Source: an uncultured virus (IMG/VR IMGVR_UViG_3300025168_000062)
Taxonomy: Duplodnaviria; Heunggongvirae; Uroviricota; Caudoviricetes
Length of the DNA: 64,000 nt
Virus record (IMG/VR): IMGVR_UViG_3300025168_000062
Reading direction: 5' to 3' (one strand)
Shown: positions 1 through 64,000 of the stretch, in pieces
How positions within the stretch are numbered: position 1 is the stretch's first letter
Layout: every line of letters starts with the position of its first letter
Made by a program: the position numbers and the translations under genes
The notes under the pieces: generated by a model
What the model was told of the DNA's origin: nothing
The model's input: the letters and a program-made list of their open reading frames with translations, nothing else
The model's database searches: none

Positions 1-68
1 CCTTTTTAATACCCCCGAGCCATAGAATGCTCTCTCAAGAGATACAGAGTTCTCAAGAGTCAGAATAC

Positions 69-78
69 TTTATATAGT
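69..78 (+). promoter_or_regulatory. Archaeal TATA box TTTATATAGT (early promoter)
   Basis: Identical 10-mer recurs at 2216 and 2631; each copy lies upstream of an ORF. Confidence 0.7.
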
Positions 79-131
79 TAAACCCCGATGAGGGAGTAGC
101 GGCGGAAGCCGAGGAAAGGTGTAAATGAGAA

Positions 132-266
132 ATGAAATTGAGAAGTAATGACAACGAGATAAGCGTGGAGACCCTTAGTGGACTCCTAAGCGGGCGAGTG
201 GCTTATAGAGCCCCCGTCCGGCCGAGTAAGGCAAAGACTCCCGAGATGGATGGGTGGTGGCTGTGA
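132..266 (+). CDS. Small hypothetical protein (44 aa)
   Basis: MKLRSNDNEISVETLSGLL...GWWL; downstream of TATA box; stop overlaps GTG of next ORF (GTGA). Confidence 0.55.
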   Translation: MKLRSNDNEISVETLSGLLSGRVAYRAPVRPSKAKTPEMDGWWL

Positions 267-1132
267 GCGAAGAGCAAGCAGACATACTGAGACATCACAA
301 CGAGACACGTTATTTAGAGTGCCTTAGCGCTCTATACAACGCGGAGTCTTGGACCTTCCAAGAGCCACAGATAGTAAGAGCATCCGACTATGACGGGAAC
401 GAGTTTGACAGAGAAAAACTCATCCCCGAGTTAATGCACTTGAGACGTAAAATAATTGAGCAGGTAAATGAGAACCCCAGAGCAATAGCATTCGGAGAAC
501 ATGACGAATGGCTCCTATTTCGGGAGATACCCGAGATGGAAGGAGCGTGGAATGTGTTGAGCGCGGCAACGTGGTCAACGACATATGAGTATATGGGGCA
601 TGGTCAGGAAAGACCAATCAGACATACGACCAACGAAAAAGTCCGAGCACAAGCGCGGGAGATACATCAATGGCTCGATAAAATAGAGGCCAATGCGAGA
701 AAGACCTATGAAGCAAGACGAGAACTTACTAGGGGGCTCACGAATTACGAGTTAGATGTAAGGGAGATAAACGGAGAAGAATGCACTCAGCGAGCGCTTG
801 ACGAAGAGTTAGAGAAAGCACGAGACAAGGCGCAAGATGCTCAGTATGATTACGAGAAAGCCAACCCCGAGTTCAGGAGAGTTGATGCAAGAGAAGTCTA
901 TTGGGAGATATACAATATAGAGCGGGCGCACACGACCCACCATACAATAGGTCGCCGTGTTTGCTCTAAGTGTGGCGGAGCATCAGAGCAAGGGTGGACT
1001 GAGTCCGAGGCAGACGGCTGTGCTCAAGATTGGGCGGTGACCAGCAGGAGTTGGGAGAACTGCCTCGAAGGTTGTGGTCGAAGCAACCAGAGACATCACA
1101 TCCACTCGTCAGGCGGGAGCTTTTACAACTGA
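254..1132 (+). CDS. Hypothetical acidic protein with C-terminal Cys/His zinc-binding motifs (start probably GTG 263)
   Basis: 292-aa ORF; CSKC and CLEGC motifs; Glu-rich. Confidence 0.75.
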   Translation: MVAVSEEQADILRHHNETRYLECLSALYNAESWTFQEPQIVRASDYDGNEFDREKLIPELMHLRRKIIEQVNENPRAIAFGEHDEWLLFREIPEMEGAWNVLSAATWSTTYEYMGHGQERPIRHTTNEKVRAQAREIHQWLDKIEANARKTYEARRELTRGLTNYELDVREINGEECTQRALDEELEKARDKAQDAQYDYEKANPEFRRVDAREVYWEIYNIERAHTTHHTIGRRVCSKCGGASEQGWTESEADGCAQDWAVTSRSWENCLEGCGRSNQRHHIHSSGGSFYN

Positions 1133-1430
1133 GCGCACAGGCACAAGAGTTCTGAGGGGCTCCGGATGCGCTGGGTCACACCTACGTAGAGGGGCTCCGC
1201 AGAGTTGTGGTCCCGCATAAGAATAGGACGGTCGCTCGATGAGACGGCTGTCGGGGGAATGGTGCTCTCACTTGGCGACCTTGCTCGGCCTCGGGTCTTT
1301 TGTTTGCTTTCTTTGAGAATGGCTCGAGGGGTCGCTAGTAAGCCACCGAGCGAGAATCGAGCCTTCTCTCTCTGGGGCGGGAGTTGACCCCCCTGACCTT
1401 TGTGCAAAACGCTCGAGCAACAAAGTTGCG

Positions 1431-1450
1431 TCGACCCCTCGAGGGGTCGA
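1431..1450. repeat. Perfect 20-bp palindrome TCGACCCCTCGAGGGGTCGA
   Basis: Equals its own reverse complement; lies between repeat copies 1 and 2. Confidence 0.9.
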
Positions 1451-1604
1451 GCTCTCTCTCAGGGGCGGACCACGAGGACTGTGACCTTTGTGCAAATGGC
1501 TCGAGCCCTAGATGGTTGAGAGAGTAACGCCGCCGGTCAGGGCGAGAGGGGAACAAGGCGCTCAAACGCCCCTTGCTCCTTTACGAAATACTCCAATTAA
1601 CTGC

Positions 1605-1946
1605 TCACAATGCCGCGCTCAGTTTAGCACACTCTTTGCACCAGCTCCCAGATTTCTTGCTCAATTTAATCGCAATTTTTCTAGTCGATGCTCCAATTGT
1701 GTTTCCGTGCTCGCAGACACTCAAATGCACAGCGAGACGCTTTTTTGACTCGTCCATGATTTTTAGCTCTTCGAAGTCACTCCCTTTGTGGGTCACACAT
1801 CCGACCCAGATTTTTGCAGGTCCCCTAACTTTTAGGGTCCATGCACCCGGCACTCCAATTTCTTCGCTCGTTTTTGCGTTCGCTGGACCAGTAACTCTTT
1901 TGCACTCTTTCCAATAATTTTCACTCTCAATTTCCATATTTTTCAC
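1605..1946 (-). CDS. Hypothetical protein with C-x-HG...WCxxC zinc-binding motif
   Basis: 113 aa; VCEHGNT...SWCKEC; minus-strand TATA-like box at 2000-2009. Confidence 0.7.
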   Translation of the reverse strand: MKNMEIESENYWKECKRVTGPANAKTSEEIGVPGAWTLKVRGPAKIWVGCVTHKGSDFEELKIMDESKKRLAVHLSVCEHGNTIGASTRKIAIKLSKKSGSWCKECAKLSAAL

Positions 1947-2215
1947 TCTGATTCCCAGATGACTCCCGGCTTTTCGGCCTACCTCGTCGTATCGTTAATC
2001 CTTTATAACTGTTTCGGACTCTTGAGCTCTGCTCGAGCACAGGCTACTCAGCGTTATGAGAACACACCCCACTCTACCGGGGTCGGTGGCGGTCGTTTGA
2101 GAAAATCACTACTCTGGGGCGGACCCCACCGAGAGAGCCCTTTTAGGGCCTCTCCCCGAGCCCACTCTCCCCGCGAGAGAGTCCGTATTGCTCGAGTGGT
2201 CGAGAGTCACAATAG

Positions 2216-2225
2216 TTTATATAGT
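2216..2225 (+). promoter_or_regulatory. TATA box TTTATATAGT
   Basis: Same motif as at 69; upstream of GGAGG SD and ORF 2275. Confidence 0.7.
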
Positions 2226-2274
2226 ATGGCTGACATGAGGAGGTAGCGCGAAAAGCGCAACGGAGGAATGAAAA

Positions 2275-2481
2275 ATGAGTAAAGTGAAAATTGCAGAAAT
2301 GAGCGTAAAGGTGGTCCAACACCTCTTGAGGGAAGGTCGTTGGTTAGAAGAAAAAGGGAGGTATGAGCACGAGCGAATAGTGACCACGATAGTTAGGTCA
2401 CCAATTGACCTCGGTATTGATGCTCCCCTAAGTTCTCACGAGTTAGAGGCAATCTTGAGCCAACACTTGGCGAGCCTGTAA
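2275..2481 (+). CDS. Small hypothetical protein
   Basis: 68 aa; GGAGG SD, promoter upstream, hairpin downstream. Confidence 0.7.
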   Translation: MSKVKIAEMSVKVVQHLLREGRWLEEKGRYEHERIVTTIVRSPIDLGIDAPLSSHELEAILSQHLASL

Positions 2482-2505
2482 GCAAGAGACAGAGAACAAC
2501 GTAAG

Positions 2506-2531
2506 CGAGGCGTCTCAATAGGGGCGTCTCG
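2506..2531 (+). terminator. GC-rich hairpin downstream of ORF 2275-2481
   Basis: CGAGGCGTCTC-AATA-GGGGCGTCTCG pairs fully on + strand using G-U pairs. Confidence 0.45.
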
Positions 2532-2659
2532 TGTTTCCTGAGCACAGGGGCGGGACCAACACCCCCGGACCTTTGAAGGTCTCGGTCGAGATATATTCAC
2601 CTCCAGATGAGGGGTCGTGAGTCCACTATGTTTATATAGTATGACGAATATGGTAGATT

Positions 2660-2881
2660 ATGGAAGAATGCTGTGCTTGCGACGAACCTCAGGGAAAACT
2701 AACTCACTACCAAACTCTATATATGATTGAATCAGTCGGCAAGGAAGGTCTAAAACTTGGGTCGATAGTTGATGGTCTAGTTGTTGGGTCTGTGCAAACA
2801 CTCCTATTATGTGAGGCCTGTTGGGTCCATATATATGTCGATGAATCAGATGCACTCAGGGATGAAGAAATGGTCCCCTAA
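2660..2881 (+). CDS. Small zinc-finger protein, leaderless
   Basis: CCAC and CEAC motifs; TATA box at 2631, 29 nt before ATG; T-run after stop. Confidence 0.65.
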   Translation: MEECCACDEPQGKLTHYQTLYMIESVGKEGLKLGSIVDGLVVGSVQTLLLCEACWVHIYVDESDALRDEEMVP

Positions 2882-3052
2882 TCTTTTTTCTCTCCACAGG
2901 GGCGGGACCTATGTGCCGAGACCTTTGAAGTTCTCAGGTCGAGCAAAACTACACACAGGGGCGGGACCTTGACCGCGAGACCTTTGAAGTTCTAGGCTCG
3001 AGCATGTAGGCTAGCGGGAGAGCTCGAGAGAGCTCGTCTTTTAGAGAGAGAG

Positions 3053-4264
3053 TGGTGGGATTAATAATCCGCACCCCCGCATATGAAAGAATCATATCCG
3101 CCATGACATTTCGGGCAGATATTCGGTAATCCTGAAAAACTGTTTTCAGGCATCCATATTTCGCAATTTAAGCATTCATTTAATTCAATTATTTCCATGA
3201 TTGCCCGAATTATCCTAGATGCTAATAATTAGCAAATAGAAGGCATTCTAGGCCATGATACGATAAGTTAGGCCGGATGATACAGTTAGCGAATACGCTT
3301 CACCATATCACCCGATAATGATGACTTCTTGATGCCTGCTAAATGCGGAATCATCCCGTAAAGGATTGTGTTCCATAAATCCGCATTCAGTGGGTATTGG
3401 TAAGGGTTGAATCATATCTGACTAATCAGACTATCACACCACGTTGAACCCATTAAAGGACACAAGTCATCTTAATTCTATTACCAAGATTAAGATTAAT
3501 CAAAGTGAAGCAATACGCGCCGAAACACATCCATCGCACCAACCGGCTTTCAGACTTTTTGTCTGTGCCTTCTGATGTGCTGTAAGTGCATTCTTATTAG
3601 CCGCCGCAGATAGGATTTGCATCCCACCCATAGAAGCCGCATGACGCGTTTTGACATCCTTAACCGTGCCATGTGTAAAGCACCACATAGCGAAGCAGGC
3701 ACTTTCAGGGACATGAATGTCAAGATGGTGCAAAGCCGCATCCTTAACAGTCTTGAACGAAGTATCATACTTAGTTAATTTTGTCAAATCAATCAAACCA
3801 ATCTGCGCACCATTCGCCGCCTTTCGGCTTCTAATGGGTAACGCCGCAATCCCGCAATCTGCGCGGGGCTTACAATTAGTATCATTGAATTGTTTCACTG
3901 ATAAATCCTTAATCTTAGTAATAGGCTGTTTCTTAGCCATACTTATCATTAATTTATCATATTGTTTTCTATCACTGGCAATCAAGCCAGTGCTGAAACT
4001 TAGGTTATCGTTTCTTTAGCCGATTATGTTCTTTAGGATAGTTCTAAGCCCGTTCTAAGGGGCGTTTCAGTTCCTAAATGTTCAATGTATCGGCTTACCC
4101 ATTTTCGGCCTTGAAATGGCCTGTATTTGGGCTTCGATTTGATGCCGTGATTAGCGGCAACAGGCAGATTCACAATCCTTCCAATTGATGAAAGAAAACG
4201 ATTTGCTTATAAAGAACTGCCAAAAATAGCCGAAAAAGCACCCTAGTGGTCGCCTAGTGCGACC
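3053..4264. other. 1.2-kb segment completely lacking GAG/CTC
   Basis: Line-by-line reading: last GAG ends at 3052, next begins at 4265. Confidence 0.9.
3500..3985 (-). CDS. Basic hypothetical protein with C-xx-HG...WCxxC motif (start possibly ATG 3940)
   Basis: WCFTHGT...GWCDGC; only one Glu in 161 aa. Confidence 0.7.
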   Translation of the reverse strand: MIASDRKQYDKLMISMAKKQPITKIKDLSVKQFNDTNCKPRADCGIAALPIRSRKAANGAQIGLIDLTKLTKYDTSFKTVKDAALHHLDIHVPESACFAMWCFTHGTVKDVKTRHAASMGGMQILSAAANKNALTAHQKAQTKSLKAGWCDGCVSARIASL

Positions 4265-4288
4265 GAGAACTTTTTATTATTTTTTTTG
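4248..4288 (+). terminator. Hairpin GGTCGC-CTAGT-GCGACC followed by T-tracts
   Basis: Perfect 6-bp stem then TTTTTATTATTTTTTTT at the edge of the GAG-free segment. Confidence 0.4.
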
Positions 4289-4428
4289 AGTTAATTTTAT
4301 AAACATAGTTTTATTTAGATAACGTCCGTAAGTTAGAGCGTGTTCGATGAAGATATGACATGGGATGTGACCATTGTATGGCTTTTGCTTTGGGGAGACT
4401 GTATGTATCTTTTGATATGGTGGCTTCT

Positions 4429-5934
4429 TTAGAATATTCGATAACGGCCGCTTCGCGGTCTGCTTCCGTATCTTGATTTCTTTTCCTTACCATCATTCTT
4501 CAACCAAGTGCTTCCTTCAATCTTCGCGGTAGCAATAGGCAAACTTGATTCGTGCGAATAAAATTGGTCGATAGCATGAGCAAGAGCCATCACACAATCG
4601 TTATGCCGACCCACATCTGCAATATCCCCCTGCTTCCAAACATGGTGGTCAAGTTCTTCTAGGACAATATTCACGGTCTTTCTTGTTTTATCATCACCAT
4701 AGGGGAAATGAACGCGCTGTTGCTCGAACCAAACGCGCAATCTATTCAAAAGAGCCTGCTTAACTAACTTATTACTGACTTTTGAGCCCCTAAAGTCCAC
4801 CATCGCGCCCCTCTCAAGCAGTAGTTGTTCGTAGAGCCTCTGAAAGCCTGCTTCTTCACAAGCAAACGCCGGTCCTTCATATTTTTTACACATACTGATT
4901 ATTTGGTCGACCTGCTTCGCAGGAGGAAAATCATTACGTCTCCACATATCAACAAAATGAATATCTCCTTGCTTATCTTGCCTTACAACAACCATAACTG
5001 AAAAATCTCTTCCTAATCCGTGTGCAGGGTCGAATCCAATTGCATATTTACCCTCTATTTCTTTTCCTTTCATCAGTATATCGGTCGATTCTAAATTAGC
5101 CCTTGTGTCATACCTAGAATATACCTGTGCATCCACATCTACCACCTTGCATAAGTATTCTTGAACAAATGCTAAATCTCCCATAGCAGATTTCTGTTCC
5201 ATCAAAAACTCCATTGACCTATGTTCAGGCCAAAGACAGGCTAAATCCACATTATCGGGGTCAGCCTTCCATTCATCCCAATTAGGAAATGCCGAGCCAT
5301 ACCATGTTTTCCACGCATCGTTCTCTAGCATTTCACTATGATAAAGGTCTGTCATTCCCATAGGTGTTCCGACACAATACATCCATGTTCCCGGAGAAAG
5401 CATAGGGGTAATCTTTTTTCTAAACCAATGCCTAGTGGATTCGGGAGTAATATCCCCTGTATCATCAAGAACGTCGTCCATAGCAATACAAGCCGGATGC
5501 TCACCACGAATAGCAGAACCTATACCGGTAGCCTTAATCCATGCCCCATTTGTGAATCTTAAATTAAGTTTTCCACCTCTTCGCATATCTATAAACTTTC
5601 TAAGTTCTCTATGGCGCATCATATCGCCTCGTATTTCTTCTAGCCTATTTGCCGCTAATTCTTTAGAAGCAGAGAATAACCATATAGTAAAGGGCTTATC
5701 TCGCCATGTGTTGAATAAACATTGATGTAGCATAACCATTCTCAATGTAGTGGATTTACTATGGTCACGTGGAGCAATAATACAAACACGATGGACTTGC
5801 GAATCACCCCTGTCTCTATATAGTTTATCCCATTCTGCTATATGGTCGCCCCATATATATCCGGTCCATTCATAAAAATGCTTAAAATCGTTTCTTGACC
5901 GTTCAATGTTGAAGCCTCTTAGAATATCACTCAT
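4429..5934 (-). CDS. terL: Terminase large subunit
   Basis: Walker A-like APRDHSKST, Walker B IAMDD, GTP motif, C-terminal RNase H-like GFDPA...DFS...HNDCVMALA. Confidence 0.93.
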   Translation of the reverse strand: MSDILRGFNIERSRNDFKHFYEWTGYIWGDHIAEWDKLYRDRGDSQVHRVCIIAPRDHSKSTTLRMVMLHQCLFNTWRDKPFTIWLFSASKELAANRLEEIRGDMMRHRELRKFIDMRRGGKLNLRFTNGAWIKATGIGSAIRGEHPACIAMDDVLDDTGDITPESTRHWFRKKITPMLSPGTWMYCVGTPMGMTDLYHSEMLENDAWKTWYGSAFPNWDEWKADPDNVDLACLWPEHRSMEFLMEQKSAMGDLAFVQEYLCKVVDVDAQVYSRYDTRANLESTDILMKGKEIEGKYAIGFDPAHGLGRDFSVMVVVRQDKQGDIHFVDMWRRNDFPPAKQVDQIISMCKKYEGPAFACEEAGFQRLYEQLLLERGAMVDFRGSKVSNKLVKQALLNRLRVWFEQQRVHFPYGDDKTRKTVNIVLEELDHHVWKQGDIADVGRHNDCVMALAHAIDQFYSHESSLPIATAKIEGSTWLKNDGKEKKSRYGSRPRSGRYRIF

Positions 5935-6058
5935 ACTTTACACCTCCGCTTATGCCACAAACCGGACATAGCCCTAATATATCTAAAAATATGTCATGGT
6001 CCATATAAGGGGCGGAGATAGAGTTCTCTCCGCAATATTGACAATAAATCACGTTCAT
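5927..6058 (-). CDS. Small zinc-finger protein (43 aa)
   Basis: MNVIYCQYCG...LCPVCG; overlaps both neighbours; contains the GGAGGTG SD of terL. Confidence 0.65.
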   Translation of the reverse strand: MNVIYCQYCGENSISAPYMDHDIFLDILGLCPVCGISGGVKYE

Positions 6059-7554
6059 TCCTCTATAACAGGTTTGAACATACTTCCAATCATACCTTCT
6101 TCGCGGTCTATGATATGTGCAGACATTCCCGCTTGTGAAAGATACCCTTTTCTAAAGTGCCAACGGTCGTGACCGGAAAGCGAAGGTAATTGAATACAAA
6201 ATGCACCACCATGTTCTTTTAGTGCTTGGTGATGAAGATGACCTGTGAACCAAACACGGTATCTGCATTGACCCCACTTTTCCCATGCTTCTCTAGCCAT
6301 AGTGCTAGGTAAAGCATTTGCTTTTACTCCATCCCCATGTGTAAATCCTAAAAGTGCATTTCCATACACAACATACTGCCTATTCATGTTAGGGTCAAGA
6401 ATTACTTCACAATCCTCACAATCTTTGTATGTTGCCTTAAGATAAAGCCCTAATGCTAAGGTAGAGTGCATATCGTGATTACCTGCCATGAATACAATCT
6501 TAACAGGCGCAACACTTCTCAACATATCTATATGCTCCCTTGCTAATTCGCAACCATCTAGGAGAATCTGTGCCGGACTTCCATATCTATCCTGAGCAGT
6601 GCCTTTTGTTGTTGTCCCTAAATCATTATCCACATGAAACCAATCTGAGCCTGCGGCAACAATAATTTTTTCAGGAGCTCCCGGTAGTCTTGAAACCAAT
6701 GCGCTTGTTGCATCATGGAGTCTTTTTCTTGCTTCATCAAAATCATACCGTTCCCCTACTTCATCTTCCCAACCATATTTACCGTAATGGAGGTCAGTTG
6801 GGGATATAACAAGTGCGTAAGGCTTAGTTTTTTGCAGAACTAACTTTTTAACAGGTCTATTCTTAGGATGATGGACTTTTAGATGCTCGATAAACGTATC
6901 TTCAAAGTTTCTCCATTTATTCGCATCTTTCTGAATCTCATCCCACTTTTTCTTTTCGTATGTTATGTGTAGCGACCTTCTTCTTCGTAATAACAAATCA
7001 TCCACTAAATCCTCAACAGAATCAGCAAGTAATAGTTCTTCATCAGTAAATGGGTCCATGTCGTGCGTCCAACCATAAATACGTCTATACTCGTCAAACC
7101 ACATTCTAGGAATCTGAAAATCACGAGACATTTGCCCGACACTTGATGATTTATTAACCATATTACTATATGCCGTTTTCATAGCCCTGTGAACATCACC
7201 GCTCACTGTTATTGGCTTATTACCTGCCGCTCTAATGAAGGTCACATAAACATCGGTTTCAGAATTGTAATAATAAGGCTCATCAGAAATCCAAGTTGCA
7301 TCTGCATCATCTAGGCTTAACTGTTTTTCTGCAAAAGGGTCTAGTTGTGGGGATTTATCGGGGTATAACTGTCTGAATCGTGAGACTGTGCTTTTCCACG
7401 ATGCAACAGTCTTAGGTCCTTCACCATTAGTATTATAGTTAATATCCCATAGGTAGGTGGCGAATTGAACATCAGTTCCCGTCCAATTCTCTAAATGCGG
7501 GGTTATTCTTCCCAATGTTTTTTCTCGCATACCTTGTCGTCTTTCAGTTACCAT
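6055..7554 (-). CDS. Calcineurin-like metallophosphoesterase with uncharacterised N-terminal half
   Basis: DLHYG, GSDWFH, GNHD, HGD and GHLH motifs. Confidence 0.85.
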   Translation of the reverse strand: MVTERRQGMREKTLGRITPHLENWTGTDVQFATYLWDINYNTNGEGPKTVASWKSTVSRFRQLYPDKSPQLDPFAEKQLSLDDADATWISDEPYYYNSETDVYVTFIRAAGNKPITVSGDVHRAMKTAYSNMVNKSSSVGQMSRDFQIPRMWFDEYRRIYGWTHDMDPFTDEELLLADSVEDLVDDLLLRRRRSLHITYEKKKWDEIQKDANKWRNFEDTFIEHLKVHHPKNRPVKKLVLQKTKPYALVISPTDLHYGKYGWEDEVGERYDFDEARKRLHDATSALVSRLPGAPEKIIVAAGSDWFHVDNDLGTTTKGTAQDRYGSPAQILLDGCELAREHIDMLRSVAPVKIVFMAGNHDMHSTLALGLYLKATYKDCEDCEVILDPNMNRQYVVYGNALLGFTHGDGVKANALPSTMAREAWEKWGQCRYRVWFTGHLHHQALKEHGGAFCIQLPSLSGHDRWHFRKGYLSQAGMSAHIIDREEGMIGSMFKPVIEE

Positions 7555-7633
7555 GAGTGTCGCATATAGTTTCCATACTTAAGTATATCGCATATAAGAA
7601 GGCTTTTAACACTAGCGGCCTATCAAATGGGGT

Positions 7634-9049
7634 ATGGCTGAACGCGGATTGTTTAATTTCTTTCGTCGAAGTGCGTCGGAGACCGGAGAAAAAGACGGAG
7701 AAAAGCGACTTACACGTGTAGGGATGAATAGTGGACTAAGTTTCGGTCAAGTGGCGGGGCTAACGGATATTTTTGAAGATACAGGTCCACTTAGAGACCA
7801 TAAGAAGGCATTTAGAAGAACAAAGTATGATGATGAGTTTGATTTGTATGATGAAATGTTAAAACTAGACCCTGAATTGAATGGTGCGGTCCGTTCAGTA
7901 AGCCTGACCGCTAACAATTGGGAAATTGATTATTCCAAAGGTAAAAATAGAAAAATAAGAAATGCTATTGAACAGTTCGTATATTCTGTTGATTTTGATG
8001 ACATTCTGATTAATATGCTTCGCAACCTAATGGTCTATGGTAATGACATGAATAAGTTAGTGGGTAAGACAGGAGTTGGTATAACAGAAGTCCAATCCCT
8101 CCCTATCCACCAAATGACTATCAAAGATGAAAGGGGCATACAACCACCATCAGTAACTAGGGAATCCCCTATCATGGATGCTCGGGTATATTTGATGCAA
8201 GAGCAAGGGACTTACCCACAATCATTCCCTGCTGATGAAGTATGGCATACTCGTATAGATTATAGAAGCAATTGGTTTCAAGACAGGCTCGGCCGTTGGT
8301 CATACGGCATTTGGGGTGCGTCAAGGTTCTCAAGCCTTAAGCAACCCATTCGAGCCAAGTATAACATGATTAATAATAGAATAGCACTTGAAGAAGCATT
8401 AACTAAACAATACATAACAATTGATGCGGCGGCGGTCGAACATATAATGGACCCCGATGAACAGCAAGAAAGACTATCACATATCATGGGTCAAGTGGCA
8501 GAACTGCTAGAAGGACTAAGAGGCGACCAAATACCAATTTTACCTTCTTATGTTGAAATGCACCACGTTGATTTGAAAAATACAATCCCCGACCCCACAG
8601 CGTTCTTAGATATAGTAAATGGGGATATATCCGCAGTTTTACAAGTGCCTAGAGTAGCATCCGGCCAAGAAAGGGGCTCAACATTCGCCGCAACCTATTC
8701 CGCGTCTATGTGGAGTATTAATGCAATTAGAAGGCTTCAAGCAGTAGCGATAGAATCATGTTGTCATCTCTTTTTGAAACATCTCGAACTATTAGGTATA
8801 GCCGCAGAAAAAACGGACCTGCCGGTAATGACTTTCAAACCAATAGAAGAAGAATCTCGTGGTGAATCAATGAAAAGGGCAACTACCGGATATACTATGG
8901 GTATAATGACCAAAAACGAAGCGAGAGATTTGTTAAACATGGAAAGTGTTAAAGGAGGCGAGGATTTTAAGCCTGAGCCAGAGATAGCACCGAAAGGTCC
9001 TAATCCGCGCGATAATACTACTAAACAAGATAAAGAGGTGACTGAGTAA
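7634..9049 (+). CDS. Portal protein
   Basis: 471 aa, first gene of head module, helical portal-like size and context. Confidence 0.8.
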   Translation: MAERGLFNFFRRSASETGEKDGEKRLTRVGMNSGLSFGQVAGLTDIFEDTGPLRDHKKAFRRTKYDDEFDLYDEMLKLDPELNGAVRSVSLTANNWEIDYSKGKNRKIRNAIEQFVYSVDFDDILINMLRNLMVYGNDMNKLVGKTGVGITEVQSLPIHQMTIKDERGIQPPSVTRESPIMDARVYLMQEQGTYPQSFPADEVWHTRIDYRSNWFQDRLGRWSYGIWGASRFSSLKQPIRAKYNMINNRIALEEALTKQYITIDAAAVEHIMDPDEQQERLSHIMGQVAELLEGLRGDQIPILPSYVEMHHVDLKNTIPDPTAFLDIVNGDISAVLQVPRVASGQERGSTFAATYSASMWSINAIRRLQAVAIESCCHLFLKHLELLGIAAEKTDLPVMTFKPIEEESRGESMKRATTGYTMGIMTKNEARDLLNMESVKGGEDFKPEPEIAPKGPNPRDNTTKQDKEVTE

Positions 9050-9099
9050 TGGCATACAAAAAGAAGAAAATAAGTAAGAAAAAGAAAAAGGGGTATTAA
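9049..9099 (+). CDS. Lysine-rich micropeptide MAYKKKKISKKKKKGY
   Basis: GAGGTGA SD; TAATG overlap with portal stop; fills the gap to the next gene. Confidence 0.55.
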   Translation: MAYKKKKISKKKKKGY

Positions 9100-9101
9100 G
9101 C

Positions 9102-10457
9102 ATGGTCAATCCACCACCACCCGTCGATAACGAGACACATGACGATTACATGGCAAGATGCACACTATCGGGACATTCAGAAGAATCCTGTATGGTAGCG
9201 CATGAAGGTCATAAGTTTATGGAACAGGATAAGGCACATACCCCTGCCGACCACAAAGCAAGTCAATCTTGCGTATGCGTGGATGAATGCCAAGAATTAC
9301 CTAACTGTAAAGATAAATCTATCAGTGTTGCTACTAAACTAACAGTAGATGATACTAAGATGTTTGTTAATGCAACAACGGGTGAAACGGTTATATTAAT
9401 CACAGGAACAGCATTTCATAGCGGAGCGAATAAGAACAATTGGGAGTTAGGCGCAGAAGCAGGTATGAGTGTTGCAGACCAACTAAAGGGAGCAGACTTA
9501 ACATTAAATCATCCTAAAGCAAACGGTGCAGGGTTTTCAAGAAATATGGATGGTGGAGTAGATGAGGCTACCGTTGGTATAGTGACCAAGGCAGAGTTTT
9601 TGCTAACAGAAGAAAAGGGAGCAGGATGGGTTGTTGAATACGAAGCAGAGGTTCATAGAAAAGAACTCTTTGAAGCATTAGAATCTGGTCTTTGGTTAAG
9701 ACCTGAATACGGTGTATCTATTGGCGGATATGGAATCCCCACAGAATATAACGAAGAAACAGGATATGCTATGTTCGCAAGTGAGTTCACATTAGACCAT
9801 TTGGCTATCGTTCATAGACCGGCTTATCCTGATGCAACAATTGACACAGCAACGGTAGTTAATGTTCAGAAAAGGGCTGAGCCAAAGGAGAGCATAGCAA
9901 CACTTAAGTATGGTGCGGCTCAAGTTCAAGCCAACGAGGAATCGAATATGACTGATGATGTAATTGAATCTAATGATATGAAGAACGAGCTCGAAGCGTT
10001 ACAGGCTGAATTAATTCTTAGCCGAGCGACTGTCGAGCAATTCCAAGCAAAAGAAGCAGAAGTGGCAGAAAGCCAAAGAGCATCTTTAGTGGAAGAAGCG
10101 ACTGCCCTTGGTCTGAGCGGACATGAAGCACTGCCTTCTGCTGTAATCACAAGTTTGATTGCATCATGGCAAGCATCTAATCCTCCAGCCGAGGTAAAAG
10201 AAATGAAGCCTGTTGAAGCGGCAAGCGAAGCAATAGTAGAGGCATCTGCCCCTGCTGTAAGCGGAGAAACTGTTTTCGTGGCTAATTACTTTAATGGTTC
10301 ACACCTAAAAACTGCTGAAAGCATTTATGCTAGAGCATTTAATTCATGGGCTAGTGCCTACAACAGAGGTCTTGGGATGTCTGATGATAAGGCTACTAGA
10401 TACGAAGACCTAAACCAAACACAAAGAGATTTACTAAACTTCACGGAGGAGAGATAA
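9102..10457 (+). CDS. Prohead protease fused to scaffold
   Basis: LNH...VSIG...HLAIVHRPAY protease-like motifs; coiled-coil acidic C-terminal half; lies between portal and capsid. Confidence 0.8.
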   Translation: MVNPPPPVDNETHDDYMARCTLSGHSEESCMVAHEGHKFMEQDKAHTPADHKASQSCVCVDECQELPNCKDKSISVATKLTVDDTKMFVNATTGETVILITGTAFHSGANKNNWELGAEAGMSVADQLKGADLTLNHPKANGAGFSRNMDGGVDEATVGIVTKAEFLLTEEKGAGWVVEYEAEVHRKELFEALESGLWLRPEYGVSIGGYGIPTEYNEETGYAMFASEFTLDHLAIVHRPAYPDATIDTATVVNVQKRAEPKESIATLKYGAAQVQANEESNMTDDVIESNDMKNELEALQAELILSRATVEQFQAKEAEVAESQRASLVEEATALGLSGHEALPSAVITSLIASWQASNPPAEVKEMKPVEAASEAIVEASAPAVSGETVFVANYFNGSHLKTAESIYARAFNSWASAYNRGLGMSDDKATRYEDLNQTQRDLLNFTEER

Positions 10458-10458
10458 T

Positions 10459-10884
10459 ATGAGTATCATAGGTAACAGTAACACAAGAAACGGAACATTA
10501 GCAAGCGGGCAGACGGTAGCAAACTCAGGATTTATTCTGAAAATTGCTTCCGGAGTATTAACAGTTGCAGGTGGTTCTTCATCAGCAGATGCAGATACAC
10601 CATTTGCAGTTTCTCTTGATGAATCATCACGAGACGTTGATGGTGCTTTAGTTGCGGCAGGTTCAGTTACATACTGTCCTTCCGGCGGCGTTATATGGAT
10701 GCGAGCAGATGCAGGCACATATAATCTTGGAGCAACAGTTTATCTTTCAGATACGGTCGCAGGCCGTGTTGATGCTACACAATCCTCAGGTGCTACCGCT
10801 ATCGGTATGTATGTGGGTGACCACGCAAAAGTTGTTGTGGCAGGCGAGTTAGTGCCTATCAATACTAACAACTCAAGTTGGTGA
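10459..10884 (+). CDS. Capsid decoration/cement protein
   Basis: 141-aa Gly/Ala-rich beta protein directly before the major capsid gene. Confidence 0.65.
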   Translation: MSIIGNSNTRNGTLASGQTVANSGFILKIASGVLTVAGGSSSADADTPFAVSLDESSRDVDGALVAAGSVTYCPSGGVIWMRADAGTYNLGATVYLSDTVAGRVDATQSSGATAIGMYVGDHAKVVVAGELVPINTNNSSW

Positions 10885-10890
10885 TTAAGA

Positions 10891-11844
10891 ATGGCGGGAC
10901 AAACATTAGAAGAAATATTGCAAGTAGAAGCGAAAGACGGTCCTTTTGGAAAGGGCGATTCTGTTTTAGAGCAGACATTAAGAGACTTTATTCAATTACA
11001 GTCTCTAACTATGTCTATCGGAACAAAATTAGTTGGGGTCAGAACAGTGCCTTGGCTAACTTTCAAATGGTATACAGGGGTCGAAGGAACATTCACCTAC
11101 CCATTAGATGACAATGCTATCGTTGATGCAACTAAAGAATTAACCAAATCATACAGCGTTGTATTGAAGAAAGGACAAGGTCGAACAACCTTCCTAGATT
11201 CAGTAAGACTACGTGGTGAAACATGGGAAACTCTTGACAGACAACAATTGGCTATCATTACTAACAGAGCGGCAGTTATTGATAACCTAATCCTAACTAA
11301 CCTTCGTGCTGGAGCAGGACAAACACTTGCAGTTGGCGGCGGAACAGCAAAATGGAATGGCGGAGCGGCGGCAGACCCAGAGCAAAATATGCTTGATGCT
11401 ATGGATTTAATTTTCACAAATGCTAGAGTAAGCGGTGATGAAGCAGTTGCTTTAGTCTTGCCTACTATTTGTAGAGGAACAATGTTAAACACACAATTGT
11501 TCGGAAATGTAATTCTATCCCTACAAGAGCACATGGCTGATATTGCTAACATAGCGGTTCACTATACACGAGACTTCGGTAACGGTTCAGGAGCGGCAGG
11601 CACAACAGGAGCACTTCAAAACGATGGACTTCTATTGATTCCGGGAGCAACAACAGCAGAGTTCTTCCAATACAACGGACCGGGCTTTATGGAAACTGAA
11701 TTAACAAGGATTCCAGGTCTAGGTTATGATTGGCTACTTACTTCATACTTCGGTATGGTAATACATGAACACCAAGATGCAGGCGTTGCGGCTGGAGCAG
11801 GAACAACCAACCGTATTGTAAAGATGACTGACCTAATCGCTTAA
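10891..11844 (+). CDS. Major capsid protein (HK97 fold, inferred)
   Basis: 317 aa; position after protease and decoration genes; GGTGA SD. Confidence 0.8.
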   Translation: MAGQTLEEILQVEAKDGPFGKGDSVLEQTLRDFIQLQSLTMSIGTKLVGVRTVPWLTFKWYTGVEGTFTYPLDDNAIVDATKELTKSYSVVLKKGQGRTTFLDSVRLRGETWETLDRQQLAIITNRAAVIDNLILTNLRAGAGQTLAVGGGTAKWNGGAAADPEQNMLDAMDLIFTNARVSGDEAVALVLPTICRGTMLNTQLFGNVILSLQEHMADIANIAVHYTRDFGNGSGAAGTTGALQNDGLLLIPGATTAEFFQYNGPGFMETELTRIPGLGYDWLLTSYFGMVIHEHQDAGVAAGAGTTNRIVKMTDLIA

Positions 11845-11855
11845 GGTGATTAGTA

Positions 11856-11978
11856 ATGGCAAAGCGTATTGGTAATCAGTGGGTGGAGGAAACTCCACCT
11901 GCTGAGAAGCCAAAGCCTAAAGCAAAAGCAAAGAAGGTGAAAAAAGATGGCGAAAAGCAATCGAGCAAGTCTGATTAA
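11856..11978 (+). CDS. Small Lys/Pro-rich protein (40 aa)
   Basis: MAKRIGNQWVEETPPAEKPKPKAKAKK...; AGGTGA SD. Confidence 0.6.
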   Translation: MAKRIGNQWVEETPPAEKPKPKAKAKKVKKDGEKQSSKSD

Positions 11979-12291
11979 GAGACTTAAAGATTCATCCATC
12001 GACTTTCCTAGCAAAGCAACGGTCAGCGAACTAGAACATATCCTATCTTCACGCGAAGGTGGTAAGGGCTACGTTCTTAGGGCTATTAAGCCAACATCTA
12101 GAGGAACAGGTCCTGCAAAGGGCTTTCCAAATAACGAAAGTGTTTGGGTCCCATCTAGTGCTTATGCAAGGGCTATTGTGGATTCAAAACCTCACATAGT
12201 GACCGTTGTTGGCAGACTTAGCGAAGCACAAGTGCCAAATACCATGCGGGTCATAGAGATACCGGAGGAGTGGTATGGCAGTAACAACTGA
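11947..12291 (+). CDS. Hypothetical protein with N-terminal HeH/SAP-like helical motif
   Basis: LIKRLKDSSIDFPSKATVSELEHIL; GGTGA SD. Confidence 0.6.
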   Translation: MAKSNRASLIKRLKDSSIDFPSKATVSELEHILSSREGGKGYVLRAIKPTSRGTGPAKGFPNNESVWVPSSAYARAIVDSKPHIVTVVGRLSEAQVPNTMRVIEIPEEWYGSNN

Positions 12292-12679
12292 TAACATCAG
12301 AGACTTATTAAATCGCCCAAGAGGACTTCTCGATGGAACAATTACTGAATATATCAGTATGCGAACATTAGAAGTAAACAAGGTGGCGAGAAGTTCAACA
12401 CTATATGGTGTGACTCCGGCAAACGCCGTTACTTCTGATTTAATCGAAGCCGCTATTAAAGCATTAGTTGCGGTCGATTGTCTTTTAGTATTGGTTGATA
12501 CTATCCCCTCATATTACACAGAAGAAAGTGGTCGGTTTGCGGAACAAAGATTCCGAACTCAGTTAGGTGAAATGTCTAAAAGAGCCGAAAACCTGTATAG
12601 TCAGGTTAGAGAAGTAGGTGGAACAGCATTTAGCGTAAAGAGCACAACGAGCCGATTGTCAGGAGACAATACGGTTTGA
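12275..12679 (+). CDS. Putative head completion/adaptor protein
   Basis: 134 aa helical; N-terminal 'VTTDNIRDLL' pattern; position after capsid. Confidence 0.5.
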   Translation: MAVTTDNIRDLLNRPRGLLDGTITEYISMRTLEVNKVARSSTLYGVTPANAVTSDLIEAAIKALVAVDCLLVLVDTIPSYYTEESGRFAEQRFRTQLGEMSKRAENLYSQVREVGGTAFSVKSTTSRLSGDNTV

Positions 12680-12685
12680 TGATTT

Positions 12686-15298
12686 ATGGCTGATTTTTAT
12701 TGGATTGGAGATGGGGCTGATAATTATGCTTCTACTGTTAGTAATTGGCACGTTGGCTCTGCAACAGGCGCAAACGCATTTGCCGCTCCGGGCTCTTCTG
12801 ATACCGTTCATTTTGGCTCTTATTCCACGACTCTATGTAGTTGGAATATAACATCTATCAATAGAATAGAGATGGAAGTGGATTCGTCAGACAGAAGATT
12901 TAATTCCTATCTCGATATTAATTGTGATGTTTCGCTGAATGGTTTAATACTAGACGGTGAATTACGTTGTCTTGCTAACCCATTTACACTAAACTTTAAC
13001 GGCACACCCCCCTATAATGGAAGATATGTTAAGAATGGTAAATACGCCGTATTACATTCAACTGCTTTACTCCAATTAAACTATAAGTTAATAGGAGGAG
13101 TTTTTTACTTAGATACAGGACCGCATCCTACGGTGACCTTTAGCACAGGAACATTTAGGCCGCAGTTTGTAACTCCTTATTCTAATTTTAATTCTGATGA
13201 TTCCCCTAGAACAATAATAGATGTTTTCAAATTACAAATCGCATCCACATTCACAGCAGTAGAGCCTTCGGGTTCTAATAGAAGCGATAGGCAAGTCAAA
13301 ATAAGAATAGGAGATGTTCACTCATCCTCTTTTACTTGCGCTATTAATACCCTAAACTTTGGTTTCGCCACATTAGCATTACCCGGTCAGTCAGCAGGCA
13401 CGAGAACTGTTCCTGTAAGTAATAATTTTTATAGTGGTAGAACGTATGGTGGGACTTCGGGGCAATTTACTGCAAAGATGTATGGGCTTCATATTTACAA
13501 TCCGACTCCTGTAACCTACAAGGGCGTAAATGCTTTGTATGCTAAAGTATTCGATGATTCACGTTTAAGCCTACATACATTGGAAATAGATGCGGGTTGT
13601 ATGTTGTTAGGAGATATAAAATCAGAAATAGAATTAGTATCTCTTCCTATAATAAATGGAAGTATAGGTAATTTTACACAAGTCTCATCTAATCTTTATC
13701 GTGCGGTAGAGGATAGTGGACCTTTGGAACAATCATTAACACCAATTTTTCTTGGTGGAACAGGTGTAAGCACAATAGGAACTTCAAATCAAGTGCTTCG
13801 GGTTAATTCAGGAGCAACAGGCTTAGAGTGGGCAACAGTAACAAGTGGTGGTCCAACAGGGGCTACTGGTCCTACTGGGGGTTCAGGTCCAACCGGACCT
13901 GCTGGAGCAGACGGAACAACAGGACCACAAGGTCCTAGTGGAGCCGCAGGACCAACTGGTCCTACGGGACCTACTGGTAATAACGGTTCTACTGGTCCCA
14001 CAGGACCTGCCGGTGCTAGTGGACTTACTGGAAATACAGGGGCTACTGGCTCACCCGGAGCAACAGGTCCCACAGGATTAACAGGAGCGGCTGGAGCCGC
14101 CGGAAGCACAGGACCTGCTGGCTCAACCGGAGCCGCTGGACCTACTGGCTCAACGGGTCCTACTGGATTAACGGGAGCAACCGGACCTACTGGTCCTTCG
14201 GGAGCAGATGGTAATGACGGCTCTGCTGGTCCAACCGGACCTACTGGATTAACAGGGGCTACTGGAGCGACTGGTCCTGCGGGGGTTCAAGGAGCAACAG
14301 GATTAACAGGTGCTCAGGGATTAACAGGGGCTACTGGTCCAACGGGACCTACTGGGGCAGACTCAACAGTCGCAGGACCTACTGGACCTAGTGGTAATAC
14401 GGGACCTACTGGAAGTGCAGGTGCTACTGGTCCAACCGGACCCACAGGTGCTTCGGGGTCAGACGGGGCAGATTCAACGGTTGCTGGTCCAGCAGGAGCA
14501 ACAGGTCCTACTGGTAATACTGGACCTACTGGTCCTATTGGCTTAACAGGAGCCGCAGGACCTGCCGGTAATACCGGAGCAACGGGAGCGGCGGGGGCAG
14601 ATGGTGAAACAGGACCTACTGGCTCAACAGGGGGAACGGGTTCAACAGGACCGCAAGGTCCTACTGGACCAGCAGGTATTACAGGACCACAGGGTCCGGC
14701 AGGGAATACAGGTGCGGCTGGTCCTACTGGCTCGGCCGGTCCCACAGGACCTACGGGGGCTACTGGCTCAACAGGACCTAATGGTGATACGGGAGCAATA
14801 GGACCTTTGGGTCCTACGGGTCCAACAGGTTTGGCAGGGGCTACTGGTCCAGCATCAACAGTTGCAGGTCCCACAGGACCTACTGGCTCAACAGGCTCAA
14901 CAGGAGCCACCGGACCGCAAGGCGGAATAGGATTAACTGGACCAGCAGGTCCAAGCGGCTCAACTGGACCACAAGGGGTTGCGGGTGCTAGTGGACCAAC
15001 AGGTCCTACTGGCTCTACTGGACCCACAGGAAGTTCCGGTTCAACAGGAAGTCAAGGTAATGCAGGTCCCACAGGTTCAGGCGGACCGTCTGGTCCGACC
15101 GGAGCAAGCGGACCTACTGGTCCCACAGGCTCAACTGGAGCAACAGGTCCGACAGGGGCTACTGGCTCGCAAGGTCCTGCTGGACCTATTGGTCCTCAAG
15201 GCACACTTTCAGCAGAAGGTAAGGGAAGCCTTGATATGGGTCCGTTGGTCGTAAGTGGAACTCAGAGTGTGATAACTTTTGGGTCATTAGTAGTTTAG
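12686..15298 (+). CDS. Collagen-like virion fibre protein 1
   Basis: About 390-aa N-terminal beta domain, then about 450 aa of Gly-X-Y (GPT/GAT/GST). Confidence 0.9.
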
Positions 15299-15400
15299 GG
15301 GTGAGTTAGAGGTGAGAAGATAATGGATGATTTAGGATGTGGAATTGAAGCCCATCCTTTTATCATATCAATTATGAAGATGATAGGTATAGTGATTTAG

Positions 15401-18400
15401 ATGACAGCAACAAGCAACAAAAACTTAATTTCAGATACACAAAGCAATAGACTTTCTGTGACTCCAGCAACAGAGCAATTAATAAAAGATACAACATCAA
15501 ATGCTTTATTCGTTGGTGATGGAACAACAGTAGGTGGAAGAGCAGTTGATGCAAGACCTGTAAAAAACCTAAGCACGAACTATACCCTTACAAGAGAAGA
15601 AGAAGGTAAAATATTACTCATGAATAGTAGCACTTCTCGCACTATTACAATTCCCCCCAACTCAGCAGTTTCTTTTCCTACTAATCTAACAAGAATACCA
15701 TTTATAAATCTAGGCACAGCCGCATTAACATTCACAGCCGGAACAGGAGTAACAATAAATCCTGTTTCTCATTCAGTGGGGCAACATGAAGGTGGAGAAC
15801 TTGTCAAAACAAGCATAAATACATGGATTGTTCTTTTAGCAAGAGCAGGTGCAGACGGAGCGGCAGGAGCCACAGGTTCGACAGGTCCTGCGGGACCAGC
15901 GGGACCAGCGGGACCACAAGGTAATGCAGGTCCATCGGGAGGAACTGGACCAGCAGGTAGCACCGGACCTACGGGACCTAGTGGTGCAGATGGTGCAGAT
16001 GGCTCAACAGGACCTAGTGGACCTACTGGTCCAACAGGGGTAGCCGGACCAACCGGACCTGCGGGTGCGGCCGGAAATGACGGGGGAACAGGACCGACAG
16101 GTGCAACTGGTCCTACTGGAGCGACTGGTTCTGCGGGACCAGCAGGAAATACTGGACCTACTGGTCCAGCCGGAGCAGATGGACCTACTGGTTCAGCAGG
16201 GTCAACTGGTCCAACCGGATTAACAGGACCTGCCGGTCCTACTGGTTCACAAGGTCCAGCCGGAGCAGACGGAAACGATGGAGGAACCGGACCCACAGGG
16301 GCTCAAGGTTCAACAGGACCTGCCGGAGCCGCTGGACCAACAGGAAGTCAAGGTCCTACTGGGGCTACGGGTCCAACAGGTAATTTTGGTGGAGCAACTT
16401 TTAAGTATAATATTCTATTAGGTAATACCGCAGATTCCGACCCCGGAGCAGGCAAGATTAAGTTTAACGATACAACACAAAATGGAGCATCACATCTTTA
16501 CATTGACGATACAGATATTCAAGGAACTGACATTCAGACATTTTTAAGAACAATAGATGATTCCACATCAGCAGTAAAAGGTCATATAAAAATAAGCGAT
16601 TGGGATGATTCAGCAGATTTTATTCTATATCAGATAAGTGCGCTTGCTGAGGATAATGGTTGGTTTGATGTATCAGTAAGTCCTATTGATTCTTCGGAAA
16701 ATAGCCCCTTCACAACAGGGGAAGAAGTTGCATTAACATTCACAAGAACAGGAGATAAAGGAGACATTGGTAATACTGGACCTACTGGTTCACAAGGACC
16801 ACAAGGTCCTACAGGTGGAAGCGGTCCAACTGGACCATCCGGACCTTCGGGACCTACTGGTGCGGCCGGTCCAACAGGAGCAGATGGACCTGCGGGAAGC
16901 ACCGGACCTGCGGGAGCACAGGGTATTCAAGGTGCAACCGGAGCGAACGGACCGGCGGGTCCTACTGGTCCTACCGGAAGCACAGGAGGAACAGGTCCAA
17001 CAGGTCCTTCCGGTCCAGCCGGACCAACAGGTGCGAAAGGTTTGACTTTTGAAGGTAATTGGCAGAGTTCGACAGCATACGCAATAGATGACTTAGTGTA
17101 TTATTCAGTAAACGGTCAATCATATATCTGCATACAGACTCATACATCATCGGGTTCTATTATCCCGACTACTGCCCCTTATTGGAATATTATAGTGCAA
17201 GCAGGGTCAGATGGTTCAGACGGTTCTGATGGAGCCGCAGGTCCGACAGGACCAGCAGGTTCGACAGGTCCGGCAGGAGCGGCAGGTCCTACTGGACCAA
17301 CAGGCTCAACAGGGCAAACAGGACCTAGTGGACCAGCAGGTAGCGATGGTTCGGATGGGGCAACAGGCTCAACGGGACCAGCGGGTCCGACTGGACCAAC
17401 AGGTCCGACAGGGGTAGCAGGACCTACTGGAAATACAGGTTCTCAAGGTTCAAAAGGTATGTTATGGCGAGATGCTTGGGCTACTGGAACTGTATACTCA
17501 GTTGATGATACCGTATTTTATTCGGGAACATCATATATTTGTAATCAACAACATACTTCATCCGGCTCGATATTACCAACTAACGGTTCTTATTGGGATG
17601 AGGTTGCATCTAAAGGAGATACAGGACCTACTGGTTCTGCTGGTCCAACAGGTCCTACTGGAGCAAGTGGTGGAACAGGTCCGACAGGTGCGGCAGGAGC
17701 TCAAGGAAGCACTGGACCTAGTGGACCTACTGGTCCTACTGGAAGTGCCGGTCCAACAGGAGGGGCTGGTCCAACAGGTCCGACTGGACCAACAGGTCCT
17801 GCTGGAGCGGATGGTAATGATGGAGGCGCAGGTGCTACTGGTCCAACAGGTGCGGCGGGTTCTACTGGTCCTAGTGGCTCAACAGGACCGACTGGTCCGA
17901 CTGGTCCGCAAGGAATACAAGGTAATACAGGAACTACTGGTGCAACAGGACCAGCAGGCTCTTTTGGTGGTGCTTCATTCCAATACGATTATAATAACAC
18001 AACAACAATGTCCGACCCCGGAGCAGGTAATGTTAGGTTAAATCAGAGCGTTCAATCAACTTCAACAAAAATAGCAATTGATGATAAAGACATTAACAGC
18101 GAAGATATATCCTCTTTTCTTCAAACTATTGATGATTCCACTTCGACTATTAAAGGCCATGTTAAAATTACTAAAAAAGCCGACCATGGGGAATATCTAA
18201 TATTTACAATTTCTTCTTTGACAGACCATAGTGGTTGGATGGAAATAAATGTTGCTTGTGTAGGCTCCACCAATGGAACAGTTTTTACCGTTGGTGATGA
18301 TATAATAGTGACCTTTGCTAGAACAGGAGATGCAGGCGCAACCGGACCTACCGGTCCAACCGGACCAGCAGGACCTACTGGCTCACAGGGAGCAACAGGA

Positions 18401-21400
18401 CCAAGTGGTTCAACAGGTCCTACTGGACCCGCAGGCAGTGATGGGAATGACGGGGGAACTGGTCCTACTGGACCAAGCGGTCCGGCAGGTGCAGATTCAA
18501 CAGTGGCCGGTCCTACTGGACCCGCAGGCGCGGCAGGACCTACTGGTCCTACTGGTGCGGCAGGCTCAACTGGACCAACAGGTGCAAACGGTCCGGCAGG
18601 TCCTACAGGGGCGGGAGGAGCCGATGGAAATGACGGTGCAACAGGACCAACTGGTCTTACTGGACCAAGTGGTCCAACAGGTCCGCAAGGAGCAACAGGA
18701 AGTGCAGGCAGTGATGGCTCAGCAGGACCAACAGGACCTACTGGTTCACAAGGCTCTGCTGGAGCGGCCGCAGGGTTTGGAACGCCAACAATAAGTTCAG
18801 GTCCTTTGGCTATTAACCCATCAGGTCCAGACACAGCAAAAATATTCGGATTTGTAATTCCTCCCGGAGCAACAGGACCTACTGGTCCACAAGGTTCAAC
18901 CGGTCCTACCGGACCAACAGGTCCAGCCGGAGCATCAGGTGATGCAGGTTCAACAGGTCCAACCGGACCTAGTGGAGGCACAGGTCCTACTGGACCCACA
19001 GGGGCAACAGGCTCAGTAGGTCCAACAGGAAATACAGGAGCCGCAGGTTCAGATGGAAATACAGGACCTAGCGGAGCCGCCGCAGGGTTCGGTTCACCTA
19101 CAGTTTCAACAGGAAATGCAGGCACTAACGCAAGTATAGGCTCATCAGGTCCTGACACAGCAAAAGTTTTTGCATTCACAATCCCTAGAGGAAATACCGG
19201 CGCAACAGGCGCACAAGGTCCTACTGGTCCTACTGGAGGAACAGGACCTACTGGTCCTACGGGACCTAGTGGTCCAAGCGGAGCAGACGGTGATGACGGT
19301 AATGATGGAGCAACAGGTCCTACGGGTCTAACAGGTCCGGCAGGTGGGACTGGCTCTACTGGAAATACAGGTCCTACTGGACCCACAGGTCCTACTGGTC
19401 CAACGGGACCTACCGGACCTGATGGTGATGATGGGTCAGATGGAAACACAGGACCTACTGGTGCATCAGCAGGGTTTGGAACACCTACGGCAAGCACAGG
19501 ACCTATTGGTATAAGTGCAAGCGGTCCTTCTACTGCTAAAGTATTTGCTTTTACTATACCTGCGGGTGCTACTGGTCCAGCAGGACCAGCCGGTTCAACA
19601 GGTGGAACAGGCTCACAAGGACCTACCGGTCCAACAGGACCAACGGGACCAGCAGGTCCTACCGGTCCAGCCGGAAGCACAGGACCCGAAGGTTTAGTTT
19701 GGGAAGGCAATTGGGCTACATCAACATCATATCAAGTCGATGATGCAGTTTATTATGCTACTGATGAATCTTCATATATTTGTATTCAAGCACACACTTC
19801 ATCCGGTTCTATTTTACCAACCAATACTTCTTATTGGAGCGTGTTAGCGTCTGCCGGAGACACTGGTCCAACAGGTCCAGCAGGACCAACGGGTCCTACG
19901 GGACCAACCGGACCTGCGGGCTCTACGGGTCCTGCCGGTCCAACAGGAGCAGATGGTGATGATGGCGGGACAGGTCCTACTGGACCAGCCGCAGGATTCG
20001 GAACACCGACAGCAAGCACTGGACCAATAAGTATTTCATCAAGTGGACCTAACACAGCAAAGGTGTTTGCATTCTCTATACCGGCAGGTGCAACAGGTTC
20101 GACTGGTCCAACAGGTCCTACCGGACCCACAGGACCAGCAGGCTCTAATGGTTCTGATGGTAATGATGGTGGAACTGGACCGACAGGTCCAACGGGTCCT
20201 ACTGGACCTGCGGGAAGCGACGGTTCAGACGGAAGCACAGGCTCTACTGGCAATACAGGTCCTACTGGTCCTACTGGTCCCGCAGGAGGCACAGGACCGA
20301 CAGGTCCCACAGGTCCAACAGGCAATACTGGCTCAGCCGCAGGCTTTGGGACCCCTACTGTATCAACAGGCGTAGCAGGTTCTAATGCTAGTATTTCTTC
20401 AAGCGGACCTAATACTGCTAAAGTATTCGGTTTTACAATCCCTAGAGGCAACACAGGGGCTACTGGTCCTACTGGTCCTACTGGAGGAACTGGAAATACT
20501 GGTCCTACTGGAAACACAGGTCCGACAGGTCCTACTGGTCCTACTGGACCCGATGGTGATGACGGCACAGACGGAGGAACAGGGCCTCAAGGAACGGCGG
20601 CAGGTTTCGGGACCCCAACAGTAAGCACAGGGTCAGCCGGAAGTAATGCTTCAATTTCATCTAGTGGACCTAATACTGCAAAGGTTTTTGCGTTTACAAT
20701 TCCAAGAGGTAATACGGGGGCAACTGGAGCCGCAGGTAATAACGGTAATGATGGTAATGATGGAGCCGCCGCCGGATTTGGAACTCCTACAGTAAGCACC
20801 GGAAACGCAGGCACTAATGCTTCTATAAGTTCCTCAGGTCCTAATACAGCCAAAGTGTTCGCATTTACTATTCCAAGAGGTGCTACTGGGGCTAGTGGTG
20901 GTGCAGGTCCAGCAGGAGCCTCAGCAGGCTTTGGGACACCAACGGTAGCAAGTGGACCATTAGCAATTGCTTCTAGTGGTCCCGATACCGCAAAAGTATT
21001 TGGTTTTACAATTCCTCCCGGAGCAACTGGTCCGACAGGTCCAACTGGTCCGACAGGACCCACTGGTCCAACAGGACCTACCGGTCCCGTAGGTCCAACG
21101 GGACCAGACGGTGATGATGGTTCAGACGGTAGCGATGGTGCTACGGGACCTACTGGTCCCACAGGACCTACTGGTCCCACAGGAGGCCAAGGAACACAAG
21201 GAAATACAGGACCTACTGGTCCAAGTGGCGTTGCAGGTGGGTTAGATGACTTAACAGATGCTAAGGTCACTAACAACAGTATATGGATAGGTCACCAAAC
21301 AACAGGAAGTCTAAATAACGCATCAGATAACTTAGGTGTTGGTGTTGGTGCTCTAGATGCAATCCAAAGCGGAGATAGAAACGTGGCTTTGGGAAGAAAT

Positions 21401-22687
21401 GCTCTTACTTCCTTAACAAGTGCTGGTCAAATAACTGCAACAGGATATGGGGCAGGTAATAGTTTTACATCAGGCTCGGGTTCAGTTTTCAATGGTTATT
21501 TATCTGGTCAAGGAATTACCACAGCACATTGGAATGTTGCCGTTGGGTGGTATACTCTAGCGGCGGCTAATAATGGAGGGTCTGGTAACGTAGCAATAGG
21601 TTACTCAGTTCTTCAAGCGGGAACAGGAGCAAGTAATAACGTAGCAATAGGGTATGTAAGTATGCACTCTATGCAGACTGGCGACTACAACGTAGCAGTT
21701 GGAGATATGACTCTTAAATCCACAACAACAGGGCAAAACAATGTAGCGGTTGGAAGGTCGGCACTTCAACAGGGTGATGCAGACCTTTCTAACAATACAG
21801 CGGTAGGTGCTTATGCGGGAACATACTCTAACGGGCATCATAATACATACATAGGTTATCAAACAGGACCGCAGAGCGGCACAACTAACACAGGAACATA
21901 TAACGTAGCAATAGGATTCGGAGCAGGTGATGCACAGACCACAGCAGTTGGGAATGTTGTTGGTGGTAAGAATGCAGGAGGCTCATTAAACACAGGTGGA
22001 TATAACGTAGGATTTGGGTATGAAACTTTAGACTTAGCAACCACAGCACAAGGAAACGTAGCGATAGGTTGGGGCGCGGCAGGTGGAGCAACATACACAG
22101 GCGGGGAAGCAGTTATGATTGGAAGAATGGCGGGTTATGATTTAACAAGTGCTAATCATTCAGTCTTTATTGGTATGTCTGCGGGTGCAAACGTGAATAC
22201 AGGAGACAAAAATATCTGTATAGGATATAACTCTGGAGATAATATCACAAGTGGCTCAAACAACGTAGTAATAGGTAGCGGTGATGTTCCGAGCGCAACA
22301 GGTAGTAATCAATTACTAATAGCATCCGGTGGTGGTTCACCTAAATGGATAACAGGAGATTCGGATGGTAATGTAACACTACCTAATGACTTTAGAGCAT
22401 ATTCCGGTGCTTTGGTAAGTATAGCATCATCCACACAATTAACTGCCGCAGACCACGCAGGTAAATACATTAGAGCATGGGCTAACAACCAAACACTAAC
22501 ACTACCAGCAACACCGGTCGCAGGTGAACAATACATAATAGTAAGTGATACAACAAACACGGTCACGATTGCACCGACCGGAACAGATAATATCAACGGG
22601 GCTAACGCAAGTCAAACAATAACAACTAGGTATCAAGTCAAAACCTTTATAGCGGTCACGTCCGGAGCATGGTTATGTATAGGATGA
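15401..22687 (+). CDS. Giant modular collagen-like fibre protein 2 (2428 aa)
   Basis: Gly-X-Y tracts interrupted by three CBM5/12-like W...Y.DD.V.Y...SYIC...HTS modules, two FGGA.F.Y...TF.RTGD domains and eight AGFGTPT...TAKVFxFxIP repeats; C-terminal N-x-A-x-G beta-roll repeats. Confidence 0.92.
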
Positions 22688-22693
22688 GTAAAG

Positions 22694-22975
22694 ATGACAT
22701 TAGTAATAGAATATGAAACGCCCTTTGGAATAACCTGCTCGAGTGCAGTATGTGTAATAAAGGATGTTGTTTGCAGAAAAGATGATAATTATAGAGTAAT
22801 ATACACAGGTAAAGTATATGCAGATGCTACTGCATATAGTGGTGAAAAAGGAGCAATAGGAGCATTTCATGGGGATTTTGCATTAGACATAACAAATGAA
22901 ACTGACCAAACTAACTTAGTAAGACAATGTTATGCAGACCTTAAATTAACTTATCCCGATGGGATAGATGGTTAA
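22694..22975 (+). CDS. Hypothetical protein (possible fibre chaperone)
   Basis: 93 aa directly after the fibre gene. Confidence 0.6.
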   Translation: MTLVIEYETPFGITCSSAVCVIKDVVCRKDDNYRVIYTGKVYADATAYSGEKGAIGAFHGDFALDITNETDQTNLVRQCYADLKLTYPDGIDG

Positions 22976-23549
22976 GATGTATGGTGCGATACTAGCAATA
23001 AGTTCTCAACAAGTTTCGGGTGGTTCTGCACCAACAGGTGTGAGCATAGCATCAGCCCCTAGTAATAATTATGACAATGCTTGTGTTTTTGCAGAAGTGG
23101 TAGACGGTTCAGCACCCGATTGCCATGACTTTTCTCCTTCCGCTTCATTTAATCTTGTTTCCGGCAATCTTGTAGCAAGTAAATCAGTCGATGTTGCCGA
23201 TTTTAGCGGTTTTAATGGTGTCGCCGCCGTTTCGGATATTGAAATAAGAGCATATTGTAGGGCAACAGACGCAACATCATTCCAATGGACTATATCTATT
23301 CATGCCGATACAAGTATCGCAAATGGAACAGTAGCAGTTCAAACTGCGGGTGGAACAGCACAAGACAGCACAGGTCAAGGTAATGATGCGGTAGGTAAAG
23401 TGAGAATGACTTTTGGGGGAAGTAAAGCAGGTTTTACATTTCCTGAAAATGATGATGAGTTAGCAATACAATTAGATTGCACCGCTACTAATTCAAGTGG
23501 TAGCACAAACGCTGTTCCTATTGTGTTTAAGTTTAAGTATTCTTCTTGA
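22968..23549 (+). CDS. Hypothetical beta-rich virion protein
   Basis: 193 aa, Ig-like composition, overlaps upstream gene. Confidence 0.6.
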   Translation: MVKMYGAILAISSQQVSGGSAPTGVSIASAPSNNYDNACVFAEVVDGSAPDCHDFSPSASFNLVSGNLVASKSVDVADFSGFNGVAAVSDIEIRAYCRATDATSFQWTISIHADTSIANGTVAVQTAGGTAQDSTGQGNDAVGKVRMTFGGSKAGFTFPENDDELAIQLDCTATNSSGSTNAVPIVFKFKYSS

Positions 23550-23589
23550 TTACACAACACTTAAAAGGTAAGTCCTCTTCGGTTATATT

Positions 23590-24147
23590 ATGACGCTTGC
23601 TAATTATCCCGATTGGTTATTATGGAGTTCAGCACTTGACGATGAAACTTGCGATAGGCTCATAGAAATATGCAAGAAAAGACCTGTTCAAGAAGCATCA
23701 ACATTTGCGGGTGATAGTGACCACAGAAAGACTGACATAAGATGGATTCCTAATGAGGATGAATGGCAAGAAGTTCACAACATAATGTCGTCATACGCTT
23801 TACAGGCTAACCAAACTTTTGGAGTTTCTTTGACACATTTACCCCCTATTCAGTTCACAGAATATGCAGATGTTGGTCACCATTACGACTACCATCACGA
23901 CATAGATTGGGGCAGACAAGACGGTTCGCATAGAAAAATAAGTATAGTTGTTCAATTAACAGACCCCGAAGATTACGAAGGTGGTGATTTTTCCTTTAAG
24001 CATTTACAGAATCCGAATGAAGATGAAATGAAAGCAAGAGGCTCTATACTATGTTTCATCCCCTACCACTATCATGCAGTTTCGCCTATAACATCGGGTT
24101 CAAGAATTAGCCTTGTAGGGTGGTTTGAAGGACCCCGATGGAGATAA
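23590..24147 (+). CDS. 2OG-Fe(II) oxygenase (prolyl-hydroxylase/PKHD-like)
   Basis: HxD (YHHD), RKISIVVQL, YEGG, distal HAV...R.SLVGW; TATA-like CTTAAAA about 30 nt upstream. Confidence 0.9.
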   Translation: MTLANYPDWLLWSSALDDETCDRLIEICKKRPVQEASTFAGDSDHRKTDIRWIPNEDEWQEVHNIMSSYALQANQTFGVSLTHLPPIQFTEYADVGHHYDYHHDIDWGRQDGSHRKISIVVQLTDPEDYEGGDFSFKHLQNPNEDEMKARGSILCFIPYHYHAVSPITSGSRISLVGWFEGPRWR

Positions 24148-24181
24148 GGTTCATACAAGTATGGGACTATTCCCCTAACTA

Positions 24182-24424
24182 ATGCCTACCGCTTCCGGTC
24201 CTGCTGTTCAAGATTTGCGTTTAGAGAACCTAGAAAAAAGGGTTGAAAAACATGATGAATTAATAGAAAAAATGGGGGATGGTTTAGCATCACTTCATGT
24301 TCAGCAATCTGCTCTTTATGAGACACAGGCAGTTACTAATCAAATACTAAAAGAAGGATTTAAGTTTATGAAAATAGGATTAGCGGCAATAGCCTCGGTT
24401 TATGGCATAGACGGGTTGATGTAA
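24182..24424 (+). CDS. Coiled-coil protein with C-terminal hydrophobic segment (possible lysis protein)
   Basis: RLENLEKRVEKHDE heptads and a hydrophobic tail. Confidence 0.55.
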   Translation: MPTASGPAVQDLRLENLEKRVEKHDELIEKMGDGLASLHVQQSALYETQAVTNQILKEGFKFMKIGLAAIASVYGIDGLM

Positions 24425-24765
24425 TGGAAGGTCCTGAGACTGGATTATTTTTTATATTAGTAGTTGCTTTTTTATTAGTAATTGCCCCACAATCAAGCAT
24501 AGGGTATTATCAAGAAAACGGTAGTATTACTTGTCATAATATAACAGGTGAAGTTATAGAAAAAGAAGCACCTTTTACTTTAATAGTAGAAGTTAGTGAT
24601 GAAGTTTCAGGTGAGCAAAAAATATATGATGTGTATGTTTCACCGGAAGCGTATGCTAATTATTCCATAGGCAGTTCTCATATAGAGGCAATATGCACGA
24701 TTACTGATTACGACTATTACAAAGAAATAATAGACCGGCTATTAGAAAGTGGAATACTAGGATAA
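24424..24765 (+). CDS. Membrane-anchored hypothetical protein
   Basis: N-terminal transmembrane segment LFFILVVAFLLVI. Confidence 0.65.
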   Translation: MEGPETGLFFILVVAFLLVIAPQSSIGYYQENGSITCHNITGEVIEKEAPFTLIVEVSDEVSGEQKIYDVYVSPEAYANYSIGSSHIEAICTITDYDYYKEIIDRLLESGILG

Positions 24766-24847
24766 GATTGAAAATGATGGTATCTAAGGGCTACCTTCAT
24801 ATAGAGATTGGACCTATTCACTATACAGTATAGTATGAGGAAGAGAC

Positions 24848-25246
24848 ATGAGCACGAAGTTTAATGATAAGTTTATCTTAATAATAGGAGCACCAATAGT
24901 TTTAGCATGGGTATTATTTGCCTGTTACGTTATATGGGCGGGAATGCACAATCAAGCAGTTCTTGATAATCTCGATGGTTATACTACACTAATAGCAATC
25001 ATAGGCGGTCCTGCTTTGTTGATTATTAAAGATGCTCTAGATATGTGGAAGCAACAACAGACAGCAGAGATTCAACTGATACCTTTTATCAATGCACATA
25101 ATATGGAATTAGTCTCGCAAAAGAAATCCCATGAACTTCAAATGGATAGGTTCACAGTAACAGGAACTGAGACTATATCCCCTTTGATGCCTTCGTCCGT
25201 GATTAAATCAGATGCAGTCGAAGAAAAGAAAGGTGCTAAGAAATGA
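24848..25246 (+). CDS. Two-TM membrane protein (holin-like candidate)
   Basis: Two hydrophobic helices and a charged C-terminus. Confidence 0.6.
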   Translation: MSTKFNDKFILIIGAPIVLAWVLFACYVIWAGMHNQAVLDNLDGYTTLIAIIGGPALLIIKDALDMWKQQQTAEIQLIPFINAHNMELVSQKKSHELQMDRFTVTGTETISPLMPSSVIKSDAVEEKKGAKK

Positions 25247-25410
25247 GTGCTAGTTTTGGGAAGATAATATATCATCCACCAGAGAAATGTTATGTGAATG
25301 TTTTTATTGAAGAGACAGCACATGGTTATAAAATATTCAAAGATAAGGGAGATTCTAGACCTTTATCTTTCATACCCTTTAGTGCGGTAAAACAAATAGA
25401 ATATAGGTGA
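25243..25410 (+). CDS. Small beta-rich protein (55 aa), possibly Sm/Hfq-like
   Basis: ATGA overlap with upstream stop; ends FIPFSAVKQIEYR. Confidence 0.55.
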   Translation: MSASFGKIIYHPPEKCYVNVFIEETAHGYKIFKDKGDSRPLSFIPFSAVKQIEYR

Positions 25411-25799
25411 ATAAAATGAGTAATAATACAACAGCAGAAGTGTGCTTAAATGCACTTAACGAAACAATAGATTGCGTTCCAATGGAGTCATCATCATTAA
25501 TTGGTGATATAGAAATAATACTTCTAGCGGTAGTTGCCTTAGCAGGTATAGGGTCATTACTGTATAAGAAATATCTAGCCGTAAGTGCAGATGGGAAAAT
25601 AACTCTTGATGAGTTGCTAGATTCCGTTAGTGATGTTAAAGAAGCGGTTGAAGATGCAGAGGCAGAAATACAAAAGATTGAAACGACCCTTGAATCCCAT
25701 AGTGTTGTCGAACTAAAGGAAAAACTAAAGGCGGCCGGACTTTCAGTAAAAGGAAAGAAAGCAGACCTTGTTCAAAGACTAAAGGATGCACAAGAGTGA
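25407..25799 (+). CDS. Membrane protein with EF-hand-like loop and C-terminal SAP domain (start probably 25416)
   Basis: TM helix; ADGKITLDE; SVVELKEKLKAAGLSVKGKKADLVQRL. Confidence 0.8.
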   Translation: MNKMSNNTTAEVCLNALNETIDCVPMESSSLIGDIEIILLAVVALAGIGSLLYKKYLAVSADGKITLDELLDSVSDVKEAVEDAEAEIQKIETTLESHSVVELKEKLKAAGLSVKGKKADLVQRLKDAQE

Positions 25800-25804
25800 G
25801 ATAA

Positions 25805-26332
25805 ATGTATTGTTCTGTTGCTGATGTTGGGTTAAGGCTAGGACTTAATAGTGCTCAACGAGTGCAGGCGAATAGTAAGATTCTTAATCATATTAGAAGG
25901 GCAACCATAGAAATAGACCAAGAGTTCAAGTATTACGGTAGGGCAACACCTTCGCAAGAAATAGGTGAAACTACACTTAGCGGAGCACATACACCTGAAA
26001 GCACGACTGTTGATTTAGCAAGCGGTGCATCTTTTTCATCAGCAGGTAAAGGTAATATTGACGGTGATTCATTCGCATGGACTGGTAAATCCTCTAATCA
26101 ATTAACAGGAGTGACCGGTATTACACTTGACCACGCATCAGGAGTGTCAGTCCAAGAAGGTGAGATGGCTCATGTTCTTAGAGAAATATGTGCTGATTTT
26201 GCCGCATCAATATATCTAGAGGACGAATCAACATTTCAAAGAACCGATGGTGAAGGTATGAGGGCTTCCGTTCTTAGAGAAAGAACAGAATCAACACTAA
26301 CTAGACTTGCACATATCGGCGGTGTTCAGTAA
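25805..26332 (+). CDS. Head-tail adaptor
   Basis: MYCSVADV N-terminus and ATIEID motif typical of adaptor proteins. Confidence 0.7.
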   Translation: MYCSVADVGLRLGLNSAQRVQANSKILNHIRRATIEIDQEFKYYGRATPSQEIGETTLSGAHTPESTTVDLASGASFSSAGKGNIDGDSFAWTGKSSNQLTGVTGITLDHASGVSVQEGEMAHVLREICADFAASIYLEDESTFQRTDGEGMRASVLRERTESTLTRLAHIGGVQ

Positions 26333-27033
26333 TGAGCAAATATACAAAAAGTGTTGGTAAAGATAAAGGCGGTCTGCATTTCAAAATGGTAGCAGATACT
26401 ACTGAAACAAAAAGATATGCAAAAAGAATAAAACAAGAAGGTCCTGCTTCAATTAATAATTTTCTTTTACATATTATGACGGAACAGTTAAAAGAGACAC
26501 AGAAGAAATTAAGAAGTTATAATTACAGCAGTTCCAATAGCAGGGTATGGACTCCTAAAGGAGGAGATATGTCTCCCGATATGTCTATGGAGAAAGCGAC
26601 CGTTAAGATAGCAGAATCTTTAGTAGTCAAGAAAACAAGGGATGGTAATACTGACCAATCTACTGCATCAGTCTCTATGTGGAGCCAAGACCAAGAAAAC
26701 CCTAATAATTTTACAAGTGCGGGTGTTAGAGGTTCAAGAGCAAGAAGCGGAAAAAAATACGCAGGTAAAATAGCACAGTATTACGAAGGTGGGCGCACAC
26801 CTTTCGATGGTGGAGCATTACCAGACCATCCGGGCTTTCCAAAGATAGGATATATGGCTGAGGCTAAAGGCGCGATAGAAGATAAATATATAGATGGGAT
26901 TGATAATCATTTAGAAAATACTATTGGGGTTGATGGGTCAGGTGCTTCGCAAACAGCAAGCATAACGAGTAAAAGACAAGTTACCGACGCAGATATTAAG
27001 ACTGCACTAAAATACGTTTCAAGAGGAAAGTAA
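26332..27033 (+). CDS. Putative neck/tail completion protein
   Basis: Basic protein, AQYYEGG...HPG motif, neck position. Confidence 0.55.
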   Translation: MSKYTKSVGKDKGGLHFKMVADTTETKRYAKRIKQEGPASINNFLLHIMTEQLKETQKKLRSYNYSSSNSRVWTPKGGDMSPDMSMEKATVKIAESLVVKKTRDGNTDQSTASVSMWSQDQENPNNFTSAGVRGSRARSGKKYAGKIAQYYEGGRTPFDGGALPDHPGFPKIGYMAEAKGAIEDKYIDGIDNHLENTIGVDGSGASQTASITSKRQVTDADIKTALKYVSRGK

Positions 27034-27034
27034 T

Positions 27035-28099
27035 ATGAGTATAGCGACAACAAATCAATTTTGGACTAGCCGTAATCACGGTGATGACCCAACAGCAAGT
27101 GATGGTGAAGTTTGGTCTGCATCCGGTTCAGGAATAGCAGATGGTGCTTATTGGAAAATAACATCAAGTGGTTATTATTCGGTCGCTCCTTCAACATCAG
27201 ATGATTTAACAATACTAGCCACAGTATTCTATCCTAATGCGGCAGACATTCCCGCAGACGGAACGACTCTTATGCTACTAAGAAGCGACAGCCACGCCGT
27301 TGAAGTTCAGTCCACAGGATTAGCCACAAGCCTAAAGATAGTGGGAGCAACAACCTCTATTTTTTCAAACTTAGACTTGACAATGATAGAAAACGAGCCT
27401 TATATTACAACGGTTAGACTTACTCTAGATTCTTTAGGTAATGCTAAACTATATGTTCATGAGATTATGGAAGATGATTTTGGAACAGATAGGTCTTTAT
27501 CTGTTGTAGGTTCTTCTGTCGGCACAGGGAGATATATACAATGGGGAAGTAATGATGGAGAAACTAAGTGGGGAACAGTTTACGCAACACATCATGGAGC
27601 ATTTAATCCCGATGAATTATCACAATCAGCATTCTATCAATCAACACTAAACAGATTAGGATTATCTATAAGAGACACACTAAGGAATAGTAAACGAGGA
27701 ACTATAAAAGAAATCCCCGATTCTAGTATTGTCTTTGGTTATGACCTTTCTTCTTCTATGATAATGCGCTTATCCCCCCCAACCATACACGTTCTAACAA
27801 GTGGCTCGGGTTCTGATAACTTTGACACATTAGGAGGAACTAGCATTTATCAAAACCATTTAGCAAACATAATGGTCACAACAAAAGGAACGGATTACAA
27901 AGAAGCCTACCGTTTCGGACTAAGGATAATAGGTGATGTGTTTGATGAATTATTTACTAATACAGGGCTTAATGGTAGCATAGATTCTATCACAGGGTAT
28001 GAGCTCATACTAGATACTAAGGTTGATAATGATGAAATGGTATGTGTTCATCAACTAAGTCTAACATATATGCGAAGAGAGCGAATGACGAAGCGGTAA
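27035..28099 (+). CDS. Putative tail terminator with N-terminal extra domain
   Basis: Immediately before tail tube; C-terminal 150 aa terminator-sized. Confidence 0.5.
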   Translation: MSIATTNQFWTSRNHGDDPTASDGEVWSASGSGIADGAYWKITSSGYYSVAPSTSDDLTILATVFYPNAADIPADGTTLMLLRSDSHAVEVQSTGLATSLKIVGATTSIFSNLDLTMIENEPYITTVRLTLDSLGNAKLYVHEIMEDDFGTDRSLSVVGSSVGTGRYIQWGSNDGETKWGTVYATHHGAFNPDELSQSAFYQSTLNRLGLSIRDTLRNSKRGTIKEIPDSSIVFGYDLSSSMIMRLSPPTIHVLTSGSGSDNFDTLGGTSIYQNHLANIMVTTKGTDYKEAYRFGLRIIGDVFDELFTNTGLNGSIDSITGYELILDTKVDNDEMVCVHQLSLTYMRRERMTKR

Positions 28100-28149
28100 T
28101 ACTAAATAGGTTTTGGCTCGATGAATAGATTACAGCCGAGGTAAATGAT

Positions 28150-29241
28150 ATGGCTAATATGGCAAACAGATTTTTCGCAATTAATACAGAAGCAACATAC
28201 GCAACGCCGATAGTAAGTGCATTAAAATACGGAGAAGTGGATGATGAATCATTCGCACCTAACTTCGATATAATGACAAGAAGTGATATATCACGCTATG
28301 GTCCACGTAAGACAGTAATTGGTATGGAGACTTCTGGTGGAGATGTTTCTTGGGCTATGCTTGGTGATGAGTTTACGAATAAACTTATTGCTAACACATG
28401 GAATAAAGGAACAACAACAGGTAGTTCCGCACCATATACTCATACACTAGAAGAAGATAGTGCTACTTCAGACCAAAAAGCGGCAGTAGCAAACAACATT
28501 TACAAAGGCACTAACTCATTAACAGTTGTGGTTGGTCGCGAAGGCAGAACACACAGATATAAAGGTCAAAGCCTAAACAGCCTAACAATTAGTGCTAATG
28601 TTGGCGAATATGTTATGTGCTCTGCATCTTTCTTAGGATGTGGTGAAGCGGTAGATAGTGCAGGAGGCACTAATGAGTTTATAGTTGCAGATGGTGCAAC
28701 AGGTGGAGCACCGGCAGATACAGTATTCCATGATAATGATGCTTTCCACTTTGAAGGAGCACATATTGCTTTTGAAGGTGGTGCAGAGACTGCGAATGAT
28801 AGAAGCGGATTAGTAAAATCAGTCGAATTAACTTTTAACCTAAATAGAGATACTGATTCAGCAGTTGCTTTAGGTAACAACAGTTATACTAGGGCTCCAG
28901 TTCCGGGAATGAGAGAGATTACAGGAAGTATCGAGTTTAATAGAGCCATGAATGCGGCAGATGTTGCAGATGACGAACCATTCTTTAAGGAATTGGCGGC
29001 AGGCTTAACAGTAGTCGGAACAGCAACCGCACCTGCATTAAGCGTTCAGTATAATGGAGCAACAAACGAAGCCCTTTTGATTGATATTTATTCCCTTCAA
29101 TACGATGCACCCGATTCAACAATTAGCGGAAGAGACAGACAGACTCTAAAAGTTTCCTTTACTGCACTATACAATGAAGCAACAAGTTGTATGTCAAAGG
29201 CAATAATTACGAGCACAAAATCCGCTTCCCCGTTTGCGTGA
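28150..29241 (+). CDS. Tail tube (major tail) protein
   Basis: ExTYAT N-terminus, SVELTFN...REITGSIE pattern; precedes chaperones and tape measure. Confidence 0.8.
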   Translation: MANMANRFFAINTEATYATPIVSALKYGEVDDESFAPNFDIMTRSDISRYGPRKTVIGMETSGGDVSWAMLGDEFTNKLIANTWNKGTTTGSSAPYTHTLEEDSATSDQKAAVANNIYKGTNSLTVVVGREGRTHRYKGQSLNSLTISANVGEYVMCSASFLGCGEAVDSAGGTNEFIVADGATGGAPADTVFHDNDAFHFEGAHIAFEGGAETANDRSGLVKSVELTFNLNRDTDSAVALGNNSYTRAPVPGMREITGSIEFNRAMNAADVADDEPFFKELAAGLTVVGTATAPALSVQYNGATNEALLIDIYSLQYDAPDSTISGRDRQTLKVSFTALYNEATSCMSKAIITSTKSASPFA

Positions 29242-29252
29242 GGTGATTAAGT

Positions 29253-29516
29253 ATGGTAAAGGACTCTAAGCATGATAAACACAACCCTTCTATTAGAGGC
29301 GGTTCAAGAAAGTTTGAAATGGATGAGAAAAAAAGACTATACAAATTATCCGGTGGCAGACCAGCACGATACAATAAACTTATGGCTGATATACAAGCCG
29401 CACAGTTAGCAGAACTAGAAGACCTAAAGAAAGAGGTCGAAGAGAAGGCAAAGGCAGAAGCCAAGCCAAAGAAAAAGAAAAGTAAGAGTGTGAAGAAGGA
29501 TGCCGATAAGAAGTAA
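29253..29516 (+). CDS. Basic hypothetical protein
   Basis: 87 aa; GAGGTGA SD. Confidence 0.65.
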   Translation: MVKDSKHDKHNPSIRGGSRKFEMDEKKRLYKLSGGRPARYNKLMADIQAAQLAELEDLKKEVEEKAKAEAKPKKKKSKSVKKDADKK

Positions 29517-29862
29517 GCAATTTGAATTAACTAACGGAAAAAAAGTTTGGGTTAGACAAGCCTCCGGTATGGAAAAATTACCACTAGAAACAGCACACGC
29601 TAAGGCTCTGCGTAAGTGCAGACACTTTGGAATGGACCCTACTTCATGGACTGACGAACAACAAGATGAGTTTTTCGATATGGTTGAAGAATATGGGGCA
29701 GGTTTAGATTCGCAAATTAGAACACTTATTCCCCTATGTGTAGGAGATTATGAAGATGGAACTCCTTGTAATGTAGATGAATTACTATCAGAAGAGATAG
29801 TGCCGTTGCTTGCTTTTGTTAGAGGTGAAGAGGACGAAGGTGCGGTCCCTTTGGTCAAATGA
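29500..29862 (+). CDS. Tail assembly chaperone (G-like)
   Basis: Between tube and tape measure; ends at a slippery site. Confidence 0.75.
   Translation: MPIRSKQFELTNGKKVWVRQASGMEKLPLETAHAKALRKCRHFGMDPTSWTDEQQDEFFDMVEEYGAGLDSQIRTLIPLCVGDYEDGTPCNVDELLSEEIVPLLAFVRGEEDEGAVPLVK
29847..29853 (+). other. -1 ribosomal frameshift heptamer C CCT TTG
   Basis: X XXY YYZ in frame; the -1 frame reads TTT GGT CAA ATG into ORF 29859. Confidence 0.75.
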
Positions 29863-30125
29863 GTTTTCTATTACCCGCAGTTTGCTCTACATTTAAGGGT
29901 ATGTCGCCCTCAGACTTTGCTGAAAGATGGGGTCACCCTCAAGTAGGAAGGGCTAGAATGGAATTAGATGCTACTATTGCTTCTGAAATAAATGAGCAAT
30001 TAAGTGAAAATTATCAAAAAACTAATGATACTTCTAAAAAGGCCTCGGCCGGTGATGCTAAAGGAGCAGTGGCACGTAGGAATCAACGTAGAGCGGAACG
30101 TAAGAAGCGGAAAGGTGATATTTAA
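29859..30125 (+). CDS. Tail assembly chaperone C-terminal extension (T-like)
   Basis: In the -1 frame relative to the upstream chaperone. Confidence 0.7.
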   Translation: MSFLLPAVCSTFKGMSPSDFAERWGHPQVGRARMELDATIASEINEQLSENYQKTNDTSKKASAGDAKGAVARRNQRRAERKKRKGDI

Positions 30126-32998
30126 TGGCAAAAATGGGTGGCGCACGAACCTTCTTTACGGTTTATGCCTCTATTAAATCCGAACAAATCTTAGACGATG
30201 CTAATGCTCTAGGTGCTGTATTAACTGCTGTCTTTACAGACGCAATAGAAGGTATGATGATTGCTTTCGAGGAAGTGTTCATGGGTATTGAACAATGGAA
30301 TGACGCATTATTCGGACTCCAAGAGCCAATAGAAATGGCTAAAATACATTTTGAAAAGTTTTTCGATGATGTAGGACCGGAAGTAATACAATTAGAACAA
30401 GACATAATGAAGATAGGCGCGGCCTATAATCAATCAGCCGCAGAATCTTTAGAAGCGGCCGCAACAATGGCGCAGTTAGGAAGTGTTATAGGCGGTCAAC
30501 CTGCACAGGGCGCGGCAAGAGAAGGTGCTATGCTATTAGGTGCGGTCGGTATGATGGAAACAGAAGCCGCTATGTCTGCATTAACACAACTTCAACTCCA
30601 AACAGGATATATGTATGACGGCCTTACTAGAGCTCAGCGTGAACTTCTTACAGAAGAAGAGCAAAGAGCAATAGTAATGAGCAATACAATAGGACTTGTT
30701 GATAAACTTAACGAAGTGGAAAATAATAGCGGTGCAACAATACAGAACCTCATAGGTGCTATGAATCAATATGCTTCGGCGGCAACGATAGTTAATACAA
30801 CATTAGATGAGCAAATAGCATTGGGCGCAACACTTATCGAACAAGGTGAACAATCCTCTAAGGCTGGTCGTGGTATCAAACAGATGCTTGCTAGATTAGC
30901 GTCTGATAGGTCGGGCAACAATGCTCTTTTAGCAGAATACAATGTGCAGGTAAAAGATGCAGACGGTAATATGTTCACACTAATGGATGTTATGACACAA
31001 CTAAAACCTAAGTGGGATGAATTAAACTCTTCACAACAGACTAATATCGCTATTGGTGTTGCAGGTGCTCATCACTATGTTAGATTTATTAAGTTAATGG
31101 AAGGTTATGATAGAGCAGTAGAGATACAAGAAGCATCATTGAGTTCACTAGGTAGTGCTTATGAAGAATACGCTATATTCCAAAACAACGCGGCCTACCA
31201 GACACAACTATACGAAAAAGAAATAGATTTATTACAATCTAGTATAGCAGAAAAACTTTTACCTGCACAACTAAGAGCGGCGCAGACACAGTATATGCTT
31301 ATTGCTAATCAAGAAAAAATCTTTAATAGTAAGTATATGGGTGGGCTTTTGCTTGCAGGTAATACATGGATGATGATAGGCTCGACAGTATTCGCAACTA
31401 TGAAAGGATTGATAGCATTCGGTCTTGCTTTAGCAGGTATAGGTGTGGCTCAAAAAACTCTTTTGGCGCAAATGGTAGCAAGAACAAATGCTCAAAAAGT
31501 TAATAATGTTTATGCTAATGCCGAAATGGGAACTCAGTTAAAGTTAGTAGAGGGAACTAGACTTCTTAACCATCTTAAAAACGCAGGCTTAACAGCATCC
31601 TTGACTGAAACAGAATTGAACCAATTAGCACTATTTGCTCTAGAACATAAAGGGGCAGTAGAGTTGTATAATACTAATCTAAAAGTCGCGCAGGTTAAAC
31701 TTGAACAGACATACGCACAGAGTGTAATGGACGGAGTTTTAGCAGAAAGATTGAAGGGTAGTGTAATGAATAAGAATTGGCATATCACCTCGCAGGTAGT
31801 TGGTCTACAACAAATGGGAGTGCGGTTGGCGGGTTTAAGTGTTAAGCAACTCAATTCAGAAATAAGAGCACAAACTGTTAAATTAAATGCCCAAAGGACA
31901 ATTATAATGGCTAAAGAAAACGAGTTAATAATGAATAGTGCTTTAACGGAATCAGAAAGGGCTTTATTAAATCTTGAGACAACAAGATTAAGAAATGAGT
32001 ATAATATAGGACAAGCAGGTTTGAATGTTAAGAGGGCTAGACTTAATTTTATGGATAATGAAATAGTAAAGCAACATCTATTGAATAGGACTACTGAGCA
32101 GTATTTGCAGACCACAACAACAACTCAACGGGCAGAGGTAAATGAATTATATCTTAAGATGATATTAGCGGCTCAAGATGATGAAACATTACTAACTAAA
32201 ATTAAATTAATAGATGTAAAGTTGTTTGAAATGCAAGTTAATCAAGCAATAGCGGCCGGACAAATCACCGAAATACAAGGTCGTAAATTACTTGGGCTAG
32301 CCTTGAAAAAAGAAATGTTTACAAGAACGAGCCTAATGAAAATCACAATGATGACAACAAACTCTTTAATGTTAGCCTCTATGGCTATGATGCTATTAGG
32401 GAATAATACAGATGCTATGGAGGCTTCGGCAATTCTAATGACATTAGCATTCGTTCCTATGATTGGTATGACTATGCAGGCAACTGCTCAAATGACTAAA
32501 TTAGCAGGTGCTACGGCTTATGCTAGTGGTGGTCTTACAATACTATTCGCCACGATAGCCGCCGCCGCCGCTTATGGTTTATCAAAGCACTTTGATTTCT
32601 TTGGTGATGCAGGCTCCGATATGGATGATATGATGGAGCAGTTAGAAGCAGATACGGCGGAAGCAGAAAGGTTATACAAACAATTCGCACTAGAACAAGA
32701 AAACTATATGAGTGGTGAAATGGGTATGATGGATGACTGGACTAGCAGTATTGATGATATGACAGATTCTATGCAAGAGTTTGATGATAAAAGATTAGAA
32801 ATATTCTTTGGTGGAAGAAGGTCTGCTATGGATGGTGCTATGTTTAAGGAATTAAAACAGAACGGTGTTGAGAACTTATACTTCGCACCGGAGGTTTTTG
32901 TGACCAATAATTTTAATGGAGTCACATACGCAGAAGCGGCAGATTTAGTTTCAGACTCGATTGAAGAAAGATTAAAAGCAACGGGTGTTCTTCAATGA
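30125..32998 (+). CDS. Tape measure protein
   Basis: 957 aa Ala/Leu/Met-rich helical protein, AGRGIKQMLARL...VKDADGNM core, hydrophobic segments. Confidence 0.9.
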   Translation: MAKMGGARTFFTVYASIKSEQILDDANALGAVLTAVFTDAIEGMMIAFEEVFMGIEQWNDALFGLQEPIEMAKIHFEKFFDDVGPEVIQLEQDIMKIGAAYNQSAAESLEAAATMAQLGSVIGGQPAQGAAREGAMLLGAVGMMETEAAMSALTQLQLQTGYMYDGLTRAQRELLTEEEQRAIVMSNTIGLVDKLNEVENNSGATIQNLIGAMNQYASAATIVNTTLDEQIALGATLIEQGEQSSKAGRGIKQMLARLASDRSGNNALLAEYNVQVKDADGNMFTLMDVMTQLKPKWDELNSSQQTNIAIGVAGAHHYVRFIKLMEGYDRAVEIQEASLSSLGSAYEEYAIFQNNAAYQTQLYEKEIDLLQSSIAEKLLPAQLRAAQTQYMLIANQEKIFNSKYMGGLLLAGNTWMMIGSTVFATMKGLIAFGLALAGIGVAQKTLLAQMVARTNAQKVNNVYANAEMGTQLKLVEGTRLLNHLKNAGLTASLTETELNQLALFALEHKGAVELYNTNLKVAQVKLEQTYAQSVMDGVLAERLKGSVMNKNWHITSQVVGLQQMGVRLAGLSVKQLNSEIRAQTVKLNAQRTIIMAKENELIMNSALTESERALLNLETTRLRNEYNIGQAGLNVKRARLNFMDNEIVKQHLLNRTTEQYLQTTTTTQRAEVNELYLKMILAAQDDETLLTKIKLIDVKLFEMQVNQAIAAGQITEIQGRKLLGLALKKEMFTRTSLMKITMMTTNSLMLASMAMMLLGNNTDAMEASAILMTLAFVPMIGMTMQATAQMTKLAGATAYASGGLTILFATIAAAAAYGLSKHFDFFGDAGSDMDDMMEQLEADTAEAERLYKQFALEQENYMSGEMGMMDDWTSSIDDMTDSMQEFDDKRLEIFFGGRRSAMDGAMFKELKQNGVENLYFAPEVFVTNNFNGVTYAEAADLVSDSIEERLKATGVLQ

Positions 32999-35900
32999 CA
33001 AGACACATGATGAATCATAATAGTCAGACTAGAAAATACACTTCCGGTCAGCCTTTCGATGAAGATTATCAAGTTTGGTTATCGGGGTATTGGGAAGATT
33101 TTACATCATCTTATTCATTACCGGAGGCATCTAGCAACACATTAAATCTTTCAGATACTCATTTTGGAAATCCTTTGAATGCAGAAGCAAGACTAAATCC
33201 CCATTACAGATGGTCTTATGCGGATAGGACTTCAACATATAGTGGAGCAACAGTTTATGGTGCAGGGATGGTCACTAATGATATAAAAGAACTCCATAAT
33301 TTAAGTATGGCGGAATGGTTTAGCGTAGACCCTGTTAGGTTAGGTAAAGGAAGAGATTTTACTTCTAAAATAAATAACGAATATTTAGATTCTCATGCTC
33401 ATAGTAATAGGTATAGGTTAGGTGGTAAAGGAGAATTAGATAGTTATATTCTTATGACTACTTCTCATGTAGCAGGTGGTAAGTATATTATAGATAATGG
33501 GGAAATAGATTCTTCTTTTGCTAGGTCTGATAGTGTGGGATATAATTTTTCACAGACAGCAGGTATTACTGGAGCAGTTAATACATCATACGCATCATCC
33601 AATGGTGCAGTATTGAATGCGGCACTTATTGATTATTCGGAAGTATTTAATGATTCCGGTCAAGATGCTAAAGTATTTAGAACCGTTAGTGCAAGCACCA
33701 CAGGCTCTTTTACAATAGATACTGCCCCTACTGATATACTAACAACAGGAACATGGAGCTCTAACCAACACGCCGCATACATATTAGGGGCTGAAATAAA
33801 ATCCCCTTCACGCACTCCATTCCTTGCTATAAGAAACACAATGCCTGTGACTCATAGAATAAATGGAGATGTTGCACCTACGGGAACAGACGGTGTATGG
33901 AGATACACAGGTGCTAAAAGAGAACTGCATCACTTTAGAGTTGGGGATATTGTTCAAGTTGGTAAGCACGATGAGTATGCTGTCATACAGGCATTCAACA
34001 GCGATAAGACTTCAATCACAAAACTATACAGTTTAAGCAGAAATCAATTATTAAATGTTAGTAAGTTCAAAAGCACCTCAGGGGATTACATAGAAGGTGG
34101 AGCGTCAGAATCCAATGTTGATATTAGAAAATGGTTCGAGCCTGTTATGACTTATGATGGTTCTTTGAATTGTGTAGGTGATGGTGATACATTCCACATT
34201 AGATATTGCCCCCTAGTAGTCAAATCTAACGGCCTTCCTGATAGTGATAGGGTTGCACATTACATATTAAGAGTTGGCTTCGACTCGTCAAGGCTAAATA
34301 TGACTTCTAAAGGTAATAGATATGAATTATCCGGTAGTGATTACAACCCTTCTCATTCTTGCGCCGCTATACAGTTTGAAATACAACCGCACTCAACATC
34401 CGAAGCACAAAAAATAGACCATAATGTAAACTTAGTAAGGGTAAGTAGTCTTGATTCTAGTATAGCATCCGCTCATAAACAATCTTTTATTGACTATGAC
34501 GCAACAAGCACAATAACGACCCCAAACTATTCTAACGAGTGGCAACAATGGATGGATATAGACGTAGTGATGGACTTTACTAACCAAAGATATAAGGTCT
34601 ATGTTGATGGTTTTGAAAGTGGAACTTTTAATTTTGAAACTAAACCTTCGGGAGGTTCTTGGGTCGCATCAGATTTATATGGCTGGCACATGGACCACGC
34701 TTCACTTCAAAAAGACGGTTCATATACACCGGACAATGGAGGTAATGAATATGCTTTGACCGCAGGTAAGTTTTGGGGTCCAAAATCAGAAATTACTACT
34801 ACTATGTGGACTTTAATAGACAGGGCAGGTATAGTTAATGAGATAACTAACCCTGTAAGAAACAGCCCTAATAGTATTGTTGCCGCTAATGATTTATCAA
34901 TCCAAGAGATAACTTATGATGCAGGCATAAACGAAACTTCTAGGTTATCTATGCTAATAATAGATGATGATAACGAAAGACAAATACAAGATATATTTTC
35001 ATCATCCCCTTCGGAGTGGATGGTTTTGTTATTCAAGAATGGTATAGACTCTATTTATTGGAATGGATTTTTGGATAAAGTAAGGGTAACACAAGATGGT
35101 AAGAAGAAAACAAGAACTATTCAATTAATATCAAGAGATGCTATTGGAAGATTAGACGGTATAATGCCTTATTGGGAAGTTGGTCAGAACGAATTAACAA
35201 TATCCACTAACTACAAATACAGAGAAGCAGAAGCAAGAATGGTTTCGGAAAACTTTTACTTTGGTGCAAGAGCATTACTTAGGGGTAATGAAACAATAGG
35301 AATGGACCACCAAACAAGAGCGAAAGATTCTTATGCTTCAACAACAGAAATAGGAGCAATATCGGGGTATTATACTTCTAGGTATGACCAAAGGACTAGA
35401 CTATATTCTGCTAACCCTATTCAGATGTATGTTGGTCAAGATGACTTTGGACCTAAAGTTGATAGTGATGTCTATAACACAGCACCTACGGCAGAGCATT
35501 CTGATAAGAATATATGGAGACAATGGAATACTAGAAAAATATTGGGCTTTAGTGATGGAAGGAGCATGGGGCAAAAATACATAGTAGCACATTGTATAGA
35601 GCATGGGCTTTCAGTTAATGACGAGTTTAAGATATATGGTGAACATCATACAAATGCCTTTACTACGACAAGCGCAGGCGTTAATGGTTTAGATATAGTA
35701 GTAAAGAAAATAATAGACATACATCATTTTGCTTTTGAATACAAATCATCAGTCGGTAATATATTCGGCCATCTAGGTGATGAAGCAGGGCATTTTTGGT
35801 CGGTTATAACAAGACATACTGATAAGCATGGTCTAGGTTTTGACTTAGGTTCGACAAGCCCCTATACCTATACAGGTTGGGCTCAAGGAAACTTTAGTAG

Positions 35901-38900
35901 TAATAGTGCTCGTGGCTTAATACCAATATCACAAAACTTCGCAACAGGTATGGGGAGGTTTGATGCAAGCAATACTAAACAATGGAGTTCTTATTACACA
36001 AACAACGTATGGACTCTGAATGACAACCAAGTGGTTACCTCCAATATTGCGGCGACTGAAGAAACGATAGATAATAATAGTGATGGTCAGAGTGATTCTT
36101 TTATTAACAATACAGTATCTAAAGCAATGAGTATACAGTTTGATAATGGAGATGAAAATTATGCTCCTACTGGTGTGCCTAATTTTAGAGGTTATACTTC
36201 TTACCAATTCAAACCTTTGGGTGTGATAGAGTTAAAACATAACAGTATTTATCCACTAATCGACTTACATGGTTTAGGAACGGTAGGTCCTTTGTTTAAT
36301 TTTAACGATGGAAGATTATTGCCTACTTCTTCTGACGCTTATGATTATAGACACGCGTTAGAGTATGTTGGAACAATAGGAACGACATTCAGAAGTCAAT
36401 TATTTAGTATTGTTGATTATTACCGCGCCTTTAGAAAAACTCTAGAAAAACATAGTAGTAATGGTAGGGAGATTATAGGCACTCCCGAAGGAACAGTTAG
36501 TCAAGCACCTAGAACCACAGGGGTAGGTATTGACTATAACCTAAGAATGCTTATTAGGGGTAATGATATAGACCAAAGAGACCCTCATAAGATACCTTCT
36601 CTTAGTGTGACCGAAAATAGTTTAGGGGCAAGCGATACATATGAAGGAAGAGCAACTAACTTTATACAAAGAGGAAACACAGGTATTAAAATAACAGCAC
36701 AAAGCGGTTCGGGCTCTAACATCCAACTGACTATAACTACTTCACAAACTTTTCAATTACCATTCTCAGGTTTTGGAACATTTGGACCTAATGGAACCGC
36801 ACAAGGTTTGTTTAGATGGACTGGGGTTGATGATACTAACCACAAACTAACAGGGGTTACTATATTAGCATCGGGCTCTACTTCATTAGCACAGCATATA
36901 AGTAATAATACGGCATCACTTACACCCTTTATTTTTCCTGTAATATCAACTAACCAAGCATTATTTACTCCACCTACTGCAAGACAACCAAAACAACAAT
37001 ATAGAGTTGCACACGCTTCTTATATGCACGATATTGCATCCTCGATGTGGTTTAGAATGGTGTTCGGTATCATAGAAGAGCAGGCGGCAGGTGTTGATGG
37101 ACCACCACATAATGAAAAGGCTAGAAGGGGTAATAAGTTAAGTAATATGGTAGGTAATAGTTTGAGCGGTTGGCACTACCAAGAACGTGAAGGTGAAAGT
37201 AATGACCTATATACTACACAGTATAGCGACTACTTTACACTAAGAAGCGCATACACAGCAGGGGGAACGACATTAGTTTTAGATAAAGCAACACCCCCAC
37301 TTATTGATGAAAACTTTAAGGATAGGAGATATATAGACAAAGGTAGTCTTTCATACGATACAGGCACAGACCCACTAATAAGTATTCCTTCTAGAGCAAA
37401 TGCACACTCAACTAAGAGACAGATGCTCAATGGTGGTTTGGTATTTGAAATAGAAAACCCCAACGGAACTCTAGATGTGGGGGCGGCAAGGTCAGCACAA
37501 ATGACTTCGTGTGCTGATGATACGGCATCGTTCACGCATTGGGAAATAGTAAAACTCACACAAAGCGAGATAGTTAATACACTAAAACCTAACACAGCAG
37601 ATATAGATGAAAATAATAGTTTCGTAGGTGGTGATTGGACTATGCCTAACAAGAGCACTATTACATCATTCCCCGGTCCAATAGTATTAACGGCCGCACA
37701 TAATCCCTCTAATTTATTAACAGGAAATAAACCTGCCTATACTGACAATAGACTATTCGACCCAGACTTTTTCCATAGTGGTAATGACGAAGCAGTATCA
37801 GGAGCAAGAATGTTCCAAAGCCTAGATATAGGAGATATAATATTTGTTGGTAATACACAAGGCACTATTACTAATCAACCCATTACCGGCTCGTTAGATT
37901 CACACTATAATGTGGATAATCATTATGGGGAAGATAGAGATTTTGTATCATATAGATGGTATAGGATTCTTGATAAAGCCACCGACCATTCAACAATTAC
38001 TATATTCCCCGCAGAATATTCTTACTGTAATCACGATTTACAATCAGATAATGGAACATACATAAACAGACATCCGGTAGGTATGCACATTGTCGCTCAT
38101 GATGCCGTAGGTCAGTTCAAAGGTTGGTATAATAAATTAAAAAGAGGAGCAGATGCAAACGATTATCAAGGAGACTTACCCTCTGGATTTCCTACTGTAA
38201 AACAACCTATCTGTAAAATATACTCTGGTGATATTACAATAAGTGGCGTAAAGCATCTTAAAAACAATCATCTTGCAGGTGCAAAGGGTAGGTTTAGAAG
38301 AATTAGAAATAACTTTAATCATGTTTGGTTAAATTGGGCTGATATGAGAAACGATGGAAGCGCAGACGCAGATGGTTCATTTAGACAATCTAAGTTTGGC
38401 TTACTATACCCAACAGAAGAGCAGTATAGTGTTGATTTAGTATTTTCTAGCACACAAGCAGACATTACTTCACTAGGAATAGGAAGTGATGTAGACCTTT
38501 GGGAACTAACAGACACAGACCCTTTTACGAATGGTGCTTGGTCTGCTAACTATAATAACAAGATAACTAATATGACTCACTTGCATGATTGGGAGTCTAA
38601 AGCAGGAGCACCTATTGCTGTTGATGCTAGTAAGTATTTCAACCTAAACACTATGACAAATAATGGAAAAATAGGTCAAACTTCGGGAGGCACTAAAAAT
38701 ATTGCAGATTATGATTATACAGTTTCGGGTAATGCTCAACTTATGGATAATTATTGGTGGCAGGCAGGTCCTCACCCATATACTGCTAAGTATAGACACC
38801 CTTATGACCCTAACTTCCAATTTTATGTTAGATACGAAACTAGATTAGCAGAAGATTTAGATGGTAAGCCATTAATGTTAATAGACTCATCTAATCTTTA

Positions 38901-41900
38901 TCACGGTAGTTATTTTAACGACACTAAAAGTGTGGGAATTATGGAATCAGTAGATGCGGATGATGACCAACTAAATACATTCACATACAAAATGGGGGGT
39001 TGTTTTGTCAATAAGTATGATGAGAACCAAAGTAATGCTCAAAGACTATACATGGGATTAGGTGCAGAAAAGGTCGATAAGTCGGTTGGTGTATGGACTG
39101 ACCCAATAGGATATAGTATGGGTAATACACAGTCTAGCGAAAATAATAGTGGGGGCATAGTTTCTAATGGAGAACATACTGTCTATAACGCATGGGCTTC
39201 ACAAATGGGGCTAGGTTCTATGATGGTAATGCAAGGTCATGTGGAATCTAGAGGTTCAAACACTTACTATGACCACGATAAGATTAGAATAATTTTTCAA
39301 TCACATAATACAGAATCATGGTTATCCGGTTCACAAATCCCCTGTTCTTACGACATTAACAACGTGCCTATATCTTATGATATGACAATAGATTCATTCG
39401 GTTCAGTAATGGATGGAAGAGGGACAACAACATTACGAATGATTTCTAATATTAGAAAATCTTCCGGTAATGGCGATGCGGGTAATTACCAAGCATTTAA
39501 CTATATGATTGGAAGAAACGGAAGGTTCGAGTATAGACCTACTTATAACTCAGGAATTAGTCTGACTAGAAATGACTTAAATAAATCTGATGTTGACCAA
39601 GAAGCAAGAGCTCAATTTACACACGTTAGGATTTATTACAATAATGGTGAATCATTTGTTGATACTCCAACACCTATACTTGATGGTTCACAAGTTAAGT
39701 TTAAGATGCTAAACCTACCATCGGTAAGAAGTAGCACAGAAGCAACTGCGGCAGGGGATAGGGAATTAGAGAGAGTTAGGGATAAAGAAATAACTGTTCT
39801 TGCTACAATAAAAGATGATACAAAGGGTTTATTCACAGGCGGTCTGTATGGATATATCTCCACACCATTAGTCCAATGTCTTTCGGGTCTTGCTAGTAGT
39901 TATGGCTCGTTTTTCCCACATGGAAATCTTACAGGCCAAATTATAGGCGGGAGACAAAATGCTATGGATGGTAATTTAGATGCTACTAATTCTTCACTAA
40001 TAGGTGCTACGTCAAGTATGGCTTTCCTTGATACGGGCTCTGGTAATCACGGTGGGGGTGGGTGTAATACTTATGATACCCACGCTACTAAATGGTATGG
40101 TCAATACACGCCATACGGTATTCATTGTATAGAAAAGGCTGTTCAAATAGTGCATATACCAAAAGGAGTTCCAAAAGTAAGCACAGGGTCTAATCAAAAA
40201 CTAAGAATGTTTATTACTCATAAATCCGCATCTGCTAACGGGGCAGAGTTTAGGCTTTGGTTGATAGATTCACATTTCGATTCACAGAGAAGACAGGGCT
40301 ATACGGGTAATAACCCATTAACTACTGCTAAGATTTCATACTTAGACATAACTAAAAATGGATTTCATGAAATATCATTCCCAACGTCATACGGAGCTCC
40401 TAGCGGGGCTAAGATGATAGTATCATTCAATAAAGAGTATTGTATGGACTTACTAAAATATAGAAGTAATCATACGACAAGTTCTAAGTCAAACAAAGGT
40501 AATAGAGTAACAACATTACCTTCAACAGATGTTAGTCTATTAGACCTTTCGCATGGTAATCCGGTCAATGAAGCATCGGCATTCCCGTTAGGATTGTCTC
40601 TATATTATAGGCCACATGGTTCAGAAGATTCACAAGGCAGACAAGGACCGTTATGGCAACTTAGACCAAGAGCACTATACTACGCCCCTAGTGTTGAGAT
40701 AGTGGATGACTTTGCGTATAGGGTAGGAACTGACTTAAACTATAATGATGACCACCTAAGCATAAATACTTCACTTACTGTTAGTAAGTTAAATTGGAAA
40801 ATAAAAGAACAAGATAACGAAGAATTAGAATTGAGATTAATAAAAAATAAATCACAAGAAGTTAAATATTTAAGTTTAGGTGTTGGAACGACCCCTACGC
40901 CGCCACAAGCAGGCAACCCACCTTCTAATGGTGGTAATGGTCTACCAGGAGGCGGTTTAGGTGACCAGATACCATATTTACCGGGAGATGACATAGGCGG
41001 AGCTCCGGGTTGGGGTGGGTTGAAACCACCACAAAGAGGAGGCATGGGTTCACAACATGAATTATCAGGCGGTATTACTAAAGCAAGCAGAATAAGCAAT
41101 ATATCAGGAGCACCTGTTCAGAATGTTGGCGGTCTAGGAAGCACTATGACTGGTAGTAAGGTTGGGATTAGTAAAATGAGCAAAGGTGCTACTAATACTA
41201 TCAAAGGTATTGACAAAATAGATGGAGAAAGATGGACTAATAAGCAAGTAATAAAAAATAAATCTACTTCAAAAGAAGCAATAGGGCAAGTTAAATCGAC
41301 TAGCAGTGGTAGTGCTGTTATAGGAGCAGATGGATTTACTCTACCGGGTGTATCAGCATTGTTTGCAGATGGAACAAGCATCCCTGCTAAGGCAGATTAC
41401 CACGAAGGCTCTACAACGATAACTGTTCCTAGTGCAGTATCTAATGACAAAATAAGTGTTGTGCTTACTGTAAAAGCACCTTTAACCGGCGGCGGGAGCA
41501 AATACACTCTGTTTTCCACACTAGAATGTATAGAAACAGGGGAAATGCAACGTAAAGTAGTAAGTATAACAGCAGATGATACACCAAAAAGAATTGCTCT
41601 ATTCACAACAAGAAAATTAATAGGTGCGGGAACGGTAGGTAATAGAATTAAAATCACAGTTGGTCGAGTTCCCGGAGGTGGTTTGCTTGCTAATCCCGAT
41701 GGTGATGATGACTCACCGTTTTCATCAATGAAAATAAAAAGTATAGAAGTATCATTTAATGAAACGAGCAAAGGTAAAGATACAGGTATTATTAGCACTA
41801 GGGATAAGATAACTACGAAAGATAATACACAAGGATTTATGAGCGGAACAGATAAAGCGTGGGATTCAAAAACTTCTGATGCTACATTTGACGCTTCCGG

Positions 41901-41991
41901 TAATGTGGTCTATACTAGAAAAGGTAAAGCCGCGTCTAACGCGCTTAGAAAATCAGATGGAACAGGCGGTTATTCTGAGGATGTGCTCTGA
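32995..41991 (+). CDS. Giant tail-tip/baseplate-hub and adhesin protein (2998 aa)
   Basis: Only gene after tape measure; beta-rich; hub-like segments (YWNGFLDKV...SRDAIGRL; GRFEYRP); Pro/Gly linker near C-terminus. Confidence 0.75.
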   Translation: MTRHMMNHNSQTRKYTSGQPFDEDYQVWLSGYWEDFTSSYSLPEASSNTLNLSDTHFGNPLNAEARLNPHYRWSYADRTSTYSGATVYGAGMVTNDIKELHNLSMAEWFSVDPVRLGKGRDFTSKINNEYLDSHAHSNRYRLGGKGELDSYILMTTSHVAGGKYIIDNGEIDSSFARSDSVGYNFSQTAGITGAVNTSYASSNGAVLNAALIDYSEVFNDSGQDAKVFRTVSASTTGSFTIDTAPTDILTTGTWSSNQHAAYILGAEIKSPSRTPFLAIRNTMPVTHRINGDVAPTGTDGVWRYTGAKRELHHFRVGDIVQVGKHDEYAVIQAFNSDKTSITKLYSLSRNQLLNVSKFKSTSGDYIEGGASESNVDIRKWFEPVMTYDGSLNCVGDGDTFHIRYCPLVVKSNGLPDSDRVAHYILRVGFDSSRLNMTSKGNRYELSGSDYNPSHSCAAIQFEIQPHSTSEAQKIDHNVNLVRVSSLDSSIASAHKQSFIDYDATSTITTPNYSNEWQQWMDIDVVMDFTNQRYKVYVDGFESGTFNFETKPSGGSWVASDLYGWHMDHASLQKDGSYTPDNGGNEYALTAGKFWGPKSEITTTMWTLIDRAGIVNEITNPVRNSPNSIVAANDLSIQEITYDAGINETSRLSMLIIDDDNERQIQDIFSSSPSEWMVLLFKNGIDSIYWNGFLDKVRVTQDGKKKTRTIQLISRDAIGRLDGIMPYWEVGQNELTISTNYKYREAEARMVSENFYFGARALLRGNETIGMDHQTRAKDSYASTTEIGAISGYYTSRYDQRTRLYSANPIQMYVGQDDFGPKVDSDVYNTAPTAEHSDKNIWRQWNTRKILGFSDGRSMGQKYIVAHCIEHGLSVNDEFKIYGEHHTNAFTTTSAGVNGLDIVVKKIIDIHHFAFEYKSSVGNIFGHLGDEAGHFWSVITRHTDKHGLGFDLGSTSPYTYTGWAQGNFSSNSARGLIPISQNFATGMGRFDASNTKQWSSYYTNNVWTLNDNQVVTSNIAATEETIDNNSDGQSDSFINNTVSKAMSIQFDNGDENYAPTGVPNFRGYTSYQFKPLGVIELKHNSIYPLIDLHGLGTVGPLFNFNDGRLLPTSSDAYDYRHALEYVGTIGTTFRSQLFSIVDYYRAFRKTLEKHSSNGREIIGTPEGTVSQAPRTTGVGIDYNLRMLIRGNDIDQRDPHKIPSLSVTENSLGASDTYEGRATNFIQRGNTGIKITAQSGSGSNIQLTITTSQTFQLPFSGFGTFGPNGTAQGLFRWTGVDDTNHKLTGVTILASGSTSLAQHISNNTASLTPFIFPVISTNQALFTPPTARQPKQQYRVAHASYMHDIASSMWFRMVFGIIEEQAAGVDGPPHNEKARRGNKLSNMVGNSLSGWHYQEREGESNDLYTTQYSDYFTLRSAYTAGGTTLVLDKATPPLIDENFKDRRYIDKGSLSYDTGTDPLISIPSRANAHSTKRQMLNGGLVFEIENPNGTLDVGAARSAQMTSCADDTASFTHWEIVKLTQSEIVNTLKPNTADIDENNSFVGGDWTMPNKSTITSFPGPIVLTAAHNPSNLLTGNKPAYTDNRLFDPDFFHSGNDEAVSGARMFQSLDIGDIIFVGNTQGTITNQPITGSLDSHYNVDNHYGEDRDFVSYRWYRILDKATDHSTITIFPAEYSYCNHDLQSDNGTYINRHPVGMHIVAHDAVGQFKGWYNKLKRGADANDYQGDLPSGFPTVKQPICKIYSGDITISGVKHLKNNHLAGAKGRFRRIRNNFNHVWLNWADMRNDGSADADGSFRQSKFGLLYPTEEQYSVDLVFSSTQADITSLGIGSDVDLWELTDTDPFTNGAWSANYNNKITNMTHLHDWESKAGAPIAVDASKYFNLNTMTNNGKIGQTSGGTKNIADYDYTVSGNAQLMDNYWWQAGPHPYTAKYRHPYDPNFQFYVRYETRLAEDLDGKPLMLIDSSNLYHGSYFNDTKSVGIMESVDADDDQLNTFTYKMGGCFVNKYDENQSNAQRLYMGLGAEKVDKSVGVWTDPIGYSMGNTQSSENNSGGIVSNGEHTVYNAWASQMGLGSMMVMQGHVESRGSNTYYDHDKIRIIFQSHNTESWLSGSQIPCSYDINNVPISYDMTIDSFGSVMDGRGTTTLRMISNIRKSSGNGDAGNYQAFNYMIGRNGRFEYRPTYNSGISLTRNDLNKSDVDQEARAQFTHVRIYYNNGESFVDTPTPILDGSQVKFKMLNLPSVRSSTEATAAGDRELERVRDKEITVLATIKDDTKGLFTGGLYGYISTPLVQCLSGLASSYGSFFPHGNLTGQIIGGRQNAMDGNLDATNSSLIGATSSMAFLDTGSGNHGGGGCNTYDTHATKWYGQYTPYGIHCIEKAVQIVHIPKGVPKVSTGSNQKLRMFITHKSASANGAEFRLWLIDSHFDSQRRQGYTGNNPLTTAKISYLDITKNGFHEISFPTSYGAPSGAKMIVSFNKEYCMDLLKYRSNHTTSSKSNKGNRVTTLPSTDVSLLDLSHGNPVNEASAFPLGLSLYYRPHGSEDSQGRQGPLWQLRPRALYYAPSVEIVDDFAYRVGTDLNYNDDHLSINTSLTVSKLNWKIKEQDNEELELRLIKNKSQEVKYLSLGVGTTPTPPQAGNPPSNGGNGLPGGGLGDQIPYLPGDDIGGAPGWGGLKPPQRGGMGSQHELSGGITKASRISNISGAPVQNVGGLGSTMTGSKVGISKMSKGATNTIKGIDKIDGERWTNKQVIKNKSTSKEAIGQVKSTSSGSAVIGADGFTLPGVSALFADGTSIPAKADYHEGSTTITVPSAVSNDKISVVLTVKAPLTGGGSKYTLFSTLECIETGEMQRKVVSITADDTPKRIALFTTRKLIGAGTVGNRIKITVGRVPGGGLLANPDGDDDSPFSSMKIKSIEVSFNETSKGKDTGIISTRDKITTKDNTQGFMSGTDKAWDSKTSDATFDASGNVVYTRKGKAASNALRKSDGTGGYSEDVL

Positions 41992-42503
41992 TTCAAAACG
42001 ACTTTTTGAGTATATGCTTCAATTAACCACGCAACATAATCCTCTAATGTTTCGACTTCAAAATAATGTGTAGCGGGAAAACGAAATAGAAAGGTCTTTT
42101 TGAATGCCGCAATCCTACTTTTCATTCTCGCTTTTTGTATCACGGCGTTTTGTTTACCTCCTTTTTTACCTTTAGCAAAAAATGGTTTAAGGTCTTTTGT
42201 CTCACCATAGACAACTAAGTAGGGTATTTGCTCATTATTTTTTGCGTAATCATTCATATCCCTTAACTGAGCCGCTATGGTTCTAGACCGCCCTTGTCCT
42301 ATTATTGACGCAGATAAGTCCTTGATTTCTTTAGCCTCTATAATCCAATCGCCTATGATATAATCCCCTGTCTTAAGACGAGTGACATACACTTTACCTT
42401 TTGGGTCTGTTTTAGCATCACCTAAAGACATAAAGAGTTTATGTATTACCTTATCATTTTCTCTATCATCAACTATGAGATAACCACTAGGTAAGTCGCG
42501 CAT
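41970..42503 (-). CDS. ERCC4/XPF-family structure-specific nuclease (resolvase candidate)
   Basis: VDDRE...GDY...EAKEIKD; CTTATAAG at 42525-42532 supports a leaderless ATG at 42503. Confidence 0.85.
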   Translation of the reverse strand: MRDLPSGYLIVDDRENDKVIHKLFMSLGDAKTDPKGKVYVTRLKTGDYIIGDWIIEAKEIKDLSASIIGQGRSRTIAAQLRDMNDYAKNNEQIPYLVVYGETKDLKPFFAKGKKGGKQNAVIQKARMKSRIAAFKKTFLFRFPATHYFEVETLEDYVAWLIEAYTQKVVLNQSTSSE

Positions 42504-42697
42504 GACCAAACGACTTGGCCTACGCTTATAAGTATTACTATCAGTTTGGGTGTCCTTCGTTGCATGAATCGACACTAATGAAGCAACAAATACACTTCCT
42601 AGAGCCATGCAAAGGTATAATCAGGACTGACCCGCACCGAACACAAGGTTCTATATACACAATACTTTATAGGAGAACCGGACCTATAAAAACCTTT

Positions 42698-43729
42698 TTA
42701 GTATTCACGCCTAGTTCCGTCATCTCGCCAACATGGACCTGAACATAGGCCACGCTTACAGAACCACGCACAAGACGTAGACCTGCCGTATGACACAAGA
42801 GTATTTAGTGCTTTCCTTGTGACCTGTTCATTGTAGTCTTGCCAGTTGAGTTTCTCAATAAACTTTACTGCTAAATCTATCATTTCCTGTCTTTGGTCAT
42901 AACTCAACGCTGATGGTTCAGCAAAATTACGAAGATGCTCAAATAAATGCTGTGCTAATGCGACACGAATATGATGTGGGGGATTTGATACTTCTATTTC
43001 TCGTTGCAGACATGGTATCATAGGTATAGCCTCTTGCGTTCCTTCTATGACCGTAAGTTGCTGTATATTCCAATCACCCATGAGGTCTAGTGGATTATTA
43101 GAAGCCCACTCCCTTATGTCAAACCCTGCTTCTTTTCTTTTTACTCCCCAATAGGGGTGAAGATGTGAAGCAAGTGAATCCTTTGGCCTTTCTGCTATTT
43201 GAGTCGCCTGTGGAGTCGCTTTGAAAACATTCACATCCACCATTACCGCAAAACGCCCCCTTTTAGCGTTATATGTATGTGGTATTCGACATAATTTTCT
43301 TGGATAACCAACACCATCTAGTGTCAAAAGACCTGAAGCCATCTTTCTTTGGTATCTATCAATAGTATGTCTCCATCTGCGTGAATCTACCGGCACATTA
43401 AATAATTGATGAATATGAAAACCTCTTCCTGTCGCAACTAATCTTACATCACCCTCTAGTCTACACAGAAGCATAGCAACATCATCTTTAACTTGCTCTA
43501 TTGTATAGTCATCAGTAGAATCAAAATCCCACCATGCTCTATCCATGATGGCTGTATTATCTTTGTCATCCATATCACCAAAGGAATAGAGACTTGTATA
43601 TAAGTCTGCTTTACCATTGAGTTTTCTTACATATTCTTTGAAGTTAAACTCGCTAGTGCATATCTTTCTTTTCAAACCTATTTCACGAGGAAATGTCAGT
43701 AGGTCCATCATATCCTTCAACCGCGCCAC
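42698..43729 (-). CDS. Archaeo-eukaryotic primase, PriS-PriL fusion
   Basis: WDFD, TGRGFH and RIP motifs; C-terminal PCL...C..C...C Fe-S-like domain. Confidence 0.85.
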   Translation of the reverse strand: MARLKDMMDLLTFPREIGLKRKICTSEFNFKEYVRKLNGKADLYTSLYSFGDMDDKDNTAIMDRAWWDFDSTDDYTIEQVKDDVAMLLCRLEGDVRLVATGRGFHIHQLFNVPVDSRRWRHTIDRYQRKMASGLLTLDGVGYPRKLCRIPHTYNAKRGRFAVMVDVNVFKATPQATQIAERPKDSLASHLHPYWGVKRKEAGFDIREWASNNPLDLMGDWNIQQLTVIEGTQEAIPMIPCLQREIEVSNPPHHIRVALAQHLFEHLRNFAEPSALSYDQRQEMIDLAVKFIEKLNWQDYNEQVTRKALNTLVSYGRSTSCAWFCKRGLCSGPCWRDDGTRREY

Positions 43730-43880
43730 ATCCTTGACAAGTCCTAATTCGATTCTTAGATAAACCTTTGCCTTCTTGCATCCCTACCGCAAATGTATGT
43801 GTTATATTCCACATCTTTAGTTTGCCACACTCTTCGCACATTTCTATTGTTGTTAAGTTTTGTAATTCTCTTGTATTCAT
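43683..43880 (-). CDS. Small zinc-ribbon protein
   Basis: CEEC...CQGC. Confidence 0.7.
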   Translation of the reverse strand: MNTRELQNLTTIEMCEECGKLKMWNITHTFAVGMQEGKGLSKNRIRTCQGCGAVEGYDGPTDISS

Positions 43881-44734
43881 GCTATCACCGTTGGGTCTTG
43901 ACCCGCACCATGTAACTCTTCATCACAGGATAAATAGAAATCACAATAGTTTGCACAGAAATATTCACTCCATTTAGGAGTCCAATCTTTCATCTTAAGA
44001 GTATTAACTATTCTATCATAGTCTTTTTCAAAAGCAGTGTGGCTACGCTTACCTAGTTTCTCTATGACTGTTATTCCTTTCACATCTCCAACATAGACTT
44101 CTTTGTTTTTGCTACTTAGTAATGTTGTTGCAGTTCTAGGGTTGGTGCAATCAGAGGATATTAACATCATGTGTGTAACAGGACCATATTTTTCTTCATA
44201 GCCTAGTAGCCTAATCATTCTAGCATAGAAACATAGTTCTCTTCGCACCCTGCTTAACTTAGCGGTGCTTAGGTCACCTGTTTTCAATTCCATAATACAA
44301 AGACCACCATCGGGGTGTAGCATAAGACCATCCCACATACCCGAAAGAACAATATCATATTCAGGGTCATACACCTCCTTCTTTACTTCTGCCTCAATCG
44401 GCAAGAAGAACTCGTTGCCCCATACTTCCAAGCGTTGTGTCTCCATAACTGCGATTTCGTCAAAGGTGTCGTCATATTCTGTTCCAACGGGCAACTGCCC
44501 TCGTATAGATGCAAGACCTGTATGTTCATCTTTATTGGTGTATAAGTCCTCAACACCCTTATGAACAATAGTGCCTTTAAGCATTAACTCGGTGGCAGGT
44601 ATTCTTACATCGGGCAACGCTACCTTGTTCCACCAATACTTACGAGGACACTGCCTTGCGTTCATGAATGATGATTTACTCATACGGAGCCTAACATCAC
44701 CTATAACTTCATAGGGATTATAGGATGATTCCAT
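43877..44734 (-). CDS. Cas4-like PD-(D/E)xK exonuclease
   Basis: CPRKYW, GTIVH, D...ELKTG, C-terminal CxxxCxxxxxC. Confidence 0.85.
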   Translation of the reverse strand: MESSYNPYEVIGDVRLRMSKSSFMNARQCPRKYWWNKVALPDVRIPATELMLKGTIVHKGVEDLYTNKDEHTGLASIRGQLPVGTEYDDTFDEIAVMETQRLEVWGNEFFLPIEAEVKKEVYDPEYDIVLSGMWDGLMLHPDGGLCIMELKTGDLSTAKLSRVRRELCFYARMIRLLGYEEKYGPVTHMMLISSDCTNPRTATTLLSSKNKEVYVGDVKGITVIEKLGKRSHTAFEKDYDRIVNTLKMKDWTPKWSEYFCANYCDFYLSCDEELHGAGQDPTVIA

Positions 44735-44738
44735 ATAC

Positions 44739-45107
44739 TCACTCTTCTTCTGCGAATGGATTGTCTATATGAGAAAATCCTGTCATACATTCTTCGACTT
44801 CTTTACCGTCTTTGTCTATTCTGTTAGGACAGACCGGCATAGCCTGTATTTCTTCAAACGCATGAGGATAGATTATTTTCATACCGCACCCACTACATTC
44901 TTCTTTAGCCGCTAGACCTGCGTCTAATAGATGAAGATGTAAAAGTGTTGTCATATTCTCAGCGTGTTTGCTAAAGTCAATAAACACACTCACTAATTGA
45001 TTATGCTTTTCCTCAATCAAATCCACTTTTTCTTTCATTTCTCTTAAGTCTTGTTGCATGACCTGTTTTACTGTCATTTTCTTCGGTGTTCGCTGTCCTT
45101 TCATTAT
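44739..45107 (-). CDS. Coiled-coil and zinc-finger hypothetical protein
   Basis: CSGC...CP; ATG overlaps the polB end. Confidence 0.6.
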   Translation of the reverse strand: MMKGQRTPKKMTVKQVMQQDLREMKEKVDLIEEKHNQLVSVFIDFSKHAENMTTLLHLHLLDAGLAAKEECSGCGMKIIYPHAFEEIQAMPVCPNRIDKDGKEVEECMTGFSHIDNPFAEEE

Positions 45108-47305
45108 AACCACTCTACTGTTTTTCTTCCCTTCTTCGCATCGTATAGTGGAGCCATATCCCAAGATGCTATTTCATAGAAAGGCTTAACTTTCTCTAAA
45201 ATATATCTGTCAGACATTGTCTCGTAACCTATCCCAATGGTTGCTGGTAGTTCTTCCACCTTGTCAAAAGATATAAACCTTCCGTTATTATCTATCAATA
45301 ACCAAAAATATGAACCTTTTCTATATTCTTTTCCTAAGTGGGTATTAGCCCAGAGCGCACCTGCGGCTGAACCACCTATGGTCTTATAGTCCTTTAGGTC
45401 TTTCTTTAGTTTACCTTTCATCTTTAACTCGTCAAGGGATATGCTACCATCTATTATATTATGTATCATACCGCAGACTTTCTCAGTAACACTTTCTTCG
45501 CTTTTACCGTCAAGCATAGAGTTTATAGTTGAGTTCATAGCGTCTTTCATTATCTGAGGCATCCTTGCTTGTTTAGATTCAATCCCCTTGATATAATAGT
45601 CGGGTTCGTGGTATTTACCATCAGTCCATACTACCTTACCTGCGTATCTATTCTTAGCCTTAAGAAGCATACGCTCACAATACTTTTCAAACTCAGTTTC
45701 AATAGGAGCCATTTCTTTATTAATCCAATCCATCATCTCCATACCTGCTTCGGGGGATTCAACAGTTACGAAAACAGAATCAGTATGACCATATATAACA
45801 TCACAGCCCCATTCAATACACTTATCCCTTAATGTGAAAAGAGTGTTTCTTGACGTGCGAGTAATAGCCGCCGCTACCGCAGGGTGATACATACCGAATC
45901 TGCTATCACCACATACTCCATACAGTGAAGCCACTAAGGACTTTGTTGCGAACTGAGCCGAATCCCATTTAGTCTTTTCGTCTTTGGTTGTCGAAGCCTT
46001 CATATTACCCTTGTATTCATTTCTTAAATCCGTAAGTAGGTTCATAGCGCGACCTAACGCGCCTGTTGGTGCATCAGTATCGAATACTGCATTCTTCTCA
46101 TCAAGCAGTGTTTCCCAAGATATATTATATTTGGTCACATTACTATGATACATGGCTTTTATATCCATGATAGCAACTCTTTCATATAGCCCTGCTACCG
46201 GTTCTTGTATATCTGCACCTTGATATTCCTCGTAAGCGAACTGCGCTTTGGATGGCATTTGCCAATCTATCTCTTCATCACGCATAAATAATACTGTTGC
46301 TAATCTAGTGACCCAAGGAGTTGTTGCTATATCACACTGAACAATATGCTGTAAATTAATATAGTGGTCGATACAGTTAAGCATCTTATCTAGTTTGGGA
46401 AGTAAGGCTACGTCTTGTATGTTATAGTCAATGTATAGACCGATGTCTGTATAGTATGTATCATGCCCATTAGGTAAATCCATCTTTTCCTCATCATCAA
46501 GAACAAACTGCGAAACATCCTTAAGACTTTGACCTGGTAGTTGCCCGTTCTTTATTCGCCACAACTTACAAAATACAGTCATAAGGTCAATAGTAATTCT
46601 GCCTTTGATACACTGCGACCAGTCATCGAACTTATACCTAACAGAACCGTGTGGGCTCATTCTTTTACCTGCATTCCACCCATACCTTTTACAAGACTCA
46701 AATAAAACCCTCATATCAGCACCCATAAAAAACCAACCTGTCAATACATCGGGGTCTTTCTTCATCATTACATGAAAGAAATCATCTAACAACTCTTTTT
46801 CAGTAGCGAATGCTTTTAGTGGGGGATTGAAAACCTTGTCTCCTAACTTTGAAACCAAAGGTGGATGTGTTTGACCGGGAGGCGATACAAACCAAGTTAG
46901 ATACTTACCCATGTAATTATCATACACGGTCGCAACTGTTACTTCTTCCTGTTCATTCCATTCAAGGTCAACATACCATACACGATGCTTATAGAATGGA
47001 TAGTCTTTACCATTATCCATAAGTGCTCTATTAGTGAATGGGATATTACATTCCCATGTCTGTGAAAACTTATCTTTTAATTGTAATACTTCATAGGGGT
47101 CAGCAAGTGTAACCTTAGTTAGTTCTTCGCCATAAAGACCTGTGAACCCATCTTCCTTTTTTACAGCAGATATTAAATCCGCTTCTGTTGTTTTAAGAAA
47201 CCCATAAGGATAAATGTCGTTAATAATGTCTTGCTTTCGGTCAAGTGTTACAGGGTCACGATACCTTACAGCAACTCTTCTTCCACCTAAACCATCCACT
47301 ATCAT
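45104..47305 (-). CDS. polB: Family B DNA polymerase
   Basis: Exonuclease DLE; DIKAMYHS, KSLVASLYG, YGHTDS and KNRY motifs. Confidence 0.96.
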   Translation of the reverse strand: MIVDGLGGRRVAVRYRDPVTLDRKQDIINDIYPYGFLKTTEADLISAVKKEDGFTGLYGEELTKVTLADPYEVLQLKDKFSQTWECNIPFTNRALMDNGKDYPFYKHRVWYVDLEWNEQEEVTVATVYDNYMGKYLTWFVSPPGQTHPPLVSKLGDKVFNPPLKAFATEKELLDDFFHVMMKKDPDVLTGWFFMGADMRVLFESCKRYGWNAGKRMSPHGSVRYKFDDWSQCIKGRITIDLMTVFCKLWRIKNGQLPGQSLKDVSQFVLDDEEKMDLPNGHDTYYTDIGLYIDYNIQDVALLPKLDKMLNCIDHYINLQHIVQCDIATTPWVTRLATVLFMRDEEIDWQMPSKAQFAYEEYQGADIQEPVAGLYERVAIMDIKAMYHSNVTKYNISWETLLDEKNAVFDTDAPTGALGRAMNLLTDLRNEYKGNMKASTTKDEKTKWDSAQFATKSLVASLYGVCGDSRFGMYHPAVAAAITRTSRNTLFTLRDKCIEWGCDVIYGHTDSVFVTVESPEAGMEMMDWINKEMAPIETEFEKYCERMLLKAKNRYAGKVVWTDGKYHEPDYYIKGIESKQARMPQIMKDAMNSTINSMLDGKSEESVTEKVCGMIHNIIDGSISLDELKMKGKLKKDLKDYKTIGGSAAGALWANTHLGKEYRKGSYFWLLIDNNGRFISFDKVEELPATIGIGYETMSDRYILEKVKPFYEIASWDMAPLYDAKKGRKTVEWL

Positions 47306-47790
47306 ACTAAGCCGTATGTGGGCTTAGTTATAACATTTGGGTATTTGTTAAAACAATCAAACCAATCCGCTATATCTTCTATTGCTTCGGCAGAAAAGGT
47401 TCTGACAAACTCCCAATCATTATGTGCTATGACCCAAGGATTTTCTTCTAGGCTTATACATAACTCATCATCTTCGGCAAACCATATAACCTTCTTGCCG
47501 GTCATGTGTGCATACATAATCTCCATACAGGTCCCTATGCTTAATTCTTTAGGAACATAATTGACTAGGATAACATCAGAACGGTCTATCATAAGTTTGT
47601 CTCGCGGCACTATCAATTCTTTGAATGCTTCGTCATAGTGAACCCCACCATGCTCTGCTGATACCATAGGATTGAATACTTCAAAACCTTTACTTGTTAA
47701 AATATTATAAGTAGTTTCTCTCCATCCTATTGAACGCCACCTTTCTTCATCTTCAAGAATAGGACCGCATAGATAGAAGGTTACGCTCAT
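47302..47790 (-). CDS. Nucleoside 2-deoxyribosyltransferase / nucleotide N-glycosidase family protein
   Basis: YLCGP, FNP, D...IDRSD, SIGTCME.MYA...K motifs. Confidence 0.85.
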   Translation of the reverse strand: MSVTFYLCGPILEDEERWRSIGWRETTYNILTSKGFEVFNPMVSAEHGGVHYDEAFKELIVPRDKLMIDRSDVILVNYVPKELSIGTCMEIMYAHMTGKKVIWFAEDDELCISLEENPWVIAHNDWEFVRTFSAEAIEDIADWFDCFNKYPNVITKPTYGLV

Positions 47791-48164
47791 TCAATACGCC
47801 TTCCCCGAGGTCTGCTAGGAATGTCTAGTTTTCTCAACCATTGATTAATAGTCATTGGACTTACACCACATAAGTCTCCTATCTGCTTAAGAGTTAAACC
47901 CTTACCCCAATAGTTTTCATTCAGCCATGAATGATTTCTATATGGTTTAGAGGTATCAGCCTCGCCTGTGGTTAAAAGATACCATACTCCATCTTTAACG
48001 AATCTTACATTCGCTTTACAGGGTATTAATTCTTGTATTCCATCTTGTTCTTCATCTATTACTATTGCGTATTTTACTTCTGTCATTTGTTTTGGCTTCC
48101 CGCCTATGGGCTTTCTACTATTACGGAAGAGGCATGGGGTTATAAATCTTTGGATTACAGCCAC
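47787..48164 (-). CDS. HTH DNA-binding protein
   Basis: LTLKQIGDLCGVSPMTINQWL. Confidence 0.75.
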   Translation of the reverse strand: MAVIQRFITPCLFRNSRKPIGGKPKQMTEVKYAIVIDEEQDGIQELIPCKANVRFVKDGVWYLLTTGEADTSKPYRNHSWLNENYWGKGLTLKQIGDLCGVSPMTINQWLRKLDIPSRPRGRRIE

Positions 48165-49093
48165 TCTGTATAGTTTCTTTTTTCAAAGTAAGAGGCTTTT
48201 AATTCTTTCGTCATTTTCATAGCGGGTATAGTCTTGTATATCTTATTTACAACAGACGGTCTTAGTTTCTGCTTTGCTATCTTACTGGCCGCACCCCTAA
48301 CTGCCGCACCTCTATTTACATCAATATTATTATGGCCTATTTTTTCTTCCCATGCTTTTGAAGCATAGTGGAGAAGAACAGGTGTCATATTCTTTATTAA
48401 CTTATTATCGTAGTCTTTACAGGCCGTATCATATATTAGACCGTTGTCAGTCCTATGTGAAAGATGATACCCTATACATTTATCCCCTTCCATAATGGTC
48501 AGAAGAAGTGCATCTTCTAATTGTGAATAGGCATTGAACGAGTCAATAAAGAAATTAGATTTCCATGATTTCTTATCCCTTTGTTTTAACCATCGGCCGG
48601 TCAAAGCATTACACGATTCTAGCGTTTTGTATGGGGTGTTGCCCCAATGAACCTGTATATCTATCGCGTCTGAGTCGATAAGCGACTCAGCCTTGTTACA
48701 TGGCTTTCTTAATTGGTTCTTATTCACCCCGTATCTATCGCTGAATGCCCTAAGATTGTATATGTATTCTTCATTATCAAACACACATTTGTCACTCGAA
48801 TACCCATAATCTATGAGGCTAGGAATACCTGCATCGTTTAATTTACTCACCACATCATAACTTGATGGTAGGATAGCATACAATACTTGAGTTCCCATAA
48901 TCTGTCTATCTTTTAGAACGACTAATTCATCGTCAATATATCCTAACTTGAATACATGAGGTTGGTGCATCAATCTAAGGGGGGATTCATAGTATCTAAT
49001 TAACCTACCACAAGTCATAGATGAAAGCCCTTGATAGAACTCGGTATAGTTTTCTAATGTTAGTGGCTTGAACTCGCTTAAGTCTAAAGCCAT
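48155..49093 (-). CDS. DUF2156-like (aminoacyl-transferase C-terminal, GNAT fold) protein
   Basis: EYIY...G.NK..LRK..N and VNRG...K.KLRP patterns resemble this family; recognised by eye only. Confidence 0.6.
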   Translation of the reverse strand: MALDLSEFKPLTLENYTEFYQGLSSMTCGRLIRYYESPLRLMHQPHVFKLGYIDDELVVLKDRQIMGTQVLYAILPSSYDVVSKLNDAGIPSLIDYGYSSDKCVFDNEEYIYNLRAFSDRYGVNKNQLRKPCNKAESLIDSDAIDIQVHWGNTPYKTLESCNALTGRWLKQRDKKSWKSNFFIDSFNAYSQLEDALLLTIMEGDKCIGYHLSHRTDNGLIYDTACKDYDNKLIKNMTPVLLHYASKAWEEKIGHNNIDVNRGAAVRGAASKIAKQKLRPSVVNKIYKTIPAMKMTKELKASYFEKRNYTEWL

Positions 49094-50262
49094 TCAATAT
49101 CCTCTGTCTTATCTTCAACATCAAGGTAATGAAACTCATCCTGTATAGTCTTTGGGTCACCCTTGAAGAAGATTAAAACATTCTGATGAGTTTTTCCTAA
49201 CTTTCTATTGTTAGCAAACTGTTTGTGGACTCTTATAGGAAGGCTACCTGCAACCGTGATTAAGATACATTCATTGTATAAGGTAGCACCTGCTGATTGG
49301 AAAGCATCAATAGTGTCGCTTACAAAGTTTCGATAGAATCCTTTTTCATTCCTAAAGTCTCCAACAACAAACACTGCGAACCTATTAGGTTTGAGCATAT
49401 CAACAGAACGCTGAATAATATTTCTATATGAATCTAAAAACTCGTGGTGTTCCATAGTGGATAAATCCCTATCATCTTCTGAATAGACTTCAAGGTCACC
49501 ATAGGGCGGGCATGAAAATACCATATCCCACTCGCCACCTATCTTATCTTTTATGTCTAGCGCATCTCCAACAACCCAATTAGGCATAGGGAAATCTGTA
49601 TTACCTACTAACTCTAACCCTTGAATCCTATTAGCCTGAACTTGGTCGGAACGTAATTCCATACCCGCATACTGATGATTACCATGTGCGGCAACAATTC
49701 CTCTTACAGAACCACCGCAGAAAGGGTCAAGAATATTACCACCTTCGGGGCAAAACCAATTATACATTAATTCAGTTAATACAGGGTCGAATATAGAAGT
49801 GCCTGTTGCTCTTTTCTGAAAGCCATCTTCTTCTTTTAGGGCGGCACTTGTTGTTCCGTCCTCATTCTTATGAAGCCATGCACTATTTTTACCTGTGCCT
49901 CCTCCGGGTATTGCTCTAGTATCTTTCTTAGTTTCATTCCATGTTGCTTTGTCTCCAATAGCGAATGTCTTAGCATTACCTTTTGAATCTCCACCTACCG
50001 ATACTTCTTCATCACTTAAAAGAAATCCTTCTTTGACAAGTTGGTCTACATCATATTCTTTTTTACCAAACATATACTTCATGTTCGACTTTGACATAGC
50101 AATAAGTGCTTCACCCCTACCTAGTTCTGAACGAATACCTTTACGAGTCCACCAACGCTTTCGGTCTTGCCAATAGCCTTGGCGAGCATCTAATATACTG
50201 AAAGGCGGTGCGCCATATCTCTTTTTTAGTGGTGTTCTTATTATATGTTTTTCTAAACTCAT
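49084..50262 (-). CDS. DNA amino-methyltransferase (m6A/m4C type)
   Basis: Motif I LDPFCGGS then motif IV FSCPPY. Confidence 0.88.
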   Translation of the reverse strand: MSLEKHIIRTPLKKRYGAPPFSILDARQGYWQDRKRWWTRKGIRSELGRGEALIAMSKSNMKYMFGKKEYDVDQLVKEGFLLSDEEVSVGGDSKGNAKTFAIGDKATWNETKKDTRAIPGGGTGKNSAWLHKNEDGTTSAALKEEDGFQKRATGTSIFDPVLTELMYNWFCPEGGNILDPFCGGSVRGIVAAHGNHQYAGMELRSDQVQANRIQGLELVGNTDFPMPNWVVGDALDIKDKIGGEWDMVFSCPPYGDLEVYSEDDRDLSTMEHHEFLDSYRNIIQRSVDMLKPNRFAVFVVGDFRNEKGFYRNFVSDTIDAFQSAGATLYNECILITVAGSLPIRVHKQFANNRKLGKTHQNVLIFFKGDPKTIQDEFHYLDVEDKTEDIEWL

Positions 50263-50456
50263 TCTGCATCATATCCTCTGTTGTGTTTTTTCCAAGCCTC
50301 AAATAGAGGTATTATATCTCCTGACTCAAATATAGTGCCGGAGGTCATGTGAATTAGGAACGGTTCATTGTCGAAGGGTTCTGTTAATGCTGATATATCT
50401 CTTATATCTATCCAAGTTATACCTGTTGAAGTCGATACGGGTATTATTAATTTCAT
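50259..50456 (-). CDS. Small hypothetical protein
   Basis: 65 aa; ATGA overlaps on both sides. Confidence 0.65.
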   Translation of the reverse strand: MKLIIPVSTSTGITWIDIRDISALTEPFDNEPFLIHMTSGTIFESGDIIPLFEAWKKHNRGYDAE

Positions 50457-50950
50457 TCTTCTTCATCTCCATTACAGCATCCACCTGCGCAATCGTCGCA
50501 CTGTGGTTCATAACAATGTTCACAATCCCAAGTATCATTTGCTCTAGTTTCTGAACCACAATTACAAATCATCCATGAAGAATCTAGTTCTCCGTTAAGC
50601 GTTACTTTACCTTCGTGTTGGTCTACTAATATCGTAGGTTTTGACTTATGTAATATACCCAAGTTGGTAGGGTTTTCATGGCAACACTCGATAGGAACGA
50701 TAGCCAATAAACCTGCATCAACTGCCATTTCACCACCACTAAAATGCCAACAACCATCTCCTCCCGGAGAAGGATAGACTTCTATTTTGTATGTCTCTTC
50801 TGAAAGAGTTCCTTCATTCATAGTCCAATCTAATTCTGCTTCGTAATCTTCGTTTTGCTCAGCCCAAAGTAATTCACAAAACTCATGCCATCTATTATCT
50901 TCTATAACATAACAGGGGTCGCCTGTATAGTATTTGACTTCGTGTAATTC
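50453..50950 (-). CDS. Acidic hypothetical protein with C-terminal Cys cluster
   Basis: YTGDPCYV...VDAGLLAIVP; GAGGTGA SD before GTG near 50953; start approximate. Confidence 0.6.
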   Translation of the reverse strand, partial: ELHEVKYYTGDPCYVIEDNRWHEFCELLWAEQNEDYEAELDWTMNEGTLSEETYKIEVYPSPGGDGCWHFSGGEMAVDAGLLAIVPIECCHENPTNLGILHKSKPTILVDQHEGKVTLNGELDSSWMICNCGSETRANDTWDCEHCYEPQCDDCAGGCCNGDEEE

Positions 50951-50958
50951 CACGAATC

Positions 50959-51780
50959 TCACCTCTTGATTACTGCCGCTTGGAATACCCAATCGCCATT
51001 GTCGAATACAATCAATAGTCTAATACCCTGTCCTTCCGGTCTAAAATCTATGAAGTATAGTTTGACCATACTATCATAGTTAGATAGCATTTGTTCTAAA
51101 CCACCTTCAAAGGTTGTTGAAAAGTCCTCACCAAAAGGTGTATCTTCATTAAGTATTGTCTCAGTCTGTCCTTTCAAATCGCTACCGGTTAGAACGTATA
51201 ATGTTTCTTTACCGTCGTGCTGAAAGGTATATTGATTAAGTTTCTGACCATTCATGTTATCACATCTTAAAGCCTCATGAAGAAGGTTAGATGATGTTTC
51301 AGCCATGTGCATAGGTAGTCTTTTAGACCCATCACGCATGATATAGCATCCGGCATCAACGTCTATTTGATTAGACATAGTTACCGATTTATCCTCCCAC
51401 TGTGCGATTGTTTCTTGACTGTGTGGGAATGCTAGACTACCCGGCTCAGCAACTAATGTTGTTTGTTTACCCGAACTCTTTATTTTTAGCGAACCATTCA
51501 TTTGAGTCATAACCACTTCTCCACTATGCGCTGATATAACCCCTAATGTTCTTTCGATGTCGGGGATAACTATTGCATCTTCATTTTCTGACCATGAACA
51601 GGGGATTGAAAACTTACCAAGACTCGTCTTACCATCTCTGACTAGACTTGTTGTGGTGGCACTATCCCCGTTGGGTCTAATAACACAACCAATAACCTGT
51701 TGTTGAGGTTTCGCATTCACGAATTGCTTTCTTGCTGTTACTTCTAATAATCTCTTGAGGTTTCCCGTCTTGACTAACAT
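50959..51780 (-). CDS. Putative divergent DNA sliding clamp (PCNA-like)
   Basis: About 270 aa with alternating helix/strand pattern; close to the RFC gene; TTTATAAG box at 51803-51810. Confidence 0.5.
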   Translation of the reverse strand: MLVKTGNLKRLLEVTARKQFVNAKPQQQVIGCVIRPNGDSATTTSLVRDGKTSLGKFSIPCSWSENEDAIVIPDIERTLGVISAHSGEVVMTQMNGSLKIKSSGKQTTLVAEPGSLAFPHSQETIAQWEDKSVTMSNQIDVDAGCYIMRDGSKRLPMHMAETSSNLLHEALRCDNMNGQKLNQYTFQHDGKETLYVLTGSDLKGQTETILNEDTPFGEDFSTTFEGGLEQMLSNYDSMVKLYFIDFRPEGQGIRLLIVFDNGDWVFQAAVIKR

Positions 51781-51812
51781 ATTTGAATCCACCTAGTTAC
51801 CACTTATAAAGA

Positions 51813-51971
51813 TTACGTCCATTTCGACAAAGGTTCATCATTTTCCTTAGCCAATCTTTCTGCTATGACCGATATAGAGTTTTTTAATTCCCACATCTCA
51901 TCTTGCAGTTGTCTTATCTCTACAAACATCCTATCCATGTCGTCAGCGACTTGATTAGTTTTATCAGACAT
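51813..51971 (-). CDS. Small coiled-coil protein (52 aa)
   Basis: MSDKTNQVADDMDRMFVEIRQLQDEMWELK...; GGAG SD. Confidence 0.55.
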   Translation of the reverse strand: MSDKTNQVADDMDRMFVEIRQLQDEMWELKNSISVIAERLAKENDEPLSKWT

Positions 51972-52075
51972 TATATTAACTCTCCGAAACAATGCTTACA
52001 AATATAGTTTTCACCATCACAATTATAGGTCATAGTAGTCATCAGTCTGTCAGACCTTCCACACCTACTGCACAT

Positions 52076-53041
52076 TCATACCAACCCCATGTCCGGTAGA
52101 CCGTTCCATGTTACTTTGTTATCTTTAATTCTCAATACGTCATGTGAAGTCCCAACAAACTCACTGCCTGTTCCTTTCATTTCCTCTATGACAGCACGAA
52201 CAACAAACTCACCTGCTTTAAGAGTTTTGTCTGCTTTGACACCTGCGGCCTCATCACCTTTTTGTGTGTATCTTGCTAAGAATATCTGCTGGCTCATATT
52301 ACGTTGTGTTCCATCTACCCAATCCGGTTTTTCACCAACTTTCATAAGAACTTTTTTGCCTCCACCATCACCTAGATATTGTCTATGGTCTTTCAGATGG
52401 AAAGTAAAGAATACTCTATCTACCGGAAGTGCTTGAATACGGTATAATGTATCTCGGTATGTCTGATTACGCTCACGCCATTCTTTTTGATTGAATGAAT
52501 CCCCTTCATCATCAATTACTCCTTTAGCAAGTAATGATTCGCGCATACTAAACTCGCACCACTTAAGATATGTTGAGCCACCATCACAAATAACTGCGGC
52601 AACTTCACCATCTTCACATAAATCTCCAGCGATTGTAACGAATGCTTTGACCTTTTTTACTAAACCATGCCACGATACTGTTACTCCATCTTCTTCAAAT
52701 ATAGAGTCATCTGTCTCATCAAACAGTTTAAGAACAATTACGTTAGGGTCATCAGGACAAACGAATCTGACCGTTGCTTCGGCTGAATTATCGAAGTCAA
52801 ATATAATGACCTTTTTACCATCCTTAATTTCCTTTGGTGTTCTCGCTAGTGATAATGCAAGACCAGTCTTAGCGGTGTTTTCTTTACCGACCAAAGCCAT
52901 GCGTATAGGTGTGGATAGTAACTTACGCTCAGCATTCTTGTTGAATAAATCCCTATAATGGTCCACAGTATAAGAAGGAGCGCCGGAGGCTTTCGCCCCC
53001 TTTGCCGCCGGTTGAGCCCAAGCCATGCTTAATCCTCCCAT
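52076..53041 (-). CDS. RecA-like/AAA_24 (Sak4-like) ATPase
   Basis: GKENTAKT Walker A variant, IIFDFD, VICDG. Confidence 0.75.
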   Translation of the reverse strand: MGGLSMAWAQPAAKGAKASGAPSYTVDHYRDLFNKNAERKLLSTPIRMALVGKENTAKTGLALSLARTPKEIKDGKKVIIFDFDNSAEATVRFVCPDDPNVIVLKLFDETDDSIFEEDGVTVSWHGLVKKVKAFVTIAGDLCEDGEVAAVICDGGSTYLKWCEFSMRESLLAKGVIDDEGDSFNQKEWRERNQTYRDTLYRIQALPVDRVFFTFHLKDHRQYLGDGGGKKVLMKVGEKPDWVDGTQRNMSQQIFLARYTQKGDEAAGVKADKTLKAGEFVVRAVIEEMKGTGSEFVGTSHDVLRIKDNKVTWNGLPDMGLV

Positions 53042-54276
53042 GATTCAGCATCGACCTGCACAGCGTCAATTGAATCCACACACCACCAACCATGTGTTGT
53101 GAATCTCATTTCGTCATCTCTTGATTTGTAAGTCTGTCCGACAATTAATACTTGTGAACCAACACCGAATGTTAATAGATGCTCATGTGCTTTAGGCACA
53201 ACCACATCAACTCCGGGTGCGACACTTGTAATGTCTAAATCACCTAAGGTCACAGTATATCCGCCACGTTCGCGCGGGTCTATATGAACCACTTCACCAA
53301 CTATTCCGACCCATTGGTCCCACCAATCTTTATCGTCTTTGTGGTCTGTATGGTATTGTTCTAGTGTTGCGAAAGAAGGTAGTAATCCACCGTTAGGGTA
53401 AAGACCGCCTAGCATCTCTGGTATAATACCTTCTGGTCCTGATTCTCCCATAGCCATTGGAGGTGCTGAGAATATTCCCGCCACTTCTTCATTAGTTACA
53501 AGGTCGCTTAGTTCTTTAGCATACGCAGTTTTACCGTCTCGTCCTAAACGAAGGCCGATTGTTCCGGGTCTGAAACTAGCATATTGTGTATCTGCTGTTT
53601 TACCATTTGCTCTAACACTGATAAGGAATGGGTCATCATTTGAACCAACCTTTCGACCTAAGAAGGATGATGTTCTTTCTTTCTCAGACATAGGTCTTGG
53701 TGCTCCGTATTTGAAGTTATTGTCTCCGCTTGGGAACTTAGGTGTAGTATTATTCCATATTAGATAGAAAGCATCTCCGTTAGGTAATTCCTTATGGATT
53801 CTAGGTAACTCGATTACACTAACCTCATCTATTTCATCATCTAATCCTGTCCTTGACATAAGACCGGCGTTAGCATATCTTGTATAACCTGCTCCACTTG
53901 CTTCGTAATAAACTATTGCTCCGTTTCTAATCTGCGCTTGTGTTAAAGCATCTTGAACATTTCCTCTTTGTGTTAATTCACGTTCTGTTTTATTGTAAGC
54001 AATTTGAGCCCAATCTTTGTAAGGTGGAACACGTATAAACATTCCCTCGAATTGTTCTAATCCACTCTTTTTAAGTCTTTCACCAATCATTTTTAATTGA
54101 CGGCCTGCAACTCTAGCGGAAAGTATTTCTTGGGTAGTGGAATCTTTACCACTAGCCGCCCATGCCGCTCCGTTTTCAGCCATAACTTCATTCATTTTTG
54201 TGCGTAACCTCTCTTCGGCAACACCTAAGTTTGCCGCTAGGTCTTTTACTATCTGTTTCGTATTTATATCGGTCAT
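53029..54276 (-). CDS. Putative single-stranded DNA-binding protein (RPA-like OB folds)
   Basis: C-terminal GEV...VTLGD...GSQVLIVG OB-like pattern, acidic tail, adjacent to the recombinase-like ATPase. Confidence 0.55.
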   Translation of the reverse strand: MTDINTKQIVKDLAANLGVAEERLRTKMNEVMAENGAAWAASGKDSTTQEILSARVAGRQLKMIGERLKKSGLEQFEGMFIRVPPYKDWAQIAYNKTERELTQRGNVQDALTQAQIRNGAIVYYEASGAGYTRYANAGLMSRTGLDDEIDEVSVIELPRIHKELPNGDAFYLIWNNTTPKFPSGDNNFKYGAPRPMSEKERTSSFLGRKVGSNDDPFLISVRANGKTADTQYASFRPGTIGLRLGRDGKTAYAKELSDLVTNEEVAGIFSAPPMAMGESGPEGIIPEMLGGLYPNGGLLPSFATLEQYHTDHKDDKDWWDQWVGIVGEVVHIDPRERGGYTVTLGDLDITSVAPGVDVVVPKAHEHLLTFGVGSQVLIVGQTYKSRDDEMRFTTHGWWCVDSIDAVQVDAESWED

Positions 54277-54335
54277 TTAATCACCTTTTTCTGTCCTACT
54301 TCGCACACCCCGTTACCCCTTATAAACCATTGGGT

Positions 54336-55238
54336 TTATTCGCTTAGAAATCGGCAAAACTCCCAAATTACATACACTTCGGGAACACCATTTATTAGGT
54401 CTCGCCTTGCTTGGATGGATGCTTGGACTACTCTCATCTTGTTTTCATGGTTGTTCATGGTAGCATCGACTGCTTTTAAGAACACTTGATGTATCGCTTC
54501 ACGAGCAGGTGCTACGCTAAGTATCTTGACCGCTTCGGGAACATTACCCATTTTGAAACACATGGTCAAAACTGAACCCGCATTGATTTCCGGTGTGCTA
54601 ATAGAGGCTATGAATCCTTTACGGTCTATGGGGGATAAGTAAGAGGCCGCTTGAAGCGCACCGATAGCATTTCTCATATCACCACCATGCTTATTGATAA
54701 TAACTTTCAAATCTTCTTCTGTCATCTCTACCGCTTCCATAACACAGATATGTTTCAAACGCTCCATAACTAAATCATCGGGTATTGGATTGAATGTTCT
54801 GACTTGACACCTTGACTTGAGCCAAGGAGATACTTTGTTCAAATCATTACAAGTAAGTATGAAAAATCCTTGAGCGTTTTCTATAACTCCTTTTAGTGCG
54901 TCTTGTGCTGTGGGTGTTATCCTATCTGCCTCGTCAAGAAGAAATATAGTTTCATACTGTCCGATACGAGACATAGGTCCTATATCATCTTCAACGAAAT
55001 CTATTCCCCTTTGTTTCTTAGTCGAAGCATTAAACTCATGCAATTGGTAAAGTAATTCATCTGCCATGACACGAGCCATAGTTGTCTTACCACTACCCGG
55101 CTCAGGACTATGGAATAAGAAATGTTGCATCGGTGCATCACCATTGACAATCGCTCGCATTTCAGATACTACCGAATCCTGTGATAATACTTCATCCAAC
55201 TTCTGTGGTCTATATTTTTCAGCCCAAATTACTTTCAT
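54336..55238 (-). CDS. rfcS: Replication factor C small subunit (clamp loader)
   Basis: WAEKYRP, PGSGKTT, LDEAD, SRC, GDMR. Confidence 0.93.
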   Translation of the reverse strand: MKVIWAEKYRPQKLDEVLSQDSVVSEMRAIVNGDAPMQHFLFHSPEPGSGKTTMARVMADELLYQLHEFNASTKKQRGIDFVEDDIGPMSRIGQYETIFLLDEADRITPTAQDALKGVIENAQGFFILTCNDLNKVSPWLKSRCQVRTFNPIPDDLVMERLKHICVMEAVEMTEEDLKVIINKHGGDMRNAIGALQAASYLSPIDRKGFIASISTPEINAGSVLTMCFKMGNVPEAVKILSVAPAREAIHQVFLKAVDATMNNHENKMRVVQASIQARRDLINGVPEVYVIWEFCRFLSE

Positions 55239-55789
55239 TGTTTCACCCCATTAGGGAAATATTTCCATGTCTGCCACCATGCAGGTTCTGGTCGCCCACG
55301 TTCCCATTTAGCGAATGATTTGCTGTGGTAGTAGCGTCTGTATGCTGTGACCGCATCATCGTCTTTGTATTCATCAGGCATGGCTTGAGCGTATTCTGTA
55401 AAGCCAATGTTAGGTATCTCAGCCCACGCATAGTCTGATGTATCGCCATCGTCTATCTGTAATTGCGATAACTGATAGATGCCTTCTTCACAAAAGTGAG
55501 TCTTACCAAAACGAAGTGTATACTCACAACATAATTGTTCTGCGTGTTTGTGAAGCCACCACCAATTAGATGATGACTCACCTGACCAGATAGTGCATGG
55601 GTGATTTGGATAACCGCCTTTGAGCGGTGTGCCTTTTTTGGTTATAGGCATAGATTCTGAGTCTGCACCATGACGTAGTAATGCGCTACCTAGCATCTGA
55701 TATGACTCAACAATCATTTTAGGGATATGCTTGTCGCACATCATACTAGCGGCTTTTCGTGGGTTTTCGTCTAGGACAAAGATGTTCAT
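55235..55789 (-). CDS. Pyrimidine-dimer DNA glycosylase-like protein
   Basis: MNIFVLD...CDKH..KM..E..QML, HPC..W, QAMP...AYR.YY. Confidence 0.85.
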   Translation of the reverse strand: MNIFVLDENPRKAASMMCDKHIPKMIVESYQMLGSALLRHGADSESMPITKKGTPLKGGYPNHPCTIWSGESSSNWWWLHKHAEQLCCEYTLRFGKTHFCEEGIYQLSQLQIDDGDTSDYAWAEIPNIGFTEYAQAMPDEYKDDDAVTAYRRYYHSKSFAKWERGRPEPAWWQTWKYFPNGVKQ

Positions 55790-55817
55790 AACACACCCTA
55801 AGCGTGTTTCTTTATAA

Positions 55818-56324
55818 TCATTTAGGAAAACGGGTGCATTCTAGGCAGTATTCAAGATGTTCTTCAAAGTATCTTCTCCTACCGCATTTGGTGCATTGTT
55901 TTGCACAGGCCGCTTCTTCCTTACTCAGTGCATTGAACGGTAAAGTAAATAGAATGTCGTTATAATCCCTAATCAATTCAAAATTAACTTCGTATTGTGG
56001 AACGCGCCTTCTCCTACCATCACCAGTAGTAATGATAACAGACTTTTCAGAATTAACCTGCGGATTACGAGATAGTATAGTTCCTAAAGAAATAGGACTA
56101 GGGGTGCTTAAGAGATTTAACCTATTCATAAGATGCGTTGTTATTTCCTGTTTGGTAAGTGGTTCATCCACATCCCACAGTATGTTAATCAATTCCCTTC
56201 TAATCCTTGCATTATACGCCGCCATTCTTACACCTTTTGTTCTTCTTCCCATATAATAGCCGGTCAATTGCCCTTTTTCTCCTGCTGAACCCCAAGACTT
56301 TCTTTTACGCCCATTATATGCCAC
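55818..56324 (-). CDS. Winged-helix plus zinc-finger protein
   Basis: PLTKQEI...SLGTILSRNP; CTKC...CLEC. Confidence 0.65.
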   Translation of the reverse strand: MAYNGRKRKSWGSAGEKGQLTGYYMGRRTKGVRMAAYNARIRRELINILWDVDEPLTKQEITTHLMNRLNLLSTPSPISLGTILSRNPQVNSEKSVIITTGDGRRRRVPQYEVNFELIRDYNDILFTLPFNALSKEEAACAKQCTKCGRRRYFEEHLEYCLECTRFPK

Positions 56325-56357
56325 TACCGTATGGGGTGAGGTAATTGTTCTTAAATG

Positions 56358-56543
56358 TTACTGTTCCAACCACATAGCATAGTCTGCGAGGTCGTCATAC
56401 TTTTCAGTATCTCTCTTATTCAGATAATTCCGGCTACTAATTTTTGGTTCAAAAATATTGAAAAAAAGGTTTATAAATCTCATAACATAGATTAGCACAA
56501 AGATAATCAAAGGAGATAATAGGGCAAGTTGTATCACAACCAT
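56358..56543 (-). CDS. Small membrane protein
   Basis: N-terminal hydrophobic helix. Confidence 0.55.
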   Translation of the reverse strand: MVVIQLALLSPLIIFVLIYVMRFINLFFNIFEPKISSRNYLNKRDTEKYDDLADYAMWLEQ

Positions 56544-57199
56544 TCTATCAGCGTCTCCTTAGTTTTCTTTATAGTAGGTGGTGCTTGGTCTATGGTTCTT
56601 AACTTATTCCTTACTTCGGGGGCGTTAGCAACAATCATATCTGCATAAACATCGGTAGACCTGAATCCGAAGGGGATTATTGAATCATCCTTTATTTTCT
56701 TCTTAGGCCACGATACACTACTCTGTAATGCCTTCGTGCCAAAGACCAAAGCGGCTTTAGCATAATCTTCTTCCATCTGATATCTCGCCATACTTACTAT
56801 TCTTTGTTCTTCAATCCCCTGCGGTCTATTGACTTTATGGAATGCTTCTGCAAGAGCAAGTGGGACAGGTTTCATAGCCTTCCATGCCCTGTTTCTATCT
56901 GACCACTTCATCATAGCATTGATTGGTGAATTGAAATTATTTTTACCCTTCTTAGCGGAATTATGGATTAGTATATTATTACCTTCACGAACACCCTTAA
57001 TCCCCTTTCTAGGTATCACTACAAGACGATATTGCACCAATTCAGCCCATTCTTTTGCCATAGATAGGGGGAATGATTCACAATGTAAAATATAGGTAGT
57101 GTCCGGTGCTGTGGGGGGCGATGTCAGTTCACCATACATCAAAATATAGTCTCCGCTCCTAAAAGAAGCATCATCACCTGCGTAAATTATTACACCCAT
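56534..57199 (-). CDS. Hypothetical protein
   Basis: 221-aa ORF in operon; ends LIEWL. Confidence 0.65.
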   Translation of the reverse strand: MGVIIYAGDDASFRSGDYILMYGELTSPPTAPDTTYILHCESFPLSMAKEWAELVQYRLVVIPRKGIKGVREGNNILIHNSAKKGKNNFNSPINAMMKWSDRNRAWKAMKPVPLALAEAFHKVNRPQGIEEQRIVSMARYQMEEDYAKAALVFGTKALQSSVSWPKKKIKDDSIIPFGFRSTDVYADMIVANAPEVRNKLRTIDQAPPTIKKTKETLIEWL

Positions 57200-57474
57200 T
57201 ATTTCACTCTCCCTACCGGTTGTTGTGGTATTACCCTATGGCCTCCGCATTCGGCACATGATTCTTTTCCTTCTTTGTGAAATATACTACCGCCACCCTT
57301 ACATACAGGACATATTATCAATAATCTTGTAATACATATCTTGCATCTTATTTCCCCCGTTGTAATGTGGTGAATAGTATGCCTAGAGTGTCTCCACTTA
57401 GAACATTCAATACAATAACCTTTCCAAGAAAACTCATTCTTCTTCATGTCCTTCTTCATATACCCCATCTCCAA
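57199..57474 (-). CDS. Multi-zinc-finger protein
   Basis: Four CxxC motifs including CPVCKGGG and CAECGG. Confidence 0.65.
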   Translation of the reverse strand: MEMGYMKKDMKKNEFSWKGYCIECSKWRHSRHTIHHITTGEIRCKICITRLLIICPVCKGGGSIFHKEGKESCAECGGHRVIPQQPVGRVK

Positions 57475-57961
57475 ATCCTATTGTCTTAAACACATAGTCG
57501 GGATAGATAGTATGTTCACGGTAATTTGCCTTTGCTTCTAAACTCATTTTATTCCACTCATTATCAACAACGTCTGACCACCATCTGATACCATAAGCAA
57601 GACGAGGAACTGCAACGCGCATAATATCTAAAGTATGAAAGCAAAAGAATAAATCATGTCGGCCACCTGTTTCTGGTAGTGGGTGGTCCCTATCTTCCAT
57701 ATCAGGAAGAGTAACTGCGCTTCCTATTAGAAGAACTGGATGCTTACCTCCGCAATTACCAACTAATTCTTGTAGCACAGATTCTTTACCATTTTCGAGA
57801 ATGGTCCCCGGCATTACAGCCACCACAGGATAATCCTCTCGATTTACACCATCAAAAGCATTAAAGTTCCACTCAACCGCATTATATTCTTCTTCACCGT
57901 ATTTATCCATATATTCTATCTCCATTTCACTTAGCATATATTCTAGCCATGCCTTATACAT
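57434..57961 (-). CDS. Hypothetical protein
   Basis: 175-aa acidic ORF. Confidence 0.65.
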   Translation of the reverse strand: MYKAWLEYMLSEMEIEYMDKYGEEEYNAVEWNFNAFDGVNREDYPVVAVMPGTILENGKESVLQELVGNCGGKHPVLLIGSAVTLPDMEDRDHPLPETGGRHDLFFCFHTLDIMRVAVPRLAYGIRWWSDVVDNEWNKMSLEAKANYREHTIYPDYVFKTIGFGDGVYEEGHEEE

Positions 57962-57967
57962 AATAAG

Positions 57968-58297
57968 TCAGGCAGGCCAGCCCTTATAAACATAGCGTTG
58001 AAAGCGTCTCCATTGATGTTCCGTCAAACCCCATACTTCACGGATAGCAGTAGTTGTTACCTTATACTCACCATGATACCATTGATAACCCTCATCATTA
58101 AGAACAAACTTAATACCGTCCTCAACCATAAGATTCACAAGTGTTGGGAATACCTCTTTTGGTATAGGTTTAGTGGCTAAATGCTTATTTCTCTTACGCC
58201 ACCTTTCCCTACCAACCTTCGGTAACATATCAGCGATAACATCAATATCAGTATCAAGCGTTTCAATATCTGCATCAAGAAACTTATATTTCGTCAT
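57968..58297 (-). CDS. Hypothetical protein
   Basis: 109 aa; overlaps upstream gene. Confidence 0.65.
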   Translation of the reverse strand: MTKYKFLDADIETLDTDIDVIADMLPKVGRERWRKRNKHLATKPIPKEVFPTLVNLMVEDGIKFVLNDEGYQWYHGEYKVTTTAIREVWGLTEHQWRRFQRYVYKGWPA

Positions 58298-58919
58298 CTG
58301 TTAATTCCTCATACGATACTTCTATGGCAGGGGCTTTTAATGTTGATACTCTTAATTCCACTTGGTCTAGTAATTTAGGATGTTCCTTCAATGTATCTAC
58401 CAAGACATACATTACTTCATCCAATTGACGTTGCGCTAAGAGAAGTTGATTATCAACACCTATTTCCTTTTTCAATTGACCTGCTAACTTAAGATAGCCA
58501 CCTAACTGACCTGTAAGTCTAGTTACATCAGCAATAAAATCACTATCTATGTATGTTTCATCTCTTTGGGCTTCTAATTCTTCAATCCACGTTGCTAATC
58601 TTTGAGCCATATTTTCTGCTAGATTGACAGTATTAATAGTGTCTTGTCTCATGGCTTCGATAAGCCCTGCTTTTAGTGGGTCATAATCTTCGTGGTCTGC
58701 TAAGTGAACATTTACTGAGCCAGGTAGCCAACCATATTTCTGTTCTAAGAAAGAAGCGGTAGTTTCGCCCCTGTATAATTTCATTTCCAACTCAACTTTA
58801 TTAAGTGCTTCACACATAGGACAATCGGGAGGCGTAAGAACCCATCTAAGAGCGTCAGCCCAATCTCCTTTAGGACCCAAACGCATTAATTTTTCTTCTA
58901 TCAATTTTCTTGTTTTCAT
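58284..58919 (-). CDS. CxxC...H-xxx-H zinc/HTH plus helical protein
   Basis: CPMC...HLADH followed by a coiled-coil region. Confidence 0.65.
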   Translation of the reverse strand: MKTRKLIEEKLMRLGPKGDWADALRWVLTPPDCPMCEALNKVELEMKLYRGETTASFLEQKYGWLPGSVNVHLADHEDYDPLKAGLIEAMRQDTINTVNLAENMAQRLATWIEELEAQRDETYIDSDFIADVTRLTGQLGGYLKLAGQLKKEIGVDNQLLLAQRQLDEVMYVLVDTLKEHPKLLDQVELRVSTLKAPAIEVSYEELTDDEI

Positions 58920-60241
58920 TGTTCAACACTACTCCATTCTCCCCATTTTACTTCGGGTTTTGCTCTTTGTGGGGGTGTATCGTGTCCTATGCGACACATA
59001 ACACCCTTTCTTCCTCTTCCTTCCTTGACTGTCTTAAACTCTTTATACCATGAGTTTCCTTCTAATGATTCTTCAATCCATCTTTTTGCTGTTTGATAGT
59101 CTCCGTTAGTAACCATTTTGGCAACTTCTTTCACAAGGGTAGACTTGGGCATATCACGATTCCAAAAGGTTGATTTGATTAACTCCATATCTGCATCCAT
59201 TACTGTTCTTCTCATCCTAAGTGCATCATCAAGATACTTTCTCAGTTCATCGTTTATTGATACTTCAAAGACCGGCATAGGCTTATATGTTTCTTGCATC
59301 ATCCAATACCCAACCATTAGTCTCCTAAACAAATCTGCTTCCCATGACCTAACGTCTTTATTTTCTAACCAATCTTGAACATCCTGTCCGAAGCGGACCT
59401 GAACAGGGGGATTTAATACTGCCTCTAACTGCCGCTTCATAAAGAACCTTCTTATTACTTCTCTTAAAGCATTAATCTTAAGTCTTTGGTCGTGTGGCAT
59501 ATTAGCCTGTTTTTGGTTAGCCCTCTTAAATGCCAATTCCTTTTGAGGGTTCATGTCAATATCAATGATAAAGAACCTTCTGTCAAGACCGGATTCTAAT
59601 TCAAATCGACCGGGTTGAGTTCCGCCCCATACAGTATATCTTGTTGTATATCTGACCCAACCACTTCGCATAGACTTATTTACTCTACCATTATCGGTGG
59701 ATGTAAGCATTTGATTCATCATATCTGTGCTGTGGTCTTTATTTCCCGCATCCACTAAACTGCTGAACTCTTCAAATCCTAAGAAGCCACCACACATCTC
59801 ACGCGCAAGTGGTCGTCCAACAATAATCCCATCTTCATTTACAGACCCAAACATACCGGCTTCGGTTATACTGTTAGGTCCAATCATAGTTCTAAAACCT
59901 TCTCCTTGCCATCCTTTAGGATTCCAAAGCAGACCTGTGCCTTGTGCTAAGAATGTGTCGATTAAGATTGACTTACCCGAACCTTTCATACCTCTCATTA
60001 GTATATGTAGGCGTGTGTCAGCCGCTCTTGCTCCGGGTGTATAGAATGGGGCATTAGGGTGTCTCATAGGGCAGGGTTCGATTACGAACTCTTCACCTTC
60101 TGTAAAATCACAAGTAGCACACTTGTTCAAAGTATTAAATATATGCGAGCCAACAGAAGCAATAAATATCGGTATCTTATCTTCTAGGTCTATCAGATAA
60201 TTCAAATCGCAGTAGTTTTGTGTTGCCTTAAATATATTCAT
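58916..60241 (-). CDS. MCM-like AAA+ helicase lacking the canonical N-terminal domain
   Basis: LHILMRGMKGSGKS, ITEAGMFGS, GFLGFEEF, LDRRF. Confidence 0.75.
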   Translation of the reverse strand: MNIFKATQNYCDLNYLIDLEDKIPIFIASVGSHIFNTLNKCATCDFTEGEEFVIEPCPMRHPNAPFYTPGARAADTRLHILMRGMKGSGKSILIDTFLAQGTGLLWNPKGWQGEGFRTMIGPNSITEAGMFGSVNEDGIIVGRPLAREMCGGFLGFEEFSSLVDAGNKDHSTDMMNQMLTSTDNGRVNKSMRSGWVRYTTRYTVWGGTQPGRFELESGLDRRFFIIDIDMNPQKELAFKRANQKQANMPHDQRLKINALREVIRRFFMKRQLEAVLNPPVQVRFGQDVQDWLENKDVRSWEADLFRRLMVGYWMMQETYKPMPVFEVSINDELRKYLDDALRMRRTVMDADMELIKSTFWNRDMPKSTLVKEVAKMVTNGDYQTAKRWIEESLEGNSWYKEFKTVKEGRGRKGVMCRIGHDTPPQRAKPEVKWGEWSSVEQ

Positions 60242-60339
60242 TTGCTCACCATCGGTAAGCCACTTTCCTTTTTTTCCAATCTTTTTAGTCTCTTATTTTC
60301 GCGTTTGCGTGTGGGCTTATGGTTAGCACACACCCCATT

Positions 60340-60585
60340 TAGTATTAAACCTTTGGATGGAAATTAATTCTTTTTATTATTTCTGTAGCCTACAAAAAGA
60401 ATAAAACGCTATACTACGCCCCTGTTTTAACTATTCTTTTATTACCCTTAGTAGGTATTTACTTACTACATACCGTGTAGAGTAGATATATACCCTACAC
60501 GAAATAACATATATACAGAGTTTCGATGCACTGCGCCCCTGTTAATCTTTCAGTAGCAAATAAAAAGAATAAAAAGAATTGAACT
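60340..60585. other. Putative replication origin (AT-rich, direct and inverted repeats)
   Basis: AAAAAGAATAAAA repeats in both orientations, CGCCCCTGTT twice, CGTGTAG/CTACACG inverted repeat; upstream of the helicase. Confidence 0.5.
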
Positions 60586-60990
60586 CTAAAGCCTTTTTTT
60601 CCTATTTTCTTTCCAATTTGAATAAGGTGCTCTTGTAATTGTTTTTTGTTTCCAATCATTTTTAGGGTCATGCCTAATACAATAACCTTCGTTTTTCTCT
60701 AAATCTAACTTATAAGTCGCTAAACCCTTACAAGGTTTGCCTTTGACCGTTGTTCCTTTACATTGTGGGCGTATATTAGGGTCCTTAACACATTTACCAC
60801 ACAAACCCAACGGTGTTTTTACTCTCGAACTAGGTTTTTTATTAGGCTTAACAACACACCCACAACCTCTACAATAGTCTTGGTGTATTCTATGAGTAAC
60901 TTTCATAGGTTTTATTTTATTTTCTCTTATGTGTTCGTTTAATACTTTTCTGCTTCTCATACTAATCCTTCCAACAGGCTTGCATCTCAT
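60586..60990 (-). CDS. Basic zinc-finger protein
   Basis: CRGC, CGKC, QCKGTTVKGKPCK...YCIRH. Confidence 0.7.
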   Translation of the reverse strand: MRCKPVGRISMRSRKVLNEHIRENKIKPMKVTHRIHQDYCRGCGCVVKPNKKPSSRVKTPLGLCGKCVKDPNIRPQCKGTTVKGKPCKGLATYKLDLEKNEGYCIRHDPKNDWKQKTITRAPYSNWKENRKKRL

Positions 60991-61399
60991 AACCGTTAAA
61001 CCACAACTCGGGGCTTACGGGATGACTACCGCCTTCTAATAATATAACATCTAAATCACCACTATTCTTAAGAGCAATTCTTAACCTTTCTATAAACCAA
61101 TCAATACCTAAGTCAAAGCCTTCTTTAACAAAGTCATGCGGCATAGCGACTCCATGCGCTGAAACCCCTAAAAACATACCTATCTTAGTATATCCCCTAA
61201 GCATTATGTTTCTATCTAATTCTTTAGACCACAAAACAAGACAAGCCTCATTGACCGTTTTGTATTCACTACCTAACGAGTAATTAAAGTATAATTGTTT
61301 CGCCTCTAATTTGTTAGGTTTTACACAACCATTCCATTTGAAATTAAAGGGAATTGATGTAGTAAGTGGTCTAGGGCTAAAATCCCCGCGTCTAAGCAT
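60962..61399 (-). CDS. Hypothetical protein
   Basis: 145 aa; TATA-like box about 25-30 nt upstream. Confidence 0.6.
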   Translation of the reverse strand: MLRRGDFSPRPLTTSIPFNFKWNGCVKPNKLEAKQLYFNYSLGSEYKTVNEACLVLWSKELDRNIMLRGYTKIGMFLGVSAHGVAMPHDFVKEGFDLGIDWFIERLRIALKNSGDLDVILLEGGSHPVSPELWFNGYEMQACWKD

Positions 61400-61431
61400 A
61401 TAATTGATGCTAAACCTATTTACTTATAGTC

Positions 61432-61683
61432 TTATTCATAGTCTATTGGTCGCCATTCTGTGTTTTCACAATCGTCGAGAAAATGTAAGGCGTCTCTTTT
61501 TAGGCAATTAGGACAAAAATCTGGTCTAAACTCTGTTATAAGATAAAATTGGTCATAACAGTTGATACATTCCCAAAGAGTTATAGGTATTTCCTCTTCA
61601 ATTTCGTCTGTGTTGTATCTACTCGTGAGAATGCCCCAAGTGGTCCTTTTTAGCCTTATTCTTAATAAGAGTTTGGTCGCCTT
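61432..61683 (-). pseudogene. Zinc-ribbon ORF lacking a canonical start codon
   Basis: Open frame ...WECINC...FCPNC...; AAG where a leaderless ATG is expected. Confidence 0.4.
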
Positions 61684-61759
61684 GTTTACTCGACAGGTCG
61701 CTATAAAAATTGCTCAAGAACTCTACCGAAATCCACCTACAATAGAGAGAAGAAATGTT

Positions 61760-61987
61760 TCATTCCTCTTCCTCTACCGGAAATAATTGTTCAGCCCAAA
61801 ACTCGAATACAACCCAATTAAGACCTTGCTCAGCATCGTGATGTCGTTCTGCCTGTCTCAAAACAGCCATACATTGGTCATCATCTAAGTCCGGTCTTAT
61901 CGACTTTACGTCGTCTGTATGCCAGAGCACTATTATGCTATTCTTGTCGTTCCAGTGTATGTTGTCGTATAACTCATTAATTTTCAT
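61760..61987 (-). CDS. Hypothetical protein
   Basis: WHTDDVKSIRPDLDDDQCMAVL...HDA..G.NW; ends EEEE. Confidence 0.65.
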   Translation of the reverse strand: MKINELYDNIHWNDKNSIIVLWHTDDVKSIRPDLDDDQCMAVLRQAERHHDAEQGLNWVVFEFWAEQLFPVEEEE

Positions 61988-62264
61988 CAAACTCGCTCCA
62001 TTCTTTTTCTGTGAATACGACAACATTACCTAGAGGGTGTTTCTTACCTCCAACATAACTCGGATGTTGGAAGCAAAGAGGATTCATAGGCAGACCTTTT
62101 AGTATCGCTTCCTCATTTACTAAGGCATTTTCTCCTGTGCTGAGTATCATGTGAGTCACCCACCCACCGACTGCTGTTTGGAAATCTCTCATACACAAAT
62201 ACTCCATAGTGCCTAAGTCTTGCTCTACGCCAGTCCATCTCAATAATTTAACCACTCGAATCAA
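61977..62264 (-). CDS. DUF3846-like protein
   Basis: Q.AVGG...VNEE..LKGLP.N pattern. Confidence 0.6.
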   Translation of the reverse strand: MIRVVKLLRWTGVEQDLGTMEYLCMRDFQTAVGGWVTHMILSTGENALVNEEAILKGLPMNPLCFQHPSYVGGKKHPLGNVVVFTEKEWSEFDEN

Positions 62265-62871
62265 CCCTCATACCATTACCACACTCAGGACACTTATACT
62301 CGTTATAACAATTACCGAGTCTGTTATGCACACTTAAGTCGCATTTACCTTGCTCTGCAAATTGAGTGCATCCAAAGTAATATAACTCGCATTCACTAGG
62401 TCTATAACCTAATACCATAATAACTCCACCTTCTGCTCCATACCACTTACATAATACTCTTTTAGAAGTTTTGTGTGAGTTGCTACCCCATACTTTATCC
62501 CACCAGAGATATAGTATATCATGCTCTTTATCGCCCCAAAGTCGCCAAAGTCTTGCCTCTTCATCACTACCTTTTTCTGCAAGTGTCACTCTTTTCTCAT
62601 CTATATTAGCAAAATTAAGGAGATTATAGTATCTCGCATTTTTATGCAACTCCCAATCAAAATCTTCTCCCGTATTCATAATACGCTCCGAAGCGGCCAC
62701 ACTTCTCGCCATTCTTTTGATAGGGTCAACATCATAATCAAGTCTTTCTCTTTCGCTCAGATATGCTTTCTCAGTCATTTCGTGCATAGACCTACTATTA
62801 GGTGGACCAGCAAAAAGGTCTACCGGCCACATATCATAGTATTTTGGATTTGAGATAGTCTCATACCCCAT
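62248..62871 (-). CDS. Hypothetical protein with C-terminal zinc ribbon
   Basis: CPECG; GAGGTG SD. Confidence 0.65.
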   Translation of the reverse strand: MGYETISNPKYYDMWPVDLFAGPPNSRSMHEMTEKAYLSERERLDYDVDPIKRMARSVAASERIMNTGEDFDWELHKNARYYNLLNFANIDEKRVTLAEKGSDEEARLWRLWGDKEHDILYLWWDKVWGSNSHKTSKRVLCKWYGAEGGVIMVLGYRPSECELYYFGCTQFAEQGKCDLSVHNRLGNCYNEYKCPECGNGMRVDSSG

Positions 62872-63094
62872 TATTACCACCTCTTGAAATAAAAGACCTC
62901 AATCTATCTGCGACATCTTTTAGATGAGCCAACTGGACTTTCATACCTCTAATAGCGTCAATAATCTCTTCATCAGTAAAAGGCTCAGCATCCTCTAAAA
63001 ACATCTGGTCTTTTGAGACATAATCCCCTACTTCTTCGTGGACCAAGTGCTTGAACTCTTCAGAATCTACATGACCAAAAAATATCTTTTCCAT
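62861..63094 (-). CDS. Small acidic hypothetical protein
   Basis: 77 aa in coupled operon. Confidence 0.6.
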   Translation of the reverse strand: MEKIFFGHVDSEEFKHLVHEEVGDYVSKDQMFLEDAEPFTDEEIIDAIRGMKVQLAHLKDVADRLRSFISRGGNNGV

Positions 63095-63340
63095 TTACTC
63101 TTCCTCCTCTTCTTCATCTCCACAATGTTCTCTTAAACTATCCCAATCAATAGTCGTAAAATCTATTAGGTCTGTGTAAAAGTGGGCTGTTGAGCCATAC
63201 TCCTTCTTCATCATATCAAGGAACTCATCTTCTATCATTTCCTCTAGATAATCCACATCACTCGCAGTCTCAGGGTTATACCATAAATTGACGAGCCATG
63301 TTGCCCTATTTCTCCAACCATTTACTTCTCTATTACACAT
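63095..63340 (-). CDS. Small acidic hypothetical protein
   Basis: NGWRNRATWLVNLW motif; GGAG SD; poly-Glu end. Confidence 0.7.
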   Translation of the reverse strand: MCNREVNGWRNRATWLVNLWYNPETASDVDYLEEMIEDEFLDMMKKEYGSTAHFYTDLIDFTTIDWDSLREHCGDEEEEEE

Positions 63341-63354
63341 ATTAAATCTCCGTT

Positions 63355-63435
63355 TAGTGCAAGAGGACTAAGGCTTTGGAGAATACCGGAAAGAATGTCT
63401 CTATGGAATGAATGCGCCTCAGCCCCCTTACACTA
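63355..63435 (-). ncRNA. Structured 5' leader/sRNA: 20-bp stem with four G-U pairs and a 41-nt loop
   Basis: UAGUGUAAGGGGGCUGAGGC pairs with GCCUUAGUCCUCUUGCACUA; TTTATATA box at 63453-63460. Confidence 0.65.
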
Positions 63436-63781
63436 CTTCTAAAAGTTAATAGTATATAAATAGTTCTATCTCTTGAGTTACCGCAGAAACTCTACCGTAT
63501 ATCTATAATTCTTTTGCTGTCGTCTCAAACAAATTATGAGCGGCACATGATACGCACTCGGGATGATTACACACTCTGAATAAGATAGGTTGGTAGACAC
63601 CATCCTCAAAAGCAACAGGTCTAACATTACAATAGTCGCATACTTCCTCAGAAATCATTTCTCTTCCTCTTTTCTTTCGTCAGGTCGAGGCCAATACGGT
63701 TCTGTCCAGTCGGGAATAGGTCTCATTCTTCTTCCTCCGTTGGGAGTATCATGTTAATTATATCTCTTCCTGTTATTGGGC

Positions 63782-64000
63782 TCATTCTTCTTCCTCCATT
63801 AATTCTGTTGCTCTTAAAGCACCTAACTCATCAACCATAATACTTCTATCTCCAACTCTTCTTAGTGCCTCTTCTATACTAATCTCAATGTTTTCGACAT
63901 TATGTTGCCAAGGTTCGAGAATATAGTTGACCGCTTTCTGTGCTTTTTGAGCGGCCGTCATCAAAAACTTTGGCTCCTTAGCAAGAACAGTCGCCCAATT
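63782..64000 (-). CDS. Hypothetical protein, probably truncated by the window edge
   Basis: Frame open to the window end (..WATVLAKEPKFLMTAAQKAQKAVNYIL..). Confidence 0.55.
   Translation of the reverse strand, partial: NWATVLAKEPKFLMTAAQKAQKAVNYILEPWQHNVENIEISIEEALRRVGDRSIMVDELGALRATELMEEEE

What the first reader, a model, noticed from the sequence alone, without database searches (positions are those of the whole stretch)
1450..41005. AGCT occurs only as GAGCTC
Seen: every AGCT I found lies in GAGCTC (about 1450, 2024, 3020, 3030, 6675, 9987, 17697, 28001, 30570, 33756, 39608, 40394, 41000). Gly-Ala in the collagen genes is otherwise written GGA GCA/GCC/GCG or GGG/GGT GCT. GAGCTC is the only AGCT context in which the A on both strands is inside a GAG. 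Inference: a host AGCT-cutting enzyme selects against the site unless a GAG-directed adenine modification (or a GAGCTC methylase) protects both strands. This independently supports the GAG-modification model and points to A as the target.
Basis: partly seen in the sequence, partly recalled or inferred. Interest (0 to 1): 0.8.

Follow-up and report, generated by a model that had tools for sequence, protein, structure and literature searches.

The report
GAG-marking enzyme shields viral restriction sites
This uncultured marine virus has purged almost every AGCT from its DNA except where the site sits inside GAGCTC, and the pattern of surviving sites indicates that a virus-encoded enzyme marks the A of every GAG and so hides those sites from host restriction enzymes.

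Summary
Observation partly confirmed. The window has 16 AGCT against about 236 expected. Thirteen lie in GAGCTC (10.3 expected). The window is a tailed virus, probably archaeal, that also lacks GATC, GTAC, GCWGC and dozens of 6-bp palindromes.

In 64 relatives without the methyltransferase gene (938 kb), GAGCTC occurs 1 time against 185 expected. In four genomes of the one clade that carries it (244 kb), GAGCTC is 35 against 40, half-sites 11 against 301, and all other AGCT contexts 0 against 564.

In the same clade, the surviving AGGCCT, AGCGCT, AGTACT, TCTAGA, TCCGGA and TCATGA sites nearly all carry a flank that puts their terminal A inside GAG. Relatives show no such bias. Only the central A:T pair of GAG lies inside every shielded site, and the bases around GAG are random. 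The mark therefore sits on the A of a 3-bp GAG motif, not on a GAGCTC-specific site.

The likely enzyme is the PPY-type methyltransferase at 49084-50262. It overlaps a tandem-GNAT gene, and both proteins end in the polymerase's EWL tail.

No chemistry has been shown. CTCGAG stays scarce outside one repeat region. Earlier notes of this scan reached a similar reading on other genomes.

The parts
1449..1454 (.). GAGCTC site (AGCT with both adenines in GAG)
2024..2029 (.). GAGCTC site
3020..3035 (.). Two GAGCTC sites (3020, 3030) interleaved with a CTCGAG (3023) in the string GAGCTCGAGAGAGCTC
6675..6680 (.). GAGCTC site inside the exonuclease gene
9987..9992 (.). GAGCTC site (one of only two whose position is kept in G005)
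17697..17702 (.). GAGCTC site; holds the only GGA GCT (Gly-Ala) codon pair of the collagen-like genes
28001..28006 (.). GAGCTC site
30630..30635 (.).
33756..33761 (.). GAGCTC site
39608..39613 (.). GAGCTC site
40394..40399 (.). GAGCTC site
41000..41005 (.). GAGCTC site
1117..1122 (.).
1642..1647 (.).
1764..1769 (.).
49084..50262 (-). PPY-type SAM methyltransferase (392 aa). It is the only methyltransferase-like gene found in the window and the candidate GAG-marking enzyme. Motif I is DPFCGGSVRG (179-188), the catalytic loop is CPPY (251-254), and the protein ends in EWL.
   Evidence: PF01555 at 42 bits against a cut-off of 26.7; phrog_498 and phrog_12517; motifs invariant in 42 homologues; confident Rossmann core resembling TrmN, Trm14, PrmC and M.TaqI; present only in the clade that keeps GAGCTC
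48155..49093 (-). Tandem-GNAT protein (312 aa) shaped like DUF2156 / MprF C-domain / FemX. It overlaps the methyltransferase gene by 10 nt and ends in EWL. It is a possible second step of the modification.
   Evidence: AF2 model with pLDDT 85.6; Foldseek 2hqy at E 8e-12 and TMq 0.69, plus A-PGS, MprF and FemX; 13 homologues only, all with a W[LIV] tail; sits next to the methyltransferase in every contig long enough to show it
45104..47305 (-). Family B DNA polymerase ending in EWL; it defines the tail shared with the two modification proteins
50959..51792 (-). Conserved 277-aa replication-module protein; a candidate sliding clamp (lead only)
   Evidence: nearest named Atlas clusters are gp45 sliding clamp at 0.91-0.92; no PDB sequence hit; conserved across the family
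56534..57199 (-). Unknown 221-aa protein; the fourth and last ORF of the window that ends in EWL
47302..47790 (-). Nucleoside 2-deoxyribosyltransferase-like protein; absent from the complete methyltransferase-less relative G002
1300..3050 (.). Repeat-rich, ORF-poor region that holds 8 of the window's 9 CTCGAG, 4 of its 13 GAGCTC and, with its left edge, all 3 AGCT half-sites

Best explanation
The window is nearly a whole genome of an uncultured marine tailed virus, probably of an archaeon. Its whole family escapes host restriction by deleting recognition sites, above all AGCT and GATC.

One clade gained a small gene cassette next to its DNA polymerase. The key gene is a PPY-type SAM-dependent amino-methyltransferase (49084-50262). 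I infer that it modifies the adenine of every 5'-GAG-3' on whichever strand it occurs, most simply to N6-methyladenine.

An AGCT flanked as GAGCTC carries the mark on both strands. An AGCT-specific enzyme cannot cut it, so GAGCTC drifts at its neutral frequency. AGCT with one GAG flank is only half-marked and is still almost fully purged. AGCT in any other context is lethal and absent.

For several 6-bp sites (AGGCCT, AGCGCT, AGTACT, TCTAGA, TCCGGA, TCATGA) one marked strand seems to be enough.

The enzyme and its neighbour, a tandem-GNAT protein, both carry the polymerase's C-terminal EWL tail. They are therefore probably brought to the replication machinery and mark new DNA as it is made.

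Shown here: the counts, the clade-specific footprints, the gene distribution, the folds and the shared tail. Inferred: that the footprints come from a base modification, that this gene makes it, that the mark is N6-methyl, that the tail docks on a clamp, and that the host has an AGCT-cutting enzyme.
For: (a) In the window GAGCTC is 13 observed against 10.3 expected, while the other 15 NAGCTN hexamers total 3 against about 226.

(b) Four genomes with the methyltransferase (window, G005, G006, G011; 244 kb) have GAGCTC 35 against 40.2, half-sites 11 against 301, and other contexts 0 against 564. Sixty-four relatives without it (938 kb) have 1 against 185.5, 6 against 1,237 and 9 against 2,079.

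(c) The methyltransferase was found in 2 of the 5 records searched. The complete 73.8-kb relative G002 lacks it and has AGCT 0 and GAGCTC 0 against 17 expected.

(d) Flank footprints in the window, G005 and G006: AGGCCT plus AGCGCT have a GAG-making flank in 16 of 16 sites (5.9 expected), and TCTAGA, TCCGGA, TCATGA and TCGCGA in 54 of 69 (25.2 expected). In relatives the figures are 10 of 30 and 104 of 232. Fisher tests give P = 6e-6 and 1e-6. Only the GAG-making flank letter is enriched.

(e) In an unbiased screen of 112 palindrome-by-flank tests, the GAG-making combinations rank 1, 4, 5, 6, 9 and 14.

(f) The bases before and after GAG in shielding contexts match the background (chi-square P = 0.95 and 0.98), so the motif is 3 bp.

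(g) Only the central A:T pair of GAG/CTC lies inside both the AG....CT and the TC....GA site types. This follows directly from the sequences.

(h) GAGCTC positions turn over between genomes: 2 of 12 alignable sites are kept. This fits neutral drift under protection.

(i) The gene is the only methyltransferase-like ORF found in the Pfam and PHROG scans. Its fold matches enzymes that methylate exocyclic amino groups.

(j) The EWL tail occurs on 4 of 150 ORFs: polymerase, methyltransferase, GNAT and one unknown protein. Among 121 methyltransferase homologues, only the 9 of this viral clade have it.

(k) Literature, passages seen: AluI, XbaI and XhoI are m6A-sensitive, and Eco147I (AGGCCT) and Eco47III (AGCGCT) were blocked by adenine methylation (PMC3299994). 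AGCT and GATC are methylated in marine archaeal genomes (PMC8919816). Haloarchaeal viruses with a Dam methylase keep GATC and those without lack it (PMC8651126).
Against: No chemical or kinetic evidence of any modification exists.

The carriers of the methyltransferase form one clade on the polymerase tree. The presence/absence association therefore rests on a single gain, and several other genes share the same distribution: the GNAT, the Ndt-like gene, 50453-50992, 44739-45164, the 2OG oxygenase and others.

CTCGAG has both adenines in GAG and should be shielded. In the window 8 of its 9 copies lie in the 1323-3023 repeat region, leaving 1 against about 9.7 expected elsewhere. In G005 all 5 lie in one 4.6-kb region.

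A global test was not significant: 3 of 11 hexamers released in the methyltransferase clade contain GAG, against 8 of 77 still avoided (P = 0.14).

Some G..C flank enrichments that do not make GAG also appear (ATATAT, CGGCCG, ACCGGT, TTATAA).

The catalytic loop reads CPPY rather than the canonical D/N/S-PPY. The N-terminal 157 residues, which should read the DNA, are modelled with low confidence.

Contigs carrying 50%-identical homologues of the enzyme gave no information on GAG.

The host is unknown. The one genome-collection hit was a 2.8-kb contig in a bacterial bin.
Confidence: 0.7

Rival explanations
1. The protecting enzyme is a conventional palindromic GAGCTC (SacI-type) methylase, viral or host. 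The A of GAG as such is not the target.
For: GAGCTC is the main surviving AGCT context. A 6-bp methylase that modifies the A or the inner C would block an AGCT enzyme.
Against: It does not explain why all 11 AGCT outside GAGCTC are half-sites (P = 9e-6). It also does not explain the GAG-flank bias at AGGCCT, AGCGCT, AGTACT, TCTAGA, TCCGGA and TCATGA, none of which contains GAGCTC.
Confidence: 0.05
2. A GAG-context mark exists but is not made by the 49084-50262 enzyme. It comes from a host enzyme particular to this clade's hosts, or from another clade-specific viral gene, and the viral methyltransferase has a different target.
For: The association rests on one gain, and several other genes have the same distribution. 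The specificity of this large methyltransferase family is uncharacterised: at least 8,000 relatives, none with a named specificity among the 120 listed.
Against: It is the only methyltransferase-like ORF found in the window. It belongs to the class that methylates exocyclic amino groups. Within this clade alone it has acquired the polymerase's tail, which argues that it acts on replicating viral DNA.
Confidence: 0.1
3. The modified base is the T of CTC on the opposite strand, for example a sequence-specific oxidation to 5-hydroxymethyluracil, rather than the A of GAG.
For: The footprints locate only the central A:T pair, not the strand. Sequence-specific post-replicative phage thymine dioxygenases exist (PMC13229309, abstract and outline seen). 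The clade has a 2OG-Fe(II) oxygenase at 23590-24147 that G002-G004 lack.
Against: That oxygenase matches PF13640 and prolyl-4-hydroxylase/PKHD-type structures, not TET/JBP, and it lies beside the collagen-like fibre genes. PPY-type enzymes act on amino groups, which thymine lacks.
Confidence: 0.03
4. GAGCTC survives because it is a functional signal (packaging, promoter or protein-binding site), or the pattern is an accident of codon usage.
For: Four of the 13 GAGCTC and 8 of the 9 CTCGAG cluster in the repeat region 1300-3050, so some copies may be functional there.
Against: The other nine sites are scattered through coding sequence in all three frames. Only 2 of 12 alignable sites keep their position in G005 or G006. 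Chance is excluded at P = 1e-17. Relatives with similar genes and collagen repeats have none.
Confidence: 0.02

Closest known systems
Virus-encoded orphan methylases that let a virus keep a motif its relatives purge (phiCh1-like Dam, GATC, in haloarchaeal tailed viruses; PMC8651126, passages seen)
   Same: The logic is the same. Relatives without the enzyme lack the motif and carriers keep it. The setting is also the same: archaeal-type tailed viruses, and the polymerase here hits HVTV-1-like haloviruses best.
   Different: Here the inferred motif is 3 bp and asymmetric. It only partly overlaps the restricted sites, so the virus combines near-total site avoidance with rescue of the sub-contexts that contain GAG. 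The enzyme family is also different.
Very short-motif or non-specific viral adenine methylases: chlorovirus M.CviQII (AG) and Hia5/Hin1523/Nma1821 of Mu-like prophages (PMC3299994, passages seen)
   Same: They are adenine-directed and have almost no sequence requirement. They protect against many restriction enzymes at once, and AluI, XbaI, XhoI, Eco147I and Eco47III are among the enzymes affected.
   Different: The footprints here need G on both sides of the A: AAGCTT, CAGCTG and TAGCTA are 0, and only the GAG-making flank is enriched. Homology to these enzymes was not tested. No cognate nicking enzyme is evident.
M1.HpyAVI of Helicobacter pylori, a beta-class N6-adenine methylase of GAGG, relaxed to GGAG and GAAG in strain 26695 (PMC5173035, passages seen)
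   Same: It is an asymmetric short adenine motif that contains GAG, made by an N6-adenine enzyme with the PPY chemistry.
   Different: That enzyme needs a fourth base and belongs to a cellular restriction-modification system. Here neither the base before nor the base after GAG matters. The motif order is motif I before the PPY loop, and the loop reads CPPY.
ParB-fused N6/N4 methylases of the phage ParB-Tls locus (PMC6536676 and PMC12704722, passages seen)
   Same: The window's enzyme is 45-56% identical to the methylase part of this very large phage family.
   Different: The window's protein has no ParB domain (only PF01555). It lies in the replication module next to the polymerase, not next to the terminase. 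It carries the EWL tail instead.
Two-step phage DNA hypermodification that starts from a methylase-like enzyme: CmoX/CmoY, 5-carboxymethylcytosine then glycine amide (PMC12783734, abstract and outline seen). Phage Mu Mom, a GNAT-like adenine N6 modifier, is recalled only and was not checked here.
   Same: A methylase-like enzyme is paired with an amino-acid-handling enzyme in a virus, and the result is broad anti-restriction.
   Different: No Cx-SAM synthase was seen in the window. The partner here is an aminoacyl-tRNA-transferase-like tandem GNAT, not an ATP-dependent ligase. The target is adenine, not cytosine. No chemistry is known.

Membership tests
Restriction-site avoidance in a virus genome | The recognition site is far below expectation under composition and Markov models | tested here: met
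   AGCT 16 against 236 (composition) or 220 (Markov). GATC 0 and GTAC 0, each against 236 by composition (187 and 164 by Markov). GCWGC is 0, and about 20 six-base palindromes are 0.
Restriction-site avoidance in a virus genome | The host encodes an enzyme that cuts the avoided site | not testable with these tools
   The host is unknown. The only support is indirect: AGCT and GATC methylation is reported in marine archaeal genomes (PMC8919816).
PPY-type exocyclic-amino DNA methyltransferase (Pfam PF01555 N6_N4_Mtase) | Profile match above the curated cut-off | tested here: met
   42 bits against 26.7, residues 246-375; phrog_498 at E 1.9e-81.
PPY-type exocyclic-amino DNA methyltransferase (Pfam PF01555 N6_N4_Mtase) | Class I Rossmann fold with a glycine-rich SAM loop | tested here: met
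   The core 158-376 is modelled confidently. Foldseek matches TrmN, Trm14, PrmC and M.TaqI. D179 P180 F181 G183 G184 are invariant in 42 homologues.
PPY-type exocyclic-amino DNA methyltransferase (Pfam PF01555 N6_N4_Mtase) | Catalytic (D/N/S)-P-P-(Y/F) loop | tested here: inconclusive
   The loop is C251-P-P-Y254, invariant in 42 homologues. Cys is not one of the canonical residues.
PPY-type exocyclic-amino DNA methyltransferase (Pfam PF01555 N6_N4_Mtase) | Transfers methyl to N6 of adenine in a defined motif | not testable with these tools
   Inferred only, from the GAG footprints.
ParB-methylase fusion of the ParB-Tls locus | N-terminal ParB/CTPase domain (PF02195) and a position beside the large terminase | tested here: not met
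   There is no PF02195 in the 392-aa protein; longer homologues of 500-620 aa have it. The gene lies 2 kb from the polymerase and 43 kb from the terminase.
SacI-type GAGCTC modification methylase | Specificity for the 6-bp palindrome only | tested here: not met
   Footprints extend to half-sites and to seven other palindromes through flanking GAG. This is indirect evidence.
Chlorovirus-type short-motif methylase with a cognate nicking endonuclease (M.CviQII / Nt.CviQII) | A frequent-cutting nuclease gene paired with the methylase | tested here: inconclusive
   An HNH/HTH ORF (47787-48164) lies two genes away, but it is also present in G002, which lacks the methylase.
Aminoacyl-tRNA-dependent tandem-GNAT transferases (DUF2156 / MprF C-domain / FemX), for the neighbour 48155-49093 | Tandem GNAT fold | tested here: met
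   pLDDT 85.6. Foldseek gives 2hqy at E 8e-12 and TMq 0.69, plus 4v34, 9goe and 4ii9. PF09924 is precomputed on 4 of 13 homologues, but the window's own protein gave no Pfam hit at E <= 0.001.
Aminoacyl-tRNA-dependent tandem-GNAT transferases (DUF2156 / MprF C-domain / FemX), for the neighbour 48155-49093 | Uses aminoacyl-tRNA as donor; acceptor identified | not testable with these tools
   No data.

The most novel reading that the evidence does not exclude
The mark on GAG is not a simple methyl group. The CPPY methylase-like enzyme and the overlapping aminoacyl-tRNA-transferase-like tandem GNAT would both be tethered to the viral replisome through the polymerase's EWL tail. Together they would build an amino-acid-bearing or otherwise bulkier adduct on N6 of adenine as the DNA is copied. 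That would be an adenine hypermodification pathway of a chemistry not yet described, with a 3-bp address.
Probability: 0.2. Interest if true: 0.9.

Novelty: new variant of a known kind. Interest (0 to 1): 0.65.

Why it matters
It shows that a virus can combine two counter-defences: wholesale deletion of restriction sites, and a very short-motif base mark that rescues the sub-contexts the mark happens to cover.

It also shows that the specificity and target base of an uncharacterised modification enzyme can be read from the footprint it leaves in which sites survive. That gives a concrete, cheap prediction (modified A in GAG) for one branch of a huge, unstudied family of phage methylases.

A 3-bp adenine-marking enzyme would be a useful reagent for chromatin footprinting and restriction blocking.

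The shared polymerase tail suggests a way for viruses to couple DNA marking to replication. The tandem-GNAT partner may point to new DNA chemistry in viruses of uncultured marine archaea.

Tried and rejected
No whole genome is held for the window. The nearest record, G001, is 62.7 kb and carries the same methylase.

This genome had no earlier notes in the scan.

Contigs carrying 50%-identical homologues of the methylase (G007-G010) are unrelated viruses with other avoidance patterns and too few GAGCTC expected (0.8-3.8), so they say nothing about GAG.

GANTC and CTNAG could have tested hemi-protection, but they are not avoided in this clade.

CTCGAG and GAGCAC/GTGCTC first looked like independent support: 0 in G002-G004 against normal counts in the methylase clade. 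I rejected them as firm evidence. Many methylase-less relatives keep both, and CTCGAG in the window and in G005 is confined to one region.

The global released-hexamer test was not significant (P = 0.14).

Flank enrichments around 4-bp palindromes are dominated by avoidance of the 6-bp sites that contain them, so I did not use them.

The genome-collection scan for a host gave one 2.8-kb contig in a bacterial bin. A TTTATATA-type box occurs only 4 times, so it is not a general promoter signal.

PDB sequence searches gave nothing for the GNAT gene, the candidate clamp or the 221-aa EWL protein.

Clamp docking therefore stays an inference from the shared tail.

A literature search for a GAG-only adenine methylase listed none. 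REBASE could not be consulted, so I do not claim that none is described.

Full report
**Observation.** The window holds 16 AGCT. Base composition predicts 236 and a second-order Markov model predicts 220. In the full NAGCTN table, GAGCTC is 13 against 10.3 expected, and the other 15 hexamers together are 3 against about 226. The chance that 13 or more of 16 AGCT carry both flanks is 1.3e-17. So GAGCTC is not depleted at all, while AGCT in every other context is almost eliminated. The codon remark is right: of 118 Gly-Ala pairs in the two collagen-like genes, GGA GCT occurs once (9.6 expected), and that pair is followed by C.

**What the window is.** It is close to a whole genome of a tailed virus.
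- Structural genes: large terminase, portal, tail tube, tape measure, two collagen-like fibre proteins, and a 2,998-aa protein of no known family.
- Replication module on the minus strand: family B polymerase, RFC-like clamp loader, ERCC4 and PD-(D/E)XK nucleases, and one methyltransferase.
- The nearest record held is 62.7 kb and estimated 94% complete.
- The polymerase's best matches among deposited phages are HVTV-1-like haloarchaeal tailed viruses at 24% identity. Liu et al. place those viruses among marine archaeal viruses (PMC8651126, passages). An archaeal host is therefore likely but not shown.
- The genome avoids far more than AGCT. GATC, GTAC and GCWGC are all 0. CCWGG is 4. About twenty 6-bp palindromes are 0.

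**Relatives.** IMG/VR holds a large family.
- A polymerase-profile scan returned 71 loci, and terminase and methylase scans added more.
- AGCT and GATC avoidance is nearly universal. Sixty-four sequences without the methylase (61 polymerase-centred loci plus the records G002, G003 and G004; 938 kb; not de-replicated) contain 16 AGCT against about 3,500 expected and 1 GAGCTC against 185.5 expected. The AGCT lie in four loci (L081, L091, L100, L117).
- G002 is a complete 73.8-kb genome. It lacks the methylase and has AGCT 0, GAGCTC 0 (17 expected) and CTCGAG 0 (17 expected).
- Four genomes carry the methylase: the window, G005 (75 kb, complete), G006 (52 kb) and the deeper-branching G011 (53 kb; polymerase 56% identical). 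Together (244 kb) they have GAGCTC 35 against 40.2, half-sites 11 against 301, and other contexts 0 against 564.
- Shorter fragments of the same clade show the same thing: 28 GAGCTC, 5 half-sites and 0 others, by my sum of the rows (the rows for L009 and L024 are pieces of G005, already counted above).
- On a polymerase tree the carriers form one clade, so the gene-to-pattern association rests on a single gain.
- Compared with G002, the clade also has a tandem-GNAT gene, an Ndt-like gene, 50453-50992 and some others.

**GAG rather than GAGCTC.** Three results point to a strand-wise 3-bp address.
- First, all 11 AGCT outside GAGCTC in the four genomes are half-sites. Half-sites are 35% of the expectation, which gives P = 9e-6. 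New AGCT sites arising by mutation should fall mostly in other contexts.
- Second, other partly avoided palindromes can only place an adenine inside GAG by way of a flank. In this clade they survive almost only with that flank.
  - AGGCCT plus AGCGCT: 16 of 16 (5.9 expected).
  - TCTAGA, TCCGGA, TCATGA and TCGCGA: 54 of 69 (25.2 expected), counted in the window, G005 and G006.
  - Nineteen further fragments of the clade: 17 of 20 and 55 of 81.
  - Methylase-less relatives: 10 of 30 and 104 of 232, which is chance level. Fisher tests give P = 6e-6 and 1e-6.
  - The other three flank letters show no enrichment.
  - In an unbiased screen of 112 palindrome-by-flank combinations, the GAG-making ones rank 1, 4, 5, 6, 9 and 14, and AGTACT is 10 of 10.
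- Third, the bases before and after GAG in these shielding contexts follow the background (P = 0.95 and 0.98).

In G|AGGCCT the site contains the A and the 3' G of GAG.

The sites are at distinct, non-repetitive places. GAGCTC positions are not conserved between genomes: 2 of 12 alignable sites are kept. That fits neutral drift, not a signal.

**The enzyme.** The ORF at 49084-50262 is the only methyltransferase-like gene found.
- It matches PF01555 above the cut-off.
- It has a glycine-rich SAM loop (DPFCGGSVRG) upstream of a CPPY loop. Both are invariant in 42 homologues.
- It folds as a class I Rossmann methyltransferase resembling enzymes that methylate exocyclic amino groups: TrmN, Trm14, PrmC and M.TaqI.
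- Its N-terminal 157 residues and last 11 residues are predicted disordered.
- It is 45-56% identical to the methylase part of a very large phage family, often fused to ParB, whose specificities are untested (PMC6536676 and PMC12704722, passages). The window's protein has no ParB domain.
- Adenine methylation blocking these sites is plausible. In the table of Drozdz et al., AluI, XbaI and XhoI are listed as m6A-sensitive, and Eco147I (AGGCCT) and Eco47III (AGCGCT) failed to cut adenine-methylated DNA (PMC3299994, passage).

**The neighbour and the tail.** The 312-aa ORF at 48155-49093 overlaps the methylase gene by 10 nt.
- It has only 13 homologues in the protein collection.
- It models confidently (pLDDT 85.6) as a tandem GNAT like DUF2156, the MprF C-domain and FemX.
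- It sits next to the methylase in every contig long enough to show both, including G011 and L141.
Exactly 4 of 150 ORFs of at least 60 aa end in EWL: the polymerase, the methylase, the GNAT and the unknown 56534-57199.
- Of 121 methylase homologues, only the 9 of this viral clade have the tail. All 13 GNAT homologues end in W plus L, I or V.
- The polymerase tail is invariant across the family.
- A shared docking partner at the replisome is the natural reading. The conserved 277-aa protein at 50959-51792 is a candidate clamp on a weak lead only (Atlas 0.91-0.92 to gp45-clamp clusters; no PDB hit).

**What does not fit.**
- CTCGAG has both adenines in GAG, yet 8 of its 9 copies in the window lie in the repeat region 1323-3023, leaving 1 against about 9.7 expected elsewhere. 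In G005 all 5 lie within 4.6 kb. G006 and G011 have 5 each against about 9 expected. Either the enzymes that cut it ignore the mark, or the sites have not yet come back.
- The global released-hexamer test is not significant.
- Some G..C flank excesses that do not make GAG exist.
- The CPPY loop is non-canonical.

**Host side.** Hiraoka et al. report GATC methylation throughout marine archaeal genome bins. They report AGCT at 82-91% in the two Thaumarchaeota bins and weakly in Poseidoniia, and GTAC in one euryarchaeal bin (PMC8919816, passages). This matches the family-wide avoidance of GATC and AGCT and the strain-variable avoidance of GTAC (0 in the window, 234 in G005). It is circumstantial.

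**Comparison and novelty.** Several parts of this are already known:
- that a virus-encoded methylase lets a virus keep a motif its relatives purge (phiCh1-type Dam);
- that adenine methylases can have very short or no specificity (M.CviQII AG, Hia5);
- that GAGG-type specificity exists (M1.HpyAVI).

What differs here is the pure 3-bp GAG address inferred from footprints, the mixed strategy of avoidance plus partial rescue, the replisome-type tail, and the tandem-GNAT partner. My one literature search for a GAG-only adenine methylase listed none, and REBASE was not available.

Earlier notes of this scan, on related DNA from other genomes, had already proposed the methylase-DUF2156 pair, the shared tail and a GAG/CTC mark. 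I re-derived the GAG reading independently before seeing them, and tested the tail and the fold here.

**Verdict.** I file the finding as a new variant of a known kind. There is a 0.2 chance that the mark is a new, bulkier adenine adduct.

Noticed in passing
window 1-64000: Extreme palindrome avoidance beyond AGCT. GATC, GTAC and GCWGC are 0 and CCWGG is 4. AAATTT, AACGTT, ACATGT, ACTAGT, ATCGAT, ATGCAT, CTATAG, GAATTC, GTTAAC, TTTAAA, CTGCAG, GTGCAC, TGGCCA and others are 0. The non-palindromic pair GGATAC/GTATCC is also 0.
   Followed up: partly
window versus G005, G006, G011: Close relatives (80-90% protein identity) differ in which sites they purge. GTAC is 0 in the window but 234 in G005. 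CTAG and ACGT are 0 in G006. CGCG and CTAG are 0 in G011. GCGC is 2 in G005. This suggests fast tracking of different host restriction repertoires.
   Followed up: partly
window 1300-3050: An ORF-poor, GC-richer region with 50-90-nt direct repeats (CACAGGGGCGGGACC...GACCTTTG...CTCGAGC). It holds 8 of the 9 CTCGAG and the string GAGCTCGAGAGAGCTC. Three copies of a TTTATATAG box followed by ATG also occur, two of them in this region and one near position 69. The function is unknown; origin, packaging site and small-gene array are all possible.
   Followed up: partly
window 45104-47305, 48155-49093, 49084-50262, 56534-57199 (all minus strand): Four proteins end in the same C-terminal EWL, out of 150 ORFs examined. 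This looks like a shared docking tail.
   Followed up: yes
window 23590-24147 (+), beside 12686-22687: A prolyl-4-hydroxylase-like 2OG-Fe(II) oxygenase lies next to two collagen-like tail-fibre genes (870 and 2,428 aa). The virus may hydroxylate its own collagen repeats.
   Followed up: partly
window 32995-41991 (+): A 2,998-aa ORF directly after the tape-measure gene has no PHROG or Pfam match. Relatives conserve it at 59-63% identity.
   Followed up: no
window, both strands; G002-G004, G011: CCAG/CTGG is depleted in a context- and genome-specific way. CCAGG is always depleted. CCAGA is nearly absent in G002 and G003, and CCAGT in G004 and G011. In the window CCAG is 66 and CTGG is 165, a strand asymmetry. 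GAG does not explain any of this.
   Followed up: partly
window 55235-55789 (-): A pyrimidine-dimer DNA glycosylase domain (PF03013) lies in the replication module. Also noted: a SAP-domain protein at 25407-25799 among the structural genes.
   Followed up: no
window 49084-50262 (-), residues 18-21: The methylase family carries a second, N-terminal PPF motif (GAPPF here, VPPF in most homologues) in addition to CPPY. P20 and F21 are invariant. Its role is unknown.
   Followed up: no

What the first reader, a model, noticed from the sequence alone, without database searches (positions are those of the whole stretch)
3053..4264. A 1.2-kb GAG/CTC-free window next to the terminase gene: candidate unmodified DNA landmark
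Seen: no GAG on either strand in 1212 bp, whereas base composition predicts roughly 25-30. The void covers coding and non-coding DNA, and its one gene has a single Glu (GAA). It starts sharply after a GAGAGAGAG run ending at 3052 and ends at a hairpin/T-tract just downstream of terL. Known: methylation state can gate packaging (phage P1 pac cleavage depends on Dam sites). Inference: the virus modifies GAG genome-wide and keeps this segment unmodifiable so that it can act as a packaging-initiation/terminus site, first-entering DNA or first-transcribed region. I know no described system of this form.
Basis: partly seen in the sequence, partly recalled or inferred. Interest (0 to 1): 0.93.

Follow-up and report, generated by a model that had tools for sequence, protein, structure and literature searches.

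The report
Motif-blank gene cassette beside terminase
A marine tailed virus and its close relatives keep one small gene unit next to the DNA-packaging gene completely free of the three-letter word GAG and three four-letter words on both DNA strands, which suggests that some enzyme reads these words on the viral DNA and must not touch this one unit.

Summary
Window 3053-4264 has no GAG/CTC (0 against about 23 expected; next largest gap 297 bp). No other trinucleotide is abnormal there.

The same void lies downstream of TerL in every relative that carries the enclosed gene. There are 10 distinct versions, mostly not alignable as DNA. Pooled over 11,424 bp, GAG is 0 against 217 expected. The voids also lack GACC (4 against 56), CTAC (6 against 51) and CGAC (2 against 35.5). 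TerL genes of the same contigs show none of this. A neutral-divergence simulation shows the absence is actively maintained.

The void is one expression unit:
- a TATA-like box 31-34 nt inside the edge;
- a strongly structured leader;
- a basic, probably zinc-binding orphan protein ("X");
- variable micro-ORFs;
- often an oligo-T run at the far edge.

Beyond it lies an accessory domain with about three times the usual GAG density.

Best reading (about 0.4): a duplex-DNA-level, site-free early cassette. This resembles the restriction-site-free leading regions of T5, T7 and Murciavirus, but at 3-4 bp resolution.

Neither modification nor genome ends could be tested.

The parts
3053..4264 (.). Void: no GAG/CTC on either strand. 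Also no CTAC/GTAG. GACC/GGTC and CGAC/GTCG occur only in the edge hairpin.
4248..4264 (.). Boundary hairpin GGTCGC-ctagt-GCGACC at the TerL-proximal edge. It is built from the avoided words. The first GAG follows at 4265-4267.
   Evidence: sequence. Homologous word-rich boundary element in relatives.
4205..4216 (-). TATA-like element (TTCTTTATA on the minus strand), inferred promoter of the unit. The last avoided word lies 31-34 nt upstream of it in 8 of 8 voids that have this edge.
   Evidence: Promoter function is inferred, not shown.
3941..4185 (-). About 245 nt leader upstream of gene X, predicted to be strongly structured as RNA.
   Evidence: MFE -68 kcal/mol, z -4.63, 0 of 200 shuffles as stable. 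Sliding z reaches -5.9 here against about 0 in TerL. Three-sequence consensus fold has 12 of 46 pairs with compensatory change. No Rfam match.
3500..3940 (-). Gene X: 146 aa, basic (pI 9.7), with invariant C87, T89, H90, R99, W134, C135, C138 (CxxH ... CxxC, probable zinc site). Clade-restricted orphan.
   Evidence: 10 representatives in 1.84 billion proteins; AF2 pLDDT 80; no structural match; no family; pI.
3061..3198 (-). Possible 45-aa micro-ORF with CxxC...CxxC. Not conserved in relatives, which carry other micro-ORFs here. It lies in a structured 3' part (3080-3440).
   Evidence: ORFs. (z -4.4 to -4.5). Coding status uncertain.
3043..3052 (.). (AG)n run at the distal edge. GAGAG or CTCTC runs stand at this edge in most relatives.
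2895..3004 (+). Two 51-nt direct repeats (CACAGGGGCGGGACC...GAGACCTTTGAAGTTCT...GGTCGAGCA) just outside the distal edge, with a third copy at 2543-2593. The homologous element GGTCC(C)GCCCCTGTG(GAGAG) and AAAGGTC arrays flank the void in relatives.
4429..5934 (-). Large terminase subunit. It is on the same strand as the void unit, which starts 165 nt downstream of its stop.
1..3052 (.). GAG-dense accessory domain: 66-73 GAG/CTC per kb against 11-26 in the core, o/e 1.52, Glu GAG > GAA. Small ORFs with their own TATA promoters. It continues at least 2.4 kb left of the window. Window 61000-64000 is dense too.
   Evidence: In relative G002 the domain is about 16 kb.
49084..50262 (-). ParB-like + N6/N4 DNA methyltransferase, a candidate reader or marker of short words. 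Its link to the void is weak and inferential.

Best explanation
The void is a site-free ('blank') expression cassette maintained by purifying selection at the level of duplex DNA.

The cassette is one autonomous unit:
- a TATA-like promoter;
- a structured leader of about 245 nt;
- the basic, probably zinc-binding orphan protein X;
- a structured 3' part with variable micro-ORFs;
- usually an oligo-T stop.

It is kept free, on both strands, of four short asymmetric words: GAG, GACC, CGAC and CTAC. The rest of the genome carries these words at ordinary density. The adjoining accessory domain carries GAG at about three times that density.

The likeliest reason is that an activity that acts at these words on DNA must be unable to touch this unit while it is expressed. 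That activity could cut, nick or add a bulky mark.

The unit would then be an immediate-early, first-exposed cassette. Its product X, a nucleic-acid-binding protein, would act before the rest of the genome is at risk or usable. This is the logic of the restriction-site-free leading regions of T5 (first-step-transfer DNA), T7 (gene 0.3 region) and Murciavirus. Here it is applied to 3-4 bp words and to a whole promoter-to-terminator unit.

Shown:
- the void;
- its four words;
- its conservation under divergence;
- its coincidence with the unit;
- the properties of X.

Inferred:
- that the unit is early or first-exposed;
- what X does;
For: 1. Strand symmetry. GAG and CTC, and each tetramer with its complement, are all absent. 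About half of the 217 expected GAG/CTC would fall on each strand.
2. Specificity. The TerL genes of the same 8 loci (12,003 bp) show no depletion of these four words. They show only the genome-wide GATC, AGCT and CCAG avoidance.
3. Active maintenance. There are 10 distinct voids, G+C 0.38-0.61, and only two pairs are alignable by blastn. X is 21-44% identical among homologues, while TerL is 80-95% identical in the void-bearing loci. In a simulation of the 161 substitutions between the L001 and L002 voids, a mean of 12.1 new GAG/CTC and 22 new sites of the four words arose, and 0 of 2000 runs gave none.
4. Unit-sized extent. The last avoided word lies 31-34 nt upstream of the TATA-like box in 8 of 8 voids. 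A run of five or more T ends 0-20 nt before the first reappearing word in 6 of 9.
5. Cassette behaviour. Contig L028 (1346 nt) is exactly the void. L028 and L029 start at the same base, and L004 ends in the proximal boundary element.
6. Context. The unit lies 165-215 nt downstream of TerL on the same strand. That is the junction between the conserved late module and a hypervariable accessory domain. In G002 that domain holds an ArdC-like anti-restriction protein and an SF2 helicase among orphan ORFs.
7. Precedent. A leading injected region that lacks an R-M motif present elsewhere decides sensitivity, and such regions are hypervariable and anti-defence-rich (PMC12455610, abstract read). T5 and BF23 inject pre-early first-step-transfer DNA first and resist EcoRI (PMC10644984, passages).
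8. The virus already avoids GATC, GTAC and AGCT genome-wide. These are motifs reported as modified in marine archaeal MAGs (PMC8919816, passages). Site avoidance is therefore a strategy this lineage uses.
Against: - No nuclease or restriction system with a 3-bp GAG specificity is known to me, and four asymmetric specificities in one host is a lot.
- GAG is enriched (o/e 1.41-1.52, about 3-fold denser) in the adjoining accessory domain, and GACC is enriched genome-wide (o/e 1.27-1.51). That is odd if these words are targets of a host nuclease.
- The void, X, the dense domain and the methyltransferase co-occur in the clade. The complete void-less relative G004 lacks all of them. This points to a virus-encoded reader at least as much as a host one.
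- X is strongly basic (pI 9.3-10.6 in 16 of 16), unlike acidic DNA-mimic anti-restriction proteins (recalled).
- Nothing shows that this DNA enters or is transcribed first. No raw reads or RNA data were available.
- Contig breaks at the cassette edges are equally expected from strain variation in assembly graphs.
- 3 of 9 distal edges have no nearby T run.
Confidence: 0.4

Rival explanations
1. The virus itself marks these words genome-wide, for example with its ParB-N6/N4 methyltransferase or another modification. The cassette is kept unmarkable so that it stays readable, or acts as a landmark, in fully marked virion DNA. It would be the first-transcribed unit, or a packaging or terminus landmark.
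For: - Duplex-level, strand-symmetric avoidance.
- The avoided word set is identical in all 10 voids although X has diverged to 21-44% identity. That argues for a conserved reader. The methyltransferase is 92% identical between the window and G002, more than TerL at 86%.
- The methyltransferase is present in 2 of 2 near-complete void-bearing genomes. It is absent from the void-less G004 (100% complete) and G005 (73% complete).
- All four words contain an A.
- The three-state GAG landscape (void 0, core o/e 0.73-0.79, accessory domain 1.41-1.52) is clade-specific.
Against: - The methyltransferase's specificity is unknown.
- The association rests on 2 against 2 genomes.
- N6-methyladenine does not ordinarily block transcription (recalled).
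- If marks blocked expression, the GAG-densest domain, which holds an ArdC-like gene, would be the most blocked on entry.
- A packaging site of 1.0-1.46 kb without sequence conservation is implausible.
- P1 pac needs methylated sites rather than lacking them (recalled).
- No GAG, GACC, CGAC or CTAC motif appears in the main text of the marine methylome study. Its supplementary motif tables were not read.
Confidence: 0.2
2. X itself reads the words. It would be a small zinc-binding DNA-binding regulator or nickase next to terminase. Its own unit is purged of its sites because nascent X is concentrated at its own gene. The GAG-dense accessory domain would be its main target, as a block-wise switch or nicking field.
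For: - X, the void and the dense domain co-occur strictly. 10 of 10 distinct voids hold X, and 11 of 11 metagenome loci with X have the void (several of these duplicate IMG/VR contigs). The void-less relatives examined have no dense domain, and X is absent from G004, the only one screened for it.
- X is basic in 16 of 16 homologues, with invariant CxxH...CxxC and Arg residues.
- The AF2 model has a beta-hairpin followed by a helix around the CxTH motif.
- Phage HNH or zinc-ribbon nickases with 3-7 bp specificity are encoded next to cos and terminase genes (PMC3592412, abstract).
Against: - No HNH or other nuclease family is detected by Pfam, PHROGs, NCBIfam, PDB sequence search, Foldseek or VIA (best Z 4.0).
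- His100, next to the invariant Arg99, is not invariant: the L007 homologue has Ala there and P0010 and P0011 appear to lack it on my reading of their sequences.
- A reader that has diverged to 21-44% identity would be expected to shift specificity, yet the avoided set is constant.
- A nuclease cutting every 45 bp would destroy the rest of the genome unless it is protected.
Confidence: 0.15
3. RNA-level escape. The transcript must survive a sequence-specific endoribonuclease, in the manner of MazF-resistant ACA-less mRNAs or T4 RegB cutting GGAG in early mRNAs. GAG-rich accessory mRNAs would be its preferred substrates.
For: - The void matches a transcription unit.
- The non-coding parts are predicted to be highly structured RNA.
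- In the dense domain GAG is enriched mainly on the sense strand: 54.6 against 12.5 per kb in ORF 254-1132.
- MazF and RegB precedents (recalled).
Against: - The complement of every word is equally absent from the sense strand. An RNA reader does not need that unless the whole unit is also transcribed antisense.
- Eight RNA words would have to be avoided.
Confidence: 0.05
4. A single-strand-level reader during replication. The words would be initiation sites of a primase or targets of a single-stranded-DNA enzyme. The cassette would then be a priming-free or enzyme-free zone on both strands.
For: - Primases of T7 (GTC), T4 (GTT/GCT) and pRN1 (GTG) recognise trinucleotides (recalled).
- GGTC and GTCG are among the avoided words.
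- There is strand symmetry.
- In G002 the GAG skew in the dense domain switches strand near 38.5 kb.
Against: - The skew switch coincides with gene orientation, so it is not independent evidence.
- No primase was assigned in the window.
- There is no reason why a priming-free zone should match a promoter-to-terminator unit.
Confidence: 0.05
5. Not selection. The cause would be a local mutational process such as deaminase-type erosion of the words, a compositional artefact, or mis-assembly.
For: GAA and AAG are the most over-represented trinucleotides in the voids, at 1.42 and 1.44.
Against: - That excess is forced arithmetically once GAG is absent, and GAT and TAG are also raised.
- The substitution spectrum between the L001 and L002 voids is not transition-dominated: 73 of 161.
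- Voids span G+C 0.38-0.61.
- The other trinucleotides are normal.
- Independent assemblies and samples agree.
Confidence: 0.02

Closest known systems
Restriction-site-free leading (first-injected) regions of phages: Murciavirus/Autographiviridae (PMC12455610), T5 and BF23 first-step-transfer DNA (PMC10644984; Davison & Brunel 1979, recalled), T7 gene 0.3 region (recalled)
   Same: - A short segment lacks recognition words that are common elsewhere in the genome.
- The segment is hypervariable between relatives.
- It carries its own promoter and small orphan genes.
- It lies next to the packaging end of the map; in T7 the early region follows the terminase gene across the terminal repeat (recalled).
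- Size is about 1 kb, compared with about 850 bp for T7's first-entering DNA (recalled).
   Different: - The words here are 3-4 bp and comprise four asymmetric families, not one 6-13 bp R-M site.
- The absence is total and matches a promoter-to-terminator unit.
- The host is probably archaeal: TATA promoters, PolB and RFC.
- Neither entry order nor a cognate host system is known.
- A neighbouring domain is enriched in the main word.
Phage HNH/zinc-ribbon nicking endonucleases encoded next to cos and terminase genes, 3-7 bp specificity (PMC3592412, abstract)
   Same: - A small protein with CxxC/CxxH-type zinc ligands encoded directly beside the terminase gene.
- Very short asymmetric DNA words are the relevant scale.
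   Different: - No HNH signature or family match in X.
- Those nickases are not reported, to my knowledge, to sit in a site-free cassette.
- X's activity is unknown.
Chlorovirus frequent-cutting nickase/methyltransferase pairs (Nt.CviPII CCD, Nt.CviQII RAG). Papers seen as a search listing only; the specificities are recalled.
   Same: Virus-encoded enzymes that read 3-nt words, paired with a protecting methyltransferase. The window encodes an N6/N4 methyltransferase.
   Different: - AAG, half of RAG, is over-represented in the voids (1.44), so the word set differs.
- No nickase has been identified.
- No blank cassette is described for chloroviruses, to my knowledge.
Methylation-gated packaging site of phage P1 (pac with Dam sites; recalled)
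   Same: A link between DNA marking state and a site near the terminase genes.
   Different: - P1 pac is a short conserved site that contains the methylation words.
- This is a 1.0-1.46 kb non-conserved unit that lacks them.
Endoribonuclease-resistant transcripts (MazF and ACA-less mRNAs; T4 RegB GGAG in early mRNAs; recalled)
   Same: A transcript-sized unit lacks a 3-4 nt word. An early gene block is rich in the word on the sense strand.
   Different: The complements are absent as well, which points to duplex DNA.

Membership tests
Leading/first-injected restriction-proof region (T5 FST, T7 early, Murciavirus) | Segment lacks recognition words that occur elsewhere in the same genome | tested here: met
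   In the window void, GAG is 0 against 23 expected, with 1427 sites in the 64 kb window. Pooled over 10 voids: GAG 0 against 217, GACC 4 against 56, CTAC 6 against 51, CGAC 2 against 35.5.
Leading/first-injected restriction-proof region (T5 FST, T7 early, Murciavirus) | Segment is at the genome end that enters the cell first | not testable with these tools
   Only assembled contigs of public runs were available, with no raw reads. Contig breaks at the cassette edges are ambiguous.
Leading/first-injected restriction-proof region (T5 FST, T7 early, Murciavirus) | The avoided words are the specificity of a host restriction system | not testable with these tools
   Host unknown. The marine methylome paper's main text lists GATC, AGCT and GTAC for archaeal MAGs but none of the four words. 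Its supplements were not read.
Leading/first-injected restriction-proof region (T5 FST, T7 early, Murciavirus) | Hypervariable between relatives, with its own early promoter and anti-defence genes | tested here: inconclusive
   Hypervariable: yes. A TATA-like box is conserved. The timing of expression and the function of X are unknown.
Terminase-adjacent HNH/zinc-ribbon nicking endonucleases | HNH (His-Asn-His) catalytic motif or family match | tested here: inconclusive
   No match in Pfam, PHROGs, NCBIfam or PDB sequences. Foldseek found none at E<=0.001, and the best VIA Z was 4.0.
Terminase-adjacent HNH/zinc-ribbon nicking endonucleases | Zinc-binding Cys/His pairs, and a gene next to terminase | tested here: met
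   Invariant C87-x2-H90 and C135-x2-C138 in 16 of 16 homologues. The gene lies 489 nt downstream of the TerL stop on the same strand. Metal binding itself is not shown.
Methylation-gated pac site (P1 type) | Cluster of methyltransferase target words inside a short conserved site | tested here: not met
   The segment lacks the words, and relatives do not align across most of it.
RNase-escape transcript (MazF/RegB logic) | Word absent from the transcribed sense only | tested here: not met
   Words and their complements are both absent.
Chlorovirus-type RAG nickase/methylase pair | Avoided or marked word is RAG (AAG and GAG) | tested here: not met
   AAG is over-represented in the voids (423 observed against 294 expected).

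The most novel reading that the evidence does not exclude
This virus clade uses a short-word DNA marking or reading system of its own that partitions the genome into three states. The system would comprise a conserved ParB-methyltransferase or another enzyme, with X as partner.

The three states are:
- a blank cassette with 0 sites;
- a sparse core (GAG o/e 0.73-0.79);
- a dense accessory domain of about 16 kb (o/e 1.4-1.5, one GAG per 12-20 bp).

Word density would then act as a cis-code that sets when, or whether, each block can be transcribed, cut or recombined. The blank cassette would be the one unit that is always readable.
Probability: 0.2. Interest if true: 0.92.

Novelty: new variant of a known kind. 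Interest (0 to 1): 0.85.

Why it matters
Local absence of restriction sites in first-injected DNA is known for a few model phages and single long motifs. Here a whole promoter-to-terminator unit is blank for a trinucleotide and three tetranucleotides on both strands. It has stayed blank through enough divergence to erase DNA alignability, and it lies beside a domain where the same trinucleotide is three times denser.

This implies an unidentified enzyme, of the host or the virus, that reads 3-4 bp words on DNA in an abundant group of uncultured marine viruses, probably archaeal.

It also gives a purely computational handle. The word set and the blank unit can be used to look for that enzyme, for immediate-early or anti-defence genes, and possibly for the genome end.

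The same scan, for unit-sized multi-word voids, could be run on any viral genome collection.

Tried and rejected
- No whole genome is held for the window. Relatives and the near-identical record G001 were used instead.
- Public runs: no RNA holder is listed, and all holders are kept as assembled contigs. Expression, strand, read ends and modification could therefore not be examined.
- tRNA scan: none. Rfam: nothing in window 1-8000, and in five relatives' loci only a sub-threshold chance hit.
- Gene X:
  - No Pfam, PHROGs or NCBIfam family.
  - No PDB sequence match.
  - The first AF2 model was poor (pLDDT 51.6). The second was usable (80.2).
  - Foldseek PDB and BFVD gave nothing at E<=0.001, and VIA wide gave a best Z of 4.0.
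  - The ESM Atlas gave no usable hit.
- The methyltransferase has no PDB sequence match, and only a sub-threshold NCBIfam hit to an adenine methylase.
- TerL relatives at 55-65% identity (L011-L014, L017, L018) show no comparable void of any 3- or 4-mer near TerL. A 502-bp GAG gap in L012 lies inside a phosphoesterase gene and was judged unrelated.
- I tried to merge the four words into one degenerate motif (SKAS, CKAS, KAS). This failed because GGAC is enriched and CTAG is present in the voids.
- The promoter-upstream element GGTCGNGAGTC is not above chance window-wide (27 matches against 25 expected).
- Earlier findings of this scan: nothing by place, words or sequence.
- Literature searches for a described motif-blank region found no report of such a unit. 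One search turned up the Murciavirus leading-region paper.
- Composition, chimera and deaminase-erosion explanations were rejected.
Full report
**Observation**

The window holds 1427 GAG/CTC sites, with a mean spacing of 44.8 bp. The largest gap is 1215 bp, between sites starting at 3050 and 4265; the next largest is 297 bp.

A first-order Markov model of the segment expects 23.1 sites and none is seen. The other 31 strand-merged trinucleotides lie at 0.77-1.37 of expectation.

With local composition control in sliding windows, this is the only complete trinucleotide void in the window. Stronger but partial depletions of CCC/GGG belong to the collagen-like tail-fibre genes at 12.7-22.7 kb.

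A Logan contig of run X1, which may be the source sample, spans window 1-9000. Runs X2 and X3, from other samples, hold void pieces without differences. The segment is therefore not a chimera.

**What the surroundings are**

The window is a tailed virus with these genes:
- TerL at 4429-5934 (-).
- An Mre11-like exonuclease at 6055-7554 (-).
- Portal at 7634-9049 (+).
- Tail tube and tape-measure genes, and collagen-like fibres.
- A replication block: family B polymerase, RFC-like clamp loader, nucleases, a nucleoside-deoxyribosyltransferase-like protein, and a ParB-like + N6/N4 methyltransferase at 49084-50262.

The nearest TerL in the GenBank phage collection is below 27% identical, and the hits include haloarchaeal viruses. 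TTTATATA promoters with ATG a few tens of bases downstream suggest an archaeal host. I did not test membership in the magroviruses.

GATC and GTAC are absent from all 64 kb, and AGCT has 16 sites. GATC, AGCT and GTAC are among the motifs reported as modified in marine archaeal MAGs (PMC8919816, passages).

**The void is conserved without sequence conservation**

TerL found 19 related loci in IMG/VR.
- All seven with TerL at least 80% identical and with downstream flank have a GAG/CTC void of 796 bp (cut off by the contig end) to 1463 bp. It begins 49-215 nt after TerL.
- The six with TerL 55-65% identical have none.
- Every metagenome locus found with the enclosed protein has the void: 11 of 11, although several duplicate the IMG/VR contigs.

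After removing duplicates there are 10 distinct voids. Only L001/L002 (85-88%) and L003/L005 (78% over 426 nt) are alignable by blastn. Their G+C ranges from 0.38 to 0.61.

Pooled over 11,424 bp, GAG/CTC is 0 against 217 expected.

I applied the 161 substitutions that separate the L001 and L002 voids at random. This created a mean of 12.1 GAG/CTC sites, and 0 of 2000 runs created none. The absence is therefore maintained by selection, not inherited by identity.

**More words are missing**

In the pooled voids:

| Word | Observed | Expected |
|---|---|---|
| GACC/GGTC | 4 | 56 |
| CTAC/GTAG | 6 | 51 |
| CGAC/GTCG | 2 | 35.5 |

The few exceptions lie within about 45 nt of an edge.

The TerL genes of the same 8 loci (12,003 bp) show none of these depletions. 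They show only the genome-wide GATC, AGCT and CCAG avoidance.

Outside the void these words are not avoided. GACC is enriched in the core (o/e 1.27-1.51) and CGAC is about 1.1. I could not merge the four words into one degenerate motif.

**Anatomy**

Each void holds a homologous gene X on the TerL strand.
- It is 135-157 aa, excluding one 127-aa representative that lacks the first ten profile positions. Identity to the window's copy is 21-44%.
- R37, R39, C87, T89, H90, R99, W134, C135, C138 and A144 are invariant in 16 of 16 homologues. The C-terminus reads GWCxGCVSAxxAS(L/V).
- All 16 are basic, with pI 9.3-10.6.
- A profile search of 1.84 billion representatives found 10 proteins, all of this family.
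- No family, PDB sequence or fold match was found. The AF2 model has pLDDT 80.2 and the best VIA Z is 4.0.
- In 8 homologues Glu is GAA 23 and GAG 0, and Leu CTC is 0. In the TerL genes of the same loci Glu is GAA 183 and GAG 68, and Leu CTC is 36.

The proximal edge is a conserved element rich in the avoided words. The last word lies 31-34 nt upstream of a TATA-like TTCTTTATA in 8 of 8 voids.

A leader of about 245 nt follows. It is predicted to be strongly structured (z -4.63). In sliding windows, z is -4.4 to -5.9 in the non-coding parts of the void and about 0 in TerL. A three-sequence consensus fold has 12 of 46 pairs with compensatory changes, which is thin evidence.

After X come variable micro-ORFs.

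At the far edge, a run of five or more T ends 0-20 nt before the first reappearing word in 6 of 9 voids.

Just outside lie GAGAG/CTCTC runs and repeats of GGTCC(C)GCCCCTGTG and AAAGGTC.

Contig L028 is exactly the void. L028 and L029 start at the same base, and L004 ends in the proximal element. This reflects either cassette-like variability between conserved flanks or a physical end.

**A dense domain next door**

Distal to the void, GAG/CTC rises to 30-50 per 500 bp, against about 10 in the core, in every void-bearing relative with enough flank.

In the complete relative G002 (75,290 nt), the domain runs from about 33 to 49 kb, falling from 83 to 46 sites per kb. It is 3.05-fold denser than the rest at nearly the same G+C (0.44 against 0.415), with o/e 1.41 against 0.73. 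No other trinucleotide shifts as much.

In the window it covers 1-3052, at least 2.4 kb further left in G001, and 61-64 kb.

GAG lies mostly on the sense strand and in all codon frames.

In G002 the domain holds orphan ORFs, an SF2 helicase and an ArdC-like anti-restriction protein.

The complete void-less relative G004 lacks all of these features:
- no X;
- no dense domain (GAG o/e 0.94);
- no ParB-methyltransferase.

**Interpretation**

Strand symmetry argues for a reader of duplex DNA, or of both single strands, rather than of the mRNA. Zero tolerance, unit-sized extent, hypervariability and position beside the packaging gene fit a site-free early or first-exposed cassette. The precedents are Murciavirus (PMC12455610, abstract), T5 and BF23 (PMC10644984, passages) and T7 (recalled).

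Several points count against a purely host-nuclease reading:
- The words are very short.
- GAG is enriched next door.
- GACC is enriched genome-wide.
- The void co-occurs in the clade with X and a conserved methyltransferase.

The latter has the terminase-adjacent zinc-ribbon and HNH nickases of 3-7 bp specificity as its nearest analogue (PMC3592412, abstract).

The constant word set across strongly diverged X favours a conserved reader: a host enzyme, or the viral methyltransferase that is 92% identical between the window and G002.

RNA-level escape, a priming-free zone, and mutational or artefactual origins are less likely.

**What is not known**

- Whether any of the words is modified.
- Where the genome ends lie.
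- When the unit is expressed.
- What X and the structured RNA parts do.

None of these could be tested with contig-only public data.

I found no report of such a unit in two full-text searches. That is not proof of absence.

Noticed in passing
window 1-64000; G002 and G004 (L038-L045): Palindromic tetramers are avoided genome-wide, and the set differs by strain. In the window GATC has 0 sites, GTAC 0 and AGCT 16, of which 7 lie in 1-3031. In G002 GATC has 0, AGCT 12 and GCGC only 2 in 75 kb, while GTAC is normal. In G004 GATC and AGCT both have 0. CCAG/CTGG is also depleted in TerL genes (12 against 63).
   Followed up: partly
window 1-3052 and 61000-64000; G002 33-49 kb (L043/L044): An accessory domain of about 16 kb has about 3-fold GAG/CTC density at unchanged G+C. 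GAG falls on the sense strand in all frames, and density declines with distance from the void. CGAC (2.5x) and TCGA (3x) are also raised.
   Followed up: partly
L044:4802-6034 and L044:2940-4571 (G002): An ArdC-like anti-restriction protein (ArdcN + zincin peptidase) and an SF2 (ResIII/Helicase_C) helicase lie inside the GAG-dense domain of the relative.
   Followed up: no
window 69, 2216, 2631 (+) and 63460 (-): All four exact TTTATATA boxes of the window lie in the GAG-dense parts. Each has a GAG-containing element (GGTCG[AT]GAGTC or CTCAAGAG) about 8-10 nt upstream and an ATG about 13-20 nt downstream. This looks like one promoter class.
   Followed up: partly
window 1370-1506, 2112-2143, 2543-2593, 2895-3004: A repeated element (C[AT]C[AT]GGGGCGG..., GACCTTTG..., CTCGAGC) follows several small genes of the dense domain. 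It could be a terminator or a protein-binding site. It is conserved next to the void in relatives.
   Followed up: partly
window 3941-4185 and 3080-3440 (-): The non-coding parts of the void unit are predicted to fold far better than shuffles (z down to -5.9). UUCG-type hairpins appear in relatives' leaders. No Rfam family matches.
   Followed up: partly
window 12686-22687: Two collagen-repeat tail-fibre genes (870 and 2428 aa; the larger also has CBM_5_12 modules) are G+C-rich and strongly depleted in CCC/GGG.
   Followed up: no
window 32995-41991: A 2998-aa ORF without any Pfam match follows the tape-measure-like gene. It is 59% identical in G002.
   Followed up: no
window 47302-50262: A gene run is present in the window and G002 and, apart from the HTH protein (38% identical match), absent from the void-less G004. 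It comprises a nucleoside-deoxyribosyltransferase-like protein, a small HTH protein (matching the HTH part of HNH-endonuclease PHROGs), a 312-aa orphan and the ParB-methyltransferase. It may be a DNA-modification module.
   Followed up: partly
L012:5086-5588 (G004): In the void-less relative the largest GAG/CTC gap (502 bp, about 13 mean spacings) lies inside a calcineurin-like phosphoesterase gene just upstream of TerL. I judged it probably unrelated.
   Followed up: partly

Follow-up and report, generated by a model that had tools for sequence, protein, structure and literature searches.

A methylase and DUF2156-like gene pair next to the polymerase gene of an uncultured marine virus points to a possible, so far undescribed, route for decorating viral DNA during copying

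To our knowledge, Mom of phage Mu, published in 2026, is the sole enzyme known to modify DNA from a charged tRNA. In the literature surveyed, the acceptors of characterised DUF2156 enzymes are hydroxyls of lipids, sterols and small molecules, and we know of no case where a nucleic acid takes this role. Clamp-binding peptides at the C-terminus are found in the T4/RB69 polymerase, in PIP boxes and in the bacterial QLxLF motifs. A search of the literature retrieved no paper joining DUF2156 with phage DNA modification, and none joining a methylase, a sliding clamp, a clamp-binding motif and a phage. Mom is a GNAT that transfers glycine from Gly-tRNA onto the N6 of adenine in double-stranded DNA (PMC13219725). 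M.EcoGIX and M.BceJIII are described as replication-associated beta-class amino-methylases with a DPPY motif (PMC7736820).

The locus described here lies in a 64,000-nt stretch of DNA (the window) from a marine tailed virus, where four ORFs on the minus strand are followed by the gene of a family-B polymerase. The features of the region are as follows.

45104..47305, minus strand: family-B DNA polymerase (PolB), 733 aa, PF00136 at 6.7e-35, C-terminus VEWL
47302..47790, minus strand: nucleoside 2-deoxyribosyltransferase (NDT)/DNPH1-like N-glycosidase, 162 aa, PF05014 at 7.5e-10
47787..48086, minus strand: small HTH protein, 99 aa, HTH_23 at 8.9e-5, under the cut-off
48087..48154, minus strand: conserved 68-nt spacer from the DUF2156-like gene to the true HTH start, with stop codons in frame in the relatives L003 and L005
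48155..49093, minus strand: DUF2156/MprF-type tandem-GNAT protein, candidate aminoacyl-tRNA-dependent transferase, 312 aa, C-terminus TEWL
49084..50262, minus strand: circularly permuted N6/N4-type DNA methylase (predicted), 392 aa, PF01555, phrog_12517 and phrog_498
50259..50992, minus strand: two small ORFs of 65 and about 179 aa in the gap between clamp and methylase
50959..51780, minus strand: sliding clamp, 273 aa counted from a conserved ATG, identified with AF2 and Foldseek
54336..55238, minus strand: RFC-like clamp loader with AAA, RFC-lid and DNA_pol3_delta2 matches, phrog_168 at 6e-44
56534..57199, minus strand: 221-aa protein, C-terminus IEWL, the fourth protein of the window with an xEWL ending

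The preliminary description had four overlapping genes running directly into polB. Its coordinates and three of the overlaps hold, with all four ORFs on the minus strand: the methylase gene shares 10 nt with the 312-aa ORF, as it does in 11 of 11 loci, and overlaps of 4 nt each join the HTH and NDT-like genes and the latter and polB. No overlap joins the 312-aa ORF to the HTH gene: in L003 and L005 a stop codon interrupts the 125-aa HTH frame (47787..48164) among its opening 26 codons, which places the true start at the ATG at 48086 and gives a protein of 99 aa; the spacer before it is near-identical to that of L003 at the nucleotide level. The methylase lies directly upstream of the DUF2156-like gene in all 11 IMG/VR loci reaching that far, HTH and NDT-like genes follow downstream in 11/11 relatives, and PolB comes next in 9/9. 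The dN/dS values relative to L003 are 0.07 for the methylase, 0.27 for the 312-aa ORF, 0.22 for the HTH gene and 0.19 for the NDT-like gene. The two small ORFs beside the clamp occur in some relatives only; neither matched Pfam, and the one of about 179 aa matches phrog_20074, to which no function is assigned. Searches of the 221-aa protein against Pfam, PHROG and the Atlas gave no match, nor did those of the window for Rfam families and tRNA genes or of both its ends for tandem repeats.

The annotation of the first gene as a methylase rests on a PF01555 match over the cut-off (42 bits against 26.7, E 1.3e-10) and on a SAM motif I, from which methyl transfer is predicted; the PHROG matches are phrog_12517 (1e-100) and phrog_498 (2e-81). 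The protein has an N-terminal segment 'PPFSILDARQG' and ends in IEWL. Motif I ('LDPFCGGS', near residue 179) comes before motif IV ('SCPPYGDLEVY', near residue 252), the reverse of the order in the beta-class enzyme 2zie. Cysteine takes the first position of motif IV, as opposed to (D/N/S)PP(Y/F), and the relatives keep [ST]CPPYxDLEVY. On this motif order and the CPPY, membership of the M.EcoGIX-type single-strand methylase class was rejected, as was a relation to ParB: the protein matches just the post-ParB segment of phrog_15396 and has no ParB_N domain. The family has 30 matches in cultured phage records. Among the best 120 longer relatives, 63 carry a PALP domain, and by our own tally of the table 10 are fused to a family-A DNA polymerase. 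A methylase::PALP chimera is present in Pseudanabaena phage Pam4, and in gp1 of Erythrobacter phage R6L the match to the window methylase falls into two parts that lie apart.

For the 312-aa protein, the structure model and the profiles point to a DUF2156/MprF-type tandem-GNAT fold, in agreement with the DUF2156/GNAT-like identity first given to it. Foldseek on the model finds 2hqy at 8e-12, and the modelled fold is tandem as in aaPGS and 2hqy, a bare tandem GNAT aligned over residues 4-293, with no extra or membrane domain. A broader profile of 51 sequences (A6) reaches 2hqy (2.6e-11), L-PGS (1e-7) and MprF (5e-4) among PDB sequences, where a profile from the 13 close homologues only gave nothing meaningful. 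PF09924, whose gathering score is 27.5 bits, does not match the window protein at E<=0.1; eight of the 13 close homologues give a match at E<=1, the strongest at 1.7e-6, and the distant relatives P0031, P0022 and P0023 pass its cut-off with 42.1, 36.4 and 35.5 bits. The Mom family PF25680 likewise gave no Pfam match at E<=0.1, and the modelled fold is tandem, not a single GNAT. A tblastn search of 50,697 phage records found no match to the protein, and locus searches with smaller alignments returned one new and two already-known viral loci, six metagenome loci and no genome locus.

The donor of this enzyme could be an acyl-CoA, as in ordinary GNATs, with DNA still the substrate. We consider this unlikely: the best 24 VIA-align rows list 2hqy, an uncharacterised DUF2156 protein, and after it aminoacyl-tRNA-dependent transferases, and the most conserved family motif, sGkk..lR..lN (G122, K125, R129 and N133 in the window), aligns to the basic segments SGKKRAGLRAIYNRF of L-PGS and GGKWANLRQTASRA of MprF. 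A review assigns binding of the tRNA acceptor stem to a basic helix of this kind (PMC6103681); the motif may correspond to its 'helix 5 with basic residues'.

That the methylase and the DUF2156-like protein are coupled, as previously proposed, is sustained by domain fusions and by neighbouring genes in distant phage loci, as well as by the island and the C-termini described below. A methylase domain of N6/N4 type is present on six of 104 profile matches (P0027, P0036, P0037, P0045, P0060 and P0061), three of which additionally carry PALP. In five of the six fusions the methylase is of the window type and split into motif-I and motif-IV halves; the DUF2156-like domain is inserted between the halves in four, while in P0037 it lies upstream and the halves enclose PALP. 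Distant DUF2156-like relatives (23-31% identity) are located in phage replication modules, with a permuted or other N6/N4 methylase beside them in 5/7 loci and PALP in 4/7. PALP is absent from the window virus and its nearest record, G001, and no tRNA is encoded, so the fused systems may make a different product. Within the cassette loci themselves, which all belong to one clade, the co-occurrence of methylase, DUF2156-like and NDT-like genes counts as one event.

The interval from the sliding clamp to polB makes up a variable DNA-modification island in the related viruses. From clamp to HTH gene it is shorter than 500 nt in 45 of 59 loci, and the remaining 14 hold N6/N4 and C5 methylases, a TET-associated glycosyltransferase, ATPase-GNAT fusions, and PALP with a permuted methylase.

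The methylase and its neighbour are also linked by their C-termini. Four proteins of the window have the xEWL ending, namely PolB, the methylase, the DUF2156-like and the 221-aa protein, so that the replicative polymerase and both enzymes have the same extreme C-terminal peptide. On the first three it is kept in all relatives whose sequence covers the end of the gene, and it persists even where no downstream gene overlaps. In 61 further loci, W[LIVM] ends 46 of 48 PolB and 14 of 14 methylase-like ORFs, along with seven ATPase-GNAT-like ORFs, a PALP enzyme, C5 methylases, DpdA and a weak Mom-like protein. The ending was absent from the backbone families: clamp (0/57), HTH (0/40), AAA24 (0/53), g415 (0/39), RFC (0/20), g343 (0/33) and ERCC4 (0/29). 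Across about 60 related loci, then, the W[LIVM] ending is a mark of PolB and of DNA-modifying enzymes, not of backbone families. In other DUF2156-like clades, Q[LM]x[LM], a pattern taken from the beta-clamp motif, occurs in the last 12 residues of 8/93 proteins against 0.3 expected from internal windows; an aromatic C-terminal pattern (16/93) was defined post hoc on the same data and carries little weight. The protein at 50959..51780 (AF2 pLDDT 78.9; Atlas lead gp45), whose listed Foldseek matches are all beta clamps, PCNA or the 9-1-1 clamp, is proposed as the docking hub for the EWL tails.

These observations bear on what the DUF2156-like enzyme may act on. MprF is the best-known source of DUF2156, orphan methylases are frequent in viruses, and this methylase family has its 30 matches in cultured phages; the cassette could pair an orphan anti-restriction methylase with an unrelated MprF-like enzyme for lipid aminoacylation, serving to remodel the host membrane. 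Such a pairing seems very improbable in view of the bare tandem GNAT, the methylase fusions, the tail common to the polymerase and the conserved 10-nt overlap. A lipid acceptor is implausible, and the MprF-type lipid aminoacylase class was rejected on the missing flippase or membrane domain and the replication-module setting. An enzyme held at the replisome might instead acylate a replisome protein, for which the L/F- and R-transferases that acylate protein N-termini offer a model, or the end of DNA or of an RNA primer, or a nucleotide. There is some room for a non-base acceptor of this kind, though little: four fusion proteins have the DUF2156-like domain inside a DNA amino-methylase, and the identified tail-bearing enzymes besides PolB are all DNA-base modifiers.

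The two remaining genes differ from this pair. The HTH gene had been counted as part of the cassette, but 58 of 61 relatives with no cassette have it immediately upstream of polB; it is a core gene of the replication module, outside the methylase/DUF2156 module. The NDT-like gene is confined to the cassette-bearing clade. Its assignment to the N-glycosidase family stands, with PF05014 at 39.4 bits against a cut-off of 28.8 and, from the alignment, the catalytic Glu and Asp kept: relative to Lactobacillus NDT (1f8x), E90 corresponds to the nucleophile Glu98 and D64 to Asp72, and S84 occupies the place of Asp92. Serine at this position is presumably the DNPH1-like state, which leaves room for a 5'-phosphate, and the enzyme probably acts on free nucleotides.

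It had also been suggested that the methylase writes a GAG mark, which would explain the GAG pattern of the genome, and that the glycosidase clears the modified nucleotides. Some counts lean this way. Over seven shared replication genes, coding-strand CTC (template GAG) is the most depleted of the 64 trinucleotides when the cassette clade is compared with relatives without it (log2 -0.88; the two-G/C class has a mean of -0.15 and SD 0.23). With the cassette, GAGAG/CTCTC is seen 17 times where 67 are expected; without it, 1252 are seen where 1065 are expected. The NDT-like gene, too, counts here, being confined to the cassette clade. On the other side, coding-strand GAG is not depleted (log2 -0.06), the share of GAG codons goes with GC3, further pyrimidine triplets drop along with CTC, the cassette genomes are a single clade, and depletion of a motif is not what its own writer is expected to cause. 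The GAG void fails as a local feature: the window has 1427 GAG+CTC against 1638 expected, and its longest stretch free of both (1215 nt, 3050-4264) is exceeded by the longest gaps of CGT, CCC, CTC, CCG, TGT and GCC. Nothing ties the methylase to GAG, and we regard a GAG-writing role as highly unlikely. GATC and GTAC are absent and AGCT nearly so, which argues against a blanket modification that protects from all restriction.

Considering folds, homology, fusions, synteny and tail distribution together, we give slightly better than an even chance to the methylase and the DUF2156-like tandem GNAT forming a two-enzyme, tail-docked, replication-coupled DNA-modification module. Counting against it are the CPPY of the methylase, the missing PF09924 match of the window protein, the hydroxyl acceptors of the characterised DUF2156 enzymes and the single clade of the cassette loci. 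For its donor, acceptor, target base, chemistry, clamp binding and protective role we infer the following course. The xEWL tails would dock both enzymes on a hub shared with PolB, most probably the viral sliding clamp, although another hub could serve, and the docked enzymes would act on newly made viral DNA. The methylase domain may recognise its base, an adenine or cytosine, flip it out and place a methyl group on the exocyclic amine; the DUF2156-like enzyme may move an amino acid from host aminoacyl-tRNA to a DNA base or to a group already installed on one. The likely purpose would be to shield viral DNA from host nucleases.

More tentatively, and with a probability somewhat short of even, DUF2156-type aminoacyl-tRNA transferases could constitute a second, Mom-independent family of tRNA-dependent DNA modifiers, bearing W[LIV]-COOH as a clamp address label. 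On this wider account, held just as tentatively in each of its parts, the transferases would be built into a permuted amino-methylase scaffold or stand next to one, frequently accompanied by a fold-type-II PLP enzyme; many uncultured phages and archaeal-type tailed viruses might have bases bearing amino acids in their DNA; and the tail could recruit at least seven unrelated DNA-modifying families to the clamp beside the polymerase, with the genome modified during replication. If true, a second aminoacyl-tRNA family, unrelated to Mom and wired to methylases and PLP enzymes, would open a hidden class of DNA hypermodifications, for which phages Pam4 and R6L are cultured entry points. The tail suggests that viral DNA modification can couple to the replication fork via the clamp, and the shared W[LIV] offers a simple sequence rule for spotting DNA-modifying enzymes in this virus group.

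Among known systems, Mom resembles the protein described here in being a viral enzyme of the GNAT superfamily, and the proposed logic likewise takes its group from a charged tRNA and delivers it to DNA. Mom is, however, a single GNAT with an HTH-like insertion that forms a dimer, whereas in the window protein the GNAT is tandem and of DUF2156 type; this protein is paired, or in relatives fused, with an amino-methylase, bears the polymerase tail, and has a predicted activity. The synthase domain of MprF/aaPGS and the stand-alone 2hqy (PF09924) have a homologous tandem-GNAT fold, with the basic GxKxxxLR segment aligned; unlike MprF, the window protein is viral, belongs to a replication module, is free of a flippase or membrane domain, has a replisome-type tail and has methylase-fused relatives. 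The aminoacyl-tRNA-dependent peptide synthases FemX and Sbb17/Sba18, with peptidoglycan precursor and streptothrisamine as substrates, are farther away than DUF2156. DNPH1/MilB-type N-glycosidases and Lactobacillus NDT belong to the same PF05014 family as the NDT-like protein and have the same catalytic Glu/Asp, with Ser replacing Asp92 of NDT. M.EcoGIX and M.BceJIII couple an amino-methylase to polymerase or replication, for which the natural family-A polymerase fusions are the counterpart in the window's family; they differ from the window methylase, in which motif I precedes IV with CPPY and the proposed coupling is through the tail common to PolB. With the T4/RB69, PIP and QLxLF tails, finally, the xEWL peptide has in common that it is short, hydrophobic or aromatic, at the extreme C-terminus, and common to a polymerase and accessory enzymes. 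It differs from PIP boxes in reading x[E]W[LIV]-COOH and lacking their glutamine, and from all these tails in that its clients, putative binders of the clamp, are in this virus group mostly DNA-modifying enzymes.

Five consecutive genes on the minus strand of the window end in a family-B DNA polymerase (PolB):

49084..50262, minus strand, methylase ORF of 392 aa (Pfam N6_N4_Mtase, 42 bits, cut-off 26.7)
48155..49093, minus strand, DUF2156-like ORF of 312 aa
47787..48164, minus strand, HTH ORF of 125 aa as called (Pfam HTH models, all sub-threshold)
47302..47790, minus strand, nucleoside 2-deoxyribosyltransferase (NDT)-like ORF of 162 aa (Pfam Nuc_deoxyrib_tr, 39.4 bits, cut-off 28.8)
45104..47305, minus strand, PolB of 733 aa (Pfam DNA_pol_B)

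The preliminary description of four overlapping genes running into polB is correct in the genes and their order, and overlaps of 10 nt (methylase and 312-aa genes), 4 nt (HTH and NDT) and 4 nt (NDT and PolB) were observed. Judging from the related sequences, the real HTH gene is 99 aa long and starts at 48086; a conserved 68-nt spacer precedes this ATG, and two related loci (L003 and L005) carry a stop codon within the initial 26 codons of the longer frame. The 312-aa and HTH genes therefore do not overlap. The window belongs to a tailed virus with terminase, portal, tail tube, tape measure and collagen-like fibre genes, and with an RFC-like clamp loader, an ERCC4 nuclease and a PD-(D/E)XK nuclease in its replication module. 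The nearest cultured polymerases to its PolB, from haloarchaeal tailed viruses, share only 24% identity. Two collagen-repeat proteins of 870 aa (12686-15298) and 2428 aa (15401-22687), the larger with CBM_5_12 modules, are followed by a 2OG-Fe(II) oxygenase (23590-24147) that may be their prolyl hydroxylase, and a 2998-aa ORF occupies 32995-41991.

A Pfam scan of the 312-aa window protein gave no match. Twelve homologues with 39-88% identity were retrieved from a collection of 5.8 billion proteins, and PF09924 (DUF2156, LPG_synthase_C) was matched at E<=1 by 8 of the 13 family members (best 1.7e-6), the window protein not being among these eight. An AlphaFold model (pLDDT 85.6), for which the 13-sequence alignment served as input, retrieved the stand-alone DUF2156 protein 2hqy as the top Foldseek match (8e-12, TM 0.69), followed by A-PGS, L-PGS, MprF synthase domains, FemX and the aminoacyl-tRNA-dependent peptide synthases Sbb17/Sba18. 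A 51-member family profile searched against structure sequences likewise matched 2hqy (2.6e-11), L-PGS (1e-7) and MprF (5e-4), so the earlier prediction of a GNAT-like/DUF2156 fold for this gene stands. The most conserved motif of the family aligns with a basic stretch of L-PGS, SGKKRAGLRAIYNRF, which we infer from this alignment to be the acceptor-stem helix; according to a review (PMC6103681), all such transferases bind the tRNA acceptor stem through a positively charged helix. The DUF2156-like family is small: a search of 1.84 billion proteins gave 104 representatives at E<=1e-3, and relatives were found neither in 50,697 phage records nor in a single genome scan of 185,579 species genomes.

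Six of these 104 profile matches, all long proteins, also contain an N6/N4 methylase domain, together with a fold-type-II PLP domain (PALP) in three, ParB_N in one and a class-I methyltransferase in one. In five of the six, the window-type methylase matches as separate halves, a motif I half corresponding approximately to window residues 146-214 and a motif IV half to 210-376. Four fusions have the DUF2156-like domain between the halves, accompanied there by PALP in the protein P0060, and in P0037 PALP occupies that position with the DUF2156-like domain upstream. The window methylase is circularly permuted with respect to the beta-class structure 2zie, and motif IV reads [ST]CPPYxDLEVY across the whole methylase family. 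Distant DUF2156-like relatives were found at seven loci (six metagenome, one IMG/VR), within phage replication modules that also encode a family-A polymerase, DnaB, a clamp loader and RecA. Here the DUF2156-like gene adjoins PALP and a permuted methylase (L014, L019), lies beside an N6/N4 methylase (L017, L018, L020) or has a class-I methyltransferase and PALP as neighbours (L016, L017). A few genes from the DUF2156-like and methylase genes of L020, positions 5782-6357 encode a dATP/dGTP diphosphohydrolase N-terminal domain (PF18909, 4e-21), a domain family associated with diaminopurine genomes.

Longer relatives of the methylase family number at least 544 (E<=1e-10). In the best 120 of these, PALP is present in 63, a fused family-A DNA polymerase in 10 and an Asp/Arg-hydroxylase-type domain in 4. 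Among cultured phages, a methylase::PALP chimera of this kind is present in the cyanophage Pam4 (Pseudanabaena) and in the Erythrobacter phages vB_EliS_R6L and ZS04. The polymerase fusions are P0149, P0158, P0176, P0192, P0205, P0216, P0220, P0224, P0229 and P0232; further longer relatives are broken by intein or LAGLIDADG domains.

A polymerase search gave 70 related loci, of which 68 were analysed (L001 and L002 were left out). Across these 68, the methylase, DUF2156-like and NDT genes occur together in a single clade, whose PolB identity is 57% or higher, and the cassette-bearing loci lie on contigs already in the IMG/VR synteny set. The remaining 61 loci (L031-L091), with PolB at 33-52% identity, retain a backbone of clamp loader, g415, AAA24, clamp, HTH, PolB, PD-(D/E)XK and g343 (g415, AAA24 and g343 being gene families of the group), and none has a DUF2156-like or NDT gene within 5 kb either side of polB. 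Since the HTH gene is present upstream of polB in 58 of these 61 cassette-free loci, it is a core gene and its former assignment to the cassette is withdrawn. Of 59 loci, 45 have a slot shorter than 500 nt between clamp and HTH, and 14 have one of 0.9-3.5 kb. A scan of these slots retained 29 of 45 ORFs, the 16 dropped being overlapping alternative frames or short ORFs, and recovered N6/N4 methylases, C5 methylases, a TET-associated glycosyltransferase, P-loop-ATPase-GNAT fusions (~385 aa) and, in L054, a PALP enzyme adjoining a permuted methylase. Because the slots of relatives hold DNA-modification genes, the cassette is located in a variable DNA-modification island. In two loci (L053:1202-2366 and L072:1334-2306) the C5-methylase gene appears as two overlapping frames, of which the Pfam-matching one has no W[LIV] tail and the other ends EWI or EWL; a frameshift or faulty assembly could explain the split.

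In the window, PolB, the methylase, the DUF2156-like protein and a fourth product share an xEWL C-terminus:

56534-57199, minus strand, 221-aa protein of no known family, ending IEWL

The last may be an additional replisome client. W311 of the DUF2156-like protein is invariant in the 13 homologues, and the tails are kept in all relatives whose gene end is seen, including L011 and L012, where the stop codon has no downstream overlap, so the tail belongs to the protein itself and does not arise from overlapping genes. PolB ends in xW[LIVF] at 54 of 55 related loci. Over the 61 cassette-free loci, W[LIVM] ends 92 of 523 plus-strand ORFs of at least 100 aa, distributed as follows.

Plus-strand ORFs ending in W[LIVM] in the 61 cassette-free loci
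PolB: 46/48
Best match to window methylase: 14/14
PD-(D/E)XK: 5/38
Other ORFs: 27/151
Clamp: 0/57
HTH: 0/40
AAA24: 0/53
g415: 0/39
RFC: 0/20
g343: 0/33
ERCC4: 0/29

Among the 27 other tailed ORFs are seven ATPase-GNAT-like proteins, methylases of the N6/N4 and C5 types, the PALP enzyme, one homologue of DpdA (4.5e-52) and one Mom-family match that is weak and sub-threshold. Most modification genes of these loci end like PolB, and the DpdA and Mom-like ORFs lie outside the slot. The tail is thus a putative dock through which the polymerase and the DNA-modifying enzymes would share one hub, most probably the sliding clamp; the product of 50959..51780 has a predicted sliding-clamp fold (model pLDDT 78.9, with sliding clamps as all listed Foldseek matches). 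In other DUF2156-like clades, the last 12 residues contain Q[LM]x[LM], the bacterial beta-clamp motif, in 8 of 93 proteins (0.3 expected), and GFGF- or LDLF-type tails occur in 16 of the 93, a pattern defined post hoc from the same data.

The NDT-like protein has no tail and is confined to the clade with the cassette. Aligned with Lactobacillus NDT, its E90 matches the nucleophile Glu98 and its D64 matches Asp72, whereas the Asp92 position is Ser84; DNPH1 also has Ser at this position and so accommodates a 5'-phosphate. The protein may plausibly act on free, perhaps modified, nucleotides.

The methylase had also been proposed to write a GAG pattern. GAG+CTC occur at 0.87 of expectation in the window, within which no prominent GAG void was found. 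The ratio is 0.83 in relatives with the cassette and 0.99 in those lacking it; GAGAG/CTCTC was observed 17 times where 67 are expected in the former, and 1252 times where 1065 are expected in the latter. In seven shared genes the GAG codon share simply tracks GC3. Comparing the seven shared replication genes of the window and L026-L030 with those of L031-L091, the most depleted of the 64 trinucleotides in the cassette clade is coding-strand CTC (log2 -0.88; GAG -0.06), a real, modest between-clade difference that is partly common to other pyrimidine triplets and based on one clade. It does not point to a writer, and the GAG assignment finds no support. Avoidance of short palindromes in the window is extreme and far exceeds this difference: counted on both strands, GATC (0 observed, 373 expected), GTAC (0, 329), AGCT (32, 445), GCAGC (0, 67) and CCAGG (4, 75) are depleted, and CTATAG, ATGCAT and TTTAAA are each absent. 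GATC and AGCT are avoided in relatives too, less completely. That the window avoids GATC, GTAC, AGCT and GCAGC argues that a modification, if present, gives no general restriction immunity. Positions 1-3050 are GC-richer, hold 15 of the window's 24 GAGAG and contain two types of dispersed repeat, one of the form CAGGGGCGG(G)ACC...GACCTTTGAAG...CTCGAGC and one containing TTTATATAGTA, a possible promoter element, a short distance ahead of an ATG.

Corrected for the HTH start and its core status, the original observation is real, and the case for a DNA-modification cassette that includes a DUF2156-type GNAT has become considerably stronger. As the most likely mechanism, we give slightly better than even chances to replication-coupled modification, in which the methylase and an aminoacyl-tRNA-type transferase would dock on the clamp and modify viral DNA during replication, with donor, acceptor and clamp binding all presumed. 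Literature searches on DUF2156/PF09924 with phage, and on tRNA-dependent DNA modification with MprF, mostly covering sources other than subscription journals, returned no DUF2156 enzyme acting on DNA, and searches of the same coverage returned no paper on PLP-dependent methyltransferase fusions or on a methylase with a clamp-binding motif. In phage Mu, Mom uses Gly-tRNA as the donor to place glycine on N6-adenine of double-stranded DNA (PMC13219725), and M.EcoGIX and M.BceJIII are Pol I-linked, replication-associated methylases (PMC7736820).
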